This document shows positions 1 through 36,199 of a DNA stretch of 36,199 bases, one piece after another; positions within the stretch are counted from its first letter, which is position 1; the number at the start of each line of letters is the position of its first letter. Source of the DNA: Patescibacteria group bacterium (GTDB taxonomy: Bacteria; Patescibacteriota; Minisyncoccia; 2-02-FULL-40-12; GWA2-44-9); NCBI GenBank assembly GCA_038078535.1, contig JBBTYS010000024.1, forward strand, positions 1 to 36,199, given 5' to 3'. Position numbers and translations under genes: made by a program. The notes beneath the pieces were generated by a model that saw only the letters and a list, made by a program, of their open reading frames with translations, was not told the DNA's origin and made no database searches.

Positions 1-52
1 GAGCATCAGACTCATAATCTGAGGGTCGCTGGATCGTTCCCAGCAGGGCCCA
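1..52 (+). tRNA. tRNA-Met (anticodon CAT), 3' two-thirds only; the 5' part lies left of the window
   Basis: Anticodon stem tcaga(6-10)/tctga(18-22) around loop CTCATAA (CAT at 13-15). Then a 5-nt variable loop gggtc, T stem gctgg(28-32)/ccagc(40-44), acceptor 3' strand agggccc(45-51) and discriminator a52. No CCA is encoded. A CAT anticodon could also mean initiator or tRNA-Ile2 (lysidine). Confidence 0.75.
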
Positions 53-55
53 CTT
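11..55. repeat. attL core: 45-bp direct repeat covering the tRNA from the anticodon loop to 3 nt past its 3' end
   Basis: ctcataatctgagggtcgctggatcgttcccagcagggcccactt is identical at 11-55 and 36145-36189. The flanking bases differ on both sides (a10 vs c36144, g56 vs c36190). Confidence 0.9.
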
Positions 56-56
56 G

Positions 57-92
57 AAAACCCGATTTTGTAAAAGAAAAGTCGGGTTTTTT
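57..92 (+). terminator. Intrinsic terminator after the reconstituted tRNA
   Basis: Stem aaaacccga(57-65)/tcgggtttt(82-90) with a 16-nt loop, followed by more T residues. It lies on the element side of attL. Confidence 0.6.
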
Positions 93-167
93 GTTTTACT
101 TAGTGTCGATATTTAACGGTTTTTGTAACGTTTCGACACTAGCAGTGTAACACCTGTGTAACCCTGA

Positions 168-1304
168 ATGATCTCTATACGGCTCTACCAGAACAGAAGT
201 AAGATCAGAGCGGACGGCACCGCGCCCATCTATTACGTGCTGGCCAGTGGCAAAAAAAGGAAGTACATAAGCGCAAAGCGATACCTGAAGCCTGCACACT
301 TCGACAATGCTGCCGGGCTCGTATTGCGTGGCGCGGACAACAGCATAAAACTGAATGCCTACTTCAAAAGGCAAATGACCAGGCTCGATGACATCATCAT
401 TGACCTGGTGAATGACGGACAAGAGCCAACGTTTGAAAAGGTTGAAACGAAATACCACAACAATAACGGCAACGACTTTATAGCCTGGGCTTTCACTGAA
501 CTGCAAAATCAAAAAGGAATTATCCGCTACTCTACGTGGAAGCTGTACGAACACAAGCTGGGGGTACTGAAAAAATATAAATCCATAATACCGTTCAACA
601 CTATCGATCATTCATTCCTGACGACCTACAAACATCATGTGGTCATGCAGAAAAGAAAAGCCAATGGCTACTACCAGGACTTTGCTTGTATCAAAAAATT
701 CTATCGCATTGCTGTAATGAAAGGACTAGCCAAAGGAAACCCGTTTGAAAATTTCAGAATGAGCAAAGAGGAAACGGTGCGCGCCTGGCTTACAAAAGAT
801 GAATTATTGAAGCTGCATGATCTACTGAAAACTGAAAAGATCACAGAGGCAGAGAAAAATACATTGGTTCACTTTTTGTTCAGTTGCTTTAGTGGCCTGC
901 GCTTTGGCGACAAGATCACCTTTGATGCAAGCAACGTGGAAGATGGCCGGATAAAATTAAAAACATCCAAGACTAGCAAGCATGTGTTGATCCCATTTAA
1001 TGACCAGGCGCTGGATCTACTGCCAGATGTTCTCCATCGAAACCTAAAGCATAAAAACTCACGGGTGAATGCCGACCTGAAGGCATGTATGAATGCTGTG
1101 GAGATAAACAAGCACATCACCTATCATTGCAGCCGCCACACCTTTGCAATCAATTGCCTGTTGTTGGGTATTGATTTGATAACGGTACGCGATTGGCTAG
1201 GCCACAAGAGCGTGACCACTACGGAGATCTACGCGAAGATTGCCGCACAGTATTCGGATGTGAGCATGAAAAAGTTTGATGGGTTTTTTTTGGATAAAAC
1301 TTAA
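168..1304 (+). CDS. int: Tyrosine recombinase / phage integrase
   Basis: 378 aa, ATG start. C-terminal catalytic region HITYHCSRHTFA...LGHKSVTTTEIYA (HxxR ... catalytic Tyr) and GLRFGD (Arg box). It is the first gene inside attL. Confidence 0.95.
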   Translation: MISIRLYQNRSKIRADGTAPIYYVLASGKKRKYISAKRYLKPAHFDNAAGLVLRGADNSIKLNAYFKRQMTRLDDIIIDLVNDGQEPTFEKVETKYHNNNGNDFIAWAFTELQNQKGIIRYSTWKLYEHKLGVLKKYKSIIPFNTIDHSFLTTYKHHVVMQKRKANGYYQDFACIKKFYRIAVMKGLAKGNPFENFRMSKEETVRAWLTKDELLKLHDLLKTEKITEAEKNTLVHFLFSCFSGLRFGDKITFDASNVEDGRIKLKTSKTSKHVLIPFNDQALDLLPDVLHRNLKHKNSRVNADLKACMNAVEINKHITYHCSRHTFAINCLLLGIDLITVRDWLGHKSVTTTEIYAKIAAQYSDVSMKKFDGFFLDKT

Positions 1305-1426
1305 ATTAAATCAAAGCCAGGATTTGCCTGGTACTAGCATATCAACCGCACCTAGATCGTTCAACCTGGGGCAAACAGTGAAGTCAATTTTTTTATGGAC
1401 GCCCTGTTTTTAGGTTTTTAAACGAA

Positions 1427-1466
1427 AAAAAGGGGTTGAAGGCAACCAAACCCAATACCCCTTTTT
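1427..1466. terminator. Possible bidirectional terminator between the convergent int and 1503-1862 genes
   Basis: aaaaagggg(1427-1435) pairs with ccccttttt(1458-1466). The 22-nt loop contains a sub-hairpin ggttg/caacc. A/T runs lie on both sides. Confidence 0.3.
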
Positions 1467-1502
1467 CCATTCCTAAACACAATCCCCAAACAAAACAGAG
1501 GA

Positions 1503-1862
1503 TTATTTTTTATTGGCCACAGTAACACTTACGGCCTTTACAAACAACATAAACCCCAGCGCAATGGCAGACACAACCAGGCCGGTATCGTCTTCCTTCT
1601 TCTTATGCGGAATAATCTCCACCATTGGCTCAAGTATCACCGGATCAATGATGATCGTTTGCCTTGCTGGAAGGCTCTGCTTTTTAGAATAGCCGCTACT
1701 CTTTGTTTGCAACATTGGAACGCTTTGCTTTTTGGAGTAGCCAGATGGAACAAATGACTCAGGTATAAGTGAAGCTTTGGTATCGACTATTTCGGATTGT
1801 TCCTTTTCTTCTTTGCAGCTAGGGCAATCACAACCGCATGTTTTACTTTTATTGTTACACAT
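1503..1862 (-). CDS. Hypothetical membrane-anchored protein, Cys-rich N-terminus
   Basis: 119 aa, ATG start. N-terminal CGCDCPSC, a duplicated SGYSKKQS(V/L)P motif, and a C-terminal hydrophobic helix (GLVVSAIALGFMLFVKAVSV). Confidence 0.55.
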   Translation of the reverse strand: MCNNKSKTCGCDCPSCKEEKEQSEIVDTKASLIPESFVPSGYSKKQSVPMLQTKSSGYSKKQSLPARQTIIIDPVILEPMVEIIPHKKKEDDTGLVVSAIALGFMLFVKAVSVTVANKK

Positions 1863-1866
1863 AATT

Positions 1867-3495
1867 TTAAATGGTTTCGGGTTGAGTGACTACTTTTTTT
1901 ACTGTTGGTATTTCATGCACCACTTTTTTGCTGTTGATGAGATACACGGAGGGATCGTTGCCTCTGTTTTTCTCCATCACAGCATAGTTCTTTGTGTGTG
2001 TGAACTTATCTGGTCGGTTTGTGAAGATAACTACCGGGGCGTTGTAACCGGATGCTGACCCCCCTCTTGTTTTTCCATCCGCATTGCGCTGCATAAGTAT
2101 TACCCAAATGGTGTCTGGATATTCCGTGCGCAGGTCATCAAGCCATTCATTGCTAAATTGCCCCTTCACTTTCGTGGCGCTGTCCACAATTATCATATCA
2201 AAATGGGTGGCAATTTTTTGCAACCCTTCTTTCGATTTTGGAACATCGGGAGATACATACAACTTGGTCACGTTTTCGGGTTTCAGGTTTCGCTTTATGG
2301 ATGCAATGGTATCCTTGCTGTCTAACCCGCCTTGCTCCCAATCCACCAAGGCTACTTTCATGCCCATGTCAATGGCAACATCGGCAATTTGTTTGGCTAA
2401 TTCAGATTTGGAAGAGTGGTAGTCACCTTCAATCACAATTTGCGATCGGAAGCGCTGTTGCTCACCTAAAAACTTACCGATGGCCCCTCCAAAAGTAAAG
2501 GTACCTTCCGGTTTAGCTGGAGCCTGATCGGCTGTCATAAATCCAAATAGCTGTTCCACCTTACTCACTTTAGGCTTTTTTTTTTGATCCCCATTCACTC
2601 CGGCCAGATACTCCACTTTCATCTTAGGCCGTGGATTTTTAATGATGGCCACTACCTTGCTTTTAAAGGTGCTGTCAAGGGTTACTTTCAACTCTGAGGC
2701 TGCATTCTTTTTCGCTGCCTGTATTGCGCCCGAAAGCCTTGCATGAATGTCATTCAATAGAGGCTTACGGTCCGGGGAGCTGCGCAATACTTTAGCCAGG
2801 TCGCGCTGAAACATTTCCAGCGATAGAGCCGACTTGGTTTTACCATCCATGTTGGTGTAACGTTTCATCATCTGCAATTCTTTGCTGAAACGCTTTACGG
2901 TTACAGGAAATTTAACGTCACTTTTTACAACTGCTTTTGGCTTTGCAATCTTGACAGTTTTCTTTACTGCTTTCTTTACTTTTTTGGAGGAAGAAACTCG
3001 TGGCCTTGGTCTTTTACTTTCGCGCTTTGACTTTGGTTTCTTCGCCACTATGATCCGGTAGTTTATAATTGGATATTCAGGTTCACCAGAATTTGTCACT
3101 GCATAAATTTCTCTCTTGCCTTTTCCAAGTGAAATATCAACGTAAACCTTACCCTGTTCACTTTTATAAATTGGCCTATCCCAATTATCTTTTTTTCCGG
3201 TTTCAGTTAGTAAAATTGGCTTCACTTTTTTCTTCTGCACAGGCTTGGACTTCGGCTCAACCTTCATCACTGCCTTTGGCTCGGCTTTTTCTCTGGCCAG
3301 GCTCTCCAGCGACTTCACGTGCAGCTCGTAGGCTTCCCTAATATCAGCATCGGCAAGCATTTCATTCCATAGGTTTGGATCGGTGAAGTTGCTGCTTCCC
3401 TCTTTCACAATGTTGTACGTGTCTTTATTAGCTTCATCAAGTTTTGATAAGCCGACCTTTTCAATCAGGTTCTGGTAAGTGGTTAGGGTTGTCAT
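1867..3495 (-). CDS. Very basic protein with a C-terminal RecA/DnaB/KaiC-like ATPase domain (function unassigned)
   Basis: 542 aa, with a Lys-rich N-terminal two-thirds. The C-terminus has IVIEGDYHSSKSELA (Walker-A-like, second Gly replaced by Ser), FDMIIVDS (Walker B) and VILMQRNADGKTRGGS...APVVIF. Confidence 0.6.
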   Translation of the reverse strand: MTTLTTYQNLIEKVGLSKLDEANKDTYNIVKEGSSNFTDPNLWNEMLADADIREAYELHVKSLESLAREKAEPKAVMKVEPKSKPVQKKKVKPILLTETGKKDNWDRPIYKSEQGKVYVDISLGKGKREIYAVTNSGEPEYPIINYRIIVAKKPKSKRESKRPRPRVSSSKKVKKAVKKTVKIAKPKAVVKSDVKFPVTVKRFSKELQMMKRYTNMDGKTKSALSLEMFQRDLAKVLRSSPDRKPLLNDIHARLSGAIQAAKKNAASELKVTLDSTFKSKVVAIIKNPRPKMKVEYLAGVNGDQKKKPKVSKVEQLFGFMTADQAPAKPEGTFTFGGAIGKFLGEQQRFRSQIVIEGDYHSSKSELAKQIADVAIDMGMKVALVDWEQGGLDSKDTIASIKRNLKPENVTKLYVSPDVPKSKEGLQKIATHFDMIIVDSATKVKGQFSNEWLDDLRTEYPDTIWVILMQRNADGKTRGGSASGYNAPVVIFTNRPDKFTHTKNYAVMEKNRGNDPSVYLINSKKVVHEIPTVKKVVTQPETI

Positions 3496-3496
3496 A

Positions 3497-5263
3497 TTAC
3501 GCTGCTAGTTTGAGTTTAACTTTTACTGCTCTTGCTTTCAATGCCAGGCGTAGCCGTAGCACGTTTGCTTTATTGACCTCACCAGGAGATGGGGCTAGAT
3601 TGGGTTTCACAATTAAAACCCTGTCGTTGATTAATTTCGATTCGGTAAGGCGCTCTTCAATTTCCTTTGCTACTGCTTTAATCACGTTGTCACTTACTTG
3701 CTCCGTGCCCTTATCTGTGCCCACTTCATCTATGATCATATCCAGTTGATAGGCTTGAAGTTCTACACTGGCGTTGTGATTGCGTTGCAATATCTCCACA
3801 ACCTTTTTCAATTTACCGGCCATGAATGCGGCCACCATGTAGTTGCTGGTCTTGTCGAAGCGACCATCGTCCATGAGCTTGAAATTATCATTGGTCTTGG
3901 CAATGATTGCCCCGCCATCAGTGCTAATGCTTTTGCCGTTGGCCAGGCTGGCAATTACTTTCACGGCTTTGCTAATGGGTACTTTGATCATGTTCTCCGA
4001 GCTTACCTCGGGTGGCTCCCAGCCATCTGGCATGAGGCGACCTTTCAACGTCTTACCATCGCTGGTTGTGTAGCTGATCAACCGGCCTTTATTAAAATCG
4101 TCATTGCCATAACTTTGCAATAGGTTGCCCGATACAATGTAGGCCGTGCCACGGTCTTTCGTGGTGGATTTGATGGCTGCTTGCCATTCGTTTTTGAGTT
4201 GATCAAACGTAGGTTGCGATAGGTTTGAACTTACGCCCATGATGGCGTTAATATCTTTTACTTTTGAAAGGTTGATGTCGATACGCTTCTTACCTGAAGC
4301 TATAGCTACTTGCAACTTCATGTTGCTGGGCAAAAATGGTTTATCGTTATTCAAATCAACCTTAACACCAAGGCACACTGCTATGCTCTTTGCGCTACTG
4401 GCATTCTCCATGTCGAGCAGATAAAACACTTTGCGGCCTACGGTGAAAAAGTTGATTATATCCGTCATGGCCTGTTGGCGATTGTTTTGCTTCTCAATCT
4501 CTTTGGCTTTCTTTTCTGCTTTGGCTTGTAATAAAAGCTGCTCGCGTTCCGATTTGAATTGGTTGCGCTCAGCTTCTGTCTTTAAGGTTACGATGGCTTT
4601 TTCTTTGTCAAGGTTTTTTATCTTCAGGGCGTAGTCCTCTTCAATCTCCCGGCCAATACGTTTCAGTGTTTCGGTCGTGCTAAACTCATATCTGTTTACC
4701 AATATGTCGCGCAGCTCCCGGGGGTCTTTTCCTTCCAGGGCTTGCACGTACAGGTTTTCCAGTTCGGTAACACTGTATGGTTTCTTCAGTATGTTCACCT
4801 CGCACTTTTCAATGTAGGTGTTATCGCCAAAGGCACTCTGTCCACCCTTGCCAACTATTTTGATGGATTTGTCGATGGAGGTTGCTTTCAAATCCAACAC
4901 ATCTACTTCCAGATCGTATTCGTCAATCTGTTTTAGGTATTCTATTTCCTCTTTGTAAAGTTTAAGGACAGTTGTGTAAAACTTTTCCTGCATGGCAGTT
5001 GGCAATACAGCCACGCGGCCAGAGACACGGTGCGCGGCATCTTCCATTACCACAGCGTTTCCGCTATCTGCGGATGAATCTTTTAGTTTCAAAGGATCGT
5101 CTAGCAGGTCGTTGATCTCAGGGTTATCTTTTAAATAACTTGTCACTACGCGATCACCGTATTTGTTCAGGAAGTCATCTACCGATAACACGGCCTCACT
5201 TTGCTTTTGGTTTGAAGTGGTGTTGGCATCGAGGCTCTTTAGTTTCTTTTGCAACATCATCAT
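3497..5263 (-). CDS. Large hypothetical protein (coiled-coil centre); possibly a polyvalent-protein-type domain
   Basis: 588 aa from the ATG at 5263; the ATG run overlaps the upstream stop as TGATGATGATG. No catalytic motif was recognised. The central segment is KAEKKAKEIEKQNNRQQ. Confidence 0.6.
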   Translation of the reverse strand: MMMLQKKLKSLDANTTSNQKQSEAVLSVDDFLNKYGDRVVTSYLKDNPEINDLLDDPLKLKDSSADSGNAVVMEDAAHRVSGRVAVLPTAMQEKFYTTVLKLYKEEIEYLKQIDEYDLEVDVLDLKATSIDKSIKIVGKGGQSAFGDNTYIEKCEVNILKKPYSVTELENLYVQALEGKDPRELRDILVNRYEFSTTETLKRIGREIEEDYALKIKNLDKEKAIVTLKTEAERNQFKSEREQLLLQAKAEKKAKEIEKQNNRQQAMTDIINFFTVGRKVFYLLDMENASSAKSIAVCLGVKVDLNNDKPFLPSNMKLQVAIASGKKRIDINLSKVKDINAIMGVSSNLSQPTFDQLKNEWQAAIKSTTKDRGTAYIVSGNLLQSYGNDDFNKGRLISYTTSDGKTLKGRLMPDGWEPPEVSSENMIKVPISKAVKVIASLANGKSISTDGGAIIAKTNDNFKLMDDGRFDKTSNYMVAAFMAGKLKKVVEILQRNHNASVELQAYQLDMIIDEVGTDKGTEQVSDNVIKAVAKEIEERLTESKLINDRVLIVKPNLAPSPGEVNKANVLRLRLALKARAVKVKLKLAA

Positions 5264-6123
5264 CAAACGCTTTTCGGCAGGGATGGCAGAGAAAACATAA
5301 TCGTAGATAGGCTTGTAGATTTGCCCGGTGCGTGGCCATCAATTAAAATGGTATCTACCACGTTGTAATGTTTGTGCAGGTAGTTGAAAAAAATCCGGTT
5401 CTTTCCGGCTGTTACGCGGCCTTGCTCGTCCCAGGTGGTGTGCCCTCCAATGATGATGGCTGCGCTGCCATCGTTGGCCATGCAATCCAACGCACGGATG
5501 GCCATTACGTGATCGAGGTCGCGAATACCATAGCCGTCTATTTCCTCTGGATCTGAGAGCCTTCCAAATGGCGGGTTGGTGATCACTGCCGCAAAACTTT
5601 CATCGCTATACACGGCCCTGGTTGCATCCTTGGCCGTGACTTTAGCAAAGCCCTGCACGGATAAATTCTCGCGCCTTACAGGGTCTATTTCATTTACATA
5701 AAAGTCTTCCGGGTTGGCGGCAATAGTAAGCAATCCATTGCCTGCACTTGGCTCTAAATACTTGCCCGGCTTATCCACACCGCAGAAAATTCCCATCAAA
5801 TAACCGATGGGTGCGGGGGTGCTGTACTGTTGCAACAAAACCGACTGACTAGTACGGTGACTTAAGTTCACCTGCCCTTTGTATAGCTCAACAATACTGG
5901 CAAATTTCTCTGCGATTGTCTTACCTGGTTCATGCGCCAGCTTGCGGGCTTGCTGTACGATAGCCAGTTCGGTTAGTTCTTTTACAAGGTTGCGATCTGT
6001 GATGCCGAAGGACTTAGCTAATTTTTCAAGGGTGAGTTTGTTCGGCCTCACCCTTCCCTCTCCCACGGAGAGGGAAGAATGCAGTAAGGATTCAACGGCC
6101 TTAACATATCCTTCCTTGTTCAT
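5263..6123 (-). CDS. N6-adenine DNA methyltransferase (gamma-class order)
   Basis: 286 aa. The AdoMet motif YLEPSAGNGLL comes before the catalytic motif VITNPPFG. No restriction partner is visible nearby. Confidence 0.8.
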   Translation of the reverse strand: MNKEGYVKAVESLLHSSLSVGEGRVRPNKLTLEKLAKSFGITDRNLVKELTELAIVQQARKLAHEPGKTIAEKFASIVELYKGQVNLSHRTSQSVLLQQYSTPAPIGYLMGIFCGVDKPGKYLEPSAGNGLLTIAANPEDFYVNEIDPVRRENLSVQGFAKVTAKDATRAVYSDESFAAVITNPPFGRLSDPEEIDGYGIRDLDHVMAIRALDCMANDGSAAIIIGGHTTWDEQGRVTAGKNRIFFNYLHKHYNVVDTILIDGHAPGKSTSLSTIMFSLPSLPKSV

Positions 6124-6464
6124 TTCTTAATCACTTTATCAATTTGAACCAGTTCGAGATTGCGAGCATTACATAGCTTAATAAATTCTTTCGCCTGGTC
6201 GAGCTTCCAGATGGCCGCTCCTATTAATCCTTTCTTTGGGCGATACTCCTGCTCTTCTGCGTTGCGTTCGCCTTCATAGTGGATATACACATCTTCGCGT
6301 TCCTTCACCAAGAAGTAGCTAAGAAAAGTATCTGACAACCGTTGCCAGAAATTGCGCGTTGACTTTAAGCGGATGAAATAAGCATCGTGACCTAGCTCAT
6401 GAACGGTTTTCTTTCGTGGCCGGTGAGCGTACATAGCCCTGAGATTGTCGGTATGTTTTCCCAT
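6120..6464 (-). CDS. Small protein with a zincin-type HExxH motif (putative metallopeptidase-like domain)
   Basis: 114 aa from the ATG at 6464 (an in-frame GTG at 6467 is possible). Motif TVHELGHDAY. The stop overlaps the methylase start (ATGA). Confidence 0.45.
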   Translation of the reverse strand: MGKHTDNLRAMYAHRPRKKTVHELGHDAYFIRLKSTRNFWQRLSDTFLSYFLVKEREDVYIHYEGERNAEEQEYRPKKGLIGAAIWKLDQAKEFIKLCNARNLELVQIDKVIKK

Positions 6465-7081
6465 CACCGTTTCTTTATTTGGATCAGTTCTGAACCTGTT
6501 ATTTTCACCAAATGGTTAGGCGTGGTGAATTCATTGAAGTATTTCTTGGCTCCGATGCGTAAGCCCATAATTTTTTTACGTTGCCAATACACTGCACCGT
6601 AAAGTGGCACTGTGGCCGTACCCATGATAACGGTGGAGTCTCTCAACACAAGCCCTTGCAAGGTGTTGTACTTATCGCGATAGCTCCATGCTTTGGCGGC
6701 CACACTGTCTTTATGAAAAACAACCAGTGTATCTTTAAGAGGCAGCGAAGTGAATACCGATAATTTAGCCTGTACCTGCACGGCCTGTTCTAAATTTTTA
6801 AGGTTCTTTTTTACGCCTTCAATTTCTGTGAGGAAACTTAAATGACTGGTAGTGGCCAGCTTGCGGGCATCGTTAAGGTTGAGTGTAAGAATTTCACTTT
6901 TAGCAACTTCATGCCCCCACTGATTCTTATAAATAACAGAAGTTAAGCTATCCTTTTTTGCAATTTGTAAAACCTGTGAGTGGCGTTCTCTCCAGCTTCT
7001 AAGGCTTTTATATTGCAACCCCACAGTGCCAATCAAGACAACGATCACAACTGAAAGGATGATGTAGATTCTTAGTTTCAT
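6464..7081 (-). CDS. N-terminally membrane-anchored protein (spanin-like position in the lysis cluster)
   Basis: 205 aa. N-terminal helix IYIILSVVIVVLIGTVGL followed by a soluble domain. It lies directly downstream of the holin-like and GH108 genes. Confidence 0.4.
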   Translation of the reverse strand: MKLRIYIILSVVIVVLIGTVGLQYKSLRSWRERHSQVLQIAKKDSLTSVIYKNQWGHEVAKSEILTLNLNDARKLATTSHLSFLTEIEGVKKNLKNLEQAVQVQAKLSVFTSLPLKDTLVVFHKDSVAAKAWSYRDKYNTLQGLVLRDSTVIMGTATVPLYGAVYWQRKKIMGLRIGAKKYFNEFTTPNHLVKITGSELIQIKKR

Positions 7082-7085
7082 TTTT

Positions 7086-7304
7086 TTATTTCGATATGAT
7101 TATTAAACCCCAGCCGATGAGCGTTACAAGAACAGCCACAGCGGCAATTATTGCGGAGCGCCATTTTTCTAAACTCGATACCCTGCCATTGGTTGCGGTG
7201 GTTTGGAGAAGAATAGCGTCTAGCTTTTCATCCTGCGCCTTTTGTCGTTCATCTATACGTACCAATAGTTCCATATCGATTTCTGCATTTACCTTCTTTG
7301 CCAT
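7086..7304 (-). CDS. Small membrane protein, holin-like candidate
   Basis: 72 aa with a charged N-terminal helix and a single C-terminal TM helix (AIIAAVAVLVTLIGWGLIII). TAATG overlap with the GH108 gene. Confidence 0.4.
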   Translation of the reverse strand: MAKKVNAEIDMELLVRIDERQKAQDEKLDAILLQTTATNGRVSSLEKWRSAIIAAVAVLVTLIGWGLIIISK

Positions 7305-8020
7305 TAAGTCGTTGTTTTTAAGTCGGCTTCTTTTGGTTTTTTATCGCCCCTGGTAGTGAGGTACAGCAGCAGCAGTGCCGCACCTATGCCCAGGCCAATG
7401 CCAATCGTTCCTTTGTTTTCGGTTACTACTTGCACGGTCTTTTCTTTGGCGGCTGTTACAAGCTCTTTGGCGGCTTCGTACACGCCACGAAATTTTTCAA
7501 GTCGTGCCATCCATCCCGCCCTGAACGCTTCCTGCGATGGGTTTTGCGCAATCAGTTTTTCAAGAAAATATTTTCGCTCCTCCAGCAAGGCATTGTGCAA
7601 CTTCATTGGATTGGCTTTGTTGATGTTGGCCAGTGTGTCGGCTCCCAGCTTGCCATCATCTGAAATTTTCAAAACCCGTTGTATTCCTTTAATAGCGTTG
7701 GCCCCGCTATGCACTTGAAAATCATACAGTAAGTTGGCCACTTCCTGATTATCAATCTTACCAATGTTGGTGGTGTTCCACCTTGCCAGATAAAATTTTT
7801 CTACTGCATATTGTATGGCCGGAAACTTGGTGTTGTTTTTTATGGCTACGCCTTTCAATTTCTTTTTTTCAAAATCAATCAATGTCCAGCCTTCCCAATC
7901 TTTATTGAAGTTGCGGGCAATGCCTGCATAGGTTTCACCCCCTTTGTCGGCAGGGGCATTGGCGTATCCGCCTTCATTAGGCAGGATGTAATTTTTATAC
8001 GCTGTTTCGAAGTTGGCCAT
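7304..8020 (-). CDS. GH108-family lysozyme with a PG_binding_3-like region and a C-terminal TM helix
   Basis: 238 aa. The N-terminus ILPNEGGYANAPADKGGETYAGI matches the GH108 EGGY..D.GG.T..GI signature. The C-terminus has GIGLGIGAALLLLYL. Confidence 0.8.
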   Translation of the reverse strand: MANFETAYKNYILPNEGGYANAPADKGGETYAGIARNFNKDWEGWTLIDFEKKKLKGVAIKNNTKFPAIQYAVEKFYLARWNTTNIGKIDNQEVANLLYDFQVHSGANAIKGIQRVLKISDDGKLGADTLANINKANPMKLHNALLEERKYFLEKLIAQNPSQEAFRAGWMARLEKFRGVYEAAKELVTAAKEKTVQVVTENKGTIGIGLGIGAALLLLYLTTRGDKKPKEADLKTTT

Positions 8021-8027
8021 ATTAAAA

Positions 8028-8684
8028 TTATTTGAATGCCAGTTTTTTAAGTTGTCCGGCAGGGGTAAGGTCTTCTATTTTAGAATCTCCTTTGATGTAG
8101 TTTTTATACACGTAGGCTACTACCAGCAAGCCTGTTACACCAAGGCCAACGGGCACGATGTACTTTGCTAGGCCGGCCACATTGCTCACGGTGTCTACTC
8201 CGCCTTTCACGGCACCCGCTGCGCTCTCACCAACTTTACCAGCGGTGTCCAGCACATTTACCAAAGAAGTAGAAGCATTGTCGGCAATCTTAGATACTTT
8301 TTCCACACCTGCATTGGCTGTGCGGTGGGTAAGGTTAAAAATGGAAAAAAGCCCAACCGTATTGAAGTATCCGAAGAACTCGCTACCAAATCCACATCTG
8401 GTTAATAGCGTACTTGCATTTCTGTCCCAATGGCCTTTGAATACTTCATTGGCTTTGATAGTAGCTGCTTCTGGTGCAAGTTTTACTTTGCTTGCAAACC
8501 TGCCTTCGGTAAACCACTTTACTAAGCCCTTGTGAAACACCAACCAATCGGCACACGTCCAGGTCACCGCTGTTTTGGTAGTAAGCGAAGTATTAGGCTG
8601 TGCAATCTTGTTAGTTTTCAAATCGAAAATAACAGGAGGTTGCGTGGGTTCGCCTAAAGTCCGTTTTGATAGTTCCAGTATCAT
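8028..8684 (-). CDS. Hypothetical protein with a C-terminal TM helix
   Basis: 218 aa, ATG start, ATGA coupling to the upstream gene. C-terminal helix IVPVGLGVTGLLVVAYV. Confidence 0.55.
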   Translation of the reverse strand: MILELSKRTLGEPTQPPVIFDLKTNKIAQPNTSLTTKTAVTWTCADWLVFHKGLVKWFTEGRFASKVKLAPEAATIKANEVFKGHWDRNASTLLTRCGFGSEFFGYFNTVGLFSIFNLTHRTANAGVEKVSKIADNASTSLVNVLDTAGKVGESAAGAVKGGVDTVSNVAGLAKYIVPVGLGVTGLLVVAYVYKNYIKGDSKIEDLTPAGQLKKLAFK

Positions 8685-8926
8685 AATGATTTTATGGCTT
8701 TCGCCTTTTTAAATTCTTTTACCTGCTCAGGCAAGTCAATCACTTGCGTGGAACGTTTCCACACGCCACGGGCAAAGCGGTATGACCCATTGCCATTTAC
8801 TGAAACATCGGAAAACCCGAGTTCTATCAACTTAATGGCCACGTCATTGTTTGACCCTAATAGCTGAAGGCCACTTAATTTGAAGGTGCCTTCGTATTGC
8901 TGCCCTTGTATAAGTTCTGCTTTCAT
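8681..8926 (-). CDS. Hypothetical protein
   Basis: 81 aa, with ATGA overlaps on both sides. Confidence 0.5.
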   Translation of the reverse strand: MKAELIQGQQYEGTFKLSGLQLLGSNNDVAIKLIELGFSDVSVNGNGSYRFARGVWKRSTQVIDLPEQVKEFKKAKAIKSL

Positions 8927-9804
8927 TGGTCGTGCGTTCCGGTTTTCATGGTGTTGCCTTTCAATAGGTTGGTAATCATTACGGTTGTAGCCATTACATC
9001 GGGCTGGTTGGTAAGTTCATGCACCAGGTTATAAAATGCCTCCTGCAAAGGCGCTGACTGCTTATACAACCACGTGCGTATGTTGGCAAGGTATTGCTCA
9101 GTGGTAGGGTTGCCACTACCACTTGCAGGGGCGTTGAGTTGGCCTTGTGCTGCCACACCTTCAACAGGTAAGCCCATCATACGCGAAGCCAGGCCGGCCA
9201 GCATGTCCATAGCCCTGTCATTGTTCAATACCCTATCGGTAATGCCGTTGAGCCCTGTTTTGCTTTCAACTGCCTGGCTCATTTTCTCCACTTCATGATC
9301 TTTTTTGATCATCTCTTTTTCAAACTCACGCACTTTGTTGTCAAGGGTTTTATTCTCGGTCTTCAACCACGTGTTTTCGGTTTCGAGATTGGTTACTTTA
9401 TCTTGTTCAGTTTTCAAAGCATAATCTTTCCAGCTATCCATTGGCTTATTGGGTTGCGATTGATGTGATGATGGCCTTGGGTATTGGGGCTTAGGCATTT
9501 GATCAGAGAATAGTGATCCCATTGTTCCTACCTTATTATTGATCTTACCATGGGGCATGGCAATAGTAGATGCTGGCAAGGTGAATATTTTTGCTATTAC
9601 CTCTGCGGTGCCGTTTGGCCGATAGATTTCTACAATGACATCATTCGCGCCCATGTCTTTCACCTGCATGATGGCTTCCATGATGGCTTCCTGATTGTCG
9701 CCATCAATTTTTCGTGCCACGCGGATTACCTGGCCGTTGGGCAACTTGTAGCCCACAGATACCCGCCTGCGGTTGTTGCCTATGTAGATGAATATTTCGT
9801 TCAT
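8923..9804 (-). CDS. Hypothetical protein with a central coiled coil
   Basis: 293 aa. Heptad-like segment TEQDKVTNLETENTWLKTENKTLDNKVREFEKEMIKK. Confidence 0.55.
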   Translation of the reverse strand: MNEIFIYIGNNRRRVSVGYKLPNGQVIRVARKIDGDNQEAIMEAIMQVKDMGANDVIVEIYRPNGTAEVIAKIFTLPASTIAMPHGKINNKVGTMGSLFSDQMPKPQYPRPSSHQSQPNKPMDSWKDYALKTEQDKVTNLETENTWLKTENKTLDNKVREFEKEMIKKDHEVEKMSQAVESKTGLNGITDRVLNNDRAMDMLAGLASRMMGLPVEGVAAQGQLNAPASGSGNPTTEQYLANIRTWLYKQSAPLQEAFYNLVHELTNQPDVMATTVMITNLLKGNTMKTGTHDQ

Positions 9805-9814
9805 AAAAAAATTA

Positions 9815-10168
9815 TTATCGGCTGTGTGTTATCTGAATAATATCTCCGCTTGTGCCCTTTAAGCGGATGTTGTGCGTGATATTTATAAAACCAATTGGCA
9901 CTTTGTCGCCTGTTATCCACGTGCCGGAATTGCTATCAATTGTGCGTGTAGCTATCTGCACTGTTGTTGCTGCACTTATTATAGTTACATAGGCTGTGCG
10001 CTCTTCGTGCTGGCGGTATGGGTAAGCATCACCAAACTGTACCTCCAGCTCGCTGGAGCTTGCCAGGGTTATCTTAGCTCCGTTGTAGATTACCGTTGGC
10101 ACCGGTGGAGTGAACGACATCAGTGCCGTCAGGCACACAAATAAGAGAAGTACTTTAATGGTTTTCAT
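9815..10168 (-). CDS. Small protein with an N-terminal signal-peptide-like sequence
   Basis: 117 aa. N-terminus MKTIKVLLLFVCLTALMSF, then beta-rich sequence. Confidence 0.55.
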   Translation of the reverse strand: MKTIKVLLLFVCLTALMSFTPPVPTVIYNGAKITLASSSELEVQFGDAYPYRQHEERTAYVTIISAATTVQIATRTIDSNSGTWITGDKVPIGFINITHNIRLKGTSGDIIQITHSR

Positions 10169-10182
10169 ATTTGATTAGTTTT

Positions 10183-12363
10183 TTAGTTTAATACCAATGC
10201 TCCTTTGTTACCTGCGTAATACCTTCCCTCAATTGTCCAGGTCTCGCTTGTCGAGAAATTGTAATTAGAGTATATGAAAGGGTAGAACTTCGCATTACCA
10301 GCCCCCACAAAGTCAGAGACAAAAGGTGTCCCCCTATTTACTCCCCCTACTCTCCAGTCCCTTGATGGATTTGGCCAATGCATACCGATAACAAAGTCGC
10401 TCAATGGTGCCAATCCGGTCGAGTAAAAAAGATAGCTCCTTTGCGACTCCTGTGATCCAGTTAAATTAACACTTGTGTTCTCGGGTGGCCTCACAACAAT
10501 TTGCTCATCCTCGCATTTGAATTTGTTAAACCATGTATCACCAAGAATTATCATGTTGTTGTACCCAGCTGAAATGTTTCCGCCTTGAAGCCAATTAAAA
10601 ATCTGCTTATAGTAAAGACCGCTTTTTGCCGCAAATGAATGAGTGGTTGATAAAGTGCCCATGTTTCCAGAAGCCTGTGGATGAATAATGTCAATTGATT
10701 GGGTCAATGAAAAATTGGAGAAGGGCACATACTTATTCAAATAGATATTATTCTCAGATTGTACATCGATCACATTACCATCGATAGTAAATACTCTTCC
10801 CGCTGCACCTGTTGCTGTTGACCTGTTGCCGTGCCCGGGTAGCCAGTACAATGCATCACCACCGTCTACATCCCGAAAGTTGTATGCAAACTCACCAAAT
10901 GATTGAGCACCTTGTGGCCCGGCTACTACATCCTCTGTAAACAAGTCATAATCATACTGCTCTGCAAAAGAGTATCCAGTTGGGCCGTCTGAATCATTAT
11001 CAATCCAAGCACGGGTATTGGCACTGGCACCAGTGGGGCTAGCTTTTGACAATACTAAAAACGTGTGCGTCCCCGGATCCAGGTTACTCCAGGTAACGGT
11101 TGAATTTGCACTAACTAAAGTTGCATTATAAGTATCTATGGTTACATCCGCTGGTATGTTTGCATCATTTGCCCCACTTCCGTATATGTACAGAAAACCC
11201 GTTCCTCGATTATCCTTTGTAGAATTGTGCGAAAGTCTTGTTCCTGTAAACTCGCCCCAAACCCATACGCCATAAGTGCCCGCTGGATTGTTCACATTAT
11301 TAATGTATAGCCCATTACCTGTGCCTGGTTGAACTGGTGACTTTCCCCAGAGTACAGTCCAGTCCGAATTCGTAGTAGAACCAACGTTATTAATTGTATT
11401 AAAATTCAAAACACCAGTACCTGAGTCATAAGTCTGTAGAAGGGCGTAGCCATTCTTATTTGCAGGATCAGCCGTTCTTTGGAAGTAAATTATCTTCTCT
11501 CTTTTTATTGTCCATGAAGAAAACGTACCAGACCCAACATGGATAGTACTGGCTCCCCGCGCTATGCCTGTTCCAGAATCATAGCTAGCAATCACATACA
11601 CCACCAAATTATTAGCATCACCATACAGGGTAACATTATCACCAAGCACCAGACTGAGACCTGTGCCAAGATTAATTGTCAGTGCTGTCGGATGGGTAGT
11701 TGGTATAGCAAATGACGAGCTGCTACTACCAAGGGTAGAACTGTTTGGTAAAGAAAGACCCGTTCCTATTGTGAGCGTTCTGGCAGTAGGATGCGATGTG
11801 GGGATCGCCATCGATGTTGATGACGTACTTATTGTTGCTGTACCTGTGCCATGATTTCCAGCGTAAGTGCTGGAGTACCTGTTGTAAAAGCTTGGTACGT
11901 AAGAGCCTCTGCCTATCCCGTTGATACGGATTAAATCATCTTCCCTTAAACTTAACGTGTAACGGGCATATTTTCCACTACCTAAGTTTTGAACAATATC
12001 AACACCTGGCTCTAAATCCCATTTGGCTGGATGTGTGTCAGGGCTTTGACCTGCTGTAGTTGCCTGGTTGGCTCTGAACAACAGTGGACTTGATGCACTA
12101 GGATATGTAACAGTTTGATATTGTGAATAAGCAGTGCCAGAGGCCCAGGTGCCAACATACAATACACCGCTACTTCCATGACTTCCACCAAAAGAGGTTC
12201 TGATTTGAATGTCTGAACTGCCATTACCGGATTGCTTTAGAAGATCAGAAACTAAACCATAATCAGTTTTACCAACAAACCAATCGAAAGCAATTGCACG
12301 GTTTTGTGCATACGAAGAAATGGCAACTGACCATAGCGTAATAATTATGAGTATCCGTCTCAT
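10183..12363 (-). CDS. Large fibre/spike-like protein with a signal-peptide-like N-terminus
   Basis: 726 aa. N-terminus MRRILIIITLWSVAISSYAQ. A weak carbohydrate-binding (CBM5/12-like) pattern is GTWASGTAYSQYQTVTY...AGQSPDTHPAKW. An internal duplication reads AIPT(S/T)HPTA(R/L)T(L/I)..GTGLSL. Confidence 0.6.
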   Translation of the reverse strand: MRRILIIITLWSVAISSYAQNRAIAFDWFVGKTDYGLVSDLLKQSGNGSSDIQIRTSFGGSHGSSGVLYVGTWASGTAYSQYQTVTYPSASSPLLFRANQATTAGQSPDTHPAKWDLEPGVDIVQNLGSGKYARYTLSLREDDLIRINGIGRGSYVPSFYNRYSSTYAGNHGTGTATISTSSTSMAIPTSHPTARTLTIGTGLSLPNSSTLGSSSSSFAIPTTHPTALTINLGTGLSLVLGDNVTLYGDANNLVVYVIASYDSGTGIARGASTIHVGSGTFSSWTIKREKIIYFQRTADPANKNGYALLQTYDSGTGVLNFNTINNVGSTTNSDWTVLWGKSPVQPGTGNGLYINNVNNPAGTYGVWVWGEFTGTRLSHNSTKDNRGTGFLYIYGSGANDANIPADVTIDTYNATLVSANSTVTWSNLDPGTHTFLVLSKASPTGASANTRAWIDNDSDGPTGYSFAEQYDYDLFTEDVVAGPQGAQSFGEFAYNFRDVDGGDALYWLPGHGNRSTATGAAGRVFTIDGNVIDVQSENNIYLNKYVPFSNFSLTQSIDIIHPQASGNMGTLSTTHSFAAKSGLYYKQIFNWLQGGNISAGYNNMIILGDTWFNKFKCEDEQIVVRPPENTSVNLTGSQESQRSYLFYSTGLAPLSDFVIGMHWPNPSRDWRVGGVNRGTPFVSDFVGAGNAKFYPFIYSNYNFSTSETWTIEGRYYAGNKGALVLN

Positions 12364-12364
12364 G

Positions 12365-12691
12365 TTACTCTTGTTTTGTTGTCACCGTTAATTTATCTGT
12401 TGCATACTCCAGCCGTTTTACCTGATCGGCTTCGATGGCGGCATCCGAATGTCTCAGCACCAATCGTATAATCGTATTGATTTGTATGTTGATGGCATCC
12501 ATCTGCCTTTGAATAGGATCGAGTTGCTTCTGTAATGGCTCCAGTTGCTTTTGCAACTCGGCAATGTCTGCCTGGTCAGCGGGCGAGATTGGCACAACCA
12601 CGGTTGAATCATTTTTGTCCGCTTCCTTAGCTTGTGAAAAACAAAGTGTTGTAACGAACACTAATAAAATGGATGCTGCTAAATTCTTCAT
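12365..12691 (-). CDS. Small secreted-type coiled-coil protein
   Basis: 108 aa. Signal-like N-terminus ending FSQA, then the repetitive segment LQKQLEPLQKQLDPIQRQMD. Confidence 0.5.
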   Translation of the reverse strand: MKNLAASILLVFVTTLCFSQAKEADKNDSTVVVPISPADQADIAELQKQLEPLQKQLDPIQRQMDAINIQINTIIRLVLRHSDAAIEADQVKRLEYATDKLTVTTKQE

Positions 12692-12721
12692 AATTAAATT
12701 TGGGTTAAGTGAAACTTTTTT

Positions 12722-13957
12722 TTAATCCCATTTTCCAATTGAAGTAAGAGAACTTGATCCTATACGATAACAACTAAAGTATGATCCAGCGCGCACAACA
12801 CCAGCTGCCGCAGTAACTAAAGAAACAGAAGGGACGATCGTGCCCGCTACAGTTACACGAAAAGTTCCTTTAAGCCTGAAATTCCATGTAGTCCCTGTAC
12901 CAGCCGTTTGCATGGATGCTGGTGATTGTCCTTGTATCATTGTTGAGCCTGTCTGAGTGGCTGCGGTAGCCGTGTTACCATCGACTCCTACCGAATGATA
13001 AAGTACTGTCCCTATTGTTGCTCCTCCCGCTCCTAAGATATCAAATGCTCCATTACCAGAAGTAGCAGACAATGACGAAATACTAGAAACACATTCAAAT
13101 AAATATGTTCCAGTTTCAAGTGTCAGTCGGCCATTGGCAGACACATTAAACAGTTTTTGTTCAGATGTTGTACTTGTTAATGTGTAATTTGCATCTTGAA
13201 TTATTAAATTCATTACAGGAATAGCCCCTGAATTACCAATATCAGTAGTTCCGTAGATAGTGTTTGCATCCGTAGTTAACTTTGGTAAAATTGTATTGGC
13301 TAAATCGGCATCTGCAATTGCCCCATCTGCAACATTAAATGTTCCGGTAAATGTTGAGTTTGTAAACATGGTAGCCTTACTCTCATTAGTAACATTGCCT
13401 AACCCAACGTGTGTTGCGGTCACTCCTGAAACGGTTCCGGTAAATGTCGGAGAGCTAAACATGGTAGCCTTACTCTCATTAGTAACATTCTCTAATGAAA
13501 GATTTGTGCGCGCTGTTGTATAGTTTGCTAACCCAGAAAGATTTTCAGATTTAAGCATATCACCGCCACCGGAAATGGTTGCAAATTCATAATCTGTATT
13601 TCCGGCATTGCGCCTAAGATATTGCAATGCCGTGCCAGAAACCCCCGTCATTGTGGTTATTCCATTTCCAATAATCACTCCGGTAATTGGAAGAAAGTAT
13701 CCATCATTATGTTTGTCGGCTATTTCAATAGGGGAAATCTGGGTTGTAGTGTATGGAATTTCAAACCAGGCACCCCCAACTAATTTCCAGTTTTTGTTTG
13801 TGTCATTTGTATGACAATAGAACCCATTGCCTCCGCCCCATGAAGTACTGCGATCAGCCTCTGTCTCGCATACATAGTAATTTTTAAAAGTCAATACTGC
13901 CTGAGCATTGCTTACCAACCCCGCACACATTAAAATAAATACAACAACTTTTTTCAT
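12722..13957 (-). CDS. Tail-fibre-like repeat protein with a signal-peptide-like N-terminus
   Basis: 411 aa. N-terminus MKKVVVFILMCAGLVSNAQA. It has a 31-aa tandem repeat NVTNESKATMF..TFTGT (93-bp DNA period, near 13364 and 13457). Confidence 0.6.
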   Translation of the reverse strand: MKKVVVFILMCAGLVSNAQAVLTFKNYYVCETEADRSTSWGGGNGFYCHTNDTNKNWKLVGGAWFEIPYTTTQISPIEIADKHNDGYFLPITGVIIGNGITTMTGVSGTALQYLRRNAGNTDYEFATISGGGDMLKSENLSGLANYTTARTNLSLENVTNESKATMFSSPTFTGTVSGVTATHVGLGNVTNESKATMFTNSTFTGTFNVADGAIADADLANTILPKLTTDANTIYGTTDIGNSGAIPVMNLIIQDANYTLTSTTSEQKLFNVSANGRLTLETGTYLFECVSSISSLSATSGNGAFDILGAGGATIGTVLYHSVGVDGNTATAATQTGSTMIQGQSPASMQTAGTGTTWNFRLKGTFRVTVAGTIVPSVSLVTAAAGVVRAGSYFSCYRIGSSSLTSIGKWD

Positions 13958-13969
13958 GATCTTGCTTTT

Positions 13970-16168
13970 TTAATCTATTACAACTCCTAAGTTTCTAAGC
14001 GCTGTTTCCAATTTAAGAACCTTTTCAGTCAACCTGTAAAAGTTGTTTCGGATGATAGCCGCATCGTTTGTGTAAATAGTCAAATCGGTATAATTAGCAA
14101 TTACGCTGACAGTTCCACCGGATGTAACGTTATTGACCAAAATCGTATTTACTGACTGCTGAGTTGCGGTTAATATATTACCGCTTGCATCAAATTGCAG
14201 AGAGCCAACAGGTGTACCTGAAAATGAACTACTAGAAGTGTATGAACTTAATTTTAATTGCCCTGTTGAAATCATCCTTAGTTTTTCGTTGGCCGCTGCG
14301 CCTGCCGCCATTGTTTTAAAAACAATATCAAAATCTTCAGACGCTCCTGTTAAATCTGTGGACACCGATGAGATAATACCGCCTATCTCATCTACTGACC
14401 CTGTAAAAGTGGTAAACGTTATTGCGCCTCCAAAACCTACCGCCTCTACACCTGAACTATTGCTTTTTATATCCAGAACATTTCCAACAGTAGTGGTATT
14501 TGTGGTTGTACCATAAACAACAAGTCCGGTAGTACTTAATGTTGCTTGCGCAGCAGATGTGCCAAGCGACAAAAGAATATTACCGCTCGCTTTAGTAACA
14601 AATTGAAAGCCCACATTTGCGGCACTTCCGGAGGCGGTTATAACTCTGTCCGCTCCCGCTAATCCGGTATCTCCAAAAGTGGCGTTACCGTTGGCCGGAC
14701 TAAATATTTTACCACCAATAGCATTGGTGCCATCACTCACCATCAATTCAGTATTAGCCGCTGAGTTGGTGATACCGCCACCACCCGTTGAAGCAATAGT
14801 AACTGTTCCTGCCGAACCTGTTCCACCGGTAGTCAGTGTTATATTAGAGCCTTCAATCAATTGAACCGATCCTCCGGAGGCCGATAGCGTTACGGTGTGG
14901 CTAGTCGCATCAGAAGTATTGTTGATCGTTTGATCTCCTGTATTTGCTCCTGTAGCTGTTCCACCACCAGTTGCAAAATCTGCACCTGTTAATGCGGTAT
15001 TAAATTCTGCCAGTGACCCCGTGATACCAACAATACTGGTTTGATCTCCTGTATTCGTCCCTGAGTTTATCCCGGTAATATCAGAGGTGAATGCCAGAGT
15101 ACCTGCCGCGTCTTTAAGAGTATAAATTCTATCTGCGGTATTTGTGTTTACAAAATTTCCATTGAAAGTATTGGCAACGTTTCTCAAAAAGAATTTTGTG
15201 TCGTTAAAAGTTTTAGCCCCTGTTACTGTTTGAACATCCGCTAACACCATGTCACCCGATCCACTTGTTACCGTTGACGTTGGGATTAACCCGTAAGCTG
15301 TTAAAGCATCTGCTATCTCTTGAGATGTAGTTACGGCTCCTTGTTTTACAACTGCCGTAGCATTGAAAAAACCTAATTTTGCCCCAGCCCTGGTTTGAAT
15401 ATTTATAGCACCTTCTGTACCGCTTGCATTCGGAAGCCCGGATGTTAAAGACACATTTCCTCCGTTAGTGTCTCCTGAGGCATAGCCAGCTCCACCATTC
15501 AAATTAAGATTTTGGCCCGTGGTAGCCGAAACCAATCCAGTTGCTGCTGAAATAATCCATGAAGCAGGAGCTGCCAAGCTGCCTTTCACCGAAGTAAATG
15601 TGGCTGCATCGGGAGCTATTTCATAATAATTATCAAATGGGCTTCCTGATCTTATAGTTACTTTTCCTGCACCTTTAACATTTAATGAAAACCCAACATC
15701 AGCAGCGCTTCCACTAGCAGAAAGTGTTCTATTCGTTCCAGATAATCCACCATCACCCAATGTTAAATCTCCATTTGCCTGACTAAATATTTTACCGCCA
15801 ATAGCATTGGTGCCATCACTCACCATCAATTCGGTACTAGCCGCTGAGTTAGTAATTCCACCGGCAGGAGCCCAGCTACCATCTGCTCGTAAAAAATTAA
15901 CAGTGCCCCCCCCACTGGCTGGTACCAAGCCACGAATGGCGGTACCAAAAAGCGTAGGAAATAATTTTTTGCGTACTCCATTTTCATACCCAACCCATTC
16001 GTTGGATTGGTACAGGTAAGTAAGCACCCCATAGCCAGAAGGCACCACCAATGCAGTGCTGTCTGCCAGCTTGGAGCGTACAGCACTTGCAGGCACAACG
16101 CCTGTTTGCCCAATACAATAGGAAATGGGCAGTAGGCAATAGGCAAGTATGGTAACTAACCGTTTCAT
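13970..16168 (-). CDS. Tail-fibre-like repeat protein with a signal-peptide-like N-terminus
   Basis: 732 aa, Gly/Thr/Ser/Asn-rich. It has two GxNTGDQT motifs and a duplicated module of about 70 aa, ITNSAA.TELMVSDGTNAIGGKIFS..., 361 aa apart. Confidence 0.6.
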   Translation of the reverse strand: MKRLVTILAYCLLPISYCIGQTGVVPASAVRSKLADSTALVVPSGYGVLTYLYQSNEWVGYENGVRKKLFPTLFGTAIRGLVPASGGGTVNFLRADGSWAPAGGITNSAASTELMVSDGTNAIGGKIFSQANGDLTLGDGGLSGTNRTLSASGSAADVGFSLNVKGAGKVTIRSGSPFDNYYEIAPDAATFTSVKGSLAAPASWIISAATGLVSATTGQNLNLNGGAGYASGDTNGGNVSLTSGLPNASGTEGAINIQTRAGAKLGFFNATAVVKQGAVTTSQEIADALTAYGLIPTSTVTSGSGDMVLADVQTVTGAKTFNDTKFFLRNVANTFNGNFVNTNTADRIYTLKDAAGTLAFTSDITGINSGTNTGDQTSIVGITGSLAEFNTALTGADFATGGGTATGANTGDQTINNTSDATSHTVTLSASGGSVQLIEGSNITLTTGGTGSAGTVTIASTGGGGITNSAANTELMVSDGTNAIGGKIFSPANGNATFGDTGLAGADRVITASGSAANVGFQFVTKASGNILLSLGTSAAQATLSTTGLVVYGTTTNTTTVGNVLDIKSNSSGVEAVGFGGAITFTTFTGSVDEIGGIISSVSTDLTGASEDFDIVFKTMAAGAAANEKLRMISTGQLKLSSYTSSSSFSGTPVGSLQFDASGNILTATQQSVNTILVNNVTSGGTVSVIANYTDLTIYTNDAAIIRNNFYRLTEKVLKLETALRNLGVVID

Positions 16169-16171
16169 TTT

Positions 16172-16546
16172 TTACTTTGGTGGTTCTATTCCGTCAGCGA
16201 CATTGGTTTTGTAATCGATTATGTTATTGATTCTTTTGGAGGCCAGGCCAAACAACCGACTGGCAATGTCGCTGCCGGTGTACCCCACAAACCCAAATCC
16301 TATTTTCAGATAATCAATCACATTTTTATTGATGCCCACAATTTCATCCATAAAAAAAAGAAAGAGGACAATCGTGATCAACGATGAAGTGACCGACAGC
16401 CAGTCTTCCTTGAAGTAGCCTAGCGCGCTGAAGGGAAGGTTTGCGACTTTAGCTTTCTGTTGAATGGAACGAAGTTTAAGGGTAGTTTGCAACACCATGC
16501 CCAGGAAGGCAACCGCAAAACATTGGAGGTACAAGATTAAGCTCAT
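16172..16546 (-). CDS. Multi-pass membrane protein
   Basis: 124 aa with about three hydrophobic helices (LILYLQCFAVAFLGMVL, SSLITIVLFLFFM, IGFGFVGY). Confidence 0.55.
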   Translation of the reverse strand: MSLILYLQCFAVAFLGMVLQTTLKLRSIQQKAKVANLPFSALGYFKEDWLSVTSSLITIVLFLFFMDEIVGINKNVIDYLKIGFGFVGYTGSDIASRLFGLASKRINNIIDYKTNVADGIEPPK

Positions 16547-16564
16547 AGATTTAATTTTTCGGTT

Positions 16565-17137
16565 TTAAACAAAAATTGATTTTATCTCCATGTACCAATC
16601 GGCACCGTCCTTGGTACACTCGGCTTTGTAGGTGCCTGCTTCGAAGCAAGTCCATACTTTAGTTACGTTGTCCCACTGCGGGTCGGTCATTTTAAAATTG
16701 GCCGGCCACGTTTGGCTGTGTGCGCCCGTGGTGGTGAAGAATATGTCTATCTTAAGGCTGGTGGCATCGTTGGTGACTTGCCAGGTCTTAGCGGCAATAG
16801 CGGCCGATGGTTTGAACACCCTCTGTTTGCTGTTGGCCATATCCAACACAATAGGGTTGGCGGCTGCGTTGTATTGCACCAGGCTCACTTCGGCATCCAG
16901 CCCTTCGGCATCGCTGATTTTTACAAAACTTGCACCGATCCATTTGTAGTAGGCGTTAGATCCAGGGGTTTCCACTGTGGGGTCGCCAAGGCCAACACCA
17001 GGAAAATCTTTGGAGGCATCGATCACCAACACACCTTGCCCCTTGTTGGTATTGTTCCAATCTGCGGCAATGGTATTGCGTGTAGGATAGTCTTCCACTA
17101 CGCGGTCGACCAATAATCTTTGTATGCCCCCCGGCAT
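16565..17137 (-). CDS. Hypothetical beta-rich protein
   Basis: 190 aa, ATG start, no motif recognised. Confidence 0.5.
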   Translation of the reverse strand: MPGGIQRLLVDRVVEDYPTRNTIAADWNNTNKGQGVLVIDASKDFPGVGLGDPTVETPGSNAYYKWIGASFVKISDAEGLDAEVSLVQYNAAANPIVLDMANSKQRVFKPSAAIAAKTWQVTNDATSLKIDIFFTTTGAHSQTWPANFKMTDPQWDNVTKVWTCFEAGTYKAECTKDGADWYMEIKSIFV

Positions 17138-17141
17138 GGCT

Positions 17142-17420
17142 TTAGATTGTTTTTAAGATGAGTGCTATGCTTCCGGCTGCGCCAAATTTGATGAATATAT
17201 CACCGTCCCAGGTTTCGCATGGCCGGTAGAGCGGCCATGTAGACAGTTCGTTAGGGTTGAGTGGAATATCGGGTTCGCCATCTTTCGAAAACCCAAAATA
17301 TATTTTCTCGGCACCAACGTTTTGAATGGTGAAATCGATACAATCATTTACGGTTGTATCCTTGATTTGATTTACCCCATCCAACCGTGTTACGTCTGGC
17401 TTTCGCTTTGTATCTGCCAT
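17142..17420 (-). CDS. Hypothetical protein
   Basis: 92 aa, ATG start, tightly packed with its neighbours. Confidence 0.5.
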   Translation of the reverse strand: MADTKRKPDVTRLDGVNQIKDTTVNDCIDFTIQNVGAEKIYFGFSKDGEPDIPLNPNELSTWPLYRPCETWDGDIFIKFGAAGSIALILKTI

Positions 17421-17422
17421 TG

Positions 17423-17872
17423 TCAGATTTTTTTGCGCAACCTGAAGATGATCTGGTACGATAACTCAGCCGCAAGATTGTTGGCAAACTCTGTTTTAAT
17501 ATCGAGTTTCTCGCCCCTCACCACCTGGATAAAAATATCCTTGTAACGGTCGTTGATGGGTGTATCACTACCGGCCTGCCAATCTTTCTTATGCGTAATG
17601 GTATGGTAAGTGTTGTTCTTATCTTCAATACCAATGCTATAGAATGCTATACCACCCGTGCCAAGTTCAATCACCTGCACACCATCGGCAAACTCAAAGT
17701 TGGTGTCTAACTCCTGGCTGTCGGTGTAGCGGCCTGCTACTGTTAAATTTGCTTTGGTTACGGTAATGGTCTGATACTTTGTTTTGTACCGCACCTCCTT
17801 GCCAAACTGATCCTTTAAGATGGTAACTAATGCGCTGAGATGTTCAATAATTTTTTTCAAGAAGCTTTCCAT
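17423..17872 (-). CDS. Hypothetical beta-rich protein
   Basis: 149 aa, ATG start. Confidence 0.5.
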   Translation of the reverse strand: MESFLKKIIEHLSALVTILKDQFGKEVRYKTKYQTITVTKANLTVAGRYTDSQELDTNFEFADGVQVIELGTGGIAFYSIGIEDKNNTYHTITHKKDWQAGSDTPINDRYKDIFIQVVRGEKLDIKTEFANNLAAELSYQIIFRLRKKI

Positions 17873-17882
17873 ATTGTTAAAA

Positions 17883-18311
17883 TTACTGTGCCTGGTTTGT
17901 CCAAATAGTTCCTTTTATGGTGGCTGCCATTGTGCCTGCCCCCGTCCATGTAATTCTATAATACCTCACCGGACTTCCAGTGAACTGCCATATACCGCCT
18001 TGAGTGGCAACATCGGTAGCAGTAAATGTGGTGGACGATATAGAGGCATAGTCTACCCCGTCATTGCTTCCATGAATGGCAATAGTGCCGGCCACTAGAC
18101 CCGATATTTTAGTGGCTATAAATTGAACGGATGATACATTTCCGCTTTCGAGGGATGCATCAACCTGAACAAATCCTGTTGCTGTATTGGTTACAGTATC
18201 TGACACCAAAAGAGTTGATCCTAAGGCGTTGTAAAAGTTTCTTGCCTTTTGAGCTTGCCCGCTAAATGCAATGCATGTGGCAAGCATTATTGAAATGAAT
18301 ATTTTTTTCAT
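17883..18311 (-). CDS. Small protein with a signal-peptide-like N-terminus
   Basis: 142 aa. N-terminus MKKIFISIMLATCIAFSGQAQ. The start lies 30 nt downstream of palindrome copy 1. Confidence 0.55.
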   Translation of the reverse strand: MKKIFISIMLATCIAFSGQAQKARNFYNALGSTLLVSDTVTNTATGFVQVDASLESGNVSSVQFIATKISGLVAGTIAIHGSNDGVDYASISSTTFTATDVATQGGIWQFTGSPVRYYRITWTGAGTMAATIKGTIWTNQAQ

Positions 18312-18340
18312 GATATTTTATCTTTTAATGATGGAAAAAT

Positions 18341-18364
18341 GGAGACGCAAAATTTTGCGTCTCC
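18341..18364. repeat. Palindromic element, copy 1 (perfect 24-bp palindrome; terminator-like on the minus strand)
   Basis: ggagacgcaaaattttgcgtctcc. On the minus strand it is followed by ATTTTTCC. It lies between the 204-aa gene stop (18384) and the next start (18311). Confidence 0.8.
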
Positions 18365-18383
18365 CTGCATTTTTTTTCTCGGT

Positions 18384-18998
18384 TTATCTGGCCCCTCTCA
18401 ACTTCGTGCGGGTGCCCTTTAAGTGCAACTCCACAAAGTGATGGTTTACCACAGCTTCCAACACTTTGTCGATAGGAAACTTAATGGAGAACTGCATGGG
18501 CACGTTTTGCTTCAGCAATCGTGGATAGGTAAGCTGATAACCGTTCTGGCCTTCAAACTCATCGGTGTTGGCAGCTTGCTTTAACAACTGCTTGATGGGC
18601 AAGGTGAGGATAGGCGTATCGTTTTGCTTGATGACCAGGTTGGCGTGAAGCAACTGGATAGGACAGGCGGAGATAAGAGACGAGTAGGACACATCAACAG
18701 CAACGGAGTTGTTGGCAACTGCCGAACTTCCATAACCAAACTGAACAGCATCAATGATGAAGTTCACAAACTTTGGCAAGGTGCGCTTGTCGATGTTGGT
18801 AATACCTACGCTCTCGTCAAGCGCAGCCGTTAATAAGTCGATCTCGCCACCTCCCACGATTTTTGTCCGCACATAAAGGGGCTCGTCTTCAAGCACAATT
18901 TTCCTGTCTTTGATAGCACCGCGTGTTTCGCTATCCAATTCTGCAGCCCCGTAATTTTCGAGGTAAGCCAGTTCTCTCGATTTCAATGGTTTTCTCAT
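18384..18998 (-). CDS. Hypothetical protein; candidate abundant structural (coat) protein, by context only
   Basis: 204 aa, beta-rich. It is the only late gene followed by a strong hairpin plus T-run. Confidence 0.45.
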   Translation of the reverse strand: MRKPLKSRELAYLENYGAAELDSETRGAIKDRKIVLEDEPLYVRTKIVGGGEIDLLTAALDESVGITNIDKRTLPKFVNFIIDAVQFGYGSSAVANNSVAVDVSYSSLISACPIQLLHANLVIKQNDTPILTLPIKQLLKQAANTDEFEGQNGYQLTYPRLLKQNVPMQFSIKFPIDKVLEAVVNHHFVELHLKGTRTKLRGAR

Positions 18999-19053
18999 GA
19001 TTGATAATTTTTTTAAGTGGTTTAAATTTTTTTCTTTTTCCCAGAGGGAAGGA

Positions 19054-19524
19054 TTACATGACGCTCTCTAATCCCAAGAGTTTGTTTTCCAAATTCTCGC
19101 CAAGGCCGGTGAGTTCGTCCAATGCGTCATTGGTTTCCATCCCATCTTCGTTGCCTTCACCAAGAAGTTTTTCATTCAAGTTCTCTACATCGCCAAGCCA
19201 TCCCATTGCAGGGGCTGCACCTGTGGCAAGCTGAGGTATGAATTTGTTGATGGTACCTTTGAAGCCGGTGATGGCAGGTACTCCGTTGTCGGCAGCAATA
19301 CTGTTCATTACTGCAATAGTGCCTAACGAGGCCGATACGATAGAGGCAGATTTGAATACCTTACCTCCAACCATGATGCCGATAAGACCGGCACCGAGCA
19401 ATACCCAACCTGAATATTTGGGCATTTTACGGGCAACGTGCAGACTTACGACTGCCACGCCTGTACCAAGCGCTAAGTCAACTGCACCGTCCTGTAAATT
19501 TTTTGTGATCTCTTTTACGTCCAT
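19054..19524 (-). CDS. Membrane protein (Gly/Ala-rich helices)
   Basis: 156 aa. Hydrophobic segments LALGTGVAVVSLHV, GWVLLGAGLIGIMVGG and ASIVSASLGTIAVM. Confidence 0.55.
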   Translation of the reverse strand: MDVKEITKNLQDGAVDLALGTGVAVVSLHVARKMPKYSGWVLLGAGLIGIMVGGKVFKSASIVSASLGTIAVMNSIAADNGVPAITGFKGTINKFIPQLATGAAPAMGWLGDVENLNEKLLGEGNEDGMETNDALDELTGLGENLENKLLGLESVM

Positions 19525-19546
19525 TTTTTTGAAAGTTTAATTGGTT

Positions 19547-22369
19547 TTAAATAGTTATAGCCATCACCTTTTTGGTGCGTTGACTCGATTTGGATTTGGA
19601 TTTTTTACCATTAGCCTTTACTCCGGCTAGGGCAGGAGCAGCCACTTGTGCAGGTGCCGCTTGCGCTATCTGTGCTGGCGCTGCTTTGCTACCGCGAAGC
19701 GCAAAGGCCAACAGACCTACGCCAACAGCCACACTTGCAGCAATGGCGATGTACTTCACCGTGTTGCTCTTTTGCTCGTTTAGCATTTTGGTTTCCACCA
19801 CTTCCGCTTCCTGTATGGGCAGTGTTACAATGCGGCCTTCTTCGTTTTGCACAGGCACAATGCCTGGCTTAGTGAATTGCTCTACCGCTGATGGCGAGGC
19901 ATTGTTTTGAACCAGGGTTTCGGCAACCTGCATTGCTGTGGGCGCCACTTCCTCAATGGCTGCTGATATTTCTTTGGCCAGTATGGGGTTCTCTTGCGCG
20001 ATAGACTTTGAGGCTATCTCGGTGGCAACCGGATTGTTTTTCATGGCCGATACCAACGGTGCCGCTTGTGGGTTGGCCTTTAATAGTGCAGCCGCTATTG
20101 TGGGCGACTTAGCGTTGATTATCTGAGAAGCGATGGATGATAATTTGGGATTACTGGTAAGCACTTTGGCCAGCGTGGCAACAGCGGGGTTTGATTGCGC
20201 CATCGCGTTTGTTACACTTGATGTAAGTTTTGATACCAATGGGTTTGAACCGGCAACTTTTGGTATAAGTGATTGCAGTATGCTTGTTGGAGCAAATGAA
20301 TTTATGATATTAGATATGGGTAATGGTGTTACATTTGGGTCGCCCTCATCGTCAATGTCGTCAGTGCTTTCGGCTGTTACTGATGCGCTTTTTATTTCGG
20401 CATCACTTGCATGAGGTGAACTTGCACGGCCTTTGAACATGGTAGTGAAGTTGATAGGCTTCAACAGCGCGGCAATAGCTGCCAACACGCCCGCTGCGGC
20501 TGTGGTTGAAACAGGATCGCCTAATGAAGCTTTTGTGATCGCTATCTTTTTGCCGGCTTCCACGGCATCGCGCAGTTGCTGTGTGGTGCCTCCTTTACTT
20601 ACCACCAGCTTCTCTACTACTTTTGCACGGTCCAGTAGTTTTTTATATTCTACAGTGTTATAGGTAGATGCTTCGCTCACTGGCTTATAGGCCAGGCTTA
20701 ATTTTGTGGCAAGGCCATTTTGGTTTTTGCGGATGGCCTGAAGCAGCTCTTCTAACTCCGATGCATCCTGCGTGCGTATCAATGCACTGTACTCAATCGG
20801 TTTCAACTGAGCGTCTACCAGTTGCAGCAACGGCAGCGCAGGGCTTATTTGTTTTTTGATAGCCGCGATTTGTTTGCTCTGTGATGTGGTCTTGGCTTTT
20901 ACTGCCTGCGCTTTCTTTGAAGCGTTGCCACGATCACCTAACCCATCGAACCCATTGAACCCACTGATGAGGTTGTGTTTTTTTGTACCATGTGCCCAGC
21001 CTGCTTTAACAGCGGCATCAAATTTTTCAACCTTGCCGCCAATGGCTTTGTGTAATTTGCGGGTCTTCTCCAGTGTGACCTGGTTCTTTCTCCACTCCAC
21101 AATGTCCAATCCTTTTTCCTGCGCCTGGGCTTCCGTCCAATAACCATATCCAAGCTTTTCGGCCATGCGAAAAAGGTTGAGCTTCATGGCCAGCAACAGC
21201 CCGTTGCGTATGGCTATGGTAGCGGGGTTGTAGCGCACTATCACTTTGGCCACTACTTTGGCGGCCTGCACTATGGCTGCACCAGCGGCCTTTACTCCGC
21301 TGCCTACCTTTGAGGCCACTGACTTAATACCTTTGGCTATTTTTTTAAAGAAGCCTTTACCAAGGCCAAAGCCACTAAGTCCGTTTAGCTCTTCGCGCTC
21401 TTCCAGGCAGGCCAGTTCGTTAAGGACTTTTGAACGGGTGTTGCCATCGTCAAACACGGCAATGAGCGAATCGAGCCTTTGGGCGAAAACAGCAGGGTTA
21501 TAAATGCCTGCCGTAAGTGCAGGGTTGATGGCAAGTATTGCACGGGTGTTGACCAGGTGCTGCTTAAGGCCAAGCAAAAAAGCAGTTTGCACCTGCCTGG
21601 GGCTTTCACCATTAAATCCGTTGAGGCCGTTAAATTCGTTTCCAAATATGCCAAGCAATTCTTCTGCTGAAGAAGGGGCTGGGTATGCCAGTAACGAAAA
21701 AGCCTGTGGCGTAATGCCGCCAGTGATCGTTGACTGATCAAGTCCATTGAGATATTGTATTTTCATAACCTTATCAAATTTTTTGAGGGGTTCTACTTCG
21801 TGATCGAACTTATCCACCACGCAATCCATGACGTAGTATTTATTGCGGGCTACTTCTTTGGCGGTAAAATCAGTGATGGGTACACCTTTCTTTGGCACCA
21901 CCACATACACATGCTGCCAGCCTGTGCTTTCGTTATATGCCGCCTTTCTAAGGGCATGGCTAATTTTTTGGTGGTGTAAATAGGAAGAGAGCAACACGCT
22001 CATACAATCGCAGTCGATACCTCTTTTGCGATCCAGCCAACTGCGGCCTGGCCTGCGTATCTGCTCAATGCCGTTGGCATCTTTTGCATATTGAAAGTGA
22101 TTGTAGACGTGGTTCCAATCATTGCGCAGTGTTTCTTCCAGGGTGCGGCCTTGCAGTGTTGGCGCTACCTTTTCGGTATCTTCCAAGGTGTTGAGCACGA
22201 TCTTAGCCATGTGGTTAAGCGTATCGTAGGTGTCGCTTGCCTCGCCTCCTATGATGGGGTTTGTGCCCAATAGAAATTCTTTGTTGTACAGGCTGTCGTA
22301 TTCGGTGCCAGGGCGGATGTTACGCCTGCCCGATGCCACAAGTCCAAGTCCGATCAATGCTCTTCTCAT
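19547..22369 (-). CDS. Large protein with an N-terminal transglutaminase/papain-like Cys-His-Asp core, an Ala-rich helical body and a C-terminal TM helix
   Basis: 940 aa. Candidate triad: GIDCDCMSVLLSSYL (Cys), GWQHVYVVV (His), YYVMDCV (Asp). The centre is long and Ala/Lys-rich. The C-terminus has YIAIAASVAVGVGLLAFAL followed by a basic tail. Confidence 0.6.
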   Translation of the reverse strand: MRRALIGLGLVASGRRNIRPGTEYDSLYNKEFLLGTNPIIGGEASDTYDTLNHMAKIVLNTLEDTEKVAPTLQGRTLEETLRNDWNHVYNHFQYAKDANGIEQIRRPGRSWLDRKRGIDCDCMSVLLSSYLHHQKISHALRKAAYNESTGWQHVYVVVPKKGVPITDFTAKEVARNKYYVMDCVVDKFDHEVEPLKKFDKVMKIQYLNGLDQSTITGGITPQAFSLLAYPAPSSAEELLGIFGNEFNGLNGFNGESPRQVQTAFLLGLKQHLVNTRAILAINPALTAGIYNPAVFAQRLDSLIAVFDDGNTRSKVLNELACLEEREELNGLSGFGLGKGFFKKIAKGIKSVASKVGSGVKAAGAAIVQAAKVVAKVIVRYNPATIAIRNGLLLAMKLNLFRMAEKLGYGYWTEAQAQEKGLDIVEWRKNQVTLEKTRKLHKAIGGKVEKFDAAVKAGWAHGTKKHNLISGFNGFDGLGDRGNASKKAQAVKAKTTSQSKQIAAIKKQISPALPLLQLVDAQLKPIEYSALIRTQDASELEELLQAIRKNQNGLATKLSLAYKPVSEASTYNTVEYKKLLDRAKVVEKLVVSKGGTTQQLRDAVEAGKKIAITKASLGDPVSTTAAAGVLAAIAALLKPINFTTMFKGRASSPHASDAEIKSASVTAESTDDIDDEGDPNVTPLPISNIINSFAPTSILQSLIPKVAGSNPLVSKLTSSVTNAMAQSNPAVATLAKVLTSNPKLSSIASQIINAKSPTIAAALLKANPQAAPLVSAMKNNPVATEIASKSIAQENPILAKEISAAIEEVAPTAMQVAETLVQNNASPSAVEQFTKPGIVPVQNEEGRIVTLPIQEAEVVETKMLNEQKSNTVKYIAIAASVAVGVGLLAFALRGSKAAPAQIAQAAPAQVAAPALAGVKANGKKSKSKSSQRTKKVMAITI

Positions 22370-22947
22370 TTTTTTATGAAAATGTTTTGGTCTCTGACAC
22401 CGATTGACTTAAGCCACATGGGCACGTAAAAACCTGGGCAGTCTTTTTTGGCGAACTGGTTATGCCCAGCGCCTTTTATTTCTGGATGATAAGTGATGAT
22501 TTGATTTACCCATGCTTCCATTGTGGCACGCTGCGCGGGTGTGCGTGTATCTTTCGAGGCGGTGCCATCTTTGGTAAGGCCACCGGCATACACCAGGTGA
22601 CGGCCAATTGAATTGGTGCCAGTTGCACCGTTGCTGATCTCGCGTGGGTCTACATTGTCGTCTTCATCGTAAGGGATAAGATTGACGAGCGATCCATCTA
22701 ACAGGATCATATCAGAATATCCAACTTTGCTCCAACCGCGACCGCTTAGTTTTTTTACATCTACTCCGCCTATCTTTTCATCGGGGAGATCCAGAATACT
22801 TTCGTAGGGGGTTGACTTGTAGATTACGCTGCCATCGGCATTGACAAGCGGCCCCATGTGCCACTGGCGAATTTCATCAGGGGTAACGGGGCGACCTTCC
22901 GGTGTGGCGGTGCAATGGATGATGAATAATTGCAACTTTTGTGACAT
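22366..22947 (-). CDS. N-acetylmuramoyl-L-alanine amidase (Amidase_2 / T7-lysozyme-like)
   Basis: 193 aa from the ATG at 22947 (the track start at 22959 is TTG). Motifs IIHCTATPEG and GWSKVGYSDMILLDGS. ATGA overlap with the 940-aa gene. Confidence 0.75.
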   Translation of the reverse strand: MSQKLQLFIIHCTATPEGRPVTPDEIRQWHMGPLVNADGSVIYKSTPYESILDLPDEKIGGVDVKKLSGRGWSKVGYSDMILLDGSLVNLIPYDEDDNVDPREISNGATGTNSIGRHLVYAGGLTKDGTASKDTRTPAQRATMEAWVNQIITYHPEIKGAGHNQFAKKDCPGFYVPMWLKSIGVRDQNIFIKK

Positions 22948-23102
22948 GATCGCTGCCAAGATGTGCAGCGATGGAATGGGGCAAGTCCGCTTTAGTCCAC
23001 TATTGACCTTTTACTACCAATAGTTGGCAAAAGTTTCCTATTTTTACAGGTAGTATTCGGGGAATCAGTTACGAAGTGTTTTGATAACGTTAACTGATTG
23101 AT

Positions 23103-23288
23103 ATGACCATTTTAAACTACCCCGTTAAAAGAAATGCACTTGCCCAGGTGTATAAGATCAACACAAAATCACTTCGTGAAAGGTTAAGGGAGATTGGGAT
23201 TGATCACGGCCACACGCTTTCACCAAAGGAGATAAAGAGAATAATTTCTAACTATGATTTGCCTGATGGGGTGGAGATAAAATTGTAG
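23103..23288 (+). CDS. Small HTH-like protein on the opposite strand
   Basis: 61 aa, ATG start. LAQVYKINTKSLRERLREIGI looks helix-turn-helix-like. Its 3' end overlaps the convergent DUF1643-like gene by 37 nt. Confidence 0.45.
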   Translation: MTILNYPVKRNALAQVYKINTKSLRERLREIGIDHGHTLSPKEIKRIISNYDLPDGVEIKL

Positions 23289-23758
23289 GCTACTGGTTTA
23301 ACATCACCCTTCACGTACAACGGATGCCGTGGGCTGCCGTCTTTATTGATCACCAAGGCTTTCGCGTGAGGAAACATTCCTTTCAATTCAACATCCCTGC
23401 CTAGTTCTTTCACAACATCAAAAGCACCCCACGCAAATATTATATCCTTACTCATACGGGCAACTTCGTACAACCAATGGTCATTAGTTGCTGTGTTACC
23501 AAAGTCTTTCAGATCATCGGGATTGGTGGATACATACGGGAAGCAATTGGTCATATACACACCTCCATAACCCCAACTTTTGGCGAAGCCGATTACCCTG
23601 GTAATGGTAGGATCAGGTTCCGTCTCGTTTGCTGTGGATGGATTAAGCCCTATGAACATTACTTTAGGTTTGCTATCATCCCAAATTCTCCACAACACAT
23701 AGCGGTACTTTCTGCAAGGGCTAAAGGTTGCTCCGTTATCGTCAAATAAATCTTTCAT
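23252..23758 (-). CDS. DUF1643-family protein
   Basis: 168 aa from the ATG at 23758. The family-typical pattern is RKYRYVLWRIW...MFIGLNPSTANETEPDPTI...PRHPLY. Confidence 0.65.
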   Translation of the reverse strand: MKDLFDDNGATFSPCRKYRYVLWRIWDDSKPKVMFIGLNPSTANETEPDPTITRVIGFAKSWGYGGVYMTNCFPYVSTNPDDLKDFGNTATNDHWLYEVARMSKDIIFAWGAFDVVKELGRDVELKGMFPHAKALVINKDGSPRHPLYVKGDVKPVAYNFISTPSGKS

Positions 23759-24018
23759 CAAACGGGTTCACTTTCATTTTTAAATTCGTAAGTCCATTCA
23801 TCTGTTTCTTCGCTTAGGTATGCTTCTGCTTTTTCCTTCCACTTCACAAGTTCATTCTTAAGTTCGTCTGTTACCGGAACATTAATACCAGCACCAAACA
23901 TGCCTTCCTTGTAGCCGCAGTAAGGGCACCAATACTCGCAGTATGGATGACGGAACGTCCATATCAGCGGCACTTGCCTTTCGTGGCTTCTGCAAATTTT
24001 AATTGATTCGTTGCTCAT
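23758..24018 (-). CDS. Small Cys-rich (zinc-ribbon-like) protein
   Basis: 86 aa with CRSH...CEYWCPYCG. Confidence 0.45.
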   Translation of the reverse strand: MSNESIKICRSHERQVPLIWTFRHPYCEYWCPYCGYKEGMFGAGINVPVTDELKNELVKWKEKAEAYLSEETDEWTYEFKNESEPV

Positions 24019-24679
24019 AATTTATTTTAGGTTGCGCTCTTTCAAGAGCAATGTGTTTTTGAAATCGTTTTTCCTGATTCGCAAAATGTGTTGGGTCTAT
24101 CTCCAAGCCCACAAAGTCAAAACTCATATCCCATGCGGCTATGCGATGGCTACCACTGCCCAGGTGAGTGTCGAGAATGTTATCACCTGGTTTGGCGTAT
24201 TCTTTCAACAGCCACTTGTATAGTAACACTGGCTTTTGTGTGGGGTGTATGCGTGGCTCGTTCAGTTTCTTATTGCCTTGCATGATGTGGCCTTCGCCTA
24301 TGCTCTTTCCGTGCATCATGCCATTCCACATAAAGCGAAACATGCGTGTGCTATCGTGAAAGCTGCAATAAGCTAATTCGCAATCGCTGAAATCGGTGTT
24401 ACCGTTTACTTTATCCCACACAATGCGGCCTGAACCAAACTGGTATTGGTAATAGTTACATCCCCAAATAATCTGGTTTTCAGATACGCGAAATAGCTGA
24501 TCAAAATATTCTTTGTCGGGCACTTGCCATGTGTCTGTTATTGGATACTCATCGCGAGACACACCCGTAACAGAAACTTTGTTGCCGTAAAATGGTCGCT
24601 TCTCATGGCCGGAGTAATACGGAGGATCGACAATGGCAATTTTGTATTGCTTGTCTTTCATGCTGCGCAAGTGATCCAT
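23999..24679 (-). CDS. DNA methyltransferase, beta-class N6A/N4C (N6_N4_Mtase type)
   Basis: 226 aa. The catalytic motif IVDPPY is near the N-terminus. HPTQKPVLLYKWLL and the AdoMet motif ILDTHLGSGS are near the C-terminus. Confidence 0.85.
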   Translation of the reverse strand: MDHLRSMKDKQYKIAIVDPPYYSGHEKRPFYGNKVSVTGVSRDEYPITDTWQVPDKEYFDQLFRVSENQIIWGCNYYQYQFGSGRIVWDKVNGNTDFSDCELAYCSFHDSTRMFRFMWNGMMHGKSIGEGHIMQGNKKLNEPRIHPTQKPVLLYKWLLKEYAKPGDNILDTHLGSGSHRIAAWDMSFDFVGLEIDPTHFANQEKRFQKHIALERAQPKINYEQRIN

Positions 24680-24722
24680 GCAGTTGGCCCAAATGTGCTA
24701 CGGAGAAAGCCATCTTTATTTT

Positions 24723-24953
24723 TTACCATCGCCCAATCGGGCATTTTGTTTCTTTAATCTTAGTTTGCTCTTCCATATTGATTCCATTGCAATGCCCATC
24801 CTTTAAGCCATACTTTCCACCGTCTGGTTTTAAGGTGTGAGGGCACAACAGACAATCGGCAAAACGGAGATCGCTGTCAAAATCTGAATTGACTTTATCG
24901 TCAATATTAAATCGAGATTTTAAAAGCGAGTTGATTCTTATAGGTTCACTCAT
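24723..24953 (-). CDS. Hypothetical small Cys-containing protein
   Basis: 76 aa, with ATGA coupling to the upstream 98-aa ORF. Confidence 0.4.
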   Translation of the reverse strand: MSEPIRINSLLKSRFNIDDKVNSDFDSDLRFADCLLCPHTLKPDGGKYGLKDGHCNGINMEEQTKIKETKCPIGRW

Positions 24954-25246
24954 GTAAACTCGTAGTATTCATTATCACCTTTAATCGTTGTTTCAAACGG
25001 GAACTTGTTCTTAGGCACAAGCTTAATCATGTCCATCATCACCTTTGATCCGGTGAATACAATTCGCTTTTCACCTCCTTTTTCAATTTGAAGTGTTAGT
25101 AATTCAGTTCCTGCTTTCTTATTCGATGGCGTTATCTTATAGTCAAATACGGTGATGGGCAGGTTGAATAGCTTTTGTATCGCTATTTTTTCGCCAACAA
25201 AGGAATTGATATTAGGCTGAATGTTGAAGTCTTTGAAGTTGTTCAT
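24950..25246 (-). CDS. 98-aa protein translationally coupled to the DGR RT (possible non-Avd accessory factor)
   Basis: Its ATG (25244-25246) overlaps the RT stop (25243-25245) as CAATGAAC. The sequence is MNNFKDFNIQPN...RIVFTGSKVMMDMIK...; it looks beta-rich and basic, not a four-helix bundle. Confidence 0.55.
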   Translation of the reverse strand: MNNFKDFNIQPNINSFVGEKIAIQKLFNLPITVFDYKITPSNKKAGTELLTLQIEKGGEKRIVFTGSKVMMDMIKLVPKNKFPFETTIKGDNEYYEFT

Positions 25247-26193
25247 TGCGCTAGTAGTTTTTTGGTCAAGTGCCTGGCATTGCAGTGGCCGAGCCAACCG
25301 AGATAGGAAGCTTTAGACGGATGATTGGGATTCTTACTCAGCTTACGTGCGAAATTCTTTTTAATTGATTTGCGGATCATCACATGCGTATGCCGAAATA
25401 CATAACCGACAAAGTCTATTCCCCTTACATCCACCGGAAAGACCTGGTGAGTTTGTTTCACTTCAAGTTTAAGGTCGTGCAGGTATGCTTTTGCCTCATT
25501 CATCAATGTGTGAAGTCTCGACTTATCTGAATCGAGAATCACAATATCATCGGCATAACGGTAGTAGTATTTAACCCGCTTTTCTTCTTTGATCCAATGG
25601 TCGAAATATGACAAGTAAAAATTCGCCAGGTATTGACTCAGGTAGTTGCCAATTGGCAAACCGGGGGCACTGTCAATGATCTCGTCAAGTAACCATAGCA
25701 GGTCTGGGTCTTTAAATTTCTTTCTGAGCAAGGCGTTAAGTACATCGTGGTCGATGCTTGGGTAGTATTTCTTTATGTCAAACTTGAGGCAATATTGCGT
25801 TCCTGAAATGTCTTTTAAATCGGCATTCAATTTTTGCAGTAGTAAGTGAATACCTCTTTTCTTAATGCAACTGTATGTATCAGCAGTGAATGAACTGACA
25901 AAGATTGGCTCCAGCACATTCATGATTGCATGGTGAGTGATGCGATCAGGAAAGTAGGGCAACCGATAAACTACTCTCTCCTTTGGTTCATAGATGTTGA
26001 AGATGTCGTATTCGGATGTACGATAGGTCTTGCTCACAAGCAGGTCTTGTAGCACGAGAAGATTTCCTTCTTTATTTTGGTTGTGTAGCGTTACACCGTA
26101 TTGAGTAGATTTTCCTTGCTGCGCCTTCCGGTCTGCCTCCTGAAGGTTTGCAAGGCTTGTGATCCGCTCGTAGATGTTACCAATTCTTTTCAT
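25243..26193 (-). CDS. DGR-type reverse transcriptase
   Basis: 316 aa. RT motif 5 is YYRYADDIVIL. The motif-4 variant LPIGNYLSQYLANFYL ((I/L)GxxxSQ) is typical of DGR RTs. The adenine-rich TR lies 122 nt upstream. Confidence 0.9.
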   Translation of the reverse strand: MKRIGNIYERITSLANLQEADRKAQQGKSTQYGVTLHNQNKEGNLLVLQDLLVSKTYRTSEYDIFNIYEPKERVVYRLPYFPDRITHHAIMNVLEPIFVSSFTADTYSCIKKRGIHLLLQKLNADLKDISGTQYCLKFDIKKYYPSIDHDVLNALLRKKFKDPDLLWLLDEIIDSAPGLPIGNYLSQYLANFYLSYFDHWIKEEKRVKYYYRYADDIVILDSDKSRLHTLMNEAKAYLHDLKLEVKQTHQVFPVDVRGIDFVGYVFRHTHVMIRKSIKKNFARKLSKNPNHPSKASYLGWLGHCNARHLTKKLLAQ

Positions 26194-26315
26194 TTTGTTT
26201 TATGCTTTGCTTTTCATAAGTCGCCTTCTCCCGAAACTTCGGGATACCAACGCCTCAGATTTTGATCCGTGTTTTTTTGCCAAGAGGCAAGGTCTGCGAC
26301 AGTTTCTAATACCTC

Positions 26316-26392
26316 AGCATAGGTGAGAGCTGACATTCGAATTCGTATTCCAATTATCGTAGTCGTTATACTGGAACCCGGACGAAGCCACT
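26316..26392 (-). repeat. DGR template repeat (TR), 77 nt
   Basis: Minus strand: AGTGGCTTCGTCCGGGTTCCAGTATAACGACTACGATAATTGGAATACGAATTCGAATGTCAGCTCTCACCTATGCT. It has 20 adenines, and all differences from the three VRs fall on these adenines. It is intergenic between target 1 and the RT. Confidence 0.9.
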
Positions 26393-26418
26393 CAACCATC
26401 GCACAACCTGTTTTTCAT

Positions 26419-26817
26419 TTAAAGCATGTATTCTTTACACACCTTCAGATAATTCTTATTGTCTTCACACATCCACTTCATTACATCGTAATTTTTAAAG
26501 CAAAGGCGAGAGCCGACAAGCGAATCCGCACGCCAAGCACCGTAGCCGACACACTGGAACCCGGACGAAGCCACTATAAAGCGTGGCTCATACTTCCAGT
26601 CGGTGTTGTTATAGTCAGGCTTCCACGGCTTACCATCATTGGCCAATCTGTTAGCTGCCTTCACCATAATAACAACCTTGGATTGTGCTATCTGAGATTT
26701 TCTATCCTTCTTTGGAAACAGAGCCGCTAACTGGATTGACGCTGCAACTATCTTCTTAGCATCAAGCCCTTCAAGCTTGCATGCCTTTTCAAATGTTAAT
26801 TGTTTGATCTCTTTCAT
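26419..26817 (-). CDS. DGR target protein 1 (small paralog family)
   Basis: 132 aa. ...WKYEPRFIVASSGF-QCVGYGAWRADSLVGSRLCF-KNYDVMKWM...; the VR encodes about residues 81-107. No signal peptide. Confidence 0.8.
   Translation of the reverse strand: MKEIKQLTFEKACKLEGLDAKKIVAASIQLAALFPKKDRKSQIAQSKVVIMVKAANRLANDGKPWKPDYNNTDWKYEPRFIVASSGFQCVGYGAWRADSLVGSRLCFKNYDVMKWMCEDNKNYLKVCKEYML
26499..26575 (-). repeat. DGR variable repeat VR1
   Basis: 77 nt, ungapped against the TR, with 16 substitutions, all at TR adenines. Confidence 0.9.
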
Positions 26818-26824
26818 TTGGTTT

Positions 26825-27290
26825 TTATTTTTGAATAGTCATGAATAGTTTAAACACGTTCATAAATTCGGGTTGCTCAATGGCATGTAGTCCAAGCCTC
26901 TTTTCCATAAAGCAAAGGCGAGAGCCGACATCCGAAGCCGTAAACCAAGCAGCGCAGCCGAGACAGGAACCCGGACGAAGCCATGAGAAAGTAGAGAGTG
27001 AACTTAGGCGCTGTTGAATCCCAGTCTGGTTCTCGCTTTTCATTGAGGGCTCTGATGATCAATACAGTCAACTGATAGTTTACAACGTGGCAAGTTGCGT
27101 CAAACAGGGTGAGAAGTTTCTTGTAAATGATCACCTCTTCATCCTCTTCTCCAAGTTCGCGTAGAACATCTAGTATAGTTTTGATTTTGGTTACATCCTT
27201 TGGCTTCGCTTTGAGCGTGTACGCGCCAGATGCTTTGTCGAAGGTGTCTATCTCTTGCCCTTCGGGGATTTTAAGTTGCGGTGTTTTCAT
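26825..27290 (-). pseudogene. DGR target paralog 2, frameshifted inside its VR
   Basis: The N-terminal frame (27290 down to 26877) reaches ..LMASSGF. A 2-nt gap relative to the TR (AG after GGGTTCC) moves the conserved tail ..CLGCAAWFTASDVGSRLCFMEK.. into the frame of ORF 26825-27043. Confidence 0.7.
26911..26983 (-). repeat. DGR variable repeat VR2 (with a 2-nt deletion)
   Basis: 73 nt aligning to TR positions 3-77 with one 2-nt gap. 16 substitutions, all at TR adenines. Confidence 0.85.
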
Positions 27291-27292
27291 GT

Positions 27293-27697
27293 TTATTTGA
27301 TTATGATTAGTTGCTCATACCACTTTGTGAATTTTCTACCTGCATGAATAGCCAATGAGCTATCTTTTAAGCAAAGGCGAGAGCCGACACCCGAAAGCGC
27401 AAGCCAACCACCGAAGACGTAATACCGGAACCCGGACGAAGCCACAATAAAGCGTGGCTCATACTTCCACTGATTGTGGTTTTTATGGTCGGCAATCCAT
27501 CCTTGATTGAGGGATTTGATCAGCAACTTCAAAAACCTGAATGCCACCTCATCTTCTGGCAAGCCTTCGCATTGTTTGTTAAATTTATCTTGCGTGAGGC
27601 CATTGTCTTTCAACACATCTTCATCGGTGTTGATTCGATTCATTACTTGTTCTGTTGTTTCCATATTGTTTTGTTTTGGGTTTAATTTGATTTTCAT
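27293..27697 (-). CDS. DGR target protein 3 (small paralog family)
   Basis: 134 aa (an alternative ATG at 27664 gives METTEQ...). ..WKYEPRFIVASSGF-RYYVFGGWLALSGVGSRLCL-KDSSLAIHAGRKF.. Confidence 0.8.
   Translation of the reverse strand: MKIKLNPKQNNMETTEQVMNRINTDEDVLKDNGLTQDKFNKQCEGLPEDEVAFRFLKLLIKSLNQGWIADHKNHNQWKYEPRFIVASSGFRYYVFGGWLALSGVGSRLCLKDSSLAIHAGRKFTKWYEQLIIIK
27370..27446 (-). repeat. DGR variable repeat VR3
   Basis: 77 nt, ungapped against the TR, with 18 substitutions, all at TR adenines. Confidence 0.9.
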
Positions 27698-27723
27698 GGC
27701 TACTTAACTTTTTATAGTTTGTT

Positions 27724-29331
27724 TTATCTTAAAGTGTCTACACATCTTTCTACCAGCAATTCCATTGCAGGCGGGGTTACGGCATTGCCGCATTGTTTTA
27801 CTTGTTCTTTGGCATTACCCAGCACGATGTAATCGGCATCAAAGCCCATCCCTATTTTTACTTCGTGCTTCAGCAACATGCGGTAATAGCAATCATCTAT
27901 TTTGGGTTTCGCTCCCAACATTACCAGGCTTGCCCGATCTTTTGTGGTAAGGGTTCGTACTGGCTCGTTTACATCACTTGCTTGTGTGCCACCATAGTAG
28001 TAACTGAGAAAGCTCTTTAGCGATTTGTCGGTGACTATACCATTCTTAATAAAGCCTGCGGTAATGGTGCTGAGTGGCTTTGTGGCCAGCCTTGCTTTGC
28101 CTGTGCGGTGCAGGTCTACAATCAATGGAGGCATTACTACTCCGTTGGTTGCTCTGGTTGTTTGCGTAAAGGCTACCTCACTTGCAGCATCGCGTATTTT
28201 ATTTCTTCCGTTGCTATACTCTCCATTGGTGACAAGTGGAGAGAGTATGTGAAAACCGTTGTCAGTAAGTTGAGTTGGCAATGGGTCTTTAACACTGTCT
28301 TTTACCAATGAGCCAGGCAAAGTATTATGATTGCGTTTAACGATGATCGGGTTAAGTATGCCATAGCTTTGATCTCCTGGCTGAGTGGGCAATACCTCCT
28401 GTGTGGCATCCTTCACGCGGCAACTAATGCCAGATGTGTAGCGTGTGGTAATAATCTGGGGCTTGTTCCAATATTTTTCTATGCCGTATTGAATGCGCTT
28501 GACTGTATTTTCACTCAACGGCTTTTTGCGATCTCCTATGCGAGTGCCCGGTATGCTCCAATCAATGCAGTTGAATGCAGCATAGTAATATGGCTCAACC
28601 AGGTGGTTGCATGTAGGGCATTTGAAGACGTATTGTTGCTTATACTTGCCCCATTGCTTTTCGGTGGTCTTCCAGGCTTGATAGGTTTCGGTTTCTTTTG
28701 CACAATGTTGACAAAACCCACGTGGGCGTATGTTCAGGTCAGGAGCGGGATTGCCCTTCTTCCAGAACACCACGTACATTCTATCGCGGCTTTGGGGTGT
28801 AGGGTGTGCATGTTGTGAGTTGAGATAAACGCATTTGTGATTGTAGCCAAGCAGGTGCATGGCTTTCAACCAGGCATCCCACATTACCCAATACCTGGCA
28901 TCCACAACGTTCTCCACAATGATGAATGCGTATTGATGAAACTCTGCAAAGCGGGGCACATCCCACATGGTGGCTCTGGATCTCTCGTCAGTGTGATCAA
29001 TCGTGGCACGGCCAAACATTTCTATTTGTTGCTGCCACTTGCGTTTGATGCCTTTAGCCAGGGAGTGATTGGTACACTCAGGCGATGTGATGAGAAAGGT
29101 AGAGCTTGCATACCTGCGGGGGTCACAGGCAGATATATCTGTGCAGTCGTGATCGGTATCGGGGAAGTTGGTATTGTGCGTTTCAATGGCAAGCTTCCAG
29201 TGGTTGAGTGCGAGCTTTACGCGGATGCCGCTGTTGCCTGGCTTCCTGGAAAGGTTTCTTACTCCCTGGCTACTTCCACCCGCTCCGCAAAACTGATCGG
29301 TAACGGTGATGTCTGAGTCTATTCTTTTCAT
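27724..29331 (-). CDS. DNA (cytosine-5) methyltransferase
   Basis: 535 aa from the ATG at 29331. Motif I DQFCGAGGSS, motif IV-like ITSPECTNHS, motif VI IIVENV, motif X QCGNAVTPP. It has a long variable region. The track start at 29352 lies inside palindrome copy 2. Confidence 0.85.
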   Translation of the reverse strand: MKRIDSDITVTDQFCGAGGSSQGVRNLSRKPGNSGIRVKLALNHWKLAIETHNTNFPDTDHDCTDISACDPRRYASSTFLITSPECTNHSLAKGIKRKWQQQIEMFGRATIDHTDERSRATMWDVPRFAEFHQYAFIIVENVVDARYWVMWDAWLKAMHLLGYNHKCVYLNSQHAHPTPQSRDRMYVVFWKKGNPAPDLNIRPRGFCQHCAKETETYQAWKTTEKQWGKYKQQYVFKCPTCNHLVEPYYYAAFNCIDWSIPGTRIGDRKKPLSENTVKRIQYGIEKYWNKPQIITTRYTSGISCRVKDATQEVLPTQPGDQSYGILNPIIVKRNHNTLPGSLVKDSVKDPLPTQLTDNGFHILSPLVTNGEYSNGRNKIRDAASEVAFTQTTRATNGVVMPPLIVDLHRTGKARLATKPLSTITAGFIKNGIVTDKSLKSFLSYYYGGTQASDVNEPVRTLTTKDRASLVMLGAKPKIDDCYYRMLLKHEVKIGMGFDADYIVLGNAKEQVKQCGNAVTPPAMELLVERCVDTLR

Positions 29332-29341
29332 AGTTAGGTTG

Positions 29342-29361
29342 AGACGCAACATTTTGCGTCT
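29342..29361. repeat. Palindromic element, copy 2
   Basis: agacgcaa-catt-ttgcgtct, 10 nt upstream of the C5-MTase ATG. The flanks ggtt(t)gagacgcaacattttgcgtctttac are shared with copy 4. Confidence 0.75.
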
Positions 29362-29484
29362 TTACATTAAGTGGATTATGAAATTGATAAGTGCATAGCA
29401 ATTCTTACAACCTTGCGAAACTTTGTCACAGCCTGTTACAGGGTTCCAGGTGTAGTCTGTCCACTCGATAGTTGTCTTGTTCAT
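29362..29484 (-). pseudogene. Truncated N-terminal remnant of a DUF5131 (phage Gp37/Gp68) gene
   Basis: 40 codons: [31 protein letters not shown], then LINFIIHLM-stop. As I recall it, this family is normally about 250 aa. The reading frame ends exactly at palindrome copy 2. Confidence 0.6.
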
Positions 29485-29930
29485 ATAGTTGATTGTATGA
29501 GTGGAGACGCAAAATTTTGTGTCTTTACGCTTTTCATGTCTAGTAGATAAACATCGATCATGTCTACAATTTCCTGTTGCCATACTATCCACACGGTAGG
29601 CCGCTGGTAGGCTTGCTCTTTAAAGAACTGAAAGAAAACCTTGCTATCATTAAAGCCATCGGTGGTAGCAAACCAATGCTGAATAACTGGTACGAGCGAC
29701 ACGCCATCTAAAATGATTTGATGCTTTTTGTAGTTTACTTTGATCGGGTACACCTTCACACACTTGTACTCTACATGCTTGTGGCATTGCTTTGTGCGCA
29801 TACCAGTAAACATTTTTAGTATATCACCTTCGCGTATTGGCCGCTTGCGGTTTACCTGGCGCACGGTGCCTAGCTTGGTGCCATTGACCACGCTGAAGAT
29901 GAATTGCTTTTTGAAGTTGACGGCTGGCAT
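29481..29930 (-). CDS. ASCH-domain-like protein
   Basis: 149 aa. The N-terminal pattern [20 protein letters not shown]...REGDIL resembles ASCH (K..TIR ... GD). The C-terminal tail VKTQNFAS is encoded by the palindrome. Confidence 0.45.
29505..29524. repeat. Palindromic element, copy 3
   Basis: agacgcaaaattttgtgtct (one G-T wobble). It lies 20 nt upstream of the ATG at 29484, inside the 3' end of the ASCH-like CDS. Confidence 0.75.
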
Positions 29931-29931
29931 T

Positions 29932-30153
29932 TTATTTTGGTGTGATTTGTCTAAGAATCAGATTGTCGTTATCGTCAAAAGTGAAGCAGTCGGGGCAGTA
30001 GTGTTTATCATCATCTGTTTCATGCCAACCACTCTCTGTGGCTATCTCGCGGGCATAATCCGAATCATTCCAAGCTGAATATTCTTCTCCTTCGCAAACA
30101 TCTTTGCCGCAGTTGTCGCATACCACGGTGTACATTTCTACTTTCTTTATCAT
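29932..30153 (-). CDS. Small zinc-ribbon protein
   Basis: 73 aa with CDNCGKDVC ... CPDCF. Confidence 0.5.
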   Translation of the reverse strand: MIKKVEMYTVVCDNCGKDVCEGEEYSAWNDSDYAREIATESGWHETDDDKHYCPDCFTFDDNDNLILRQITPK

Positions 30154-30395
30154 AGCGGTATTACTTCTCTGGTTTTAGGTAAGTCAAACTTCCGTCCGCT
30201 CATGGTGCGGGCGAGTATTGTTGGTGTGAAAATGGGATCGCCTTTCGCATCGTGCTGCACGTAGTGGGCACCGTTCTCACCATGCGGACCATTCTGCACG
30301 GCAAGCAAAACGCTGGAATCGCGTAGCTTCAAAAACCTTCTGCGTTTGCCTGGCAGTTTAAAGAGTTGCCCTGTTAATAGTTCTCCGGCTGTCAT
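30150..30395 (-). CDS. Hypothetical protein
   Basis: 81 aa from the ATG at 30395 (MTAGELL...). ATGA overlaps on both sides. Confidence 0.4.
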   Translation of the reverse strand: MTAGELLTGQLFKLPGKRRRFLKLRDSSVLLAVQNGPHGENGAHYVQHDAKGDPIFTPTILARTMSGRKFDLPKTREVIPL

Positions 30396-30535
30396 AGCAA
30401 TCCAAGTTTTGAGAGCCCAAAAACAAATGCGTAAAACAAGCCAACCGCTACCAGGCCGGAGCCTACGGATATGCACACTAGATCCAGATAGAAATTGTTG
30501 CGAAGTGTTTTGCGCAGGTAGTAGAACCTTGTCAT
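30392..30535 (-). CDS. 47-aa membrane micro-protein (below the ORF-track cutoff)
   Basis: Hand translation: MTRFYYLRKTLRNNFYLDLVCISVGSGLVAVGLFYAFVFGLSKLGLL. Both its start and its stop overlap neighbours as ATGA. Confidence 0.4.
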   Translation of the reverse strand: MTRFYYLRKTLRNNFYLDLVCISVGSGLVAVGLFYAFVFGLSKLGLL

Positions 30536-30708
30536 AGCTTGCGGTGGTTAAAGCCTTTCTTTTCTGAATTGGTGATCACCTCAGTAAGGGTGTAACCCAT
30601 TTCTGGCCGGCCAGATTTAAGCACCATATTGTTCATCACCACAATGGTGAAGGAGATGATCCGTGTTCCTTCCTCTTTGTCGAAATAGTGGATGTCTACG
30701 TGTGGCAT
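30532..30708 (-). CDS. Hypothetical protein
   Basis: 58 aa from the ATG at 30708 (MPHVDIHYFDKEEG...), 2 nt after the upstream stop. Confidence 0.4.
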   Translation of the reverse strand: MPHVDIHYFDKEEGTRIISFTIVVMNNMVLKSGRPEMGYTLTEVITNSEKKGFNHRKL

Positions 30709-30710
30709 AC

Positions 30711-31013
30711 TTATTTCCGGTTGATTAGCCATTGATAACCATTTTCTAGTTTTTTCAAATCCGCCTCCTGGTTCAGTGGCAGTGTGATGTCTTTTGTTAC
30801 CTGCCTGTTCATTAGCCATCGATAATCCTTTTCTAGTTTTCCTAAATCCGCCTCCTGGTTTAGTGGCAGTGTGAGTTGAGTTTCCTTTTTGATCTTGCGG
30901 TCGCGCCTGTTGATTTTCTTAAACAGGTTGTCTTTTGCAACCTGCCGTTGCGCTTCATTGCTGAAGATGTTTGGCAAACTGATAATCACTTTGAGAAGTT
31001 GTATTGATCTCAT
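30711..31013 (-). CDS. Hypothetical protein with a 29-aa tandem repeat
   Basis: 100 aa from the ATG at 31013 (ATGA overlap). The repeat is TLPLNQEADL(G/K)KLE(K/N)(D/G)Y(R/Q)WL(M/I)NR, present twice. Confidence 0.45.
   Translation of the reverse strand: MRSIQLLKVIISLPNIFSNEAQRQVAKDNLFKKINRRDRKIKKETQLTLPLNQEADLGKLEKDYRWLMNRQVTKDITLPLNQEADLKKLENGYQWLINRK
30724..30875. repeat. 87-bp-period tandem duplication (two units of about 65 bp, about 88% identical)
   Basis: attagccattgataacc...cagtggcagtgtga at 30724-30788, and attagccatcgataatc...tagtggcagtgtga at 30811-30875. Confidence 0.8.
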
Positions 31014-31342
31014 GCTCCCATCATTTGTGGTGGACAAAAACTACCTAGCTCGAATAAAATCTGGTTGCCTTCTTTGGTTTCGCCTACACGCTGAAGAACA
31101 TCTACTAGTAACACTGCATGAACAGCATCGAACTTTACCTTCAAAACCTTGCGGCCTTCCTGCAACATGCCATCGTGCCGTTTGCGAAGTGATTCATAGA
31201 ATTTCTTCACCAATGCGCACCGATAGAATTCCTCGCGGTTGATGTCTCTGCGGTTGGCCACACCCAGCCAATAGATGAACAGCGTGGAGAGAAATCCATC
31301 CAGGTCGTGGTAATCCATCGGTATGGTTTTCACGGCTTTCAT
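31010..31342 (-). CDS. Hypothetical protein
   Basis: 110 aa from the ATG at 31342 (MKAVKTIPMDYHDL...). The longer track ORF starts inside palindrome copy 4. Confidence 0.45.
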   Translation of the reverse strand: MKAVKTIPMDYHDLDGFLSTLFIYWLGVANRRDINREEFYRCALVKKFYESLRKRHDGMLQEGRKVLKVKFDAVHAVLLVDVLQRVGETKEGNQILFELGSFCPPQMMGA

Positions 31343-31440
31343 TTGCGGTCGTCTCCGTTGATAATCATTATCATCACATACATGATGTAACCAATGCAGG
31401 CAACCGAAACGCAAACGAGTAGTGTTATCAGTGCTTTCAT
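31339..31440 (-). CDS. 33-aa membrane micro-protein (below the ORF-track cutoff)
   Basis: Hand translation: MKALITLLVCVSVACIGYIMYVMIMIINGDDRK. ATGA overlaps at both ends. The start is 17 nt downstream of palindrome copy 4. Confidence 0.4.
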   Translation of the reverse strand: MKALITLLVCVSVACIGYIMYVMIMIINGDDRK

Positions 31441-31625
31441 TTTGATTGGATGGTTTGAGACGCAACATTTTGCGTCTTTACTGAGTACAACTGCACCTGC
31501 ACTTTGTTAAGCTCGTCATGCTTGCGCCAGAAATCATCGCTGTCACGGTCGCCCTTGCGTATAAAAGCGTGTATTTCCTTCTGGATCTCGCGCTCTTGCT
31601 GTCTGAGTTTGGATTTGTCGGTCAT
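31437..31625 (-). CDS. Hypothetical small charged protein
   Basis: 62 aa, ATGA coupled on both sides. Confidence 0.45.
   Translation of the reverse strand: MTDKSKLRQQEREIQKEIHAFIRKGDRDSDDFWRKHDELNKVQVQLYSVKTQNVASQTIQSK
31458..31477. repeat. Palindromic element, copy 4
   Basis: agacgcaa-catt-ttgcgtct, inside the 3' end of CDS 31437-31625 (it encodes VKTQNVAS). Confidence 0.75.
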
Positions 31626-31855
31626 AAGGCAGACTGGTTTAAAGTGCTATCATCTTTTGATTTCAGAAAGTACTCTTTGTACCTCTTGCCCTTCATGGTT
31701 TGGCGGTGTACGATGATGCCAAACTCGCGCTGCACATCGCAAATGCGCGAACGCAAATCGGCTATGCCATACCGCGCAAAGGCCATTGCACGGTTTACTT
31801 TTGTGCCTCGCTTTAGTTCCTGATAGAGTGTTGCCACTTGGCTTTCGGGTGTCAT
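31622..31855 (-). CDS. Winged-helix/HTH DNA-binding protein (HTH_39-like)
   Basis: 77 aa. VNRAMAFARYGIADLRSRICDVQREFGIIV resembles the phage HTH_39 pattern. Confidence 0.45.
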   Translation of the reverse strand: MTPESQVATLYQELKRGTKVNRAMAFARYGIADLRSRICDVQREFGIIVHRQTMKGKRYKEYFLKSKDDSTLNQSAL

Positions 31856-32442
31856 AAGCTGATTGATTTAAAATACTTCTCTTTATATGTCCGATAGAAA
31901 TGACTGATCTGTTCTGGTGTGTACCGCGCTTCGTTTTGCAACCTGCTGAGGTAGAAATTCAAATCTTCGATGCTCATAAATCGGGGTTTGTCAACCGAAA
32001 GCGGGTCTAGCTTTTCGGCACGGGCAGTTACATACAGGTTGTTGCGAATGGTTGTTGCTGTTACCCCTTTGCGCACCAGGTCGTAAAACTTTTTGAGAAA
32101 CGACACCAGGTTCTTGTTCTCTGCGTACTTTGTATTGTGCCACTCCATTGTGTCGTAGTACATGGTAAACATCAACTCGTGCTGAAGCGGCCCACGGCTT
32201 ACCTGCTTGTACCAATCGGCACACCGGAGCGGGGTGATCTTGGGGTTGCTGGTATTCTTATCCAGGTATCCACCCTCAAAATCGCGCACTATCCAATTGG
32301 TGAGTACGTCCGTTTTATCGCGCTTTTCTTCCATGCCTATCATCTTGCTGTAGCCGGTGAGTTCCTTCCCGTTTTGCAGTGCCAACACTCGAAAATATGT
32401 GCTGTTTTCTTTGTCCCATTTGCGAATATTTGATAGTGGCAT
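31852..32442 (-). CDS. Hypothetical protein, first gene after a 360-bp non-coding gap
   Basis: 196 aa, ATG start, no motif recognised. Confidence 0.5.
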   Translation of the reverse strand: MPLSNIRKWDKENSTYFRVLALQNGKELTGYSKMIGMEEKRDKTDVLTNWIVRDFEGGYLDKNTSNPKITPLRCADWYKQVSRGPLQHELMFTMYYDTMEWHNTKYAENKNLVSFLKKFYDLVRKGVTATTIRNNLYVTARAEKLDPLSVDKPRFMSIEDLNFYLSRLQNEARYTPEQISHFYRTYKEKYFKSISL

Positions 32443-32804
32443 CCTTTGGGTTTGTGTCGATTGAAAATGTCTTCCTAACTTTTTTTTGTTAACCTTATTG
32501 TTAACACAAGAAGTTCTGATCAGTAAACCTCATACAGTGAACATTTGCTAACATCTTTTTTAAAGAGTTTTTCCCTAACTGTAAACTGACTATTGAACTC
32601 ATAAAAAAAATGGAGTTTATTGGCAACAGTTTTCCTGCGTTGGTCATTTTTTAAGTATGTCCTACATTGAGTTTTGCAAGTGGCATACCTTAGCTTTCAG
32701 TAGGCCGTTGCGGCTATGGTATTGGCCTGTTAGGGGCTGTGTGAGCGGGGCGTAGAGGGCTGTGAGTGGTTCATGTTGGTAATTATTTAAATTGATTGTG
32801 AATG

Positions 32805-33080
32805 CTAAATTGAGAGGACTCTTGTAGACCGGGGGTTGCGGCTCGGTTTTTTAAATTGCCCCTTGCTGATTGTCTCCATATCGTTCAGGCACTTCTTCAG
32901 GTGCAGGGCTTCTTTGATCAGCTTCTGTGTTTCGCGCTGCATGGCAATGATGGTTTGCTTACGCACCTCGAGATCTTGCTTCATGCCGTCTATGCTGGCC
33001 TGAAGTATCGGATCGCTCATACCAGTGTGGACTCTTGGGTTCGCTGGTCGCTCATACCAGTGTGGGGTTCTTTCGCTCAT
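32805..33080 (-). CDS. Hypothetical coiled-coil protein
   Basis: 91 aa, with ATGA overlap to the upstream gene. The 5' end lies within a triple direct repeat. Confidence 0.45.
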   Translation of the reverse strand: MSERTPHWYERPANPRVHTGMSDPILQASIDGMKQDLEVRKQTIIAMQRETQKLIKEALHLKKCLNDMETISKGQFKKPSRNPRSTRVLSI

Positions 33081-33280
33081 ACCAGTGAGGGGTTATAGGT
33101 GGCATCGTGCATTTGGTGCTTCACTATGTCTACTATGCGTGTGGTCTCCAGCATCTTCAACTGTGCCTTGCGGCTGATGTGTATGTCGTGGTTGCGAAAT
33201 GCCTGGCTTACATAGGTGTGGCGCTCCACTTCGCGTTGTAGTTGCAGCAACAGATCCAGACAGGTTTGCGGGGCTTTCAT
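33077..33280 (-). CDS. Hypothetical protein
   Basis: 67 aa, ATGA overlaps. Confidence 0.4.
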   Translation of the reverse strand: MKAPQTCLDLLLQLQREVERHTYVSQAFRNHDIHISRKAQLKMLETTRIVDIVKHQMHDATYNPSLV

Positions 33281-33594
33281 TTGTTCAACTCGTTAGTTAA
33301 CAAATGAATTGCCGCGCTCAGGTGATACATGATCTCGTTATCACAACCAAGTTGCCTTAATGAATCGGATAATTTTATCAACTGGTCAAGCTTTATTTTC
33401 TTTTCCTTCTTCATACAGGTTTGTTTTACTTCTACAATGCCTCCGAAAATATCGTACCTCCCGGGTCCGCCCAGGCTACGAACATTGGTCTTTAACTCAG
33501 CCTCATATTTGCGGTGAGTGGCCAGCGTGAGCGGGGTTAAAAACACCCTGTCTTTCACGTACACAATCAACCATCTTTCATGTGTTGTTATCAT
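33277..33594 (-). CDS. Hypothetical protein
   Basis: 105 aa, ATGA overlaps. Confidence 0.45.
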   Translation of the reverse strand: MITTHERWLIVYVKDRVFLTPLTLATHRKYEAELKTNVRSLGGPGRYDIFGGIVEVKQTCMKKEKKIKLDQLIKLSDSLRQLGCDNEIMYHLSAAIHLLTNELNK

Positions 33595-33953
33595 GCAGCC
33601 TGGCGTTTACTGGTTTTGCGAAATGTTGTATGTGCGCTGTGGTGATTGGCTTCAAGGCCGGCCTTTATCTGTTGGCGCAGGCGTGGCAACTCGCTGGTGA
33701 GAATCTTCCATGTCCCGCCATCGCCACCGGGTTGTATGGCTTTGAGTTTGCCTTCTTCGCACAGGTTGCGCACATGGCTGGGGCTCCACCCTAATGATTG
33801 GGCAAACTTGCTTACGGACAGATACTTTTTTGAAGGGGTTGCCAGGTCTAACACAAGCTCTTTTAGCTCGGCTAGCTCTTGGTTTTGATGTTGAATCAAC
33901 TCTACAAGAATCAACATCTGCACCTCTGGCGATATGGTTTGCACTTTACTCAT
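33591..33953 (-). CDS. Excisionase/MerR-like HTH_17 DNA-binding protein
   Basis: 120 aa from the ATG at 33953. YLSVSKFAQSLGWSPSHVRNLCEEGKLKAIQPGGDGGTWKI matches the Xis-type HTH pattern. An N-terminal coiled coil precedes it. Confidence 0.55.
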   Translation of the reverse strand: MSKVQTISPEVQMLILVELIQHQNQELAELKELVLDLATPSKKYLSVSKFAQSLGWSPSHVRNLCEEGKLKAIQPGGDGGTWKILTSELPRLRQQIKAGLEANHHSAHTTFRKTSKRQAA

Positions 33954-34162
33954 TCGATAAACTGACAATCTGAGTAAAGCAATTGTTCTTCTGCTGTAAG
34001 GTTGCGGTCGCCTTCGGTGGAGATCACCTCCATGAGGCTGTTTGCATGGCTTTGCAGCCGTTGTATGTCTCCGTACTTGAAACTTTGCGCACCGTTGGCA
34101 ATGGCAGTCTGTTGCCTGTCGATGGCCTTGTTGATCTGTTCGAGCAGTGCGCTGGCTGTCAT
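33950..34162 (-). CDS. Hypothetical protein, first gene of the leftward early chain
   Basis: 70 aa from the ATG at 34162 (MTASALLEQ...). Confidence 0.45.
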   Translation of the reverse strand: MTASALLEQINKAIDRQQTAIANGAQSFKYGDIQRLQSHANSLMEVISTEGDRNLTAEEQLLYSDCQFIE

Positions 34163-34201
34163 AAATTGCAAGAATTGGCACGGGTTTGGCAAAAAAGAAA
34201 A

Positions 34202-34225
34202 ACCAGGCGGTAGGAATCGCCTGGT
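34202..34225 (-). terminator. Intrinsic-terminator-like hairpin in the leader of the leftward operon
   Basis: accaggcg/cgcctggt 8-bp stem with an 8-nt loop. On the minus strand it is followed by TTTTTCTTTTTT. Confidence 0.5.
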
Positions 34226-34380
34226 CTATTTCTTACTGAAGCCTTCGGGGAATCAGCTAACCTCACATGACAAGCAGAACAATCTGCGGTGAGACGGTTA
34301 CCAACTAAACTGTTTGATCTTGTCATATTTTTTAGCTTTAAAAATTTCCATTTTTCCTACTAATGCCCCGAAGCGATGCC

Positions 34381-34412
34381 CAAACGTAAAAACAAATCTG
34401 CTAATACGCAAA
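34381..34412 (-). promoter_or_regulatory. Candidate Bacteroidota-type leftward promoter (-33 TTTG / -7 TAnnTTTG)
   Basis: On the minus strand, TACGTTTG lies at 34388-34381 and TTTG at 34412-34409, separated by 20 nt. Confidence 0.3.
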
Positions 34413-34507
34413 TATTGCTGTCAATAGAGACCGTTTTTTTGTCTAGTAATGGTATGCAACTATTTGACTATCAGTACTAAAATATTTTACAACTATTTTT
34501 GACTGAG

Positions 34508-34978
34508 ATGGAGATTCACATAGGAAATTTGATCAGAGATAGAGCAGATGGGCTGAGAATAATGCCCGCTGAACTTGGTAGACTTATCAATAAGAGTCGA
34601 CAGAATGTTAATGATATTTTCACCCGAAAAACCATAGACACAGATCAATTATTGGCAATCAGCAAGGCTCTTAACTACAATTTTTTTAAGATTTATACCG
34701 CTCTCTACAAGGGTGCTTATGTTAAGGTTAAAAAAGTAAAATTGGAAGGTTCTGACTCCCTGATGGGTCAGCTTGATATTGGAAAGGTTGAGGAAGTTCA
34801 ACTGGATTATGGCGCCCCTGATTCTGAAGATTTGCTGGCCGAATGTGAAAAGGAGCGGGATACCTTGGCTGAGAAATACCGGATACAGACAGAGAACGCA
34901 AGCAACCAACAGAAGTACATTAAAATGCTGGAGGAGAAGGTGGCCATGCTTTCAGAATCAAAGCCAACAGTTGTCTAA
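34508..34978 (+). CDS. XRE/CI-like repressor candidate (N-terminal HTH, C-terminal coiled coil)
   Basis: 156 aa from the ATG at 34508. AELGRLINKSRQNVNDIFTRK looks like an HTH. It is divergent from the leftward operon. TATTTTTG (34494-34501) matches TAnnTTTG only 7 nt before the ATG. Confidence 0.6.
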   Translation: MEIHIGNLIRDRADGLRIMPAELGRLINKSRQNVNDIFTRKTIDTDQLLAISKALNYNFFKIYTALYKGAYVKVKKVKLEGSDSLMGQLDIGKVEEVQLDYGAPDSEDLLAECEKERDTLAEKYRIQTENASNQQKYIKMLEEKVAMLSESKPTVV

Positions 34979-35009
34979 AATTGTAAATCAAACAAACCCC
35001 AAACTCTTT

Positions 35010-35489
35010 ATGAAAAAATCATTGCTAATTATCACACTGCTCTGCCTGAGCTTATTTACGTTCGCACAGGGGAGAGCTACTGATGATGTGGACACCACTG
35101 CTACGGTGAATGTGCCCGACCCAACTACCGAAGCTGAGTACAACTACTTAACCAAAGGCTACAGGGTGCAGATTGAGTCTGGCCTCGATATGAAGAAGGG
35201 TTATCTTATGGAGGATTCACAAGAGATAACCAGGGGCAACTATGTGTTTCAAATCAAATTTTTAATGAGAGAGGCCGCTAATGAGTTGGCCGCTATATTG
35301 ATCATTACAAAGTCAAACGTGTCTGGCAACTCATACTATACCTGTGTGCCAATCAACAACAGTGAGTTGATAAATAAATACTACGCTGCCTTGTACGCCT
35401 GGGATAAGGCGTTGCTGGTGGAGTATTGCCTTGTCACTTCTGCTATGTTTGGGCAAATGACATCGGCATTGATTGAAACAACGAAATAA
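35010..35489 (+). CDS. Secreted hypothetical protein (cargo/moron candidate)
   Basis: 159 aa from the ATG at 35010. Signal-like N-terminus MKKSLLIITLLCLSLFTFAQG. Confidence 0.6.
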   Translation: MKKSLLIITLLCLSLFTFAQGRATDDVDTTATVNVPDPTTEAEYNYLTKGYRVQIESGLDMKKGYLMEDSQEITRGNYVFQIKFLMREAANELAAILIITKSNVSGNSYYTCVPINNSELINKYYAALYAWDKALLVEYCLVTSAMFGQMTSALIETTK

Positions 35490-35538
35490 AAGGTTTGGCA
35501 TCATTGTTGTGATTCCAACATACCAAACCCCAATAATT

Positions 35539-36084
35539 ATGAAAACCCTTATCGTATGCTTTTTTCTGTATGCATCATCCGTGGCCATTGCTCAAAACTG
35601 CAAGTACAAAATAAATGAGCAGGACAAATTCACAGGCAAACTCACCAAGCTCACCAAGTCCGAAAAAGTGATTGGTACATTCTACACTACGGGAGAATTC
35701 AGCGTACAGAAAATTGATGAAGAGTACGCCTTCATCTTTAACTATTCCTTAAGCAGCTACTCAAAGTTTGATCCATACAGCATTAAGAAAGGCGCACCCT
35801 TAATTTTGCTTTTGGAAAACGGTGAGACGATAACGTTAAACTCAGCCGATGATATTAATGGCGAGAAGAAAACAACTATTGGGTTACCTCCGGTGTATTC
35901 CTGTCTGTTGACCAACGTGAGTTATCCGGTTACAAAATTGCAACTTGAATTGTTTGCTAAATCAAAAGTTAAGTCCACCAGGTTCTACCGTACCGAGAGC
36001 AACGGTAAGGAAGATTTTATTGACAACGAGATCAAAAAAAATAACCAAGACGATATTCAAAACCTGGTGCGATGTGTGTTGTAA
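35539..36084 (+). CDS. Secreted hypothetical protein (cargo/moron candidate)
   Basis: 181 aa from the ATG at 35539. Signal-like N-terminus MKTLIVCFFLYASSVAIAQ. Confidence 0.6.
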   Translation: MKTLIVCFFLYASSVAIAQNCKYKINEQDKFTGKLTKLTKSEKVIGTFYTTGEFSVQKIDEEYAFIFNYSLSSYSKFDPYSIKKGAPLILLLENGETITLNSADDINGEKKTTIGLPPVYSCLLTNVSYPVTKLQLELFAKSKVKSTRFYRTESNGKEDFIDNEIKKNNQDDIQNLVRCVL

Positions 36085-36144
36085 GGTTTACCCTAATGTA
36101 ACCCAATCGTTTCAATTAATTGGCTTACAGTTATGTTAATGACC

Positions 36145-36189
36145 CTCATAATCTGAGGGTCGCTGGATCGTTCCCAGCAGGGCCCACTT
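36145..36189. repeat. attR core: second copy of the 45-bp repeat (displaced tRNA 3' fragment)
   Basis: Perfect match to 11-55. The sequence upstream of 36145 has no tRNA 5' half, so this is a fragment and not a second tRNA. Confidence 0.9.
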
Positions 36190-36199
36190 CTTTAAAGTA

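Follow-up and report, generated by a model that had tools for sequence, protein, structure and literature searches.

SSIP-1, a characterised internal-membrane phage with a 43.8-kb genome, infects Salisaeta and carries its membrane under an icosahedral shell; its gp40 is a virion protein for which a role as packaging ATPase is only predicted (PMC4124505). SPV1 (Sulfolobus polyhedral virus 1), of the Portogloboviridae, surrounds an internal membrane with a shell made of two kinds of single jelly-roll protein, is autonomous without recognisable replication genes, and has no packaging ATPase (PMC8812541), whilst members of the Simuloviridae are known in both plasmid and provirus forms (PMC12642351). 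Here we compare with these systems an integrated element that fills almost the whole of the 36,199-nucleotide stretch of DNA analysed (the window). The absence of recognisable tailed-phage hallmarks, the presence of two predicted jelly-roll proteins, homology to SSIP-1, the membrane anchors of the late proteins and the conservation of the late module together lead us to propose, with a probability of roughly two in three, that a tailless, lipid-containing icosahedral virus of temperate habit, whose coat is made of small jelly-roll proteins, has its genome integrated here in that of a Bacteroidota host.

The limits of the element are set by a perfect 45-bp direct repeat (D9, 45 of 45 bases) at 11-55 and 36145-36189, which coincides with the 3' portion of a tRNA gene, and the two copies enclose 36.1 kb; both attachment repeats therefore do lie inside the window, as had been proposed. 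The repeat search and Rfam place attL at 1-55 on the plus strand, where the core repeat overlaps the tRNA 3' part (1-52, equivalent to tRNA model positions 21-71 and incomplete at the window start), and attR at the second core (36145-36189), which is 100% identical and is followed by host genes on the source contig. Next to attL lies a gene for a tyrosine integrase of Bacteroidota type (168-1304, plus strand; Pfam Arm-DNA-bind_5, Phage_int_SAM_5 and Phage_integrase), which occupies the same position in relative L021. The strand-consistent ORFs on the minus strand number 40, and include a late operon that runs from 22959 down to 1503, slightly beyond the end at 22947 originally given for the late region; all late features described below are on this strand. 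Matches in Pfam, PHROGs and NCBIfam are limited to GH108 (7304-8020), an amidase (22366-22959), DNA methylases, a DGR reverse transcriptase, DUF1643, DUF6549 and HTH proteins. The lysis cassette, the DGR (in which nearly all differences between template and variable repeats fall on adenines) and three methylases fit a phage lifestyle, as do a terminator-like hairpin described below and an Acb2/Tad1-type gene in relative L003.

Links to SSIP-1 are found at the two ends of the late operon. Its first gene encodes an N-acetylmuramoyl-L-alanine amidase (22366-22959; PHROG amidase E 2e-32, Pfam Amidase_2), replaced in some relatives by a GH108 or SLT enzyme, that overlaps the start of the following gene and is equivalently placed in relatives. 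This second gene (19547-22369) specifies a 940-aa protein with an N-terminal transglutaminase-like Cys-His-Asp domain, a long Ala/Lys-rich helical region and a C-terminal membrane anchor, present in every relative. Sequence comparison identifies it as homologous to the SSIP-1 virion protein gp34, both directly (phmmer against 447 ORFs, E 4e-7, across DCDxMS...HVYVV) and through its family profile (E 4e-18); gp34 has the same architecture, with a Pfam Transglut_core match and a C-terminal membrane anchor. At the other end, a 542-aa protein (1867-3495) comprises a conserved N-terminal domain, a lysine-rich basic linker and a C-terminal AAA_25/RecA-like ATPase domain, and profile comparison makes it a candidate genome-packaging ATPase homologous to SSIP-1 gp40 (hhalign probability 90.6%, E 1.3e-6, 172 columns, against 0.9% in a control comparison with the HerA-type packaging ATPase of HCIV-1). 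SSIP-1 gp40 itself matches Pfam AAA_25, and similarity of the 542-aa protein to RecA and AAA_24 is weak. Its Walker A reads GDYHSSKS, followed by MIIVDS, whereas syntenic homologues have a canonical GDQGAGKT P-loop; given also the gp40 homology, what was originally described as a degenerate RecA-like ATPase is not noise, and the HSSKS variant is probably functional, since it is kept across many homologues. The ATPase is conserved in L021, L023, L024 and L025. Elsewhere, domains of the AAA_25/RecA/Sak4 kind are fused to ArdC-N/MPTase polyvalent proteins, so a function in DNA processing instead of packaging is possible. The operon ends with a gene for a 119-aa Cys-rich protein (1503-1862; C-terminal membrane anchor at hydrophobic residues 95-113), a homologue of which also comes after the ATPase in L021.

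Candidate capsid proteins emerge from structure prediction with AlphaFold2 followed by Foldseek, which yielded confident single jelly rolls for two adjacent small late proteins conserved throughout the family. The first, of 204 aa (18384-18998; mean pLDDT 80.9, pTM 0.77), combines N-terminal helices with a single jelly roll and is the candidate major capsid protein: among PDB entries it comes closest to the SPV1 capsid (6oj0_A, E 6.6e-4, probability 1.0, TM 0.48/0.54), with P23-77 VP17 a weak match at rank 50, and its top matches among the predicted viral structures of BFVD are I1ZBH9 and I1ZBI0, then SPV1 VP4. I1ZBH9 and I1ZBI0 are adjacent proteins of 211 and 256 aa that, by their lengths and consecutive accessions and not by name, fit the SSIP-1 structural proteins gp46 and gp47. 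The second, of 149 aa (17423-17872; mean pLDDT 83.7, pTM 0.68), is predicted to have an N-terminal helix and an eight-stranded single jelly roll and is a candidate second capsid or penton protein; its structural matches reach a TM of 0.58 and are jelly-roll proteins, often from viral capsids, and its homologue directly follows that of the 204-aa protein in every relative, including the most distant. Both are put forward as capsid candidates on predicted folds with moderate TM scores (0.39-0.58), and profiles of the jelly-roll family have no sequence similarity to gp46/gp47 or to any solved structure. An N-terminal hydrophobic helix or two-helix hairpin precedes the jelly roll in 26 of 148 sampled family members (18%). 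Jelly rolls are also used by non-capsid proteins, and decoration and fibre domains of tailed phages are among the weaker structure matches. Directly after the 204-aa gene lies a terminator-like hairpin with a 10-bp stem (18341-18364), the strongest such minus-strand site within 5000-24000, whose palindrome (D6) is present in four copies. The gene between the two jelly-roll genes encodes a 142-aa accessory protein with a signal peptide (17883-18311), found in a single relative and elsewhere in its gene order, whilst the gene just upstream of the pair, for a 156-aa Gly/Ala-rich membrane protein (19054-19524), always holds this position in close and distant relatives alike.

The element also has its own lysis cassette (6464-8020), delineated by Pfam, PHROGs, hydrophobicity and a small-ORF search, with a gene order kept in relatives. 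It consists of a C-terminally anchored GH108 lysozyme that also carries PG_binding_3 (7304-8020), whose family profile matches SSIP-1 ORF31 (E 2.4e-9), a 72-aa holin-like protein with a C-terminal anchor (7086-7304) and a DUF6549 protein with an N-terminal anchor that is spanin-like by position (6464-7081). The two ORFs beyond it, 5263-6123 (286 aa, a methylase N-terminus) and 3497-5266 (589 aa, a C-terminal part), are, by alignment, both ends of one polyvalent-protein gene (remnant 3497-6123): tblastn with the intact 1768-aa homologue of L021, which carries AAA_34, ResIII and Helicase_C_4, matches residues 1-260 and residues 1140-1768 in different frames, so that some 880 codons, including an SNF2-type helicase, are lost from the middle and the frame shifts near 5329-5365. 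Each piece also has a match in gp3 (5391 aa) of Bacteroides phage BS-TP4, and the methylase part weakly matches the giant SSIP-1 virion protein gp43 (E 2.4e-4). The claim of a complete gene set thus stands for the extent of the element but not for its intactness, and a partly defective state of this copy is possible. Taken further, with the non-canonical P-loop and the lack of any recognisable replication protein, this decay could indicate a satellite or defective remnant that depends on a helper for replication, packaging or both. We consider this unlikely: in contrast to known satellites, the element retains all of the late module that the family conserves, some 20 genes that include its own lysis cassette and those for the candidate capsid proteins, the P-loop variant is the conserved and probably functional one noted above, loss of an anti-defence protein need not stop particle formation, and SPV1 manages without recognisable replication genes. 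Moreover, the identical attachment repeats and the adenine bias of the DGR repeats suggest recent activity.

Membrane association is widespread in the late region, with hydrophobicity and the small-ORF search indicating anchors in eight late proteins; hydrophobicity agrees with the earlier assignment of 19054-19524 and 16172-16546 as membrane proteins and of transmembrane tails to 7304-8020, 8028-8684 and the 940-aa protein. Adjoining the lysis genes, a core (8028-9804) of a 218-aa tail-anchored protein (8028-8684), an 81-aa protein (8681-8926) and a 293-aa protein whose central part is a coiled coil (8923-9804) is present in nearly all relatives; its matches are weak coiled-coil ones, e.g. 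to a PHROG head-scaffolding family (E 0.003), and the 293-aa protein is possibly a scaffold or assembly factor. Two further small proteins of 190 and 92 aa (16565-17420) are conserved family-wide and have no family match in any library scanned; the former corresponds to the N-terminal part of a protein of about 333 aa in relatives and may possibly be a vertex protein. Between these lies a block (9815-16168) that is weakly conserved among relatives and encodes five proteins (117, 726, 108, 411 and 732 aa), all with an N-terminal Sec-type signal peptide, as in several relatives. The largest two resemble fibre proteins and contain internal repeats (D3, D8, D16), and the 411-aa protein has a PHROG fibre-repeat match. 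In all, six late proteins carry Sec signal peptides, namely the three large fibre-like proteins and three small ones, which is at odds with cytoplasmic assembly of a virion whose membrane lies inside its shell. Such a topology would suit display on the outer face of a cell-derived membrane, as in a particle that buds or is wrapped in the cytoplasmic membrane, with exported fibres displayed externally and an inner shell or matrix of jelly-roll proteins. Consistent with this, a 124-aa polytopic membrane protein with two or more hydrophobic segments (16172-16546) is present in L002, L007 and L009, where the fibres are exported, and absent from L005 and L012, where they are not. However, the lack of signal peptides on the L005 and L012 fibres means that export is not required family-wide, the homologous SSIP-1 has its membrane inside the shell, and the lysis cassette is conserved, so an external membrane appears to us unlikely.

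The element is one member of a large family missed by virus databases, whose sole studied relative is the orphan phage SSIP-1. The jelly-roll family of the 204-aa protein comprises 457 clusters at 50% identity, always in the same module, whose genes stay together both in integrated elements (about 20-40 kb) and on two 48-kb circular replicons; one relative, L003, carries an Acb2/Tad1-type gene. No relatives were found among 50,697 GenBank phage records or in IMG/VR, and one of the circular replicons is a 47.6-kb Rep3-type plasmid on which the module lies beside RHS-toxin and T9SS cargo genes. Polyvalent proteins with ArdC-N/MPTase domains are, moreover, reportedly typical of conjugative elements (Iyer et al. 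2017). These observations would be accommodated if the late module were instead carried on plasmids or islands to build a non-viral, membrane-associated structure or vesicle, which might serve DNA transfer, and had only a few domains in common with SSIP-1. This is improbable, as the conserved holin-endolysin cassette implies release by lysis, the element has no conjugation genes, three to four of its proteins have SSIP-1 homologues (the virion proteins gp34 and gp40, the lysin ORF31 and, with weak similarity, gp43) and capsid proteins are what the predicted folds match; the Simuloviridae, viruses of the architecture proposed here, likewise occur as plasmids and proviruses (PMC12642351).

In the original prediction, genes for a terminase, a portal, an HK97 capsid, tail parts and replication had all gone unrecognised, and profile searches bear this out: neither these families nor tail tube/sheath or tape-measure proteins were matched by any of the 40 minus-strand ORFs in Pfam and PHROGs, or by the ten core late proteins scanned in NCBIfam. 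A canonical Walker A motif is absent from every ORF in any frame, as is a terminase-type P-loop, and the seven ORFs of at least 400 aa (542, 589, 726, 411, 732, 940 and 542 aa, the same set as listed previously) are all explained as signal-peptide fibres, transglutaminase, methylase, polyvalent remnant or gp40-like ATPase. Compact relatives tell the same story, with no spare protein big enough for a terminase and portal in L015, an element of about 20 kb, or in L023, where the whole module takes up about 15 kb and the largest protein of otherwise unassigned kind (420 aa) is the transglutaminase homologue. A highly divergent tailed phage (Caudoviricetes) with its hallmark genes beyond recognition is accordingly very unlikely, and neither fibre-like proteins with phage fibre repeats, nor a polyvalent protein homologous to that of the tailed-type BS-TP4 (whose record annotates an adjoining portal), nor the weak scaffold-like match of the 293-aa protein outweighs this, the conserved small proteins modelling as jelly rolls and not as HK97 folds. 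Of the three options initially left open, a non-tailed jelly-roll membrane virus is thus favoured, with the satellite a poor fit.

For such a tailless, membrane-containing virus, the following cycle may be envisaged. The tyrosine integrase would insert the genome at the 3' end of the tRNA gene, and induction would lead to expression of the single long late operon (22959 down to 1503). Tail-anchored and polytopic late proteins would enter the cytoplasmic membrane, and the 204-aa protein would form an icosahedral shell on that lipid, touching it via its N-terminal helices, in which the 149-aa protein would serve either as a second capsid component or at the vertices. Loading of the DNA may then fall to the gp40-type AAA_25/RecA-like ATPase and its basic linker. 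The amidase and the anchored 940-aa transglutaminase-like protein would be virion components that breach the cell wall during entry, and the polyvalent methylase/helicase protein, truncated in this copy, would normally be co-delivered against host defences. Progeny would be released by the GH108 lysin, the small holin-like protein and the DUF6549 protein.

Comparison with known systems places the element closest to SSIP-1, with which it shares a host group (Bacteroidota/Chlorobiota, within which Salisaeta belongs to the sister phylum Rhodothermota), a similar genome size, many tail-anchored late proteins, homologues of gp34, gp40 and the GH108 lysin ORF31, and a weak methylase match in gp43; this precedent counters the suggestion that a membrane-type virus would be unusual at this size and in this host group. 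The two differ in gene order and in jelly-roll proteins dissimilar in sequence even by profiles, and the integrase of a temperate element, the DGR and the exported fibres are not annotated in the record of SSIP-1, a single isolate infecting a halophile. The polyvalent protein, an accessory of the element and not its defining feature, has modules homologous to BS-TP4 gp3-like proteins, although here the gene is internally deleted and split; relatives carry at this position combinations of ArdC-N, MPTase, methylase and SNF2 helicase, as in polyvalent proteins of phages and conjugative elements. SPV1, which has the capsid most similar to the 204-aa model among solved structures (TM 0.48-0.54 only), is likewise devoid of recognisable replication genes, but has an archaeal host and a 20-kb genome, is non-lytic, and lacks a packaging ATPase where the element has a gp40-like one. 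Finally, the Helvetiavirae (Sphaerolipoviridae, Simuloviridae and Matsushitaviridae, including SH1, HCIV-1, SNJ1 and P23-77) have the internal-membrane architecture proposed for the element, but their FtsK/HerA-type packaging ATPase is unrelated to that of the element beyond the P-loop. Both provirus and plasmid lifestyles occur among them, as in the family described here, and the VP12-VP7-VP4 order of HCIV-1 mirrors that of the element, a gene for a small membrane protein followed by two adjacent single jelly-roll genes.

The attachment-site boundaries given for the element in the original prediction are borne out by a perfect direct repeat (positions 11-55 and 36145-36189, identical at 45/45 bp), by the 3' part of a tRNA that Rfam places at 1-52, truncated by the window start, and by a tyrosine integrase of Bacteroidota type (168-1304) that adjoins the tRNA and attachment repeat; beyond the element, the window holds essentially only ten bases at either end. 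Nearly all genes lie on the minus strand, in two operons, one early/middle (~34181 down to 23252) and one late (22959 down to 1503). Near attR, on the plus strand and so opposite to the rest, are an HTH repressor-like gene (~34508-34978) and, at 35010-35489 and 35539-36084, two genes whose small products resemble secreted proteins or lipoproteins, and by appearance these plus-strand genes (34508-36084) look like ones expressed in the lysogen. A tandem pair of 71-nt repeats (87-nt spacing, 87% identical) and a 22-nt repeat present three times near the start of the early operon (30717-30874 and 33013-33094, respectively) could be iterons or operators. The palindrome TTGAGACGCAAnATTTTGCGTCT occurs in four copies, two of them identical (18340-18366, 29339-29365, 29502-29528 and 31455-31481), with one just past the candidate capsid gene and three in the early region, and could represent terminators or a common regulatory site. 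On the 105.5-kb source contig, the sequence beyond attR encodes two Por_Secre_tail (type IX secretion sorting domain) proteins, a D-Ala-D-Ala ligase and similar genes, indicating that the host is a member of the Bacteroidota despite the label 'Patescibacteria group bacterium' of the metagenome-assembled genome (MAG); judged from its gene content, the contig carrying the window (L027; GCA_964357085.1, CAYHKG010000014.1) was probably mis-binned in a Patescibacteria MAG. In one Hainich groundwater assembly (0.1-um fraction, going by the contig names), contigs stop exactly at both window ends.

Pfam and PHROGs were searched with all forty strand-consistent ORFs, and NCBIfam with ten core late proteins. 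These profile searches found no terminase, portal, HK97-fold capsid, tail, tape measure or replication protein, in agreement with what had been concluded from the sequence by eye; the matches were to a GH108 lysozyme, an amidase, DUF6549, DUF1643, three DNA methylases, a DGR reverse transcriptase and HTH proteins. A six-frame motif scan found no canonical Walker A in any ORF. The membrane segments listed in the original prediction are all present, and two further ones were located. No replication protein was recognised in the window; Sulfolobus polyhedral virus 1 (SPV1) likewise has none, and relatives of the element use a BT4734-type protein or a plasmid Rep3 for this function.

Two small late proteins, of 204 aa (18384-18998) and 149 aa (17423-17872), are the candidate capsid proteins. 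Twenty-five homologues of the former were found at 52% identity or above, in Cytophagia-like MAGs and metagenomic contigs of ~34-41 kb, and an AlphaFold2 model built on their alignment (mean pLDDT 80.9, pTM 0.77) consists of N-terminal helices followed by a beta sandwich. Its sole PDB match at E<0.001 is an SPV1 capsid chain (6oj0_A, probability 1.0, TM 0.48/0.54), and its remaining PDB matches are jelly rolls, namely TNF-like proteins, several viral capsids and, weakly, P23-77 VP17. Among predicted viral structures (BFVD), I1ZBH9 and I1ZBI0, of 211 and 256 aa, rank first, with E values of 1.8e-4 and 2.8e-4 and TM scores of 0.39-0.46, and SPV1 VP4 comes after them. The record of SSIP-1, the membrane-containing icosahedral phage of Salisaeta, contains adjacent structural genes for gp46 (211 aa) and gp47 (256 aa), and from these lengths and the consecutive accessions we infer that I1ZBH9 and I1ZBI0 are gp46 and gp47. 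BFVD matches A0A141HS21/22 were considered as HCIV-1 capsid proteins and rejected, as their lengths do not fit. The resemblance to gp46 and gp47 would lie in fold: the 204-aa family showed no similarity to either by sequence or by hhalign with 21- and 148-sequence profiles, and single-sequence and profile searches against all PDB sequences returned nothing. The 149-aa model (pLDDT 83.7; one N-terminal helix and eight strands) matches generic jelly rolls, many capsid proteins among them, and hhalign detected no paralogy between the two families. Structural modelling and Foldseek comparison, proposed originally for every late ORF, yielded jelly-roll folds and no HK97 fold for the two proteins to which they were applied.

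Genomic position also fits a capsid role. A 149-aa homologue immediately follows the 204-aa homologue in every relative examined, the most distant included; in the window a 142-aa accessory gene separates the two. Within the late region, no other terminator-like hairpin on the coding strand is as strong as the one directly past the 204-aa gene, a position typical for a highly expressed capsid gene, which is circumstantial evidence for that assignment. A hydrophobic N-terminal helix precedes the jelly roll in 26 of 148 sampled family members, with a two-helix hairpin in several, as expected for a shell protein resting on a lipid layer.

A profile search of 1.84 billion representative proteins placed 457 clusters in the jelly-roll family at E<=0.001, and 194 at <=1e-10, with lengths of 180-315 aa. 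In the neighbourhoods examined, gene order is constant across close and distant relatives: a peptidoglycan hydrolase, a transglutaminase-like protein (420-990 aa), a membrane protein (~150-175 aa in most relatives), the jelly-roll protein and then the second small protein, a few further small proteins with variable fibre genes, a coiled-coil protein of ~290 aa, a GH108 lysin with its holin, a giant polyvalent protein (with methylase, SNF2 helicase, or ArdC-N plus MPTase domains), an ATPase, and an integrase or resolvase. At none of these neighbourhoods did Pfam match a terminase, portal, capsid or FtsK-type ATPase, and in the loci scanned canonical Walker A motifs occurred only in flanking or inserted genes. 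Carriers include a cultured type strain, Algivirga pacifica (assembly GCA_039543525.1), and Persicobacter sp. JZB09, in which the module lies on two circular replicons, one of 47.6 kb and one of 48.8 kb, and also on a replicon of 632 kb (CP012856.1, CP012854.1 and CP012861.1; unannotated). The 47.6-kb replicon also encodes a Rep3 initiator, an RHS toxin and a T9SS-secreted PKD protein; its module spans ~15 kb, in which the largest unassigned protein has 385 aa. The idea that this plasmid arose by excision from the 632-kb replicon was considered and rejected: it has only ~14 kb in common with the copy there, at 94% identity, so that the two are distinct elements. In the early region of a close relative (L003) are a gene of the Acb2/Tad1-hairpin family (1254-1565) and a PAPS-reductase-like gene (395-1231); Acb2/Tad1 is a family of phage anti-defence sponges.

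Searches of virus collections recovered little. With the concatenated late proteins of the window and 12 diverse family members as queries, tblastn found no jelly-roll homologue in 50,697 GenBank phage records, the only match of the late proteins being that of the polyvalent protein to Bacteroides phage BS-TP4. IMG/VR, searched with three jelly-roll lineages and the 542-aa ATPase by a method that reaches fairly close relatives only, yielded no relative, and no description of such elements was found in the literature. Going by these comparisons, the candidate capsid proteins are without detectable sequence relatives among known viruses, and their family is large and undescribed.

Connections to a characterised virus come from other late proteins. 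Reviews describe SSIP-1 as a membrane-containing icosahedral phage, and its gp40 is a virion protein and predicted packaging ATPase (PMC4124505). When the ATPase domain at the C-terminus of the 542-aa protein (1867-3495) is compared with gp40 as a profile, 172 columns align (hhalign probability 90.6%, E 1.3e-6), taking in Walker A, Walker B and the motifs that follow; with a smaller alignment the probability was 61.9%, and a control comparison with the HerA-type packaging ATPase of HCIV-1 gave 0.9%. By Pfam, gp40 (24775-25737 in the SSIP-1 genome) is itself AAA_25/KaiC-like and not of FtsK/HerA type. The profile match and its control together identify the 542-aa protein as the counterpart of the SSIP-1 virion ATPase. 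It had been described as a degenerate RecA-like ATPase, of which the RecA/AAA_25 likeness and the non-canonical P-loop stand; 'degenerate' probably does not, given the gp40 relationship and the conservation of the variant. The P-loop region of the window protein reads GDYHSSKS, followed by MIIVDS, where syntenic homologues have the canonical GDQGAGKT, and the HSSKS form is conserved in a large subgroup, in which it is also found fused to ArdC-N and MPTase domains. When ten core families were compared with 25 SSIP-1 proteins by hhalign, this ATPase pair was the only one recovered. Single-sequence searches with the 542-, 940- and 589-aa proteins gave nothing significant. In a direct comparison, the N-terminal Cys-His-Asp domain of the 940-aa protein (19547-22369) matches the SSIP-1 structural protein gp34, and a family profile brings this match to E 4e-18; gp34 is a transglutaminase-core protein by Pfam with which the 940-aa protein has a C-terminal membrane anchor and the domain order in common. 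The GH108 lysin family matches SSIP-1 ORF31 (E 2.4e-9), and a weak match (E 2.4e-4) joins the methylase part of the polyvalent protein to gp43, a virion protein of 2319 aa (26863-33822 in the SSIP-1 genome).

The polyvalent gene is the damaged part of this copy. ORFs 5263-6123 and 3497-5266 correspond, in different frames, to residues 1-260 and 1140-1768 of an intact 1768-aa homologue in a related locus (L021), relative to which ~880 codons are gone, including the SNF2-type helicase part, and the reading frame is lost near 5329-5365. The rest of the conserved core is intact, and the polyvalent protein has the look of an accessory for anti-defence, not of a component that the structure requires. 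A complete DGR occupies 24950-27697 on the minus strand, with a reverse transcriptase (25243-26193, PHROG E 4.6e-117), a probable Avd (24950-25297), an RT-17 RNA identified with Rfam (26198-26294), a template repeat near 26313-26398, and three small paralogous genes (26419-26817, 26877-27290 and 27293-27697), each with a variable repeat at its 3' end. Its targets are small early-region proteins, not fibres. The template differs from the three variable repeats almost exclusively at coding-strand adenines, and this, together with the identical attachment repeats, suggests that the element was active recently.

One feature is hard to reconcile with particle assembly in the cytoplasm around an internal membrane. 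Six late proteins, three of them large and fibre-like (732, 411 and 726 aa) and three small, bear Sec-type signal peptides (9815-16546 and 17883-18311). Fibre signal peptides also occur in the related loci L002, L003, L007 and L009, and a small polytopic membrane protein precedes the fibres in the window, L002, L007 and L009; in L005 and L012 the fibres have no signal peptides and the polytopic protein is absent. The membrane arrangement may be external, maturation may include a periplasmic step, or the exported fibres may not be part of the virion.

The evidence best supports reading the element as a temperate relative of SSIP-1: an icosahedral virus that has no tail, is associated with a membrane, forms its shell from two single jelly-roll proteins and carries an ATPase of the gp40 type. 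The element is known from its genes and predicted folds, from which we infer the assembly steps throughout and propose the internal membrane and icosahedral shell; the large number of membrane proteins, and the hydrophobic N-termini found within the jelly-roll family, are in line with lipid. Of the three options originally left open, the non-tailed membrane-type virus is thus favoured. A satellite or defective element fits poorly, since satellites of the PICI, P4-like and similar kinds depend on a helper and lack a morphogenesis and lysis module of their own, and the element has such a late module, conserved and comprising ~20 genes, among them a lysis cassette. A divergent tailed phage is very unlikely; what speaks most strongly against a tailed-phage gene set that went unrecognised is the compactness of the ~15-kb module on the 47.6-kb replicon.

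We put at roughly 40% the probability of a broader proposal, that the element and SSIP-1 would together represent a new high-rank lineage of bacterial dsDNA viruses with single jelly-roll capsid proteins unrelated in sequence to known ones, an internal membrane and a virion ATPase of RecA/AAA_25 rather than FtsK/HerA type, some members exporting receptor-binding fibres via Sec, and that this lineage would be widespread as Bacteroidota prophages and plasmids unseen by current virus-detection pipelines. Collections hold few lipid-containing non-tailed phages, a group whose diversity is considered underestimated. If the reading of the element as such a virus is correct, an unrecognised family of hundreds of sequence clusters exists in Cytophagia and other Bacteroidota, living as tRNA-integrated prophages and as ~48-kb circular replicons. 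SSIP-1, described as having hardly any sequence similarity to GenBank, would gain relatives. This has a bearing on how single jelly-roll capsids originated and, since the ATPase of the element does not belong to the FtsK/HerA kind, on whether recruitment of packaging ATPases happened repeatedly. The existence of cultured carriers, A. pacifica and Persicobacter sp. JZB09, makes the prediction directly testable.

Set against known systems, the element shows no recognisable hallmark of the Caudoviricetes. Their terminase large subunit joins a P-loop ATPase to an RNase H-like nuclease; no profile matched it, and the sole ATPase in the window is AAA_25/RecA-like, without a nuclease domain. Nor did any profile match a portal or HK97-fold capsid, the two modelled conserved small late proteins being jelly rolls, or a tail tube or sheath, tape measure or baseplate, the 940-aa protein being an anchored, transglutaminase-like gp34 homologue; compact relatives contain no unassigned protein of portal size. 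For the prokaryotic viruses of the Bamfordvirae (Tectiviridae, Corticoviridae, Autolykiviridae and the FLiP group) there was likewise no profile match, and those conserved late proteins that were modelled form single jelly rolls, 120-200 residues long, which speaks against membership. Helvetiavirae have two adjacent vertical single jelly-roll major capsid proteins that form pseudo-hexamers; the element has two adjacent jelly-roll genes, and P23-77 VP17 gives a weak fold match only. The packaging ATPase of Helvetiavirae is of FtsK/HerA type (A32-like), and no ORF of that type is present in the window. Portogloboviridae have a VP4/VP10-type jelly-roll shell, a VP1 nucleoprotein core, no packaging ATPase and an archaeal host; the window element, which resembles VP4 in fold only, has a bacterial host and a gp40-like ATPase and so falls outside that family. 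With SSIP-1, although the candidate capsid proteins have no detectable sequence relation to gp46 and gp47, the element has in common a predicted architecture and three to four genes, with a gp34-type transglutaminase-like anchored virion protein and a gp40-type AAA_25 virion ATPase found in both.

Follow-up and report, generated by a model that had tools for sequence, protein, structure and literature searches.

The four palindromes that recur in the window (the whole stretch of 36,199 nt analysed here) are probably copies of a widespread, GTAG-tagged mini-hairpin of the REP type, with the consensus GTAG-AGACGCAA-N4-TTGCGTCT-CTAC. When the palindrome pattern was scanned along the window it matched at 18342-18362, 29341-29361, 29504-29524 and 31457-31477, on both strands since it is palindromic, with no match expected by chance and none in 100 shuffled controls. 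The initial annotation had listed four near-identical palindromes and judged them too many for coincidence, and our scan recovered the same coordinates; further or decayed copies were not found in the window, even with up to five mismatches allowed. The identical sequence was also recovered when three replicate samples were assembled independently, and it is present in one NCBI MAG, so that chance or an assembly artefact, the weakest of the alternatives, can be taken as refuted. An Rfam search found nothing at the hairpins, its sole matches being RT-17 RNA and a tRNA half, and an exact-sequence literature search for the palindrome gave chance primer matches only.

All four copies are read here on the minus strand, on which the adjoining genes lie. 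Copy 1 (18341..18364) is a perfect 24-nt palindrome, GGAGACGCAAAATTTTGCGTCTCC, as first described, with a predicted RNA hairpin of -16.1 kcal/mol. It begins 19 nt past the stop codon of a 204-aa gene (18384..18998, minus strand), which is conserved at 52-73% identity in Bacteroidota MAGs of the Cytophagales type. After the palindrome comes AUUUUUCC, and 29 nt lie between the hairpin end and the ATG (18311) of the downstream 142-aa gene (17883..18311, minus strand). Copy 2 (29338..29365) has the unit GTAA-AGACGCAAAATGTTGCGTCT-CAAC (-10.4 kcal/mol), and 9 nt further on is the ATG (29331) of a C5 cytosine DNA methylase gene (27724..29331, minus strand), which lies directly downstream and opens a methylase/DGR block. 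The gene caller had placed the methylase start at an ATG in the loop of this hairpin (29352), but the homologues align from residue 1-8 counted from the 29331 start, an example of how the loop ATG misleads gene callers. Copy 3 (29501..29528; GTAA-AGACACAAAATTTTGCGTCT-CCAC, with one stem mismatch and -5.2 kcal/mol) lies in frame within the 3' end of a 149-aa gene (29481..29930, minus strand), whose protein homologues end in unrelated C-terminal tails. The ATG at 29484 follows 19 nt after this hairpin. Copy 4 (31454..31481) is likewise in frame within the 3' end of a 62-aa gene (31437..31625, minus strand), for whose protein no homologues were found, with the ATG at 31440 following after 16 nt. 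Copies 3 and 4 fall within the last 14-16 codons of these two ORFs, confirming their reported position inside the ends of upstream coding sequences. The stretch shared by copies 2 and 4, earlier put at 26-27 nt, is 27 nt at 100% identity.

That each copy stands just upstream of a minus-strand ATG was borne out at all four sites, with distances read by inspection; longest-ORF starts overshoot the real starts. Two of these starts need qualification: that at 31440 opens only a 33-aa hydrophobic ORF (31339..31440, minus strand), and that at 29484 a 40-aa gene (29362..29484, minus strand), which is the remnant of a DUF5131 (Gp37/Gp68-like) gene. The stems range from 8 to 12 bp, with predicted stabilities of -5.2 to -16.1 kcal/mol as RNA and -2.4 to -10.6 kcal/mol as DNA. 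The foot of copies 2-4 is GTAA..C(A/C)AC and that of copy 1 AGGG/..CCAT, which is neither GTAG nor GTAA, so the GTAG foot is absent from all four; GTAA/CAAC and GTGG/TTAC variants are also present in a Saprospiraceae MAG.

Outside the window, the family core AGACGCAA-N4-TTGCGTCT, usually extended to GTAG...CTAC, was found by a scan of species genomes in more than 120 loci at the least, spread over many phyla that include Bacteroidota, Chloroflexota, Planctomycetota and Patescibacteria. Across 152 sites the foot positions were G in 117, T in 117, A in 119 and G in 131 (77-86% per position), with CTAC as the tail. The sites have unrelated flanks and frequently form inverted doublets, and single carrier genomes held 89, 47, 25 and 17 copies, compared with 0 for a reversed control pattern. 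The unit is open in two of its three reading frames, and in the third a GTAA or GTAG foot gives a stop codon; REPs of the known kind similarly have a GTAG foot, frequently supply stop codons and may sit inside ORFs (PMC3733652).

The assignment to the REP class came from the neighbours of these bacterial copies. Seven genomes have, at nine loci between them, a RAYT-like Y1 transposase gene with this hairpin at its flanks, and on that ground we identify the family as a GTAG-tagged REP family. In one carrier locus hairpin doublets bracket the Y1-type gene, for which the best NCBIfam match was 'REP-associated tyrosine transposase' (E 1e-15, below the curated cut-off) and the sole PDB match E. coli TnpA-REP (4ER8); the HUH and Tyr columns are invariant in the alignment of the RAYT-like proteins. 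Homologues that have this hairpin at their flanks or within them are present in MAGs of Melioribacteraceae, Anaerolineales and Saprospiraceae, and also in isolates (Fibrella musci, Mucilaginibacter dorajii and Spirosoma fluviale), with a paralogue in Mucilaginibacter dorajii flanked by a different but related hairpin. The ordinary IS200-like Y1 genes of the carrier genomes were considered as partners and rejected, being flanked by other GTAG hairpins instead.

The prophage is bounded by a 45-nt direct repeat, attL (11..55, plus strand) and attR (36145..36189, plus strand), which corresponds to the 3' part of a tRNA with a CAT anticodon. The contig is mis-binned. Within the assigned bin the motif and the att core occur on the window contig alone, no PF01797 match was found in that bin, and the att tRNA half was absent from all 40 relatives of the bin. 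A repeat native to the assigned genome was rejected, as 39 of these 40 relatives had no match to the motif and the remaining one carried a single hairpin, lacking a GTAG foot, next to a tRNA gene. The identical prophage was found within a 105-kb contig whose flank contains T9SS-type genes, and these point to a Bacteroidota host, which is probably Cytophagales-like. Placement through Ddl was tried and abandoned, with identities of 46-47% at most to the sampled genomes of the order Chitinophagales and the class Ignavibacteria, and the att tRNA half was not found in 301 Bacteroidota genomes at up to three mismatches. The host flank, walked over 50 kb by protein look-ups, held no RAYT or Y1 gene among its called genes and no copy of the palindrome in 50,064 nt. 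The initial annotation had allowed that the motif might prove to be a generic, host-wide REP-like repeat; its REP-type character is upheld, but a host-wide distribution is not what this flank shows. Presence of the motif tells little about the identity of a host.

The hairpins are also common in phages. The family core was present at 126 sites in 81 stretches of viral contigs, some contigs having 4-5 copies, and 80 of the 126 sites had the GTAG foot. These sites lie at a median of 11.5 nt past a stop codon and 31 nt ahead of the next start, a positional pattern at odds with the suggestion that the motif might have no positional preference. Related phage contigs differ in presence or absence of the hairpin, as hairpin-containing indels at gene junctions, which may be an indirect sign of cleavage or mobilisation by a RAYT. 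No RAYT was detected on viral contigs, by either a single-protein or an alignment search. As for the present prophage, no close relatives were found in IMG/VR through the 204-aa protein, and a DNA search of the phage database matched the methylase alone; the hairpins are absent from its distant relatives. REPs are classically described as absent from prophages and islands, which form 'REP deserts' (PMC3390384), and by that view four copies in 36 kb are unusual.

These results show a family that many bacteria carry at tens of dispersed copies per genome and whose hairpin brackets the gene of a RAYT-like Y1 (HUH) transposase; in phages, its hairpins are gained and lost between relatives in the short gaps of co-directional genes. 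Because the prophage has no RAYT gene, its copies would have come either through the in-trans action of some cell's RAYT on single-stranded DNA or from recombination with hairpin-bearing DNA. It may be that no RAYT accepts them as substrates, given that three of the four have GTAA and copy 1 has neither foot. Copies would be kept only where they are harmless, at the junctions between genes and in gene tails that are dispensable, and once there they would have side effects: copy 1, in a position that in relatives holds different strong stem-loops, most likely serves to end or stabilise the 204-aa gene's transcript, copies 2-4 are weaker RNA hairpins right before unstructured, A/C-rich leaders, and the identical 27-nt repeats could provide micro-homology for rearrangement, of which the truncated DUF5131/methylase junction at copy 2 is a possible example.

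A less likely, though still appreciable, alternative is that the hairpins are RNA elements selected by the phage, such as intercistronic terminators, attenuators, processing or stabilising stem-loops or modulators of translational coupling, with their likeness to REPs being secondary. The G+C-containing stem-loop of copy 1 is directly followed by a U-run and was scored as terminator-like on both strands, in agreement with its earlier description, and in two relatives the corresponding slot is filled by unrelated hairpins of -17 to -20 kcal/mol. Since the relatives keep other strong stem-loops there, a stem-loop at this slot appears to be selected, as a terminator or stabiliser. The proposal of RNA stability or termination hairpins finds support in this comparison as far as copy 1 is concerned. 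The good preservation of all four window copies and the median of 31 nt between viral sites and starts would also suit RNA elements; however, with 94% of the genome coding, a start-proximal position is expected for anything that lies between genes. On the sense strand a U-run is missing after copies 2-4, as had been noted, copy 3 is a weak hairpin, and relatives have no hairpin at the junction that holds copy 3. A further point against this reading is that RAYT genes of several phyla are bracketed by this very sequence of 20-28 nt.

Another suggestion, that the palindromes mark recombination hot spots, would make them short conserved junctions for exchanging gene modules between phages, in the manner of PeSLs, for which there is precedent (PMC2839356, PMC4122927). 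We regard this as plausible but of low probability. Of the DUF5131 gene only the first ~31 codons remain, matching positions 1-30 of 243 in Pfam PF07505 and 2-32 of 299 in phrog_2045; homology stops 26 nt short of copy 2, at the start of the methylase/DGR block, and the GTAA foot of the hairpin supplies the TAA stop of the remnant. Relatives have a full 340-aa DUF5131 gene, start-stop coupled to a 150-aa gene. The identity of copies 2 and 4 and the hairpin-containing indels of other phages also favour an involvement in recombination, and the link between copy 2 and the truncation is suggestive, but it is a single case and the only rearrangement in the window. No phage pair was found to have swapped a module exactly at two hairpins, and a hairpin-plus-methylase cassette was rejected because 43 viral loci that encode a homologous methylase all lack the hairpin. 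Nor is a promoter half evident: the gap from each hairpin to the following ATG is only 9-29 nt, and a promoter scan made with a sigma-70 model did not rise above shuffled sequence.

Perfect dyad symmetry and four occurrences, each upstream of a gene, had also suggested operators for a dimeric regulator of the phage, which would be one of the element's HTH proteins. This is very improbable, as the motif is a dispersed repeat found genome-wide in unrelated members of many phyla, flanks RAYT-like genes in several of them, and is missing from the phage relatives; in the window it is absent from the divergent lysogeny-control region (34.2-34.5 kb), copies 3 and 4 fall within the ends of coding sequences, and the following ATG is too close for a promoter to fit in between. 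The palindrome should therefore not be taken for a phage operator. Three further candidates were dropped: DNA uptake sequences of Neisseria and Pasteurellaceae, which differ in sequence; DGR target hairpins, since the palindromes do not adjoin the variable repeats; and a restriction target of the BsmBI type (CGTCTC), for which there was no support.

The REP-type reading has a bearing on how such elements are thought to be inherited. The usual picture of REP and RAYT as chromosome-bound and vertically transmitted fits poorly with one core and one RAYT clade spanning several phyla, and is strained further by the 126 viral-contig sites and by gain and loss at the gene junctions of related phages. 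A tentative extension, which we put forward as a possibility rather than an expectation, is that RAYT-less phages of Bacteroidota and other phyla commonly use REP-type hairpins as interchangeable intercistronic stem-loops or junctions, and may thereby keep the core near-identical across phyla; phages could be the vehicles that preserve it because they move between hosts. If true, this would speak against the view of REP/RAYT as vertically inherited, confined to the core chromosome and avoiding prophages. The copy-1 slot, in which structure is kept and sequence replaced, offers a clean site for testing a REP hairpin as terminator or stabiliser in a Bacteroidota phage.

Among known systems, cyanobacterial small dispersed repeats and Rickettsia palindromic elements are not known to have a cognate Y1 gene. 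They resemble the family in being tiny palindromes that lie between genes or in frame within them, and differ from it in sequence and size (PMC3733652). Intrinsic (rho-independent) terminators of phage late genes are matched by copy 1, with its G+C-containing stem of 10-12 bp and U-run, its position after a conserved gene and a slot that is conserved in relatives; unlike such terminators, copies 2-4 have no U-run, and their sequence, instead of being unique to one site, is that of a dispersed repeat. The PeSLs of T4-type phages (PMC2839356, PMC4122927) are likewise short conserved stem-loops, repeated at the borders of variable genes and tied to insertions, deletions and replacements. They are, however, composite promoter-terminator motifs specific to a phage group, whereas the window hairpins have no evident promoter part and share their motif with bacterial chromosomes and a transposase-like gene. 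The REP/REPIN-RAYT 'REPtrons' (E. coli REP/BIME with TnpAREP, 4ER8; Pseudomonas REPIN-RAYT; surveyed in PMC3733652) differ in several respects: the core of the present family is nearly letter-identical across several phyla and common in phage contigs, its RAYT clade falls below the NCBIfam cut-off for the named family, and the window copies are singletons with GTAA or no foot, in a RAYT-less prophage with none in the 50-kb flank. With these systems the family nevertheless shares the short palindrome and GTAG foot, tens of dispersed and mostly extragenic copies in carrier genomes, inverted doublets, the bracketing of a Y1/HUH gene, a foot that supplies stop codons and in-frame intragenic copies.

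A search of the window with GAGACGCAAMATTTTGYGTCT returned four matches, at 18342-18362 (copy 1), 29341-29361 (copy 2), 29504-29524 (copy 3) and 31457-31477 (copy 4), all among minus-strand genes, compared with 0 in 100 dinucleotide-preserving shuffles. No decayed or extra copy was found in the window with up to five mismatches allowed. In copy 1 the palindrome is perfect over 24 nt; copies 2 and 4, flanks included, share 27 identical nt (repeat family D6). On the minus (coding) strand, the next ATG follows the end of the hairpin by 29 nt for copy 1 (ATG 18311), 9 nt for copy 2 (29331), 19 nt for copy 3 (29484) and 16 nt for copy 4 (31440). The initial annotation, which had placed four palindromes upstream of minus-strand ATGs, was therefore borne out. 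It was also correct in placing copies 3 and 4 inside the 3' ends of upstream CDSs, as they form in-frame tails of the 149-aa and 62-aa ORFs respectively, and in describing only copy 1 as terminator-like, since a U-run follows that hairpin alone; it was scored terminator-like on both strands. The GTAA foot of the copy 2 hairpin includes the TAA stop of the preceding ORF. RNA folding energies were -16.1 kcal/mol for copy 1, -10.4 for copies 2 and 4, and -5.2 for copy 3. The AATG loop of copies 2 and 4 itself holds an ATG (29350-29352 and 31466-31468); a gene caller started the methylase at that of copy 2 (542 aa), although homologues support ATG 29331 (535 aa), and from that of copy 4 a spurious ORF of 152 aa begins.

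The exact 20-mer was present on 11 IMG/VR viral contigs with unrelated flanks; most of these contigs had the longer palindrome GTAGAGACGCAAAATTTTGCGTCTCTAC. When the loop was left free (AGACGCAA-N4-TTGCGTCT) and one genome per species was scanned, at least 120 loci were found; those listed included Bacteroidota (among them isolates of Hymenobacter, Spirosoma, Mucilaginibacter, Pontibacter, Fibrella and Cytophaga), Chloroflexota, Planctomycetota, Patescibacteria, Cyanobacteria, Desulfobacterota, Acidobacteriota and others. Across 152 sites the four bases 5' of the core were G, T, A and G (77-86% each) and the four bases 3' were CTAC, with random flanks farther out. At many loci the units formed inverted pairs, tens to hundreds of bases apart and framed as GTAG-unit...unit-CTAC. 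In whole-genome counts a Bacteroidales MAG had 89 copies, an Anaerolineales MAG 47, a Melioribacteraceae MAG 25 and a Saprospiraceae MAG 17, whereas the reversed control pattern gave 0. A literature search found no published mention of the palindrome sequence. Tandem arrays were seen on an IMG/VR contig (L013 3212-3639; seven hairpins, six at a 42-nt period) and in an Anaerolineales MAG (L035 2896-3107; five hairpins, 45-57-nt period); these look CRISPR-like except that their spacers are much too short. In three Saprospiraceae MAG stretches (L224, L229, L117) some units are followed by two to three tandem 3'-half repeats (..GTCTCAATATTTTGCGTCTCAATATTTTG..), as if slippage or abortive copying had produced them.

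Short dispersed palindromes that carry a GTAG foot have the published signature of REP elements, the sequences that REP-associated tyrosine transposases (RAYTs) bind and cut (PMC3733652). Ordinary IS200-like Y1 genes in the carrier genomes were rejected as the partner, since the hairpins that flank them are other GTAG hairpins. A second Y1 class was made into a profile and used to search for hairpin-linked genes. The Y1 gene of a Dysgonomonadaceae MAG (L025) has doublets of exactly the family hairpin at both sides, and a homologue (L113) carries an in-frame hairpin insertion. The best NCBIfam match of the L025 protein was 'REP-associated tyrosine transposase' (E 1.2e-15; 57.6 bits, below the 80-bit cut-off) and its sole PDB match was Escherichia coli TnpA-REP (4ER8, E 6e-6), with the HUH and C-terminal motifs aligned. 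Homologues were present in all five carrier genomes searched. The hairpin flanks or interrupts the RAYT-like gene in five stretches (L155, L156, L157, L160, L161), and the gene is similarly placed in three cultured species, Fibrella musci (L325), Mucilaginibacter dorajii (L326) and Spirosoma fluviale (L327, L329). What flanks an M. dorajii paralogue (L328) is a different, though related, hairpin, the pattern that cognate enzyme-repeat pairs should give. From these sequence relationships we conclude that the hairpins form a REP family paired with a RAYT clade of its own. The GTAA foot shared by copies 2-4 is a variant also present in a Saprospiraceae MAG, and these copies may no longer be RAYT substrates. 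In L113, L156, L160 and L161 the RAYT-like gene carries its own hairpin in frame in a variable loop, encoding ..SRDAMHCVST...

In IMG/VR the loop-free core was found in 97 stretches, 81 of which supplied the 126 sites analysed. Several viral contigs carried 4-5 dispersed copies, and the GTAG foot was present at 80 of the 126 sites. Between co-directional viral genes, the unit lay a median of 11.5 nt past the stop and 31 nt ahead of the start (on crude gene calls); the arrangement in the window is therefore the usual one for this family in compact phage genomes. Presence of the unit at gene junctions varied between related phage contigs of 80-88% identity (the L238 group against L280, and L241 against L301), and a doublet in L280 corresponded to a single unit in L253. 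No relative of the RAYT was found on viral contigs.

The window is an entire contig of a 690-kb bin; genome sizes among the relatives of the bin are 0.4-0.9 Mb. A direct repeat of 45 nt, equal to the 3' portion of a tRNA whose anticodon is CAT, bounds the window, and the prophage integrase has Bacteroidota-type arm and SAM domains. With 10 further nt, the repeat makes both contig ends (1-55 and 36145-36199) one 55-mer, which we infer to be what a de Bruijn assembler leaves at a graph branch; branching at att suggests that occupied and empty or excised forms were both in the sample. No further copy of the att core was found in the bin, and the tRNA half was found in 0 of 40 relatives of the bin. 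Exact-protein look-ups located the identical prophage in a 105.5-kb contig of GCA_964357085.1 (0 mismatches over 16.4 kb). Two more contigs with it, of 77.8 and 69.4 kb, come from the 0.1-µm fraction of Hainich groundwater (well H41). The flanking host genes encode two Por_Secre_tail (T9SS) proteins, Fib_succ_major, Ddl, DnaG, PriA, UvrD and ribosomal S6/S18/L9; this flank was not found in the 690-kb bin. Homologues of the 204-aa protein (52-73% identical) occur in Chryseolinea, Chryseotalea and Cyclobacteriaceae MAGs. Judged by these genes, the prophage host is therefore a member of the Bacteroidota, probably Cytophagales-like, and the contig was very probably mis-binned. The true host flank, read over 50,064 nt, had no Y1 gene and no copy of the motif, even with three mismatches. 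The chance of this absence is about 0.004 at the prophage density (4 per 36 kb) and 0.31 at that of the richest carrier found; the motif is denser in the prophage than in the adjacent chromosome. Of the host-wide REP-like repeat against which the initial annotation had weighed its proposals, the REP-type character thus held, whereas copies across the host did not appear in this flank.

Proteins homologous to the 149-aa product, at 42-51% identity, are encoded by genes in start-stop coupling with a complete DUF5131 gene of 340 aa, on contigs where no hairpin of the family was found. In the window only about the first 31 codons of DUF5131 are left (Pfam positions 1-30 of 243; phrog_2045 positions 2-32 of 299). 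The homology stops at ..NCYA, and 26 nt on lies copy 2, followed by the C5 methylase and the diversity-generating retroelement (DGR) block; where viral loci encoded a homologous methylase (43 loci), none had the family hairpin. It is plausible that the copies served as micro-homology for rearrangement, and RNA-level effects of copies 2-4 are likewise plausible. The DGR (25243-27697) contains an RT gene with Pfam RVT_1 and an Rfam RT-17 RNA match (26198-26294), and a repeat of 58-77 nt occurs four times in paralogous small ORFs (D1/D2/D5). A tandem 71-nt repeat (30717-30874; 87% identical, 87-nt period) makes the product of the 100-aa ORF 30711-31013 internally repeated. Between 1503 and 22959, PHROG matches included an endolysin at 7304-8020 and, at 22366-22959, an amidase; no large ORF that was tested there matched a terminase, portal, capsid or tail family.

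For copy 1, two relatives in which the 203-aa protein is 72-73% identical had no family hairpin in 20 kb, and their corresponding junctions held strong stem-loops of unrelated sequence (-17.2 kcal/mol, z-score -3.9, in L322; -19.8 kcal/mol, z-score -3.1, in L323), against -17.9 kcal/mol and a z-score of -3.4 in the window. Structure kept while sequence is replaced is good evidence, from sequence comparison, that a stem-loop after the 204-aa gene is selected and that a REP-type unit fills the role here.

Three rival readings of the hairpins were considered. Shuffling of the kind promoted by the promoter-early stem-loops (PeSLs) of T4-type phages is compatible as a side effect, but the window offers one case, and its motif lacks the promoter half that belongs to a PeSL. 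A purely functional RNA element would account for copy 1, but leaves the sequence identity with RAYT-bracketing repeats without explanation. The operator for a dimeric regulator put forward in the initial annotation fails on both the distribution of the motif and the placement of the copies; three 22-nt direct repeats in the early region, TCGCTCATACCAGTGTGGGGTT (33013-33094; 86-100% identical, spaced 35 and 25 nt), are better iteron or operator candidates.

The sequence analysis showed what family the hairpins belong to, that elsewhere it is associated with a RAYT, that it turns over at phage junctions, that the stem-loop slot of copy 1 is conserved and that a truncated gene lies beside copy 2. 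By analogy with IS200/IS605-type Y1 enzymes and TnpA-REP, the hairpin would form on single-stranded DNA and be recognised via its foot. A RAYT acting in trans would then insert units at new sites or remove them, or recombination would deliver them, and selection would spare only copies at harmless sites. The unit is open in two frames, with the foot giving TAG or TAA in the third, which accounts for the in-frame tails that copies 3 and 4 form and for the stop codon that copy 2 donates.

REP/RAYT systems are already well known, and mobile elements are usually REP deserts (PMC3390384). Less expected are a single REP core common to several phyla, its frequent occurrence in phage genomes without the enzyme, and the presence of four copies in one prophage.

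Follow-up and report, generated by a model that had tools for sequence, protein, structure and literature searches.

A prophage-borne diversity-generating retroelement from a widespread lineage without Avd

Results

The window analysed here, by which we mean the whole stretch of 36,199 nucleotides, holds a complete diversity-generating retroelement (DGR) on an integrated prophage of ~36.1 kb from a Bacteroidota host. The prophage is marked by perfect att repeats of 45 nt, together with a partial tRNA and an integrase. An explanation of the 45-nt terminal repeat as the assembly overlap of a circular contig was rejected because the repeat is set back by 10 nt from each end, corresponds to the 3′ portion of a tRNA and adjoins an integrase. 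The DGR cassette comprises three target genes, each with a variable repeat (VR), a template repeat (TR), a structured spacer RNA, a reverse transcriptase (RT) gene and a gene for a conserved basic protein (Table 1), and there is no open reading frame between the targets and the TR. Since the coding strand of the cassette showed no terminator-like site, the minus-strand unit from target 3 to the gene for the basic protein is probably co-transcribed. A sigma-70 promoter scan, whose model is not valid for Bacteroidota, performed no better than on shuffled sequences.

Table 1. Features of the DGR cassette, in the order of transcription.
Feature	Coordinates	Strand	Remarks
Target gene 3	27293..27697	minus	134 aa from first ATG; 123-aa form starts METTEQ
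VR3	27445..27370	minus	17 A-site substitutions relative to TR; putative IMH 27388..27371
Target gene 2, frameshifted	26825..27290	minus	from ORF and comparison with L002 orthologue
VR2	26984..26911	minus	15 A-site substitutions and 2-nt deletion; putative IMH 26929..26912
Target gene 1	26419..26817	minus	132 aa, TR-proximal paralogue type
VR1	26574..26499	minus	16 A-site substitutions relative to TR; putative IMH 26517..26500
TR (template repeat)	26391..26316	minus	intergenic, 76 nt, 19 adenines, 16 in mutable part
Structured TR-RT spacer RNA	26198..26294	minus	Rfam RF03020 (RT-17)
DGR reverse transcriptase	25243..26193	minus	316 aa, IGNYLSQ and YADD
Conserved 98-aa basic protein	24950..25246	minus	ATG overlaps RT stop codon (ATGA)

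A software alignment of the TR with the three VRs, in which substitutions were counted over 75 shared positions with 19 adenines in the TR, assigned 48 of 48 substitutions to TR adenines and none to a C, G or T (hypergeometric P for all substitutions falling on A: VR1 1.1e-13, VR2 1.7e-12, VR3 5.8e-15). The original prediction, made by hand alignment, had likewise placed every substitution on an adenine of the template, and its coordinates and strands for the repeats proved correct apart from position 26392, which is one extra flanking base. Its counts of 16, 16 and 18 substitutions deviate from the 16, 15 and 17 given by software only through the base at 26392 and the handling of VR2. All 19 TR adenines are altered in at least one VR, and 18 of the 19 occupy codon positions 1 or 2. 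Translation of the TR in the frame of the targets gives V A S S G F Q Y N D Y D N W N T N S N V S S H L C and includes five AAY codons, and the end of the TR lies 122 nt before the ATG of the RT gene. The stretch Q Y N D Y D N W N T N S N V S of this reading with its five AAY codons, the intergenic position of the TR, its distance from the RT and the two RT motifs had all been described correctly from the outset. The 16 mutable adenines are spread over 11 codons, including the five AAY codons, which corresponds to a computed diversity per target of 4^16 = 4.3e9 DNA variants and ~3.1e9 peptide variants. Within the target proteins of 132-155 aa, the VRs encode about residues 85-110.

Every VR in the window carries the 18-nt 3′ element GTCGGCTCTCGCCTTTGC, and the 3′ 18 nt of the TR (26334..26317) hold the variant GTCAGCTCTCACCTATGC. 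Judging from their sequences, these elements represent a putative IMH/IMH* pair; one of the three sites which distinguish them is a synonymous position of a Leu codon. Among related loci, the motif was recognisable in 158 of 286 VRs and 64 of 147 TRs, and the three sites were fixed as G, G and T in 155 of the 158 motif-bearing VRs and as A, A and A in 60 of the 64 motif-bearing TRs. The spacer between TR and RT matches the covariance model of RF03020 over model positions 1-95 of 95 with 49.6 bits (gathering score 40.4), and an RT-17 match was found at the same place upstream of the RT in six of 16 related loci. The minimum-free-energy fold of TR and spacer is only marginally better than that of shuffled sequences (z = -2.1), and the assignment of the spacer relies on the covariance model instead. 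RT-17 has been published as a motif near RT genes with its role unassigned, and its sister motif RT-10 was located in the TR-RT spacer of BPP-1 (Weinberg 2017, PMC5737381). [quoted passage not shown]

On the basis of its motifs, its best match and the cut-offs of competing models, the RT belongs to the DGR clade. Its IGNYLSQ conforms to the motif 4 consensus [ILV]GxxxSQ of this clade and its YADD to YxDD. The best solved relative is bRT of Bordetella phage BPP-1 (8ub7), which aligns over its full length with an E-value of 1.8e-44 and 155.6 bits, whereas the next-best PDB matches, to group II-intron-like and retron-type RTs, lie at ~1e-14. The RT also matches phrog_1423 (4.6e-117), and it falls far short of the cut-offs which NCBIfam sets for group II intron RTs (111 bits, cut-off 300), Drt3a (77 bits, cut-off 200) and retron RTs (58, cut-off 235) and far under the curated cut-off of the Drt2 model. 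A nucleotide search of GenBank phages with the cassette returned only weak matches to the RT, which had 64-79% identity and came from crAss-like phages, Bacteroides phage Versailles and Psychrobacillus phage Perkons, and no close cultured relative.

The three targets are true paralogues with conserved flanks. Target 3 is a small variable protein with homologues P0001-P0005 and without a signal peptide. Target 2 is currently switched off by the 2-nt deletion within VR2, which corresponds to the TR minus 2 nt with the gap opposite the 'AA' of an AAC codon. Past this deletion, the ORF at 26877..27290 enters the wrong frame, and the true C-terminus is encoded in the frame of 26825..27043, which is still open and matches the intact orthologue of 157 aa in the related locus L002; restoring the 2 nt yields a protein of 155 aa. 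The same deletion is present in an independent assembly (L164). Neither the deletion nor the frameshift had been noted in the original prediction. Retrohoming itself may have produced the deletion as a side effect, and another round over the full length, from the intact TR, could later repair the gene.

The AlphaFold model of target 3 is of high confidence (pLDDT 91.6, pTM 0.86); in this predicted structure, the mutable residues occupy the second strand of a beta hairpin and the loop after it. A Foldseek search of the PDB with the target model gave no match (best E 0.54, TM <=0.21) and no CLec protein in the top 50, and a PDB search with the target sequence profile returned nothing. Provisionally, as judged by one search method on a predicted structure, the fold of the targets appears unlike that of the solved CLec-fold variable proteins Mtd, TvpA and TaqVP. 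At the level of sequence profiles, the VR-bearing domain can be aligned with targets of the CLec3 class: the target profile matches the C-terminal domain of a large reference target of the CLec3 class (hhalign probability 92.6%, E 4.5e-7, 72 columns), and small homologues carry the CLec3 label in the reference set. The targets have no match in Pfam, NCBIfam or PADLOC, and their N-terminal part matches phrog_11581, a family without assigned function. Six large ORFs of the window (940, 732, 726, 589, 542 and 411 aa) gave no informative PHROG or Pfam match that would place the targets near tail genes; the ORFs of 940 and 542 aa also had no match to PDB sequences. Most likely, the small targets are diversified phage binding proteins, for example an adaptor in host recognition or some other ligand binder.

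In related loci, the gene for the 98-aa protein lies at most 32 nt from the end of the RT gene in 143 of 157 cases and within 1 kb in 151 of 157, and the genes beyond it vary from locus to locus. Its product has 1333 homologues, which are named only 'hypothetical protein' in those source records that were listed, except for two apparent TatD mislabels, and the family has a median pI of 9.0. No match was found in Pfam, NCBIfam or PADLOC, and the PHROG match, phrog_19665, is a family without assigned function. The predicted fold is beta-rich and possibly OB-like, with weak resemblance to known structures (best Foldseek E 0.015, TM 0.4-0.5). Six loci lack the gene. Their RT identities (57-63%) are all among the lowest, and in each of the five that the TR/VR scan covered there is a single long VR of 113-125 nt. 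No ORF of the 36-kb element matched an Avd homologue in Pfam, NCBIfam or PHROG, although a very divergent Avd may escape such profiles.

Cassettes with two or three targets of about 130-150 aa, a TR, RT-17, an RT and the 98-aa gene are very common in Bacteroidota prophages; the relatives of the RT comprise at least 574 on viral contigs and 239 in genomes, and the target proteins form ~4200 clusters at 50% identity. A-biased VRs were detected upstream of the TR in 147 of 161 scanned related loci, two of them in 109 loci and three in 13, with the TR ending ~90-120 nt before the RT. Across the family, 4133 mismatches fell on A-sites and 88 on non-A sites, a ratio which is partly built in because the scan penalised non-A mismatches. 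Three sites distinguish the TR of L002 from that of the window, and in each of the two the VRs agree with the TR of their own locus. In an Elizabethkingia locus (L107) whose TR carries non-A changes, one VR took all of these changes and the other only their 3′ part, and in four Elizabethkingia loci with identical TRs the VRs differ at A-sites, as read from the printed alignment. Two sequences of Tenacibaculum maritimum (CP137241 and CP137733) show 19 differences in 6297 nt and have identical TRs; 17 of the 19 differences are located in two VRs, and 17 of these 17 at TR adenines, which points to recent activity in the family. In one T. maritimum strain, the RT is truncated by a 1-nt indel. This comparative evidence argues for a unidirectional transfer from TR to VR which leaves the TR unchanged. 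The only sequence nearly identical to the window, L164, differs from it at 3 positions in 5288 nt; VR1 and VR3 are identical, and no A-site heterogeneity was seen between the two, as the two differences in VR2 lie at a G and a C of the TR.

Discussion

We consider it highly probable that the region represents a complete, prophage-borne DGR. The original prediction, that adenine-specific divergence next to an RT identifies such an element, was borne out by the software alignment, the match of the RT to bRT, VRs of related loci which follow their own TR and strains which differ almost only at A-sites of their VRs. The two outcomes that had been named as refuting it, mismatches at non-adenine TR positions at a comparable rate and an RT outside the DGR clade, were both looked for, and neither was observed. 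In analogy to BPP-1, TR and RT-17 spacer would together form the DGR RNA. The RT would prime on the spacer, probably aided by the 98-aa basic protein and not by Avd, and would copy the TR into cDNA with random bases opposite the adenines. This cDNA would then replace the VR of a target, and the 18-nt element would set the 3′ limit of the exchange. Because GTCGGCTCTCGCCTTTGC is found in every VR and GTCAGCTCTCACCTATGC in the TR, we propose that the transfer takes place from TR to VR only.

Hypervariable patches in phage proteins can also be produced by selection alone, and the targets are indeed paralogues with conserved flanks. They could therefore be seen as three paralogous genes with a pseudogene-like fourth copy which diverged at a binding surface by ordinary mutation and selection, next to an RT from an unrelated retron, group II intron or defence system. 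However, chance would confine every substitution to A with a probability of 1e-12 to 1e-15 per VR, the adenine rule holds in ~270 VRs of related loci, and VRs track the non-A changes of their own TR. Moreover, the RT is most similar to bRT and, in the models for retron, group II and DRT enzymes, scores far under the cut-offs. This combination of paralogues and an unrelated RT is effectively refuted. An improbable alternative is that of a relic, in which past activity left the adenine-specific footprint, retrohoming no longer occurs and the VRs are slowly decaying ordinary genes. The frameshift in target 2 would be in line with decay, and so would the comparison with L164, which has no A-site differences in its VRs and two non-A differences in VR2, as in a decaying pseudogene; members of the family do die, as exemplified by the truncated RT of T. 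maritimum. On the other hand, the window retains intact copies of RT, TR, RT-17 spacer, accessory gene and each of the three 18-nt IMH elements, and the frame of target 2 past the frameshift is still intact and matches the L002 orthologue. The VRs of the window have no non-A mismatches to the TR, which indicates that little time has passed since the last homing event, and with 3 differences in 5288 nt there was likewise little time for an event to be observed between the window and L164.

Compared to the BPP-1 DGR (mtd-avd-TR-brt), the complete DGR proposed here shares TR-to-VR mutagenesis specific for adenine, an RT belonging to the same clade, the phage-borne setting, a TR placed shortly before the RT and separated from it by a structured spacer, AAY-rich TR codons and a putative IMH/IMH* pair at the 3′ end, which was assigned here by comparison. 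The BPP-1 paradigm invoked in the original prediction thus stands for adenine-specific transfer and RT kinship, but not for the accessory protein or the targets, as Avd is missing, no target is recognisable as a tail fibre and one target is out of frame. In BPP-1, Avd forms a four-helix-bundle pentamer, whereas the window lacks Avd and encodes the 98-aa basic protein downstream of the RT. Furthermore, BPP-1 diversifies one tail-fibre target of 381 aa and the window three small tandem targets; the BPP-1 VR ends the protein, while in the window ~25 more residues follow, and the spacer corresponds to RT-10 in BPP-1 and to RT-17 in the window. The TR of the window is also short compared to that of BPP-1.

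Due to the absence of Avd, the priming mechanism of BPP-1 cannot simply be assumed. Gene linkage and a weak fold resemblance make the 98-aa protein a candidate accessory factor in place of Avd. As a tentative proposal, in which we place somewhat less than even confidence, this lineage may replace Avd with RT-17 RNA and a dedicated 98-aa basic, OB-like nucleic-acid-binding protein, which is probably translationally coupled to the RT because their codons overlap; as part of the same proposal, it may also diversify tandem small proteins without signal peptides, with a helix-plus-beta-hairpin fold which is not recognisable as a C-type lectin, and these need not be tail fibres. If true, DGR hypervariation would gain a new scaffold and possibly also a new use. 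Instead, the 98-aa gene could lie outside the DGR as the first gene of the next phage module, with the lineage running on RT and RNA alone, which we regard as less likely than not. According to Wu 2018 (PMC5758913), 75 of 372 DGRs have architecture A without an accessory gene, and conserved neighbours of DGRs can be phage genes; the 98-aa protein, moreover, has no known domain or function. Against this, the gene directly follows the RT, often overlapping its stop codon, at RT identities from ~60% to 100% although the genes beyond it differ, and its product is basic, as is Avd. Its absence is confined to the six loci with RT identities of 57-63%, and the five scanned ones have a single VR of 113-125 nt. 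The Avd-less DGRs of Wu 2018 (architecture A, Lineage 3) share the lack of Avd with the window, and Avd-independent retrohoming was proposed there, which the missing Avd of the window fits. The CH1 proteins described in that source are acidic (pI 4.7) and 160-169 aa long, in contrast to the 98-aa protein with its pI of ~9.

As a DGR, the element is ordinary, and its value lies in what the family shows on close inspection: a very abundant lineage without the usual helper Avd, an orphan Rfam motif (RT-17) for which a context is now available, and targets with a confidently predicted fold but no solved relative. The lineage is widespread and catalogued but unstudied. Since it occurs in cultivable hosts (Tenacibaculum maritimum, Elizabethkingia, Chryseobacterium and Flavobacterium), Avd-independent retrohoming is open to experiment.

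This kind of DGR is already included, as CLec3, in the reference set of Wu 2018, and the element described here is a further member. Its RT is of the same family as those of CLec3 reference DGRs with small targets in this set, for example t120 (NZ_AMSG01000002.1) and t121 (AKZJ01000008.1), which we took from the listing in Supplementary Data 8 of Roux 2021. The text of Wu 2018 considered here discusses neither the small-target subgroup nor the 98-aa neighbour. The reference RTs and the RT of the window have the motifs YRLPyFPDRI, LPIGNYLSQYLANFYLSYFDHW and YADDIV in common. In t120, two tandem targets of 124-157 aa lie directly upstream of the RT, compared to three in the window, one of which is frameshifted. 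The targets of the window and the CLec3 reference targets are ~30% identical at the protein level, as judged by eye, and the VR end ...GSRL.F is common to both.

Adenine-specific repeats and a DGR-type reverse transcriptase

The original prediction described a diversity-generating retroelement (DGR) on the minus strand, in which a template repeat (TR) ahead of a reverse transcriptase (RT) recurs in three target ORFs as variable repeats (VR1–VR3) diverging only at adenines. We re-read the minus strand of 25000..28200 and aligned the proposed TR with the three proposed VRs by software (see table). The segment common to all is 76 nt, and 48 of 48 substitutions in the pooled VRs fall on TR adenines (16 in VR1, 15 in VR2 and 17 in VR3, over the 75 positions present in all four copies, at which the TR composition is 19 A, 18 C, 16 G and 22 T). 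With random placement, such an adenine-only pattern has a chance of 1.1e-13, 1.7e-12 and 5.8e-15 for VR1, VR2 and VR3, respectively. The repeats and their adenine-only divergence had thus been described correctly; the substitution counts were slightly off, owing to the flanking base 26392 and to VR2, whose 2-nt deletion had gone unreported. All 19 TR adenines are altered in at least one VR, and 18 of them occupy codon positions 1 or 2. Re-reading also bore out that the TR is intergenic, that its 3′ end lies 122 nt ahead of the RT start codon and that its translation, VASSGFQYNDYDNWNTNSNVSSHLC, holds five AAY codons.

The length and motifs claimed for the RT were all present. It matches Pfam RVT_1 and phrog_1423 (4.6e-117), and its best solved-structure match, by far, is the RT of the Bordetella phage BPP-1, which carries the model DGR (8ub7, residues 2–304 aligned, E = 1.8e-44); structures of group II-intron-like, retron-type and defence RTs score 1e-14 or worse. 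The NCBIfam models for group II intron RT (111 bits, cut-off 300), Drt3a (77 bits, cut-off 200), retron St85 RT (58 bits, cut-off 235) and Drt2 (51 bits, cut-off 390) likewise stay below their cut-offs. Since the BPP-1 enzyme is the best match and the other RT models fall short, nothing here places the RT outside the DGR clade, and with the adenine-only substitutions the element is a DGR, as originally proposed.

Coordinates of the DGR components and prophage features
Feature	Position	Strand	Remarks
Partial tRNA	1-52		left repeat is the 3′ part of the tRNA gene; Rfam tRNA model positions 21-71
45-nt perfect direct repeats	11-55 and 36145-36189		10 nt in from each window end
Tyrosine-type integrase	168..1304		adjoins left repeat
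GH108 lysozyme	7304..8020		lysis enzyme
Amidase	22366..22959		lysis enzyme
DUF1643 protein	23252-23761		DGR-flanking
N6/N4 methyltransferase	23999-24679		DGR-flanking
98-aa ORF	24950..25246	minus	ATG overlaps RT stop codon (ATGA)
RT	25243..26193	minus	316 aa; IGNYLSQ and YADD
RT-17 spacer RNA (Rfam RF03020)	26294..26198		between TR and RT; 49.6 bits, gathering score 40.4, whole model
TR	26391..26316	minus	software alignment
VR1	26574..26499	minus	software alignment
VR2	26984..26911	minus	software alignment
VR3	27445..27370	minus	software alignment
C5 cytosine methyltransferase	27724-29352		DGR-flanking

Relatives and evidence for TR-to-VR transfer

Relatives of the RT number at least 574 in IMG/VR contigs and at least 239 in GTDB species genomes. 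Among the matches listed, those in genomes are mostly from Bacteroidota, a few of the most distant being Firmicutes or Mollicutes MAGs, and the closest come from Chryseolinea and Ohtaekwangia MAGs (79–81%). An adenine-tolerant scan of 161 fetched loci, window included, found VRs in 147 (two in 109, three in 13 and one in 24), with 4133 A-site and 88 non-A mismatches, a ratio that is partly built in because the scoring penalises non-A mismatches. The median target length is 147 aa (129 aa for the TR-proximal type, 153 aa for the next upstream type), and the TR ends about 90–120 nt ahead of the RT across the scanned loci.

Comparisons between related loci bear on the direction of transfer. Three sites distinguish the TR of one of them, L002, from that of the window; wherever one of these TRs has A, the VRs of the same locus depart from it (they vary, or both have G), and where it has G or T they agree. 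One TR is common to four Elizabethkingia loci whose VRs differ, at A-sites as judged by reading the printed alignment. In a fifth, non-A changes of the TR are copied wholly by one VR and in their 3′ part alone by the other, and such partial copying is what integration of cDNA beginning at the 3′ end would give. Two complete Tenacibaculum maritimum genomes (CP137241 and CP137733) do not differ in the TR; of 6297 positions compared, 19 are different, and 17 of these lie inside the two VRs, all 17 at TR adenines. These three comparisons favour TR-to-VR transfer and support recent activity in the family. In one T. maritimum strain, a 1-nt indel cuts the RT to 230 aa (locus L166 of CP137733, 2053-2745, against L165 of CP137241, 2052-3014); since the VRs differ at 17 A-sites despite this truncation, activity of the element must predate the loss of its RT there.

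A Hainich groundwater contig (L164, ENA ERZ1292624) equals window 27707..22420 save for 3 mismatches in 5288 nt. None is an A-site difference, and VR1 and VR3 are identical, so this pair gives no sign of recent activity like that in the relatives; the window element may be active now. Two mismatches lie in VR2, at 26946 and 26934 (L164 762 and 774), opposite TR bases G and C (G/T, C/A), and the third at 24864. The concentration of two of the three in a disabled VR could reflect relaxed selection or pseudogene decay, assembly error at low coverage or rare non-A errors of the RT.

VR2 deletion, 3′ boundary and repertoire

The two nucleotides missing from VR2 align with AA of an AAC codon, and as a result the ORF at 26877..27290 (137 aa) runs in the wrong frame past the deletion and stops early. 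Adding two bases restores a 155-aa target 2, whose C-terminus (…VGSRLCFMEKRLGLHAIEQPEFMNVFKLFMTIQK) agrees with an intact orthologue of 157 aa on a related contig. The deletion also occurs in an independent assembly and is therefore no artefact of the window. Frameshifting indels within VRs are rare and recurrent (4 of 272 distinct VRs), and the one in VR2 is probably a by-product of retrohoming that could be repaired from the TR.

The final three A-to-N differences are identical in VR1–VR3 (AGC to GGC, CAC to CGC and CTA to CTT). In the family-wide scan the surrounding 18-nt motif was recognisable in 158 of 286 VRs, 155 of which read GTCGGCTC(T/G/C)CGCCTTTG, and in 64 of 147 TRs, 60 of which have A at all three matching sites. 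One of the three sites is a synonymous Leu position, so protein-level selection cannot account for the constancy of that base. This conservation suggests that the 18-nt element is a putative IMH/IMH* pair at the 3′ ends of VR and TR, and the mutable region would stop at the last AAT codon. Given that boundary, 16 mutable adenines are spread over 11 codons, hence a repertoire per target of 4^16 = 4.3e9 sequences or 15^5 x 4^6 = 3.1e9 peptides.

Target proteins

The targets have no match in Pfam, NCBIfam or PADLOC, and no signal peptide is visible by eye. A target profile search returned 4244 representatives of clusters made at 50% identity; the matches listed are nearly all 120–170 aa long. Some family members are of double length (250–350 aa; P0173–P0181 and others) with two matched stretches; each may be a pair of tandem targets fused into one, or a gene call that reads through. 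The AlphaFold2 model of target 3 (54-sequence alignment; pLDDT 91.6, pTM 0.86) comprises four helices at the N-terminus, a long beta hairpin (residues 78–98), a loop and two C-terminal helices, and the variable residues 91–97, 99–101 and 103 are predicted to lie in the second hairpin strand and the loop after it. Foldseek gave no match to this model in the PDB (best E 0.54) and only uncharacterised phage proteins, crAss-like included, in BFVD (TM 0.72); a search of the PDB with the target sequence profile found nothing. The profile does match the C-terminal domain of an approximately 2000-aa ‘CLec3’ reference target (hhalign probability 92.6%, E = 4.5e-7, 72 columns); the small targets are thus minimal versions of the CLec3-class variable domain. 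The fold search on the predicted model lends no support to a C-type lectin fold for this class.

An RNA motif and a 98-aa gene in the absence of Avd

No ORF of the whole window matches an Avd-like family, the usual DGR helper, in Pfam, NCBIfam or PHROG, and the interval between targets and TR contains no ORF. RT-17 lies exactly between TR and RT in the window, as it does in 6 of the 16 related loci that were tested. It has been published only as one of 19 motifs near RT genes (PMC5737381), whose authors located RT-10 in the BPP-1 TR–RT spacer and supposed that further DGRs make use of other RT motifs. Downstream of the RT, 143 of the 157 related loci with enough sequence there have a homologue of the 98-aa gene no more than 32 nt from the RT end, and 151 have one within 1 kb; the genes beyond vary from locus to locus. 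RT identities of the six loci without it are among the lowest of the set (57–63%), and the five covered by the TR/VR scan each have one long VR (113–125 nt). The family is basic (median pI 9.0) and has no Pfam domain; the source names of its 1333 homologues, among those listed, are ‘hypothetical protein’ bar two apparent TatD mislabels. The predicted structure is beta-rich (pLDDT 86), and its only resemblances in the PDB, all weak, are to nucleic-acid-binding domains of the OB fold (RuvBL domain II, HIN, RPA; best E 0.015, TM 0.4–0.5). Gene linkage makes the 98-aa protein a candidate accessory factor, and it may, with RT-17, replace Avd and the cDNA-priming Sp region of BPP-1.

Known systems and prophage context

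Wu et al. 2018 (PMC5758913) distinguish VR classes CLec1-3 and Ig1-2, with about 15% of DGRs multi-target and Avd in 74%. Their reference set, reproduced as Supplementary Data 8 of Roux et al. 2021, already includes DGRs of this kind. In t120 (NZ_AMSG01000002.1), a homologous RT directly follows two small targets, of 157 and 124 aa, and t121 has one of 132 aa; all of these are labelled CLec3. According to Roux et al., most targets of viral DGRs are tail proteins that end in a C-terminal CLec fold. In the portions of the literature on DGRs and RT motifs available to us, the small-target subgroup, the 98-aa neighbour and RT-17 as a DGR component are nowhere discussed. The window DGR is thus a further member of an Avd-less lineage from Bacteroidota prophages that has been catalogued but not studied.

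The window as a whole makes up one complete, integrated prophage, about 36.1 kb long and bounded by attL and attR. The DGR lies between C5 and N6 DNA methyltransferases, upstream of the DUF1643, amidase and GH108 lysozyme genes, and the methyltransferase and DUF1643 flanks place it in an anti-restriction and early-gene neighbourhood, not beside recognisable tail genes. Downstream (1867-22369), ORFs of 940, 732, 726, 589, 542 and 411 aa, presumably structural, gave no informative PHROG or Pfam match, and searches of PDB sequences with those of 940 and 542 aa also found nothing; families of terminase, portal or capsid proteins could not be recognised, leaving the virion module ‘dark’.

The prophage also carries several repeats. 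A 27-nt palindrome, TTGAGACGCAAnATTTTGCGTCTy, occurs four times (18340-18366, 29339-29365, 29502-29528 and 31455-31481); two copies are identical, and on the plus strand one is scored as a terminator-like hairpin. The motif may serve the prophage as a shared terminator or a regulatory site. Three direct copies of the 22-nt unit TCGCTCATACCAGTGTGGGGTT (33013-33094, spacings 35 and 25 nt) have the look of operators or iterons. They run across the 5′ portion of ORF 32805..33080, on the minus strand, and its junction with the upstream ORF 33080..33280; an excisionase/HTH-like gene (33591..34181) lies about 0.5 kb upstream of them. Internal or tandem duplications lie within the 732-aa ORF (135 nt, 80% identity; 14645-14779 and 15728-15862), within the 411-aa ORF (62 nt; 13341-13402 and 13434-13495) and across the overlapping minus-strand ORFs 30532..30819 and 30711..31037 (71 nt; 30717-30787 and 30804-30874).

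What the first reader, a model, noticed from the sequence alone, without database searches (positions are those of the whole stretch)
26419..27697. The DGR targets are three tandem small proteins without signal peptides in the early/accessory region, not tail-fibre genes
Phage DGRs classically diversify the C-terminal C-type-lectin-fold tip of a receptor-binding fibre. Here the fibre-like genes (10183-16168) carry no copy of the TR flank GGCTTCGTCCGGGTTCC. The VRs instead sit in proteins of about 130-155 aa. These share (K/R)AxN..W.PDW...(W)KYEPRF..ASSGF-[VR]-VGSRLC(F/L)K...A...G..F and have divergent helical N-termini. The ..GSRLCF ending is reminiscent of the GFR(L/C)xx end of FGE/CLec-type VRs, but only about 25 aa precede the VR motif block and about 25 aa follow it. 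The gene position (between methyltransferases, upstream of the RT) and the three-fold paralogy suggest two possibilities: a diversified binding module with an intracellular or anti-host role, or an adaptor that docks onto the particle. I cannot name this family from memory.
Basis: partly seen in the sequence, partly recalled or inferred. Interest (0 to 1): 0.75.

Follow-up and report, generated by a model that had tools for sequence, protein, structure and literature searches.

The report
Small tandem DGR-diversified phage proteins
A prophage's mutagenic retroelement rewrites a short strand-and-loop segment in three neighbouring small soluble proteins rather than in a tail fibre; the protein family is widespread in Bacteroidota phages and already catalogued as a "non-structural/unknown" target, but its ligand and role are still unknown.

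Summary
On the minus strand there is a complete diversity-generating retroelement (DGR). It has three tandem target genes (27697-26419), a template repeat (TR, 26392-26316), a reverse transcriptase (RT, 26193-25243) and a conserved 98-aa ORF. All TR/VR (variable repeat) differences inside the repeat fall on TR adenines. The middle target carries a 2-nt deletion inside its VR, so it is frameshifted as assembled.

The targets are not an unknown family. They match the short "CLec3" targets of Wu 2018. Five genomes carrying this cassette are listed in Roux 2021 with target cluster PC_00007 ("Phage_other", non-structural/unknown).

Of 159 related loci, 128 have the same RT immediately downstream. 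These usually carry two, sometimes three, tandem copies, in a position-conserved long/short pair. In Mu-like relatives the cassette lies in the early transposition operon, convergent to the virion genes. In a gut phage a family member in the replication module is a remote VR.

AlphaFold gives a confident helical plus beta-hairpin model with no PDB match, so a minimal C-type-lectin fold is not supported.

The function remains unknown. I favour an early-expressed, non-virion paired binding module; a virion adaptor is not excluded. This is a new member of a known but uncharacterised kind.

The parts
27293..27697 (-). Target gene 1 in transcription order (134 aa), 'long'-type paralogue lacking the usual N-terminal extension. 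VR3 is at 27370-27446.
   Evidence: ORF; 17 TR-adenine substitutions; family profile hit; AlphaFold model with pLDDT 86.5
26825..27290 (-). Target gene 2, disrupted by a 2-nt deletion inside its VR (VR2 at 26911-26985). Repaired length is 155 aa.
   Evidence: Two overlapping ORFs in different frames; gap in the TR/VR alignment; repaired protein is 73% identical over its full length to intact P0089; intact orthologue in L001
26419..26817 (-). Target gene 3 (132 aa), 'short' RT-proximal paralogue type. VR1 is at 26499-26575.
   Evidence: ORF; 16 TR-adenine substitutions; orthologue of the 131-aa gene in L001
26316..26392 (-). Template repeat (TR). Its variable part is 39 nt with 16 adenines, covering 13 codons of which 11 are mutable and 5 are AAY.
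   Evidence: Repeat family D2; alignment; codon analysis giving 4.3e9 DNA and 3.1e9 peptide variants with no stop codon reachable
26317..26334 (-). IMH*-like 3' end of the TR (GTCAGCTCTCACCTATGC). It differs at three adenines from the invariant IMH-like GTCGGCTCTCGCCTTTGC found in all three VRs (26500-26517, 26912-26929, 27371-27388). That element encodes VGSRLC.
   Evidence: The IMH/IMH* assignment is an inference from the BPP-1 model and from Wu 2018's statement that the 3' constant residues are encoded by the IMH.
26194..26315 (-). TR-RT spacer (non-coding, about 120 nt)
   Evidence: Sequence. The 61-aa 'ORF' at 26214-26399 is the TR read as protein.
25243..26193 (-). DGR reverse transcriptase (316 aa) with IGNYLSQ (residues 181-187) and YADD (213-216)
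   Evidence: RVT_1 at 1.1e-18 and phrog_1423 at 4.6e-117; motifs; close homologues sit next to the family in 128 loci
24950..25246 (-). Conserved 98-aa ORF whose start overlaps the RT stop. It is a candidate DGR accessory protein with no detectable sequence similarity to Avd.
   Evidence: It is the first gene after the RT in 108 of 123 loci. A homologue (E 7e-12) occupies the target-X-TR-RT slot in gut-phage DGRs. No Pfam, NCBIfam, PADLOC or PDB-sequence match.
27724..29352 (-). Flanking C5 cytosine DNA methyltransferase, 26 nt upstream of target 1 on the same strand
   Evidence: PF00145 at 4.2e-22
23999..24679 (-). Flanking N6/N4 DNA methyltransferase, downstream on the same strand
   Evidence: PF01555 at 1.4e-13 and phrog_23224 at 1.8e-56

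Best explanation
This is a complete DGR cassette of a lineage common in Bacteroidota temperate phages. Its layout is [tandem small target genes]-TR-RT-[98-aa accessory candidate].

Mechanism, inferred from the BPP-1 paradigm:
- The TR is transcribed together with its spacer.
- The RT, probably with the 98-aa protein, makes cDNA in which template adenines are copied at random.
- The cDNA replaces the VR in each of the three paralogues. Homing is guided by the shared 5' homology (GTGGCTTCGTCCGGGTTCC) and the invariant 3' IMH-like element (GTCGGCTCTCGCCTTTGC).
- Eleven codons are randomised. This gives about 3e9 peptides per gene, and no stop codon is reachable.

In the AlphaFold model the randomised residues lie on the second strand of a beta-hairpin and the loop after it. 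They are held by a conserved helical scaffold. The protein is a roughly 130-155-aa soluble protein without signal peptide or TM segment.

The targets match the short CLec3-class targets of Wu 2018. Five genomes carrying this cassette are listed in Roux 2021 with target cluster PC_00007.

The paralogues form an ancient long/short pair that is sometimes fused into one chain. They therefore probably act together as a two-headed or heteromeric binder.

Most likely, though inferred and not shown, they are early or middle-expressed, non-virion proteins that bind a variable host or competitor molecule inside the cell. The ligand is unknown.

My confidence by layer: DGR identity and family assignment about 0.95; non-CLec scaffold about 0.6; non-virion intracellular role about 0.45. 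The overall figure given reflects the whole statement, including the functional inference.
For: DGR identity:
- TR and three VRs with 16, 15 and 17 substitutions, all at TR adenines.
- RT with IGNYLSQ and YADD motifs.
- No other VR in the window.

Family assignment:
- hhalign against Wu's t120 156-aa target gives probability 99.5%, E 3.6e-22.
- Five genomes carrying the same cassette (IMG 2582581873, 2585428184, 2627853621, 2630968489, 2636415439) are listed by Roux 2021 as viral, FCB, DGR clade 1. Their target is PC_00007 with the VR at 0.74-0.82 of the protein.
- Roux's supplement calls PC_00007 non-structural/unknown, with 1.6% of members predicted structural.

Generality:
- 2,834 representatives at 50% identity.
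- 128 of 159 loci are RT-linked, with 2 copies in 105 loci and 3 copies in 16.
- All 269 RT-adjacent copies match the local TR.

Activity:
- In cassettes 94-98% identical, VR windows differ at 0.16-0.25 per nt against 0.013-0.05 elsewhere. The TR window is unchanged or nearly so in 5 of the 6 informative pairs, but has 10 mismatches in L044/L146.

Pairing:
- Copy 1 has a median of 155 aa and copy 2 a median of 128 aa.
- The best cross-locus hit keeps its position class in 227 of 255 cases.
- Two-domain fusions exist, for example P0278, which is followed by a third copy and the RT.

Fold:
- pLDDT 86.5, pTM 0.81, with six helices and one hairpin.
- No PDB fold match and no PDB sequence match.

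Early or non-structural placement:
- In the window the genes are tightly packed in one operon with two DNA methylases.
- In about 40 of 125 loci the cassette follows the Mu transposase, MuB-like ATPase and DUF3164 genes on the same strand. There it faces convergent portal, MuF and morphogenesis genes.
- In a gut phage a 202-aa member lies between recombination and replication genes. It is a remote VR of the DGR elsewhere on the contig, with 11 of 11 differences at TR adenines.
- One representative is fused to a ParB-N domain.
Against: - No experiment or proteome bears on localisation. Gene position is only indirect evidence of timing, and phage structural accessory proteins can be encoded outside the late module.
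- In gut phages the same TR also serves a tail-module target. So the small protein could act at the same step, adsorption.
- The two-domain fusion model was too weak to show how the pair packs (pTM 0.59, VR loops below 50).
- The role of the 98-aa ORF is inferred from synteny only.
- The middle target is frameshifted here, so only two of the three targets are intact in this assembly.
Confidence: 0.55

Rival explanations
1. The small proteins are unrecognised virion components. They would be adaptors or tip adhesins that dock non-covalently onto fibres, baseplate or capsid. DGR diversification would change host range, as with Mtd in BPP-1.
For: - Most phage DGR targets with an assigned role are tail proteins (Roux 2021).
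- In gut phages one TR serves both a tail-module target of about 390-460 aa and a family member.
- The strongly conserved aromatic scaffold (NEGWxPDWxNxxxxKYYPWF) could be a docking surface.
- Roux's supplement explicitly leaves open that PC_00007 could be an uncharacterised structural protein.
- Virion proteins need no signal peptide.
Against: - The genes are never adjacent to fibre genes in the loci examined.
- In Mu-like relatives they are in the early operon, convergent to the morphogenesis genes.
- In the gut phage the member is embedded among recombination and replication genes.
- Only 1.6% of PC_00007 members were predicted structural by PhANNs.
- No fibre fusions were seen; one ParB-N fusion was.
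- No PHROG structural annotation; phrog_11581 is of unknown function.
Confidence: 0.27
2. The VR-bearing domain is a highly reduced or derived C-type-lectin fold, as the literature label CLec3 implies. On this view Foldseek and AlphaFold simply fail to show it.
For: - Wu 2018 place these VRs in class CLec3, assigned as CLec through Phyre2 on target proteins.
- The order of elements (helices, then beta-strands carrying the VR, then a short strand at VGSRLCF) loosely resembles alpha1-alpha2-beta2-beta5.
- Roux 2021 expect uncharacterised VR domains to be new CLec variants.
- The VR forms a beta-hairpin, as it does in tentaclin CLec domains.
Against: - The model has only one hairpin and six helices. 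Two helices follow the VR instead of a C-terminal strand pairing with an N-terminal one.
- No CLec structure appears among 126 PDB matches; the best has E 0.37 and probability 0.18 or less.
- BFVD matches are only to uncharacterised proteins, not to Mtd-like ones.
- Profile similarity to a long CLec3 target covers only the 13 IMH-encoded columns.
Confidence: 0.3
3. The proteins serve the lysogen rather than the lytic phage. They would be prophage-expressed hypervariable sensors or exclusion factors that recognise incoming phages or competitors. This would resemble the DGR-diversified conflict-system sensors described in multicellular bacteria.
For: - All related loci with host context are prophages in Bacteroidota genomes.
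- DGR-diversified intracellular sensors have precedent (PMC10907252, listed).
- The proteins are cytoplasmic.
Against: - No effector domain or partner is conserved next to the cassette. The only conserved neighbour is the 98-aa ORF.
- No PADLOC hit.
- The genes are translationally packed inside a long lytic-type operon, with no autonomous moron-like unit.
Confidence: 0.1

Closest known systems
Target protein cluster PC_00007 ('Phage_other') of DGR clade 1, Roux et al. 2021 (PMC8144416)
   Same: Five genomes carrying this cassette (same RT size of about 320 aa, viral, FCB hosts) are listed there with target cluster PC_00007. The VR sits at 0.74-0.82 of the protein, compared with about 0.72 here. 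The cluster is classed as non-structural/unknown.
   Different: Nothing structural or functional is given there beyond clustering. The tandem long/short pair, the 98-aa conserved ORF, the predicted fold and the early-operon context are worked out here. Membership of the window's own proteins is inferred through homologues, not from Roux's sequence files.
VR class CLec3, short targets t120 (NZ_AMSG01000002.1, 156 + 123 aa in tandem) and t121 in the Wu et al. 2018 reference set (PMC5758913)
   Same: Full-length homology to t120 (hhalign probability 99.5%). Same tandem arrangement and same ...GSRL(C/Y)F end.
   Different: Wu discuss only the long (about 2,000 aa) CLec3 targets (category f1). The CLec assignment for the class is not supported for the short proteins by the model made here.
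Bordetella phage BPP-1 DGR (Mtd, Avd, TR, bRT)
   Same: A-specific TR-to-VR information transfer, AAY codon design, a GC-rich invariant 3' element in the VR that differs from the TR copy, and a phage-borne cassette.
   Different: The target there is a trimeric C-terminal CLec tail-fibre tip with a single VR. Here there are three small non-fibre proteins with the VR followed by two helices. There is no Avd detectable by sequence. Gene order is targets-TR-RT-98aa rather than mtd-avd-TR-brt.
Gut-phage DGRs of the Alistipes t122 type (primary target about 390-460 aa ending VGSRLCFLPA; Roux PC_00002)
   Same: Closely related RT (E about 1e-134). The accessory ORF is homologous to the 98-aa protein. 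The VR 3' end is the same. A PC_00007 family member serves as a remote VR.
   Different: There the small protein is a secondary, distant target and the main target sits in the tail module. Here the small proteins are the only targets and are adjacent to the TR.
Tentaclins (PMC10743442)
   Same: They are non-fibre DGR targets in phages with more than one target gene, and the VR forms a beta-hairpin.
   Different: Tentaclins are 313-649 aa with an N-terminal DUF6273/CLec domain plus Ig domains, and come from Firmicutes-type gut myoviruses. There is no homology and no Ig domains here.

Membership tests
Diversity-generating retroelement (DGR) | TR/VR repeat pair whose differences fall on TR adenines | tested here: met
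   There are 16, 15 and 17 substitutions in VR1, VR2 and VR3, all at TR adenines within the homologous stretch.
Diversity-generating retroelement (DGR) | RT of the DGR class ((I/L/V)GxxxSQ motif, YxDD) adjacent to the TR | tested here: met
   IGNYLSQ at residues 181-187 and YADD at 213-216. RVT_1 and phrog_1423 hits. Related loci's RTs are listed as DGR clade 1 by Roux.
Diversity-generating retroelement (DGR) | IMH at the VR 3' end differing from IMH* in the TR (directionality) | tested here: met
   GTCGGCTCTCGCCTTTGC is identical in the three VRs, against GTCAGCTCTCACCTATGC in the TR. The functional role is inferred.
Diversity-generating retroelement (DGR) | Avd (four-helix-bundle accessory protein) or HRDC accessory gene | tested here: not met
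   No Avd or HRDC hit in Pfam or NCBIfam for any cassette ORF. A profile of the 98-aa ORF finds no Avd among PDB sequences. A different conserved ORF occupies the accessory role by synteny.
Diversity-generating retroelement (DGR) | Ongoing mutagenic retrohoming | tested here: inconclusive
   This cannot be tested on the window itself. In related cassettes 94-98% identical, VR windows are 4-14 times more divergent than the rest. The TR window is unchanged or nearly so in 5 of the 6 informative pairs, with 10 mismatches in one pair.
Roux 2021 target cluster PC_00007 / Wu 2018 short CLec3 targets | Full-length sequence homology to catalogued members | tested here: met
   hhalign of the family profile against t120 gives probability 99.5% and E 3.6e-22 over 146 columns. 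Loci from the five IMG genomes listed with PC_00007 carry the family next to the RT.
Roux 2021 target cluster PC_00007 / Wu 2018 short CLec3 targets | VR internal, at about 0.72-0.82 of the protein; viral; FCB host | tested here: met
   The VR centre is near residue 97 of 134. The window has prophage features, namely an integrase at 168-1304 and lysis genes. Relatives are all Bacteroidota apart from three MAG contigs labelled otherwise.
C-type-lectin-fold DGR variable proteins (Mtd, TvpA, TaqVP, AvpA) | CLec core fold (two helices packed on two antiparallel sheets, N- and C-terminal strands paired) | tested here: not met
   The AlphaFold model (pLDDT 86.5) has six helices and one hairpin. Foldseek against PDB gives best E 0.37 and TM 0.24 or less, with no CLec entry. 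The second model also has no hit.
C-type-lectin-fold DGR variable proteins (Mtd, TvpA, TaqVP, AvpA) | VR at the extreme C-terminus | tested here: not met
   About 25-30 residues forming two predicted helices follow the VR.
C-type-lectin-fold DGR variable proteins (Mtd, TvpA, TaqVP, AvpA) | Sequence or profile similarity of the scaffold to a CLec target | tested here: not met
   Only 13 columns (VGSRLCF) align to the long CLec3 target t122, at probability 54%. A PDB profile search finds no CLec. No Pfam FGE-sulfatase, DUF1566 or Mtd hit in 119 members.
Phage tail fibre / receptor-binding protein | Encoded in the tail module, or homologous or fused to fibre domains | tested here: not met
   The cassette is separated from the fibre-like genes by about 10 kb. 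There is no structural PHROG, no fibre fusions among the listed homologues, and the cassette is convergent to morphogenesis genes in Mu-like relatives.
Phage tail fibre / receptor-binding protein | Presence in the virion | not testable with these tools
   This needs proteomics of purified particles.
Tentaclins | N-terminal CLec (DUF6273) domain followed by Ig-like domains with a conserved C-terminal Ig anchor | tested here: not met
   The proteins are 130-155 aa with no Pfam hit of any kind, so no Ig/Fn3 and no DUF6273. The description of the family is from PMC10743442.

The most novel reading that the evidence does not exclude
The PC_00007 proteins could be a genuinely new, non-C-type-lectin scaffold for DGR hypervariation. 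On this reading they act inside the infected cell as a paired (long plus short) hypervariable binder. That would be the first phage DGR aimed at an intracellular host or competitor target, for example a variable defence or replication factor, rather than at adsorption. The conserved 98-aa ORF would be a new, non-Avd accessory factor for the RT.
Probability: 0.25. Interest if true: 0.85.

Novelty: new member of a known kind. Interest (0 to 1): 0.5.

Why it matters
DGR biology is built on two assumptions: phage DGRs retune adsorption, and variable regions sit in C-type-lectin folds. This family is large. It has at least 2,800 clusters at 50% identity and is the sole target type of a whole Bacteroidota-phage DGR lineage. 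Yet it has only ever been listed, not studied.

Three things seen here point away from the textbook picture:
- the consistent placement in early or replication operons;
- the conserved two-paralogue design;
- a confident predicted fold with no solved relative.

They also make the question testable in cultured lysogens (Myroides, Flavobacterium, Elizabethkingia, Sphingobacterium). If the proteins prove to be virion adaptors, the result is still useful, because it would define a new class of detachable, diversifiable receptor-binding modules. A compact 130-aa scaffold that tolerates about 1e9 variants may also interest protein engineers using DGRs for continuous evolution.

Tried and rejected
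- Library searches. Pfam, NCBIfam and PADLOC gave nothing for the targets or the 98-aa ORF. PHROGs gave only families of unknown function: phrog_11581 for the targets and phrog_19665 for the 98-aa ORF.
- PDB sequence and profile searches gave no credible hit; the best, a nitrile hydratase helix at E 0.0019, is spurious.
- Isolated phages (INPHARED). Megablast with the region and tblastn with the 134-aa protein found nothing. A consensus-like member hit only the N-terminal part of an unannotated stretch at the end of Bacteroides phage BT-TP2. So no cultured, proteomically studied phage could be used.
- A single-sequence word-indexed search found only 5 relatives. The family became visible only with the exhaustive profile search.
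- Modelling a natural two-domain fusion as a proxy for the long/short heterodimer gave a mediocre model (pLDDT 78, pTM 0.59, VR loops below 50). No inference on packing is made from it.
- Tentaclins and the Hankyphage target (2,225 aa, CotH-type) were considered and rejected as relatives.
- The Bacteroides DGR survey (bioRxiv 2024.11.15.621889) describes only C-terminal CLec targets and does not cover this family.
- I could not verify that 10183-16168 are fibre genes by homology, since there were no PHROG, Pfam or PDB hits. They are Gly/Ser/Thr-rich and repetitive.
- A full-text search for the motif GSRLCF and for papers on intracellular or anti-defence phage DGR targets found nothing relevant.
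Full report
**1. What is in the window**

Between 29352 and 23758 all genes lie on the minus strand and are tightly packed. In transcription order they are:
- a C5 cytosine methylase (27724-29352);
- three small genes (27697-27293, 27290-26825, 26817-26419);
- a 77-nt repeat copy outside any real gene (26392-26316);
- a reverse transcriptase (26193-25243; RVT_1 at 1.1e-18, phrog_1423 at 4.6e-117);
- a 98-aa ORF whose start overlaps the RT stop (25246-24950);
- a 76-aa ORF;
- an N6/N4 methylase (24679-23999).

The RT has the DGR-type IGNYLSQ motif and YADD.

The repeat occurs four times. The non-coding copy is the template repeat (TR). Inside the homologous stretch it differs from the three coding copies at 16, 15 and 17 positions, and every difference falls on a TR adenine.

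The chance expectation is 0.03 and 0.01. So there is no VR in the fibre-like genes or anywhere else in the window.

The middle gene has a 2-nt deletion inside the variable part of its VR, so as assembled it is split into two frames. Restoring the two bases gives a 155-aa protein that aligns end to end with an intact 157-aa homologue (73% identity), and the last 37 residues are almost identical. The deletion is thus either very recent, possibly a homing error (inference), or an assembly artefact of a mixed VR population.

**2. Anatomy of the diversification**

The mutable part of the TR is 39 nt with 16 adenines. It covers 13 codons, of which 11 can change and five are AAY. No stop codon is reachable. 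That gives 4.3e9 DNA variants and about 3.1e9 peptide variants per gene.

The segment that encodes VGSRLC is GTCGGCTCTCGCCTTTGC in all three VRs but GTCAGCTCTCACCTATGC in the TR. The same peptide is nearly invariant across the family.

I read this as the IMH in the VR versus IMH* in the TR, as in BPP-1. Wu et al. make the same general statement, that the 3' constant residues are encoded by the IMH. This explains why the "GSRLCF" ending looks like other DGR targets. It is a cis element of the retroelement as much as a protein motif.

**3. The family is large and almost always DGR-linked**

A word-indexed search with one protein found only five relatives. An exhaustive profile search found 2,834 cluster representatives at E <= 1e-3 and 1,167 at <= 1e-10. 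A later profile search found more than 7,000 clusters at 90% identity. Nearly all carry no name or "hypothetical protein" (two have evidently spurious enzyme names), and none has a Pfam domain.

I fetched 159 loci from viral contigs and GTDB genomes. These came almost entirely from Flavobacteriia, Chitinophagia, Sphingobacteriia and Bacteroidia; three MAG contigs carry other or no taxon labels.
- In 128 loci a close homologue of the window's RT lies immediately downstream.
- The number of tandem family copies upstream is two in 105 loci, three in 16, four in one and one in six.
- All 269 such copies match a TR lying between the last copy and the RT, with mismatches mainly at TR adenines.
- L001, a 41-kb prophage contig, has the same three paralogues as the window, all intact.

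Cassettes that are 94-98% identical differ 4-14 times more densely in the VR windows than elsewhere. The TR window is unchanged or nearly so in five of the six informative pairs, but carries 10 mismatches in one (L044/L146). This is what an active DGR leaves behind.

**4. Cassette composition**

Flanking genes vary, but the first gene after the RT is a homologue of the window's 98-aa ORF in 108 of 123 loci. That protein has no match in Pfam, NCBIfam, PADLOC or PDB sequences.

In gut-phage DGRs of the Alistipes t122 type, a 127-aa homologue (E 7e-12) sits between the target and the TR, the slot normally held by Avd. I therefore treat it as the accessory protein of this lineage, by synteny only. 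A classical Avd was looked for and not found.

**5. The paralogues form a conserved pair**

In two-copy arrays the first copy has a median of 155 aa and the second 128 aa. The best hit in another locus keeps its position class in 227 of 255 cases. So the duplication is old and the order is maintained.

Natural fusions of two domains in one chain exist. One example is the 283-aa P0278 in a Sphingobacterium prophage, followed by a third copy and the RT. This argues that the paralogues work together (inference).

An AlphaFold model of the fusion was too weak at the VR loops, and in overall pTM (0.59), to show how they pack.

**6. Fold**

With a 124-sequence alignment, AlphaFold gave a confident model of the 134-aa protein (pLDDT 86.5, pTM 0.81). 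It has four helices, a long beta-hairpin (residues 77-86 and 89-99), a loop and two C-terminal helices.

The mutable residues (91-103) lie on the second hairpin strand and the following loop, which is the least confident part at about 65.

The comparisons gave the following:
- Foldseek found nothing in the PDB (best E 0.37, TM <= 0.24, no C-type lectin).
- In BFVD it found only uncharacterised viral proteins, including some from crAss-like viruses.
- A profile search of PDB sequences found no CLec.
- A profile-profile comparison with a long CLec3 target aligned only the 13 IMH-encoded columns.

**7. It is already catalogued**

Roux et al. 2021 list DGRs in five IMG genomes that carry this cassette in my locus set. 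Each entry is viral, FCB, DGR clade 1, with an RT of about 320 aa, target cluster PC_00007 and the VR at 0.74-0.82 of the protein.

Their supplementary note treats PC_00007 as "non-structural/unknown", because only 1.6% of members were predicted structural. It also notes that such clusters might still be uncharacterised structural proteins.

The Wu et al. 2018 reference set contains members (t120 with two tandem targets of 156 and 123 aa, and t121) under VR class CLec3. The family profile matches t120 at 99.5% probability. Neither paper, nor any other I could find, studies these proteins.

**8. Context and likely role**

The proteins have no signal peptide or TM segment, and the family median pI is 5.3.

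About 40 of 125 RT-linked loci are Mu-like phages. There the cassette follows the repressor, Mu transposase, MuB-like ATPase and DUF3164 genes on the early strand. The Mu portal/MuF fusion and morphogenesis genes lie downstream on the opposite strand.

In a 50-kb gut-phage contig a 202-aa member lies between an SMC-like ATPase, a metallo-beta-lactamase-fold protein, a DnaC-like loader and a C5 methylase. Its VR matches the TR next to the RT elsewhere on the contig, and all 11 differences fall on TR adenines. This is Roux's "secondary PC_00007 target". One representative is fused to a ParB N-terminal domain.

Taken together, these favour an early or middle-expressed, non-virion protein that binds something variable inside the cell. 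That is inference from position and fusions, at about 0.45. A virion adaptor (about 0.27) or a lysogen-side sensor (about 0.1) is not excluded.

**9. Verdict**

It generalises to a whole DGR lineage. However, it is a new member of a known, catalogued but uncharacterised kind, not a new kind.

What remains open and interesting is the function, and whether the scaffold is truly non-CLec.

Noticed in passing
window 24950-25246 (-): A 98-aa ORF overlapping the RT stop is the first gene after the RT in 108 of 123 related cassettes. In gut-phage DGRs (L172 3701-4081) a homologue occupies the Avd slot. It has no match to Avd or to anything else in Pfam, NCBIfam, PADLOC or PDB sequences. It is a candidate new DGR accessory protein.
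   Followed up: partly
window 26911-26985 (-): The middle VR has a 2-nt deletion within its adenine-derived variable part, which frameshifts the gene. The downstream frame is still perfectly conserved, so this is either a recent homing error or an assembly artefact.
   Followed up: yes
L057 7680-8288 (= L166 3392-4000) and L168 8950-9008; contig IMGVR_UViG_3300045988_096864: In a human-gut phage a 202-aa family member lies inside the recombination/replication module. It is a remote VR of a DGR whose TR, RT and primary target of about 390-460 aa lie in the tail/lysis region. One TR therefore diversifies a tail-module protein and an early-module protein.
   Followed up: yes
L002, L005 and about 40 other loci (e.g. 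L002 1-3240; L005 11741-13924): About a third of the related cassettes sit in Mu-like transposable phages of Bacteroidota. They lie at the end of the early operon and convergent to a portal-MuF fusion gene.
   Followed up: partly
window 10183-12363, 12722-13957, 13970-16168 (-): The three fibre-like proteins (726, 411 and 732 aa) are Gly/Ser/Thr-rich. All three start with signal-peptide-like hydrophobic N-termini (e.g. MKKVVVFILMCAGLVSNAQA). The 732-aa protein repeats a segment of about 27 aa (GGITNSAA.TELMVSDGTNAIGGKIFS). None has a hit in PHROGs or Pfam (the 726-aa protein also none in PDB sequences).
   Followed up: no
window 29326-29365, 29489-29528, 31442-31481: There are three copies of a 40-nt repeat containing a hairpin with a 7-bp stem (GACGCAA-N4-TTGCGTC), located between early genes. 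It may be a regulatory or terminator-like element.
   Followed up: no
window 30717-30787 / 30804-30874: An 87-nt tandem duplication lies inside ORF 30711-31037 and gives a repeated peptide (TLPLNQEADL.KLE..Y.WL.NR).
   Followed up: no
window 19547-22369 (-) and 22366-22959 (-): A 940-aa protein with an Ala-rich repetitive C-terminal half and a hydrophobic segment near its end is translationally coupled to an amidase-like gene (phrog_822). It could be a tape-measure or ejection protein. There is no database hit.
   Followed up: no
P0008 (370 aa, metagenomic representative): This is a family domain fused to a ParB N-terminal-like domain. L001 also encodes a separate ParB_N/HTH_ParB protein upstream of its cassette.
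   Followed up: no
window 29481-29930 (-): This 149-aa ORF (phrog_8581) lies upstream of the cassette here. Its homologues (cluster 24) lie downstream of the RT in 12 related loci, so the module around the cassette is shuffled between phages.
   Followed up: no
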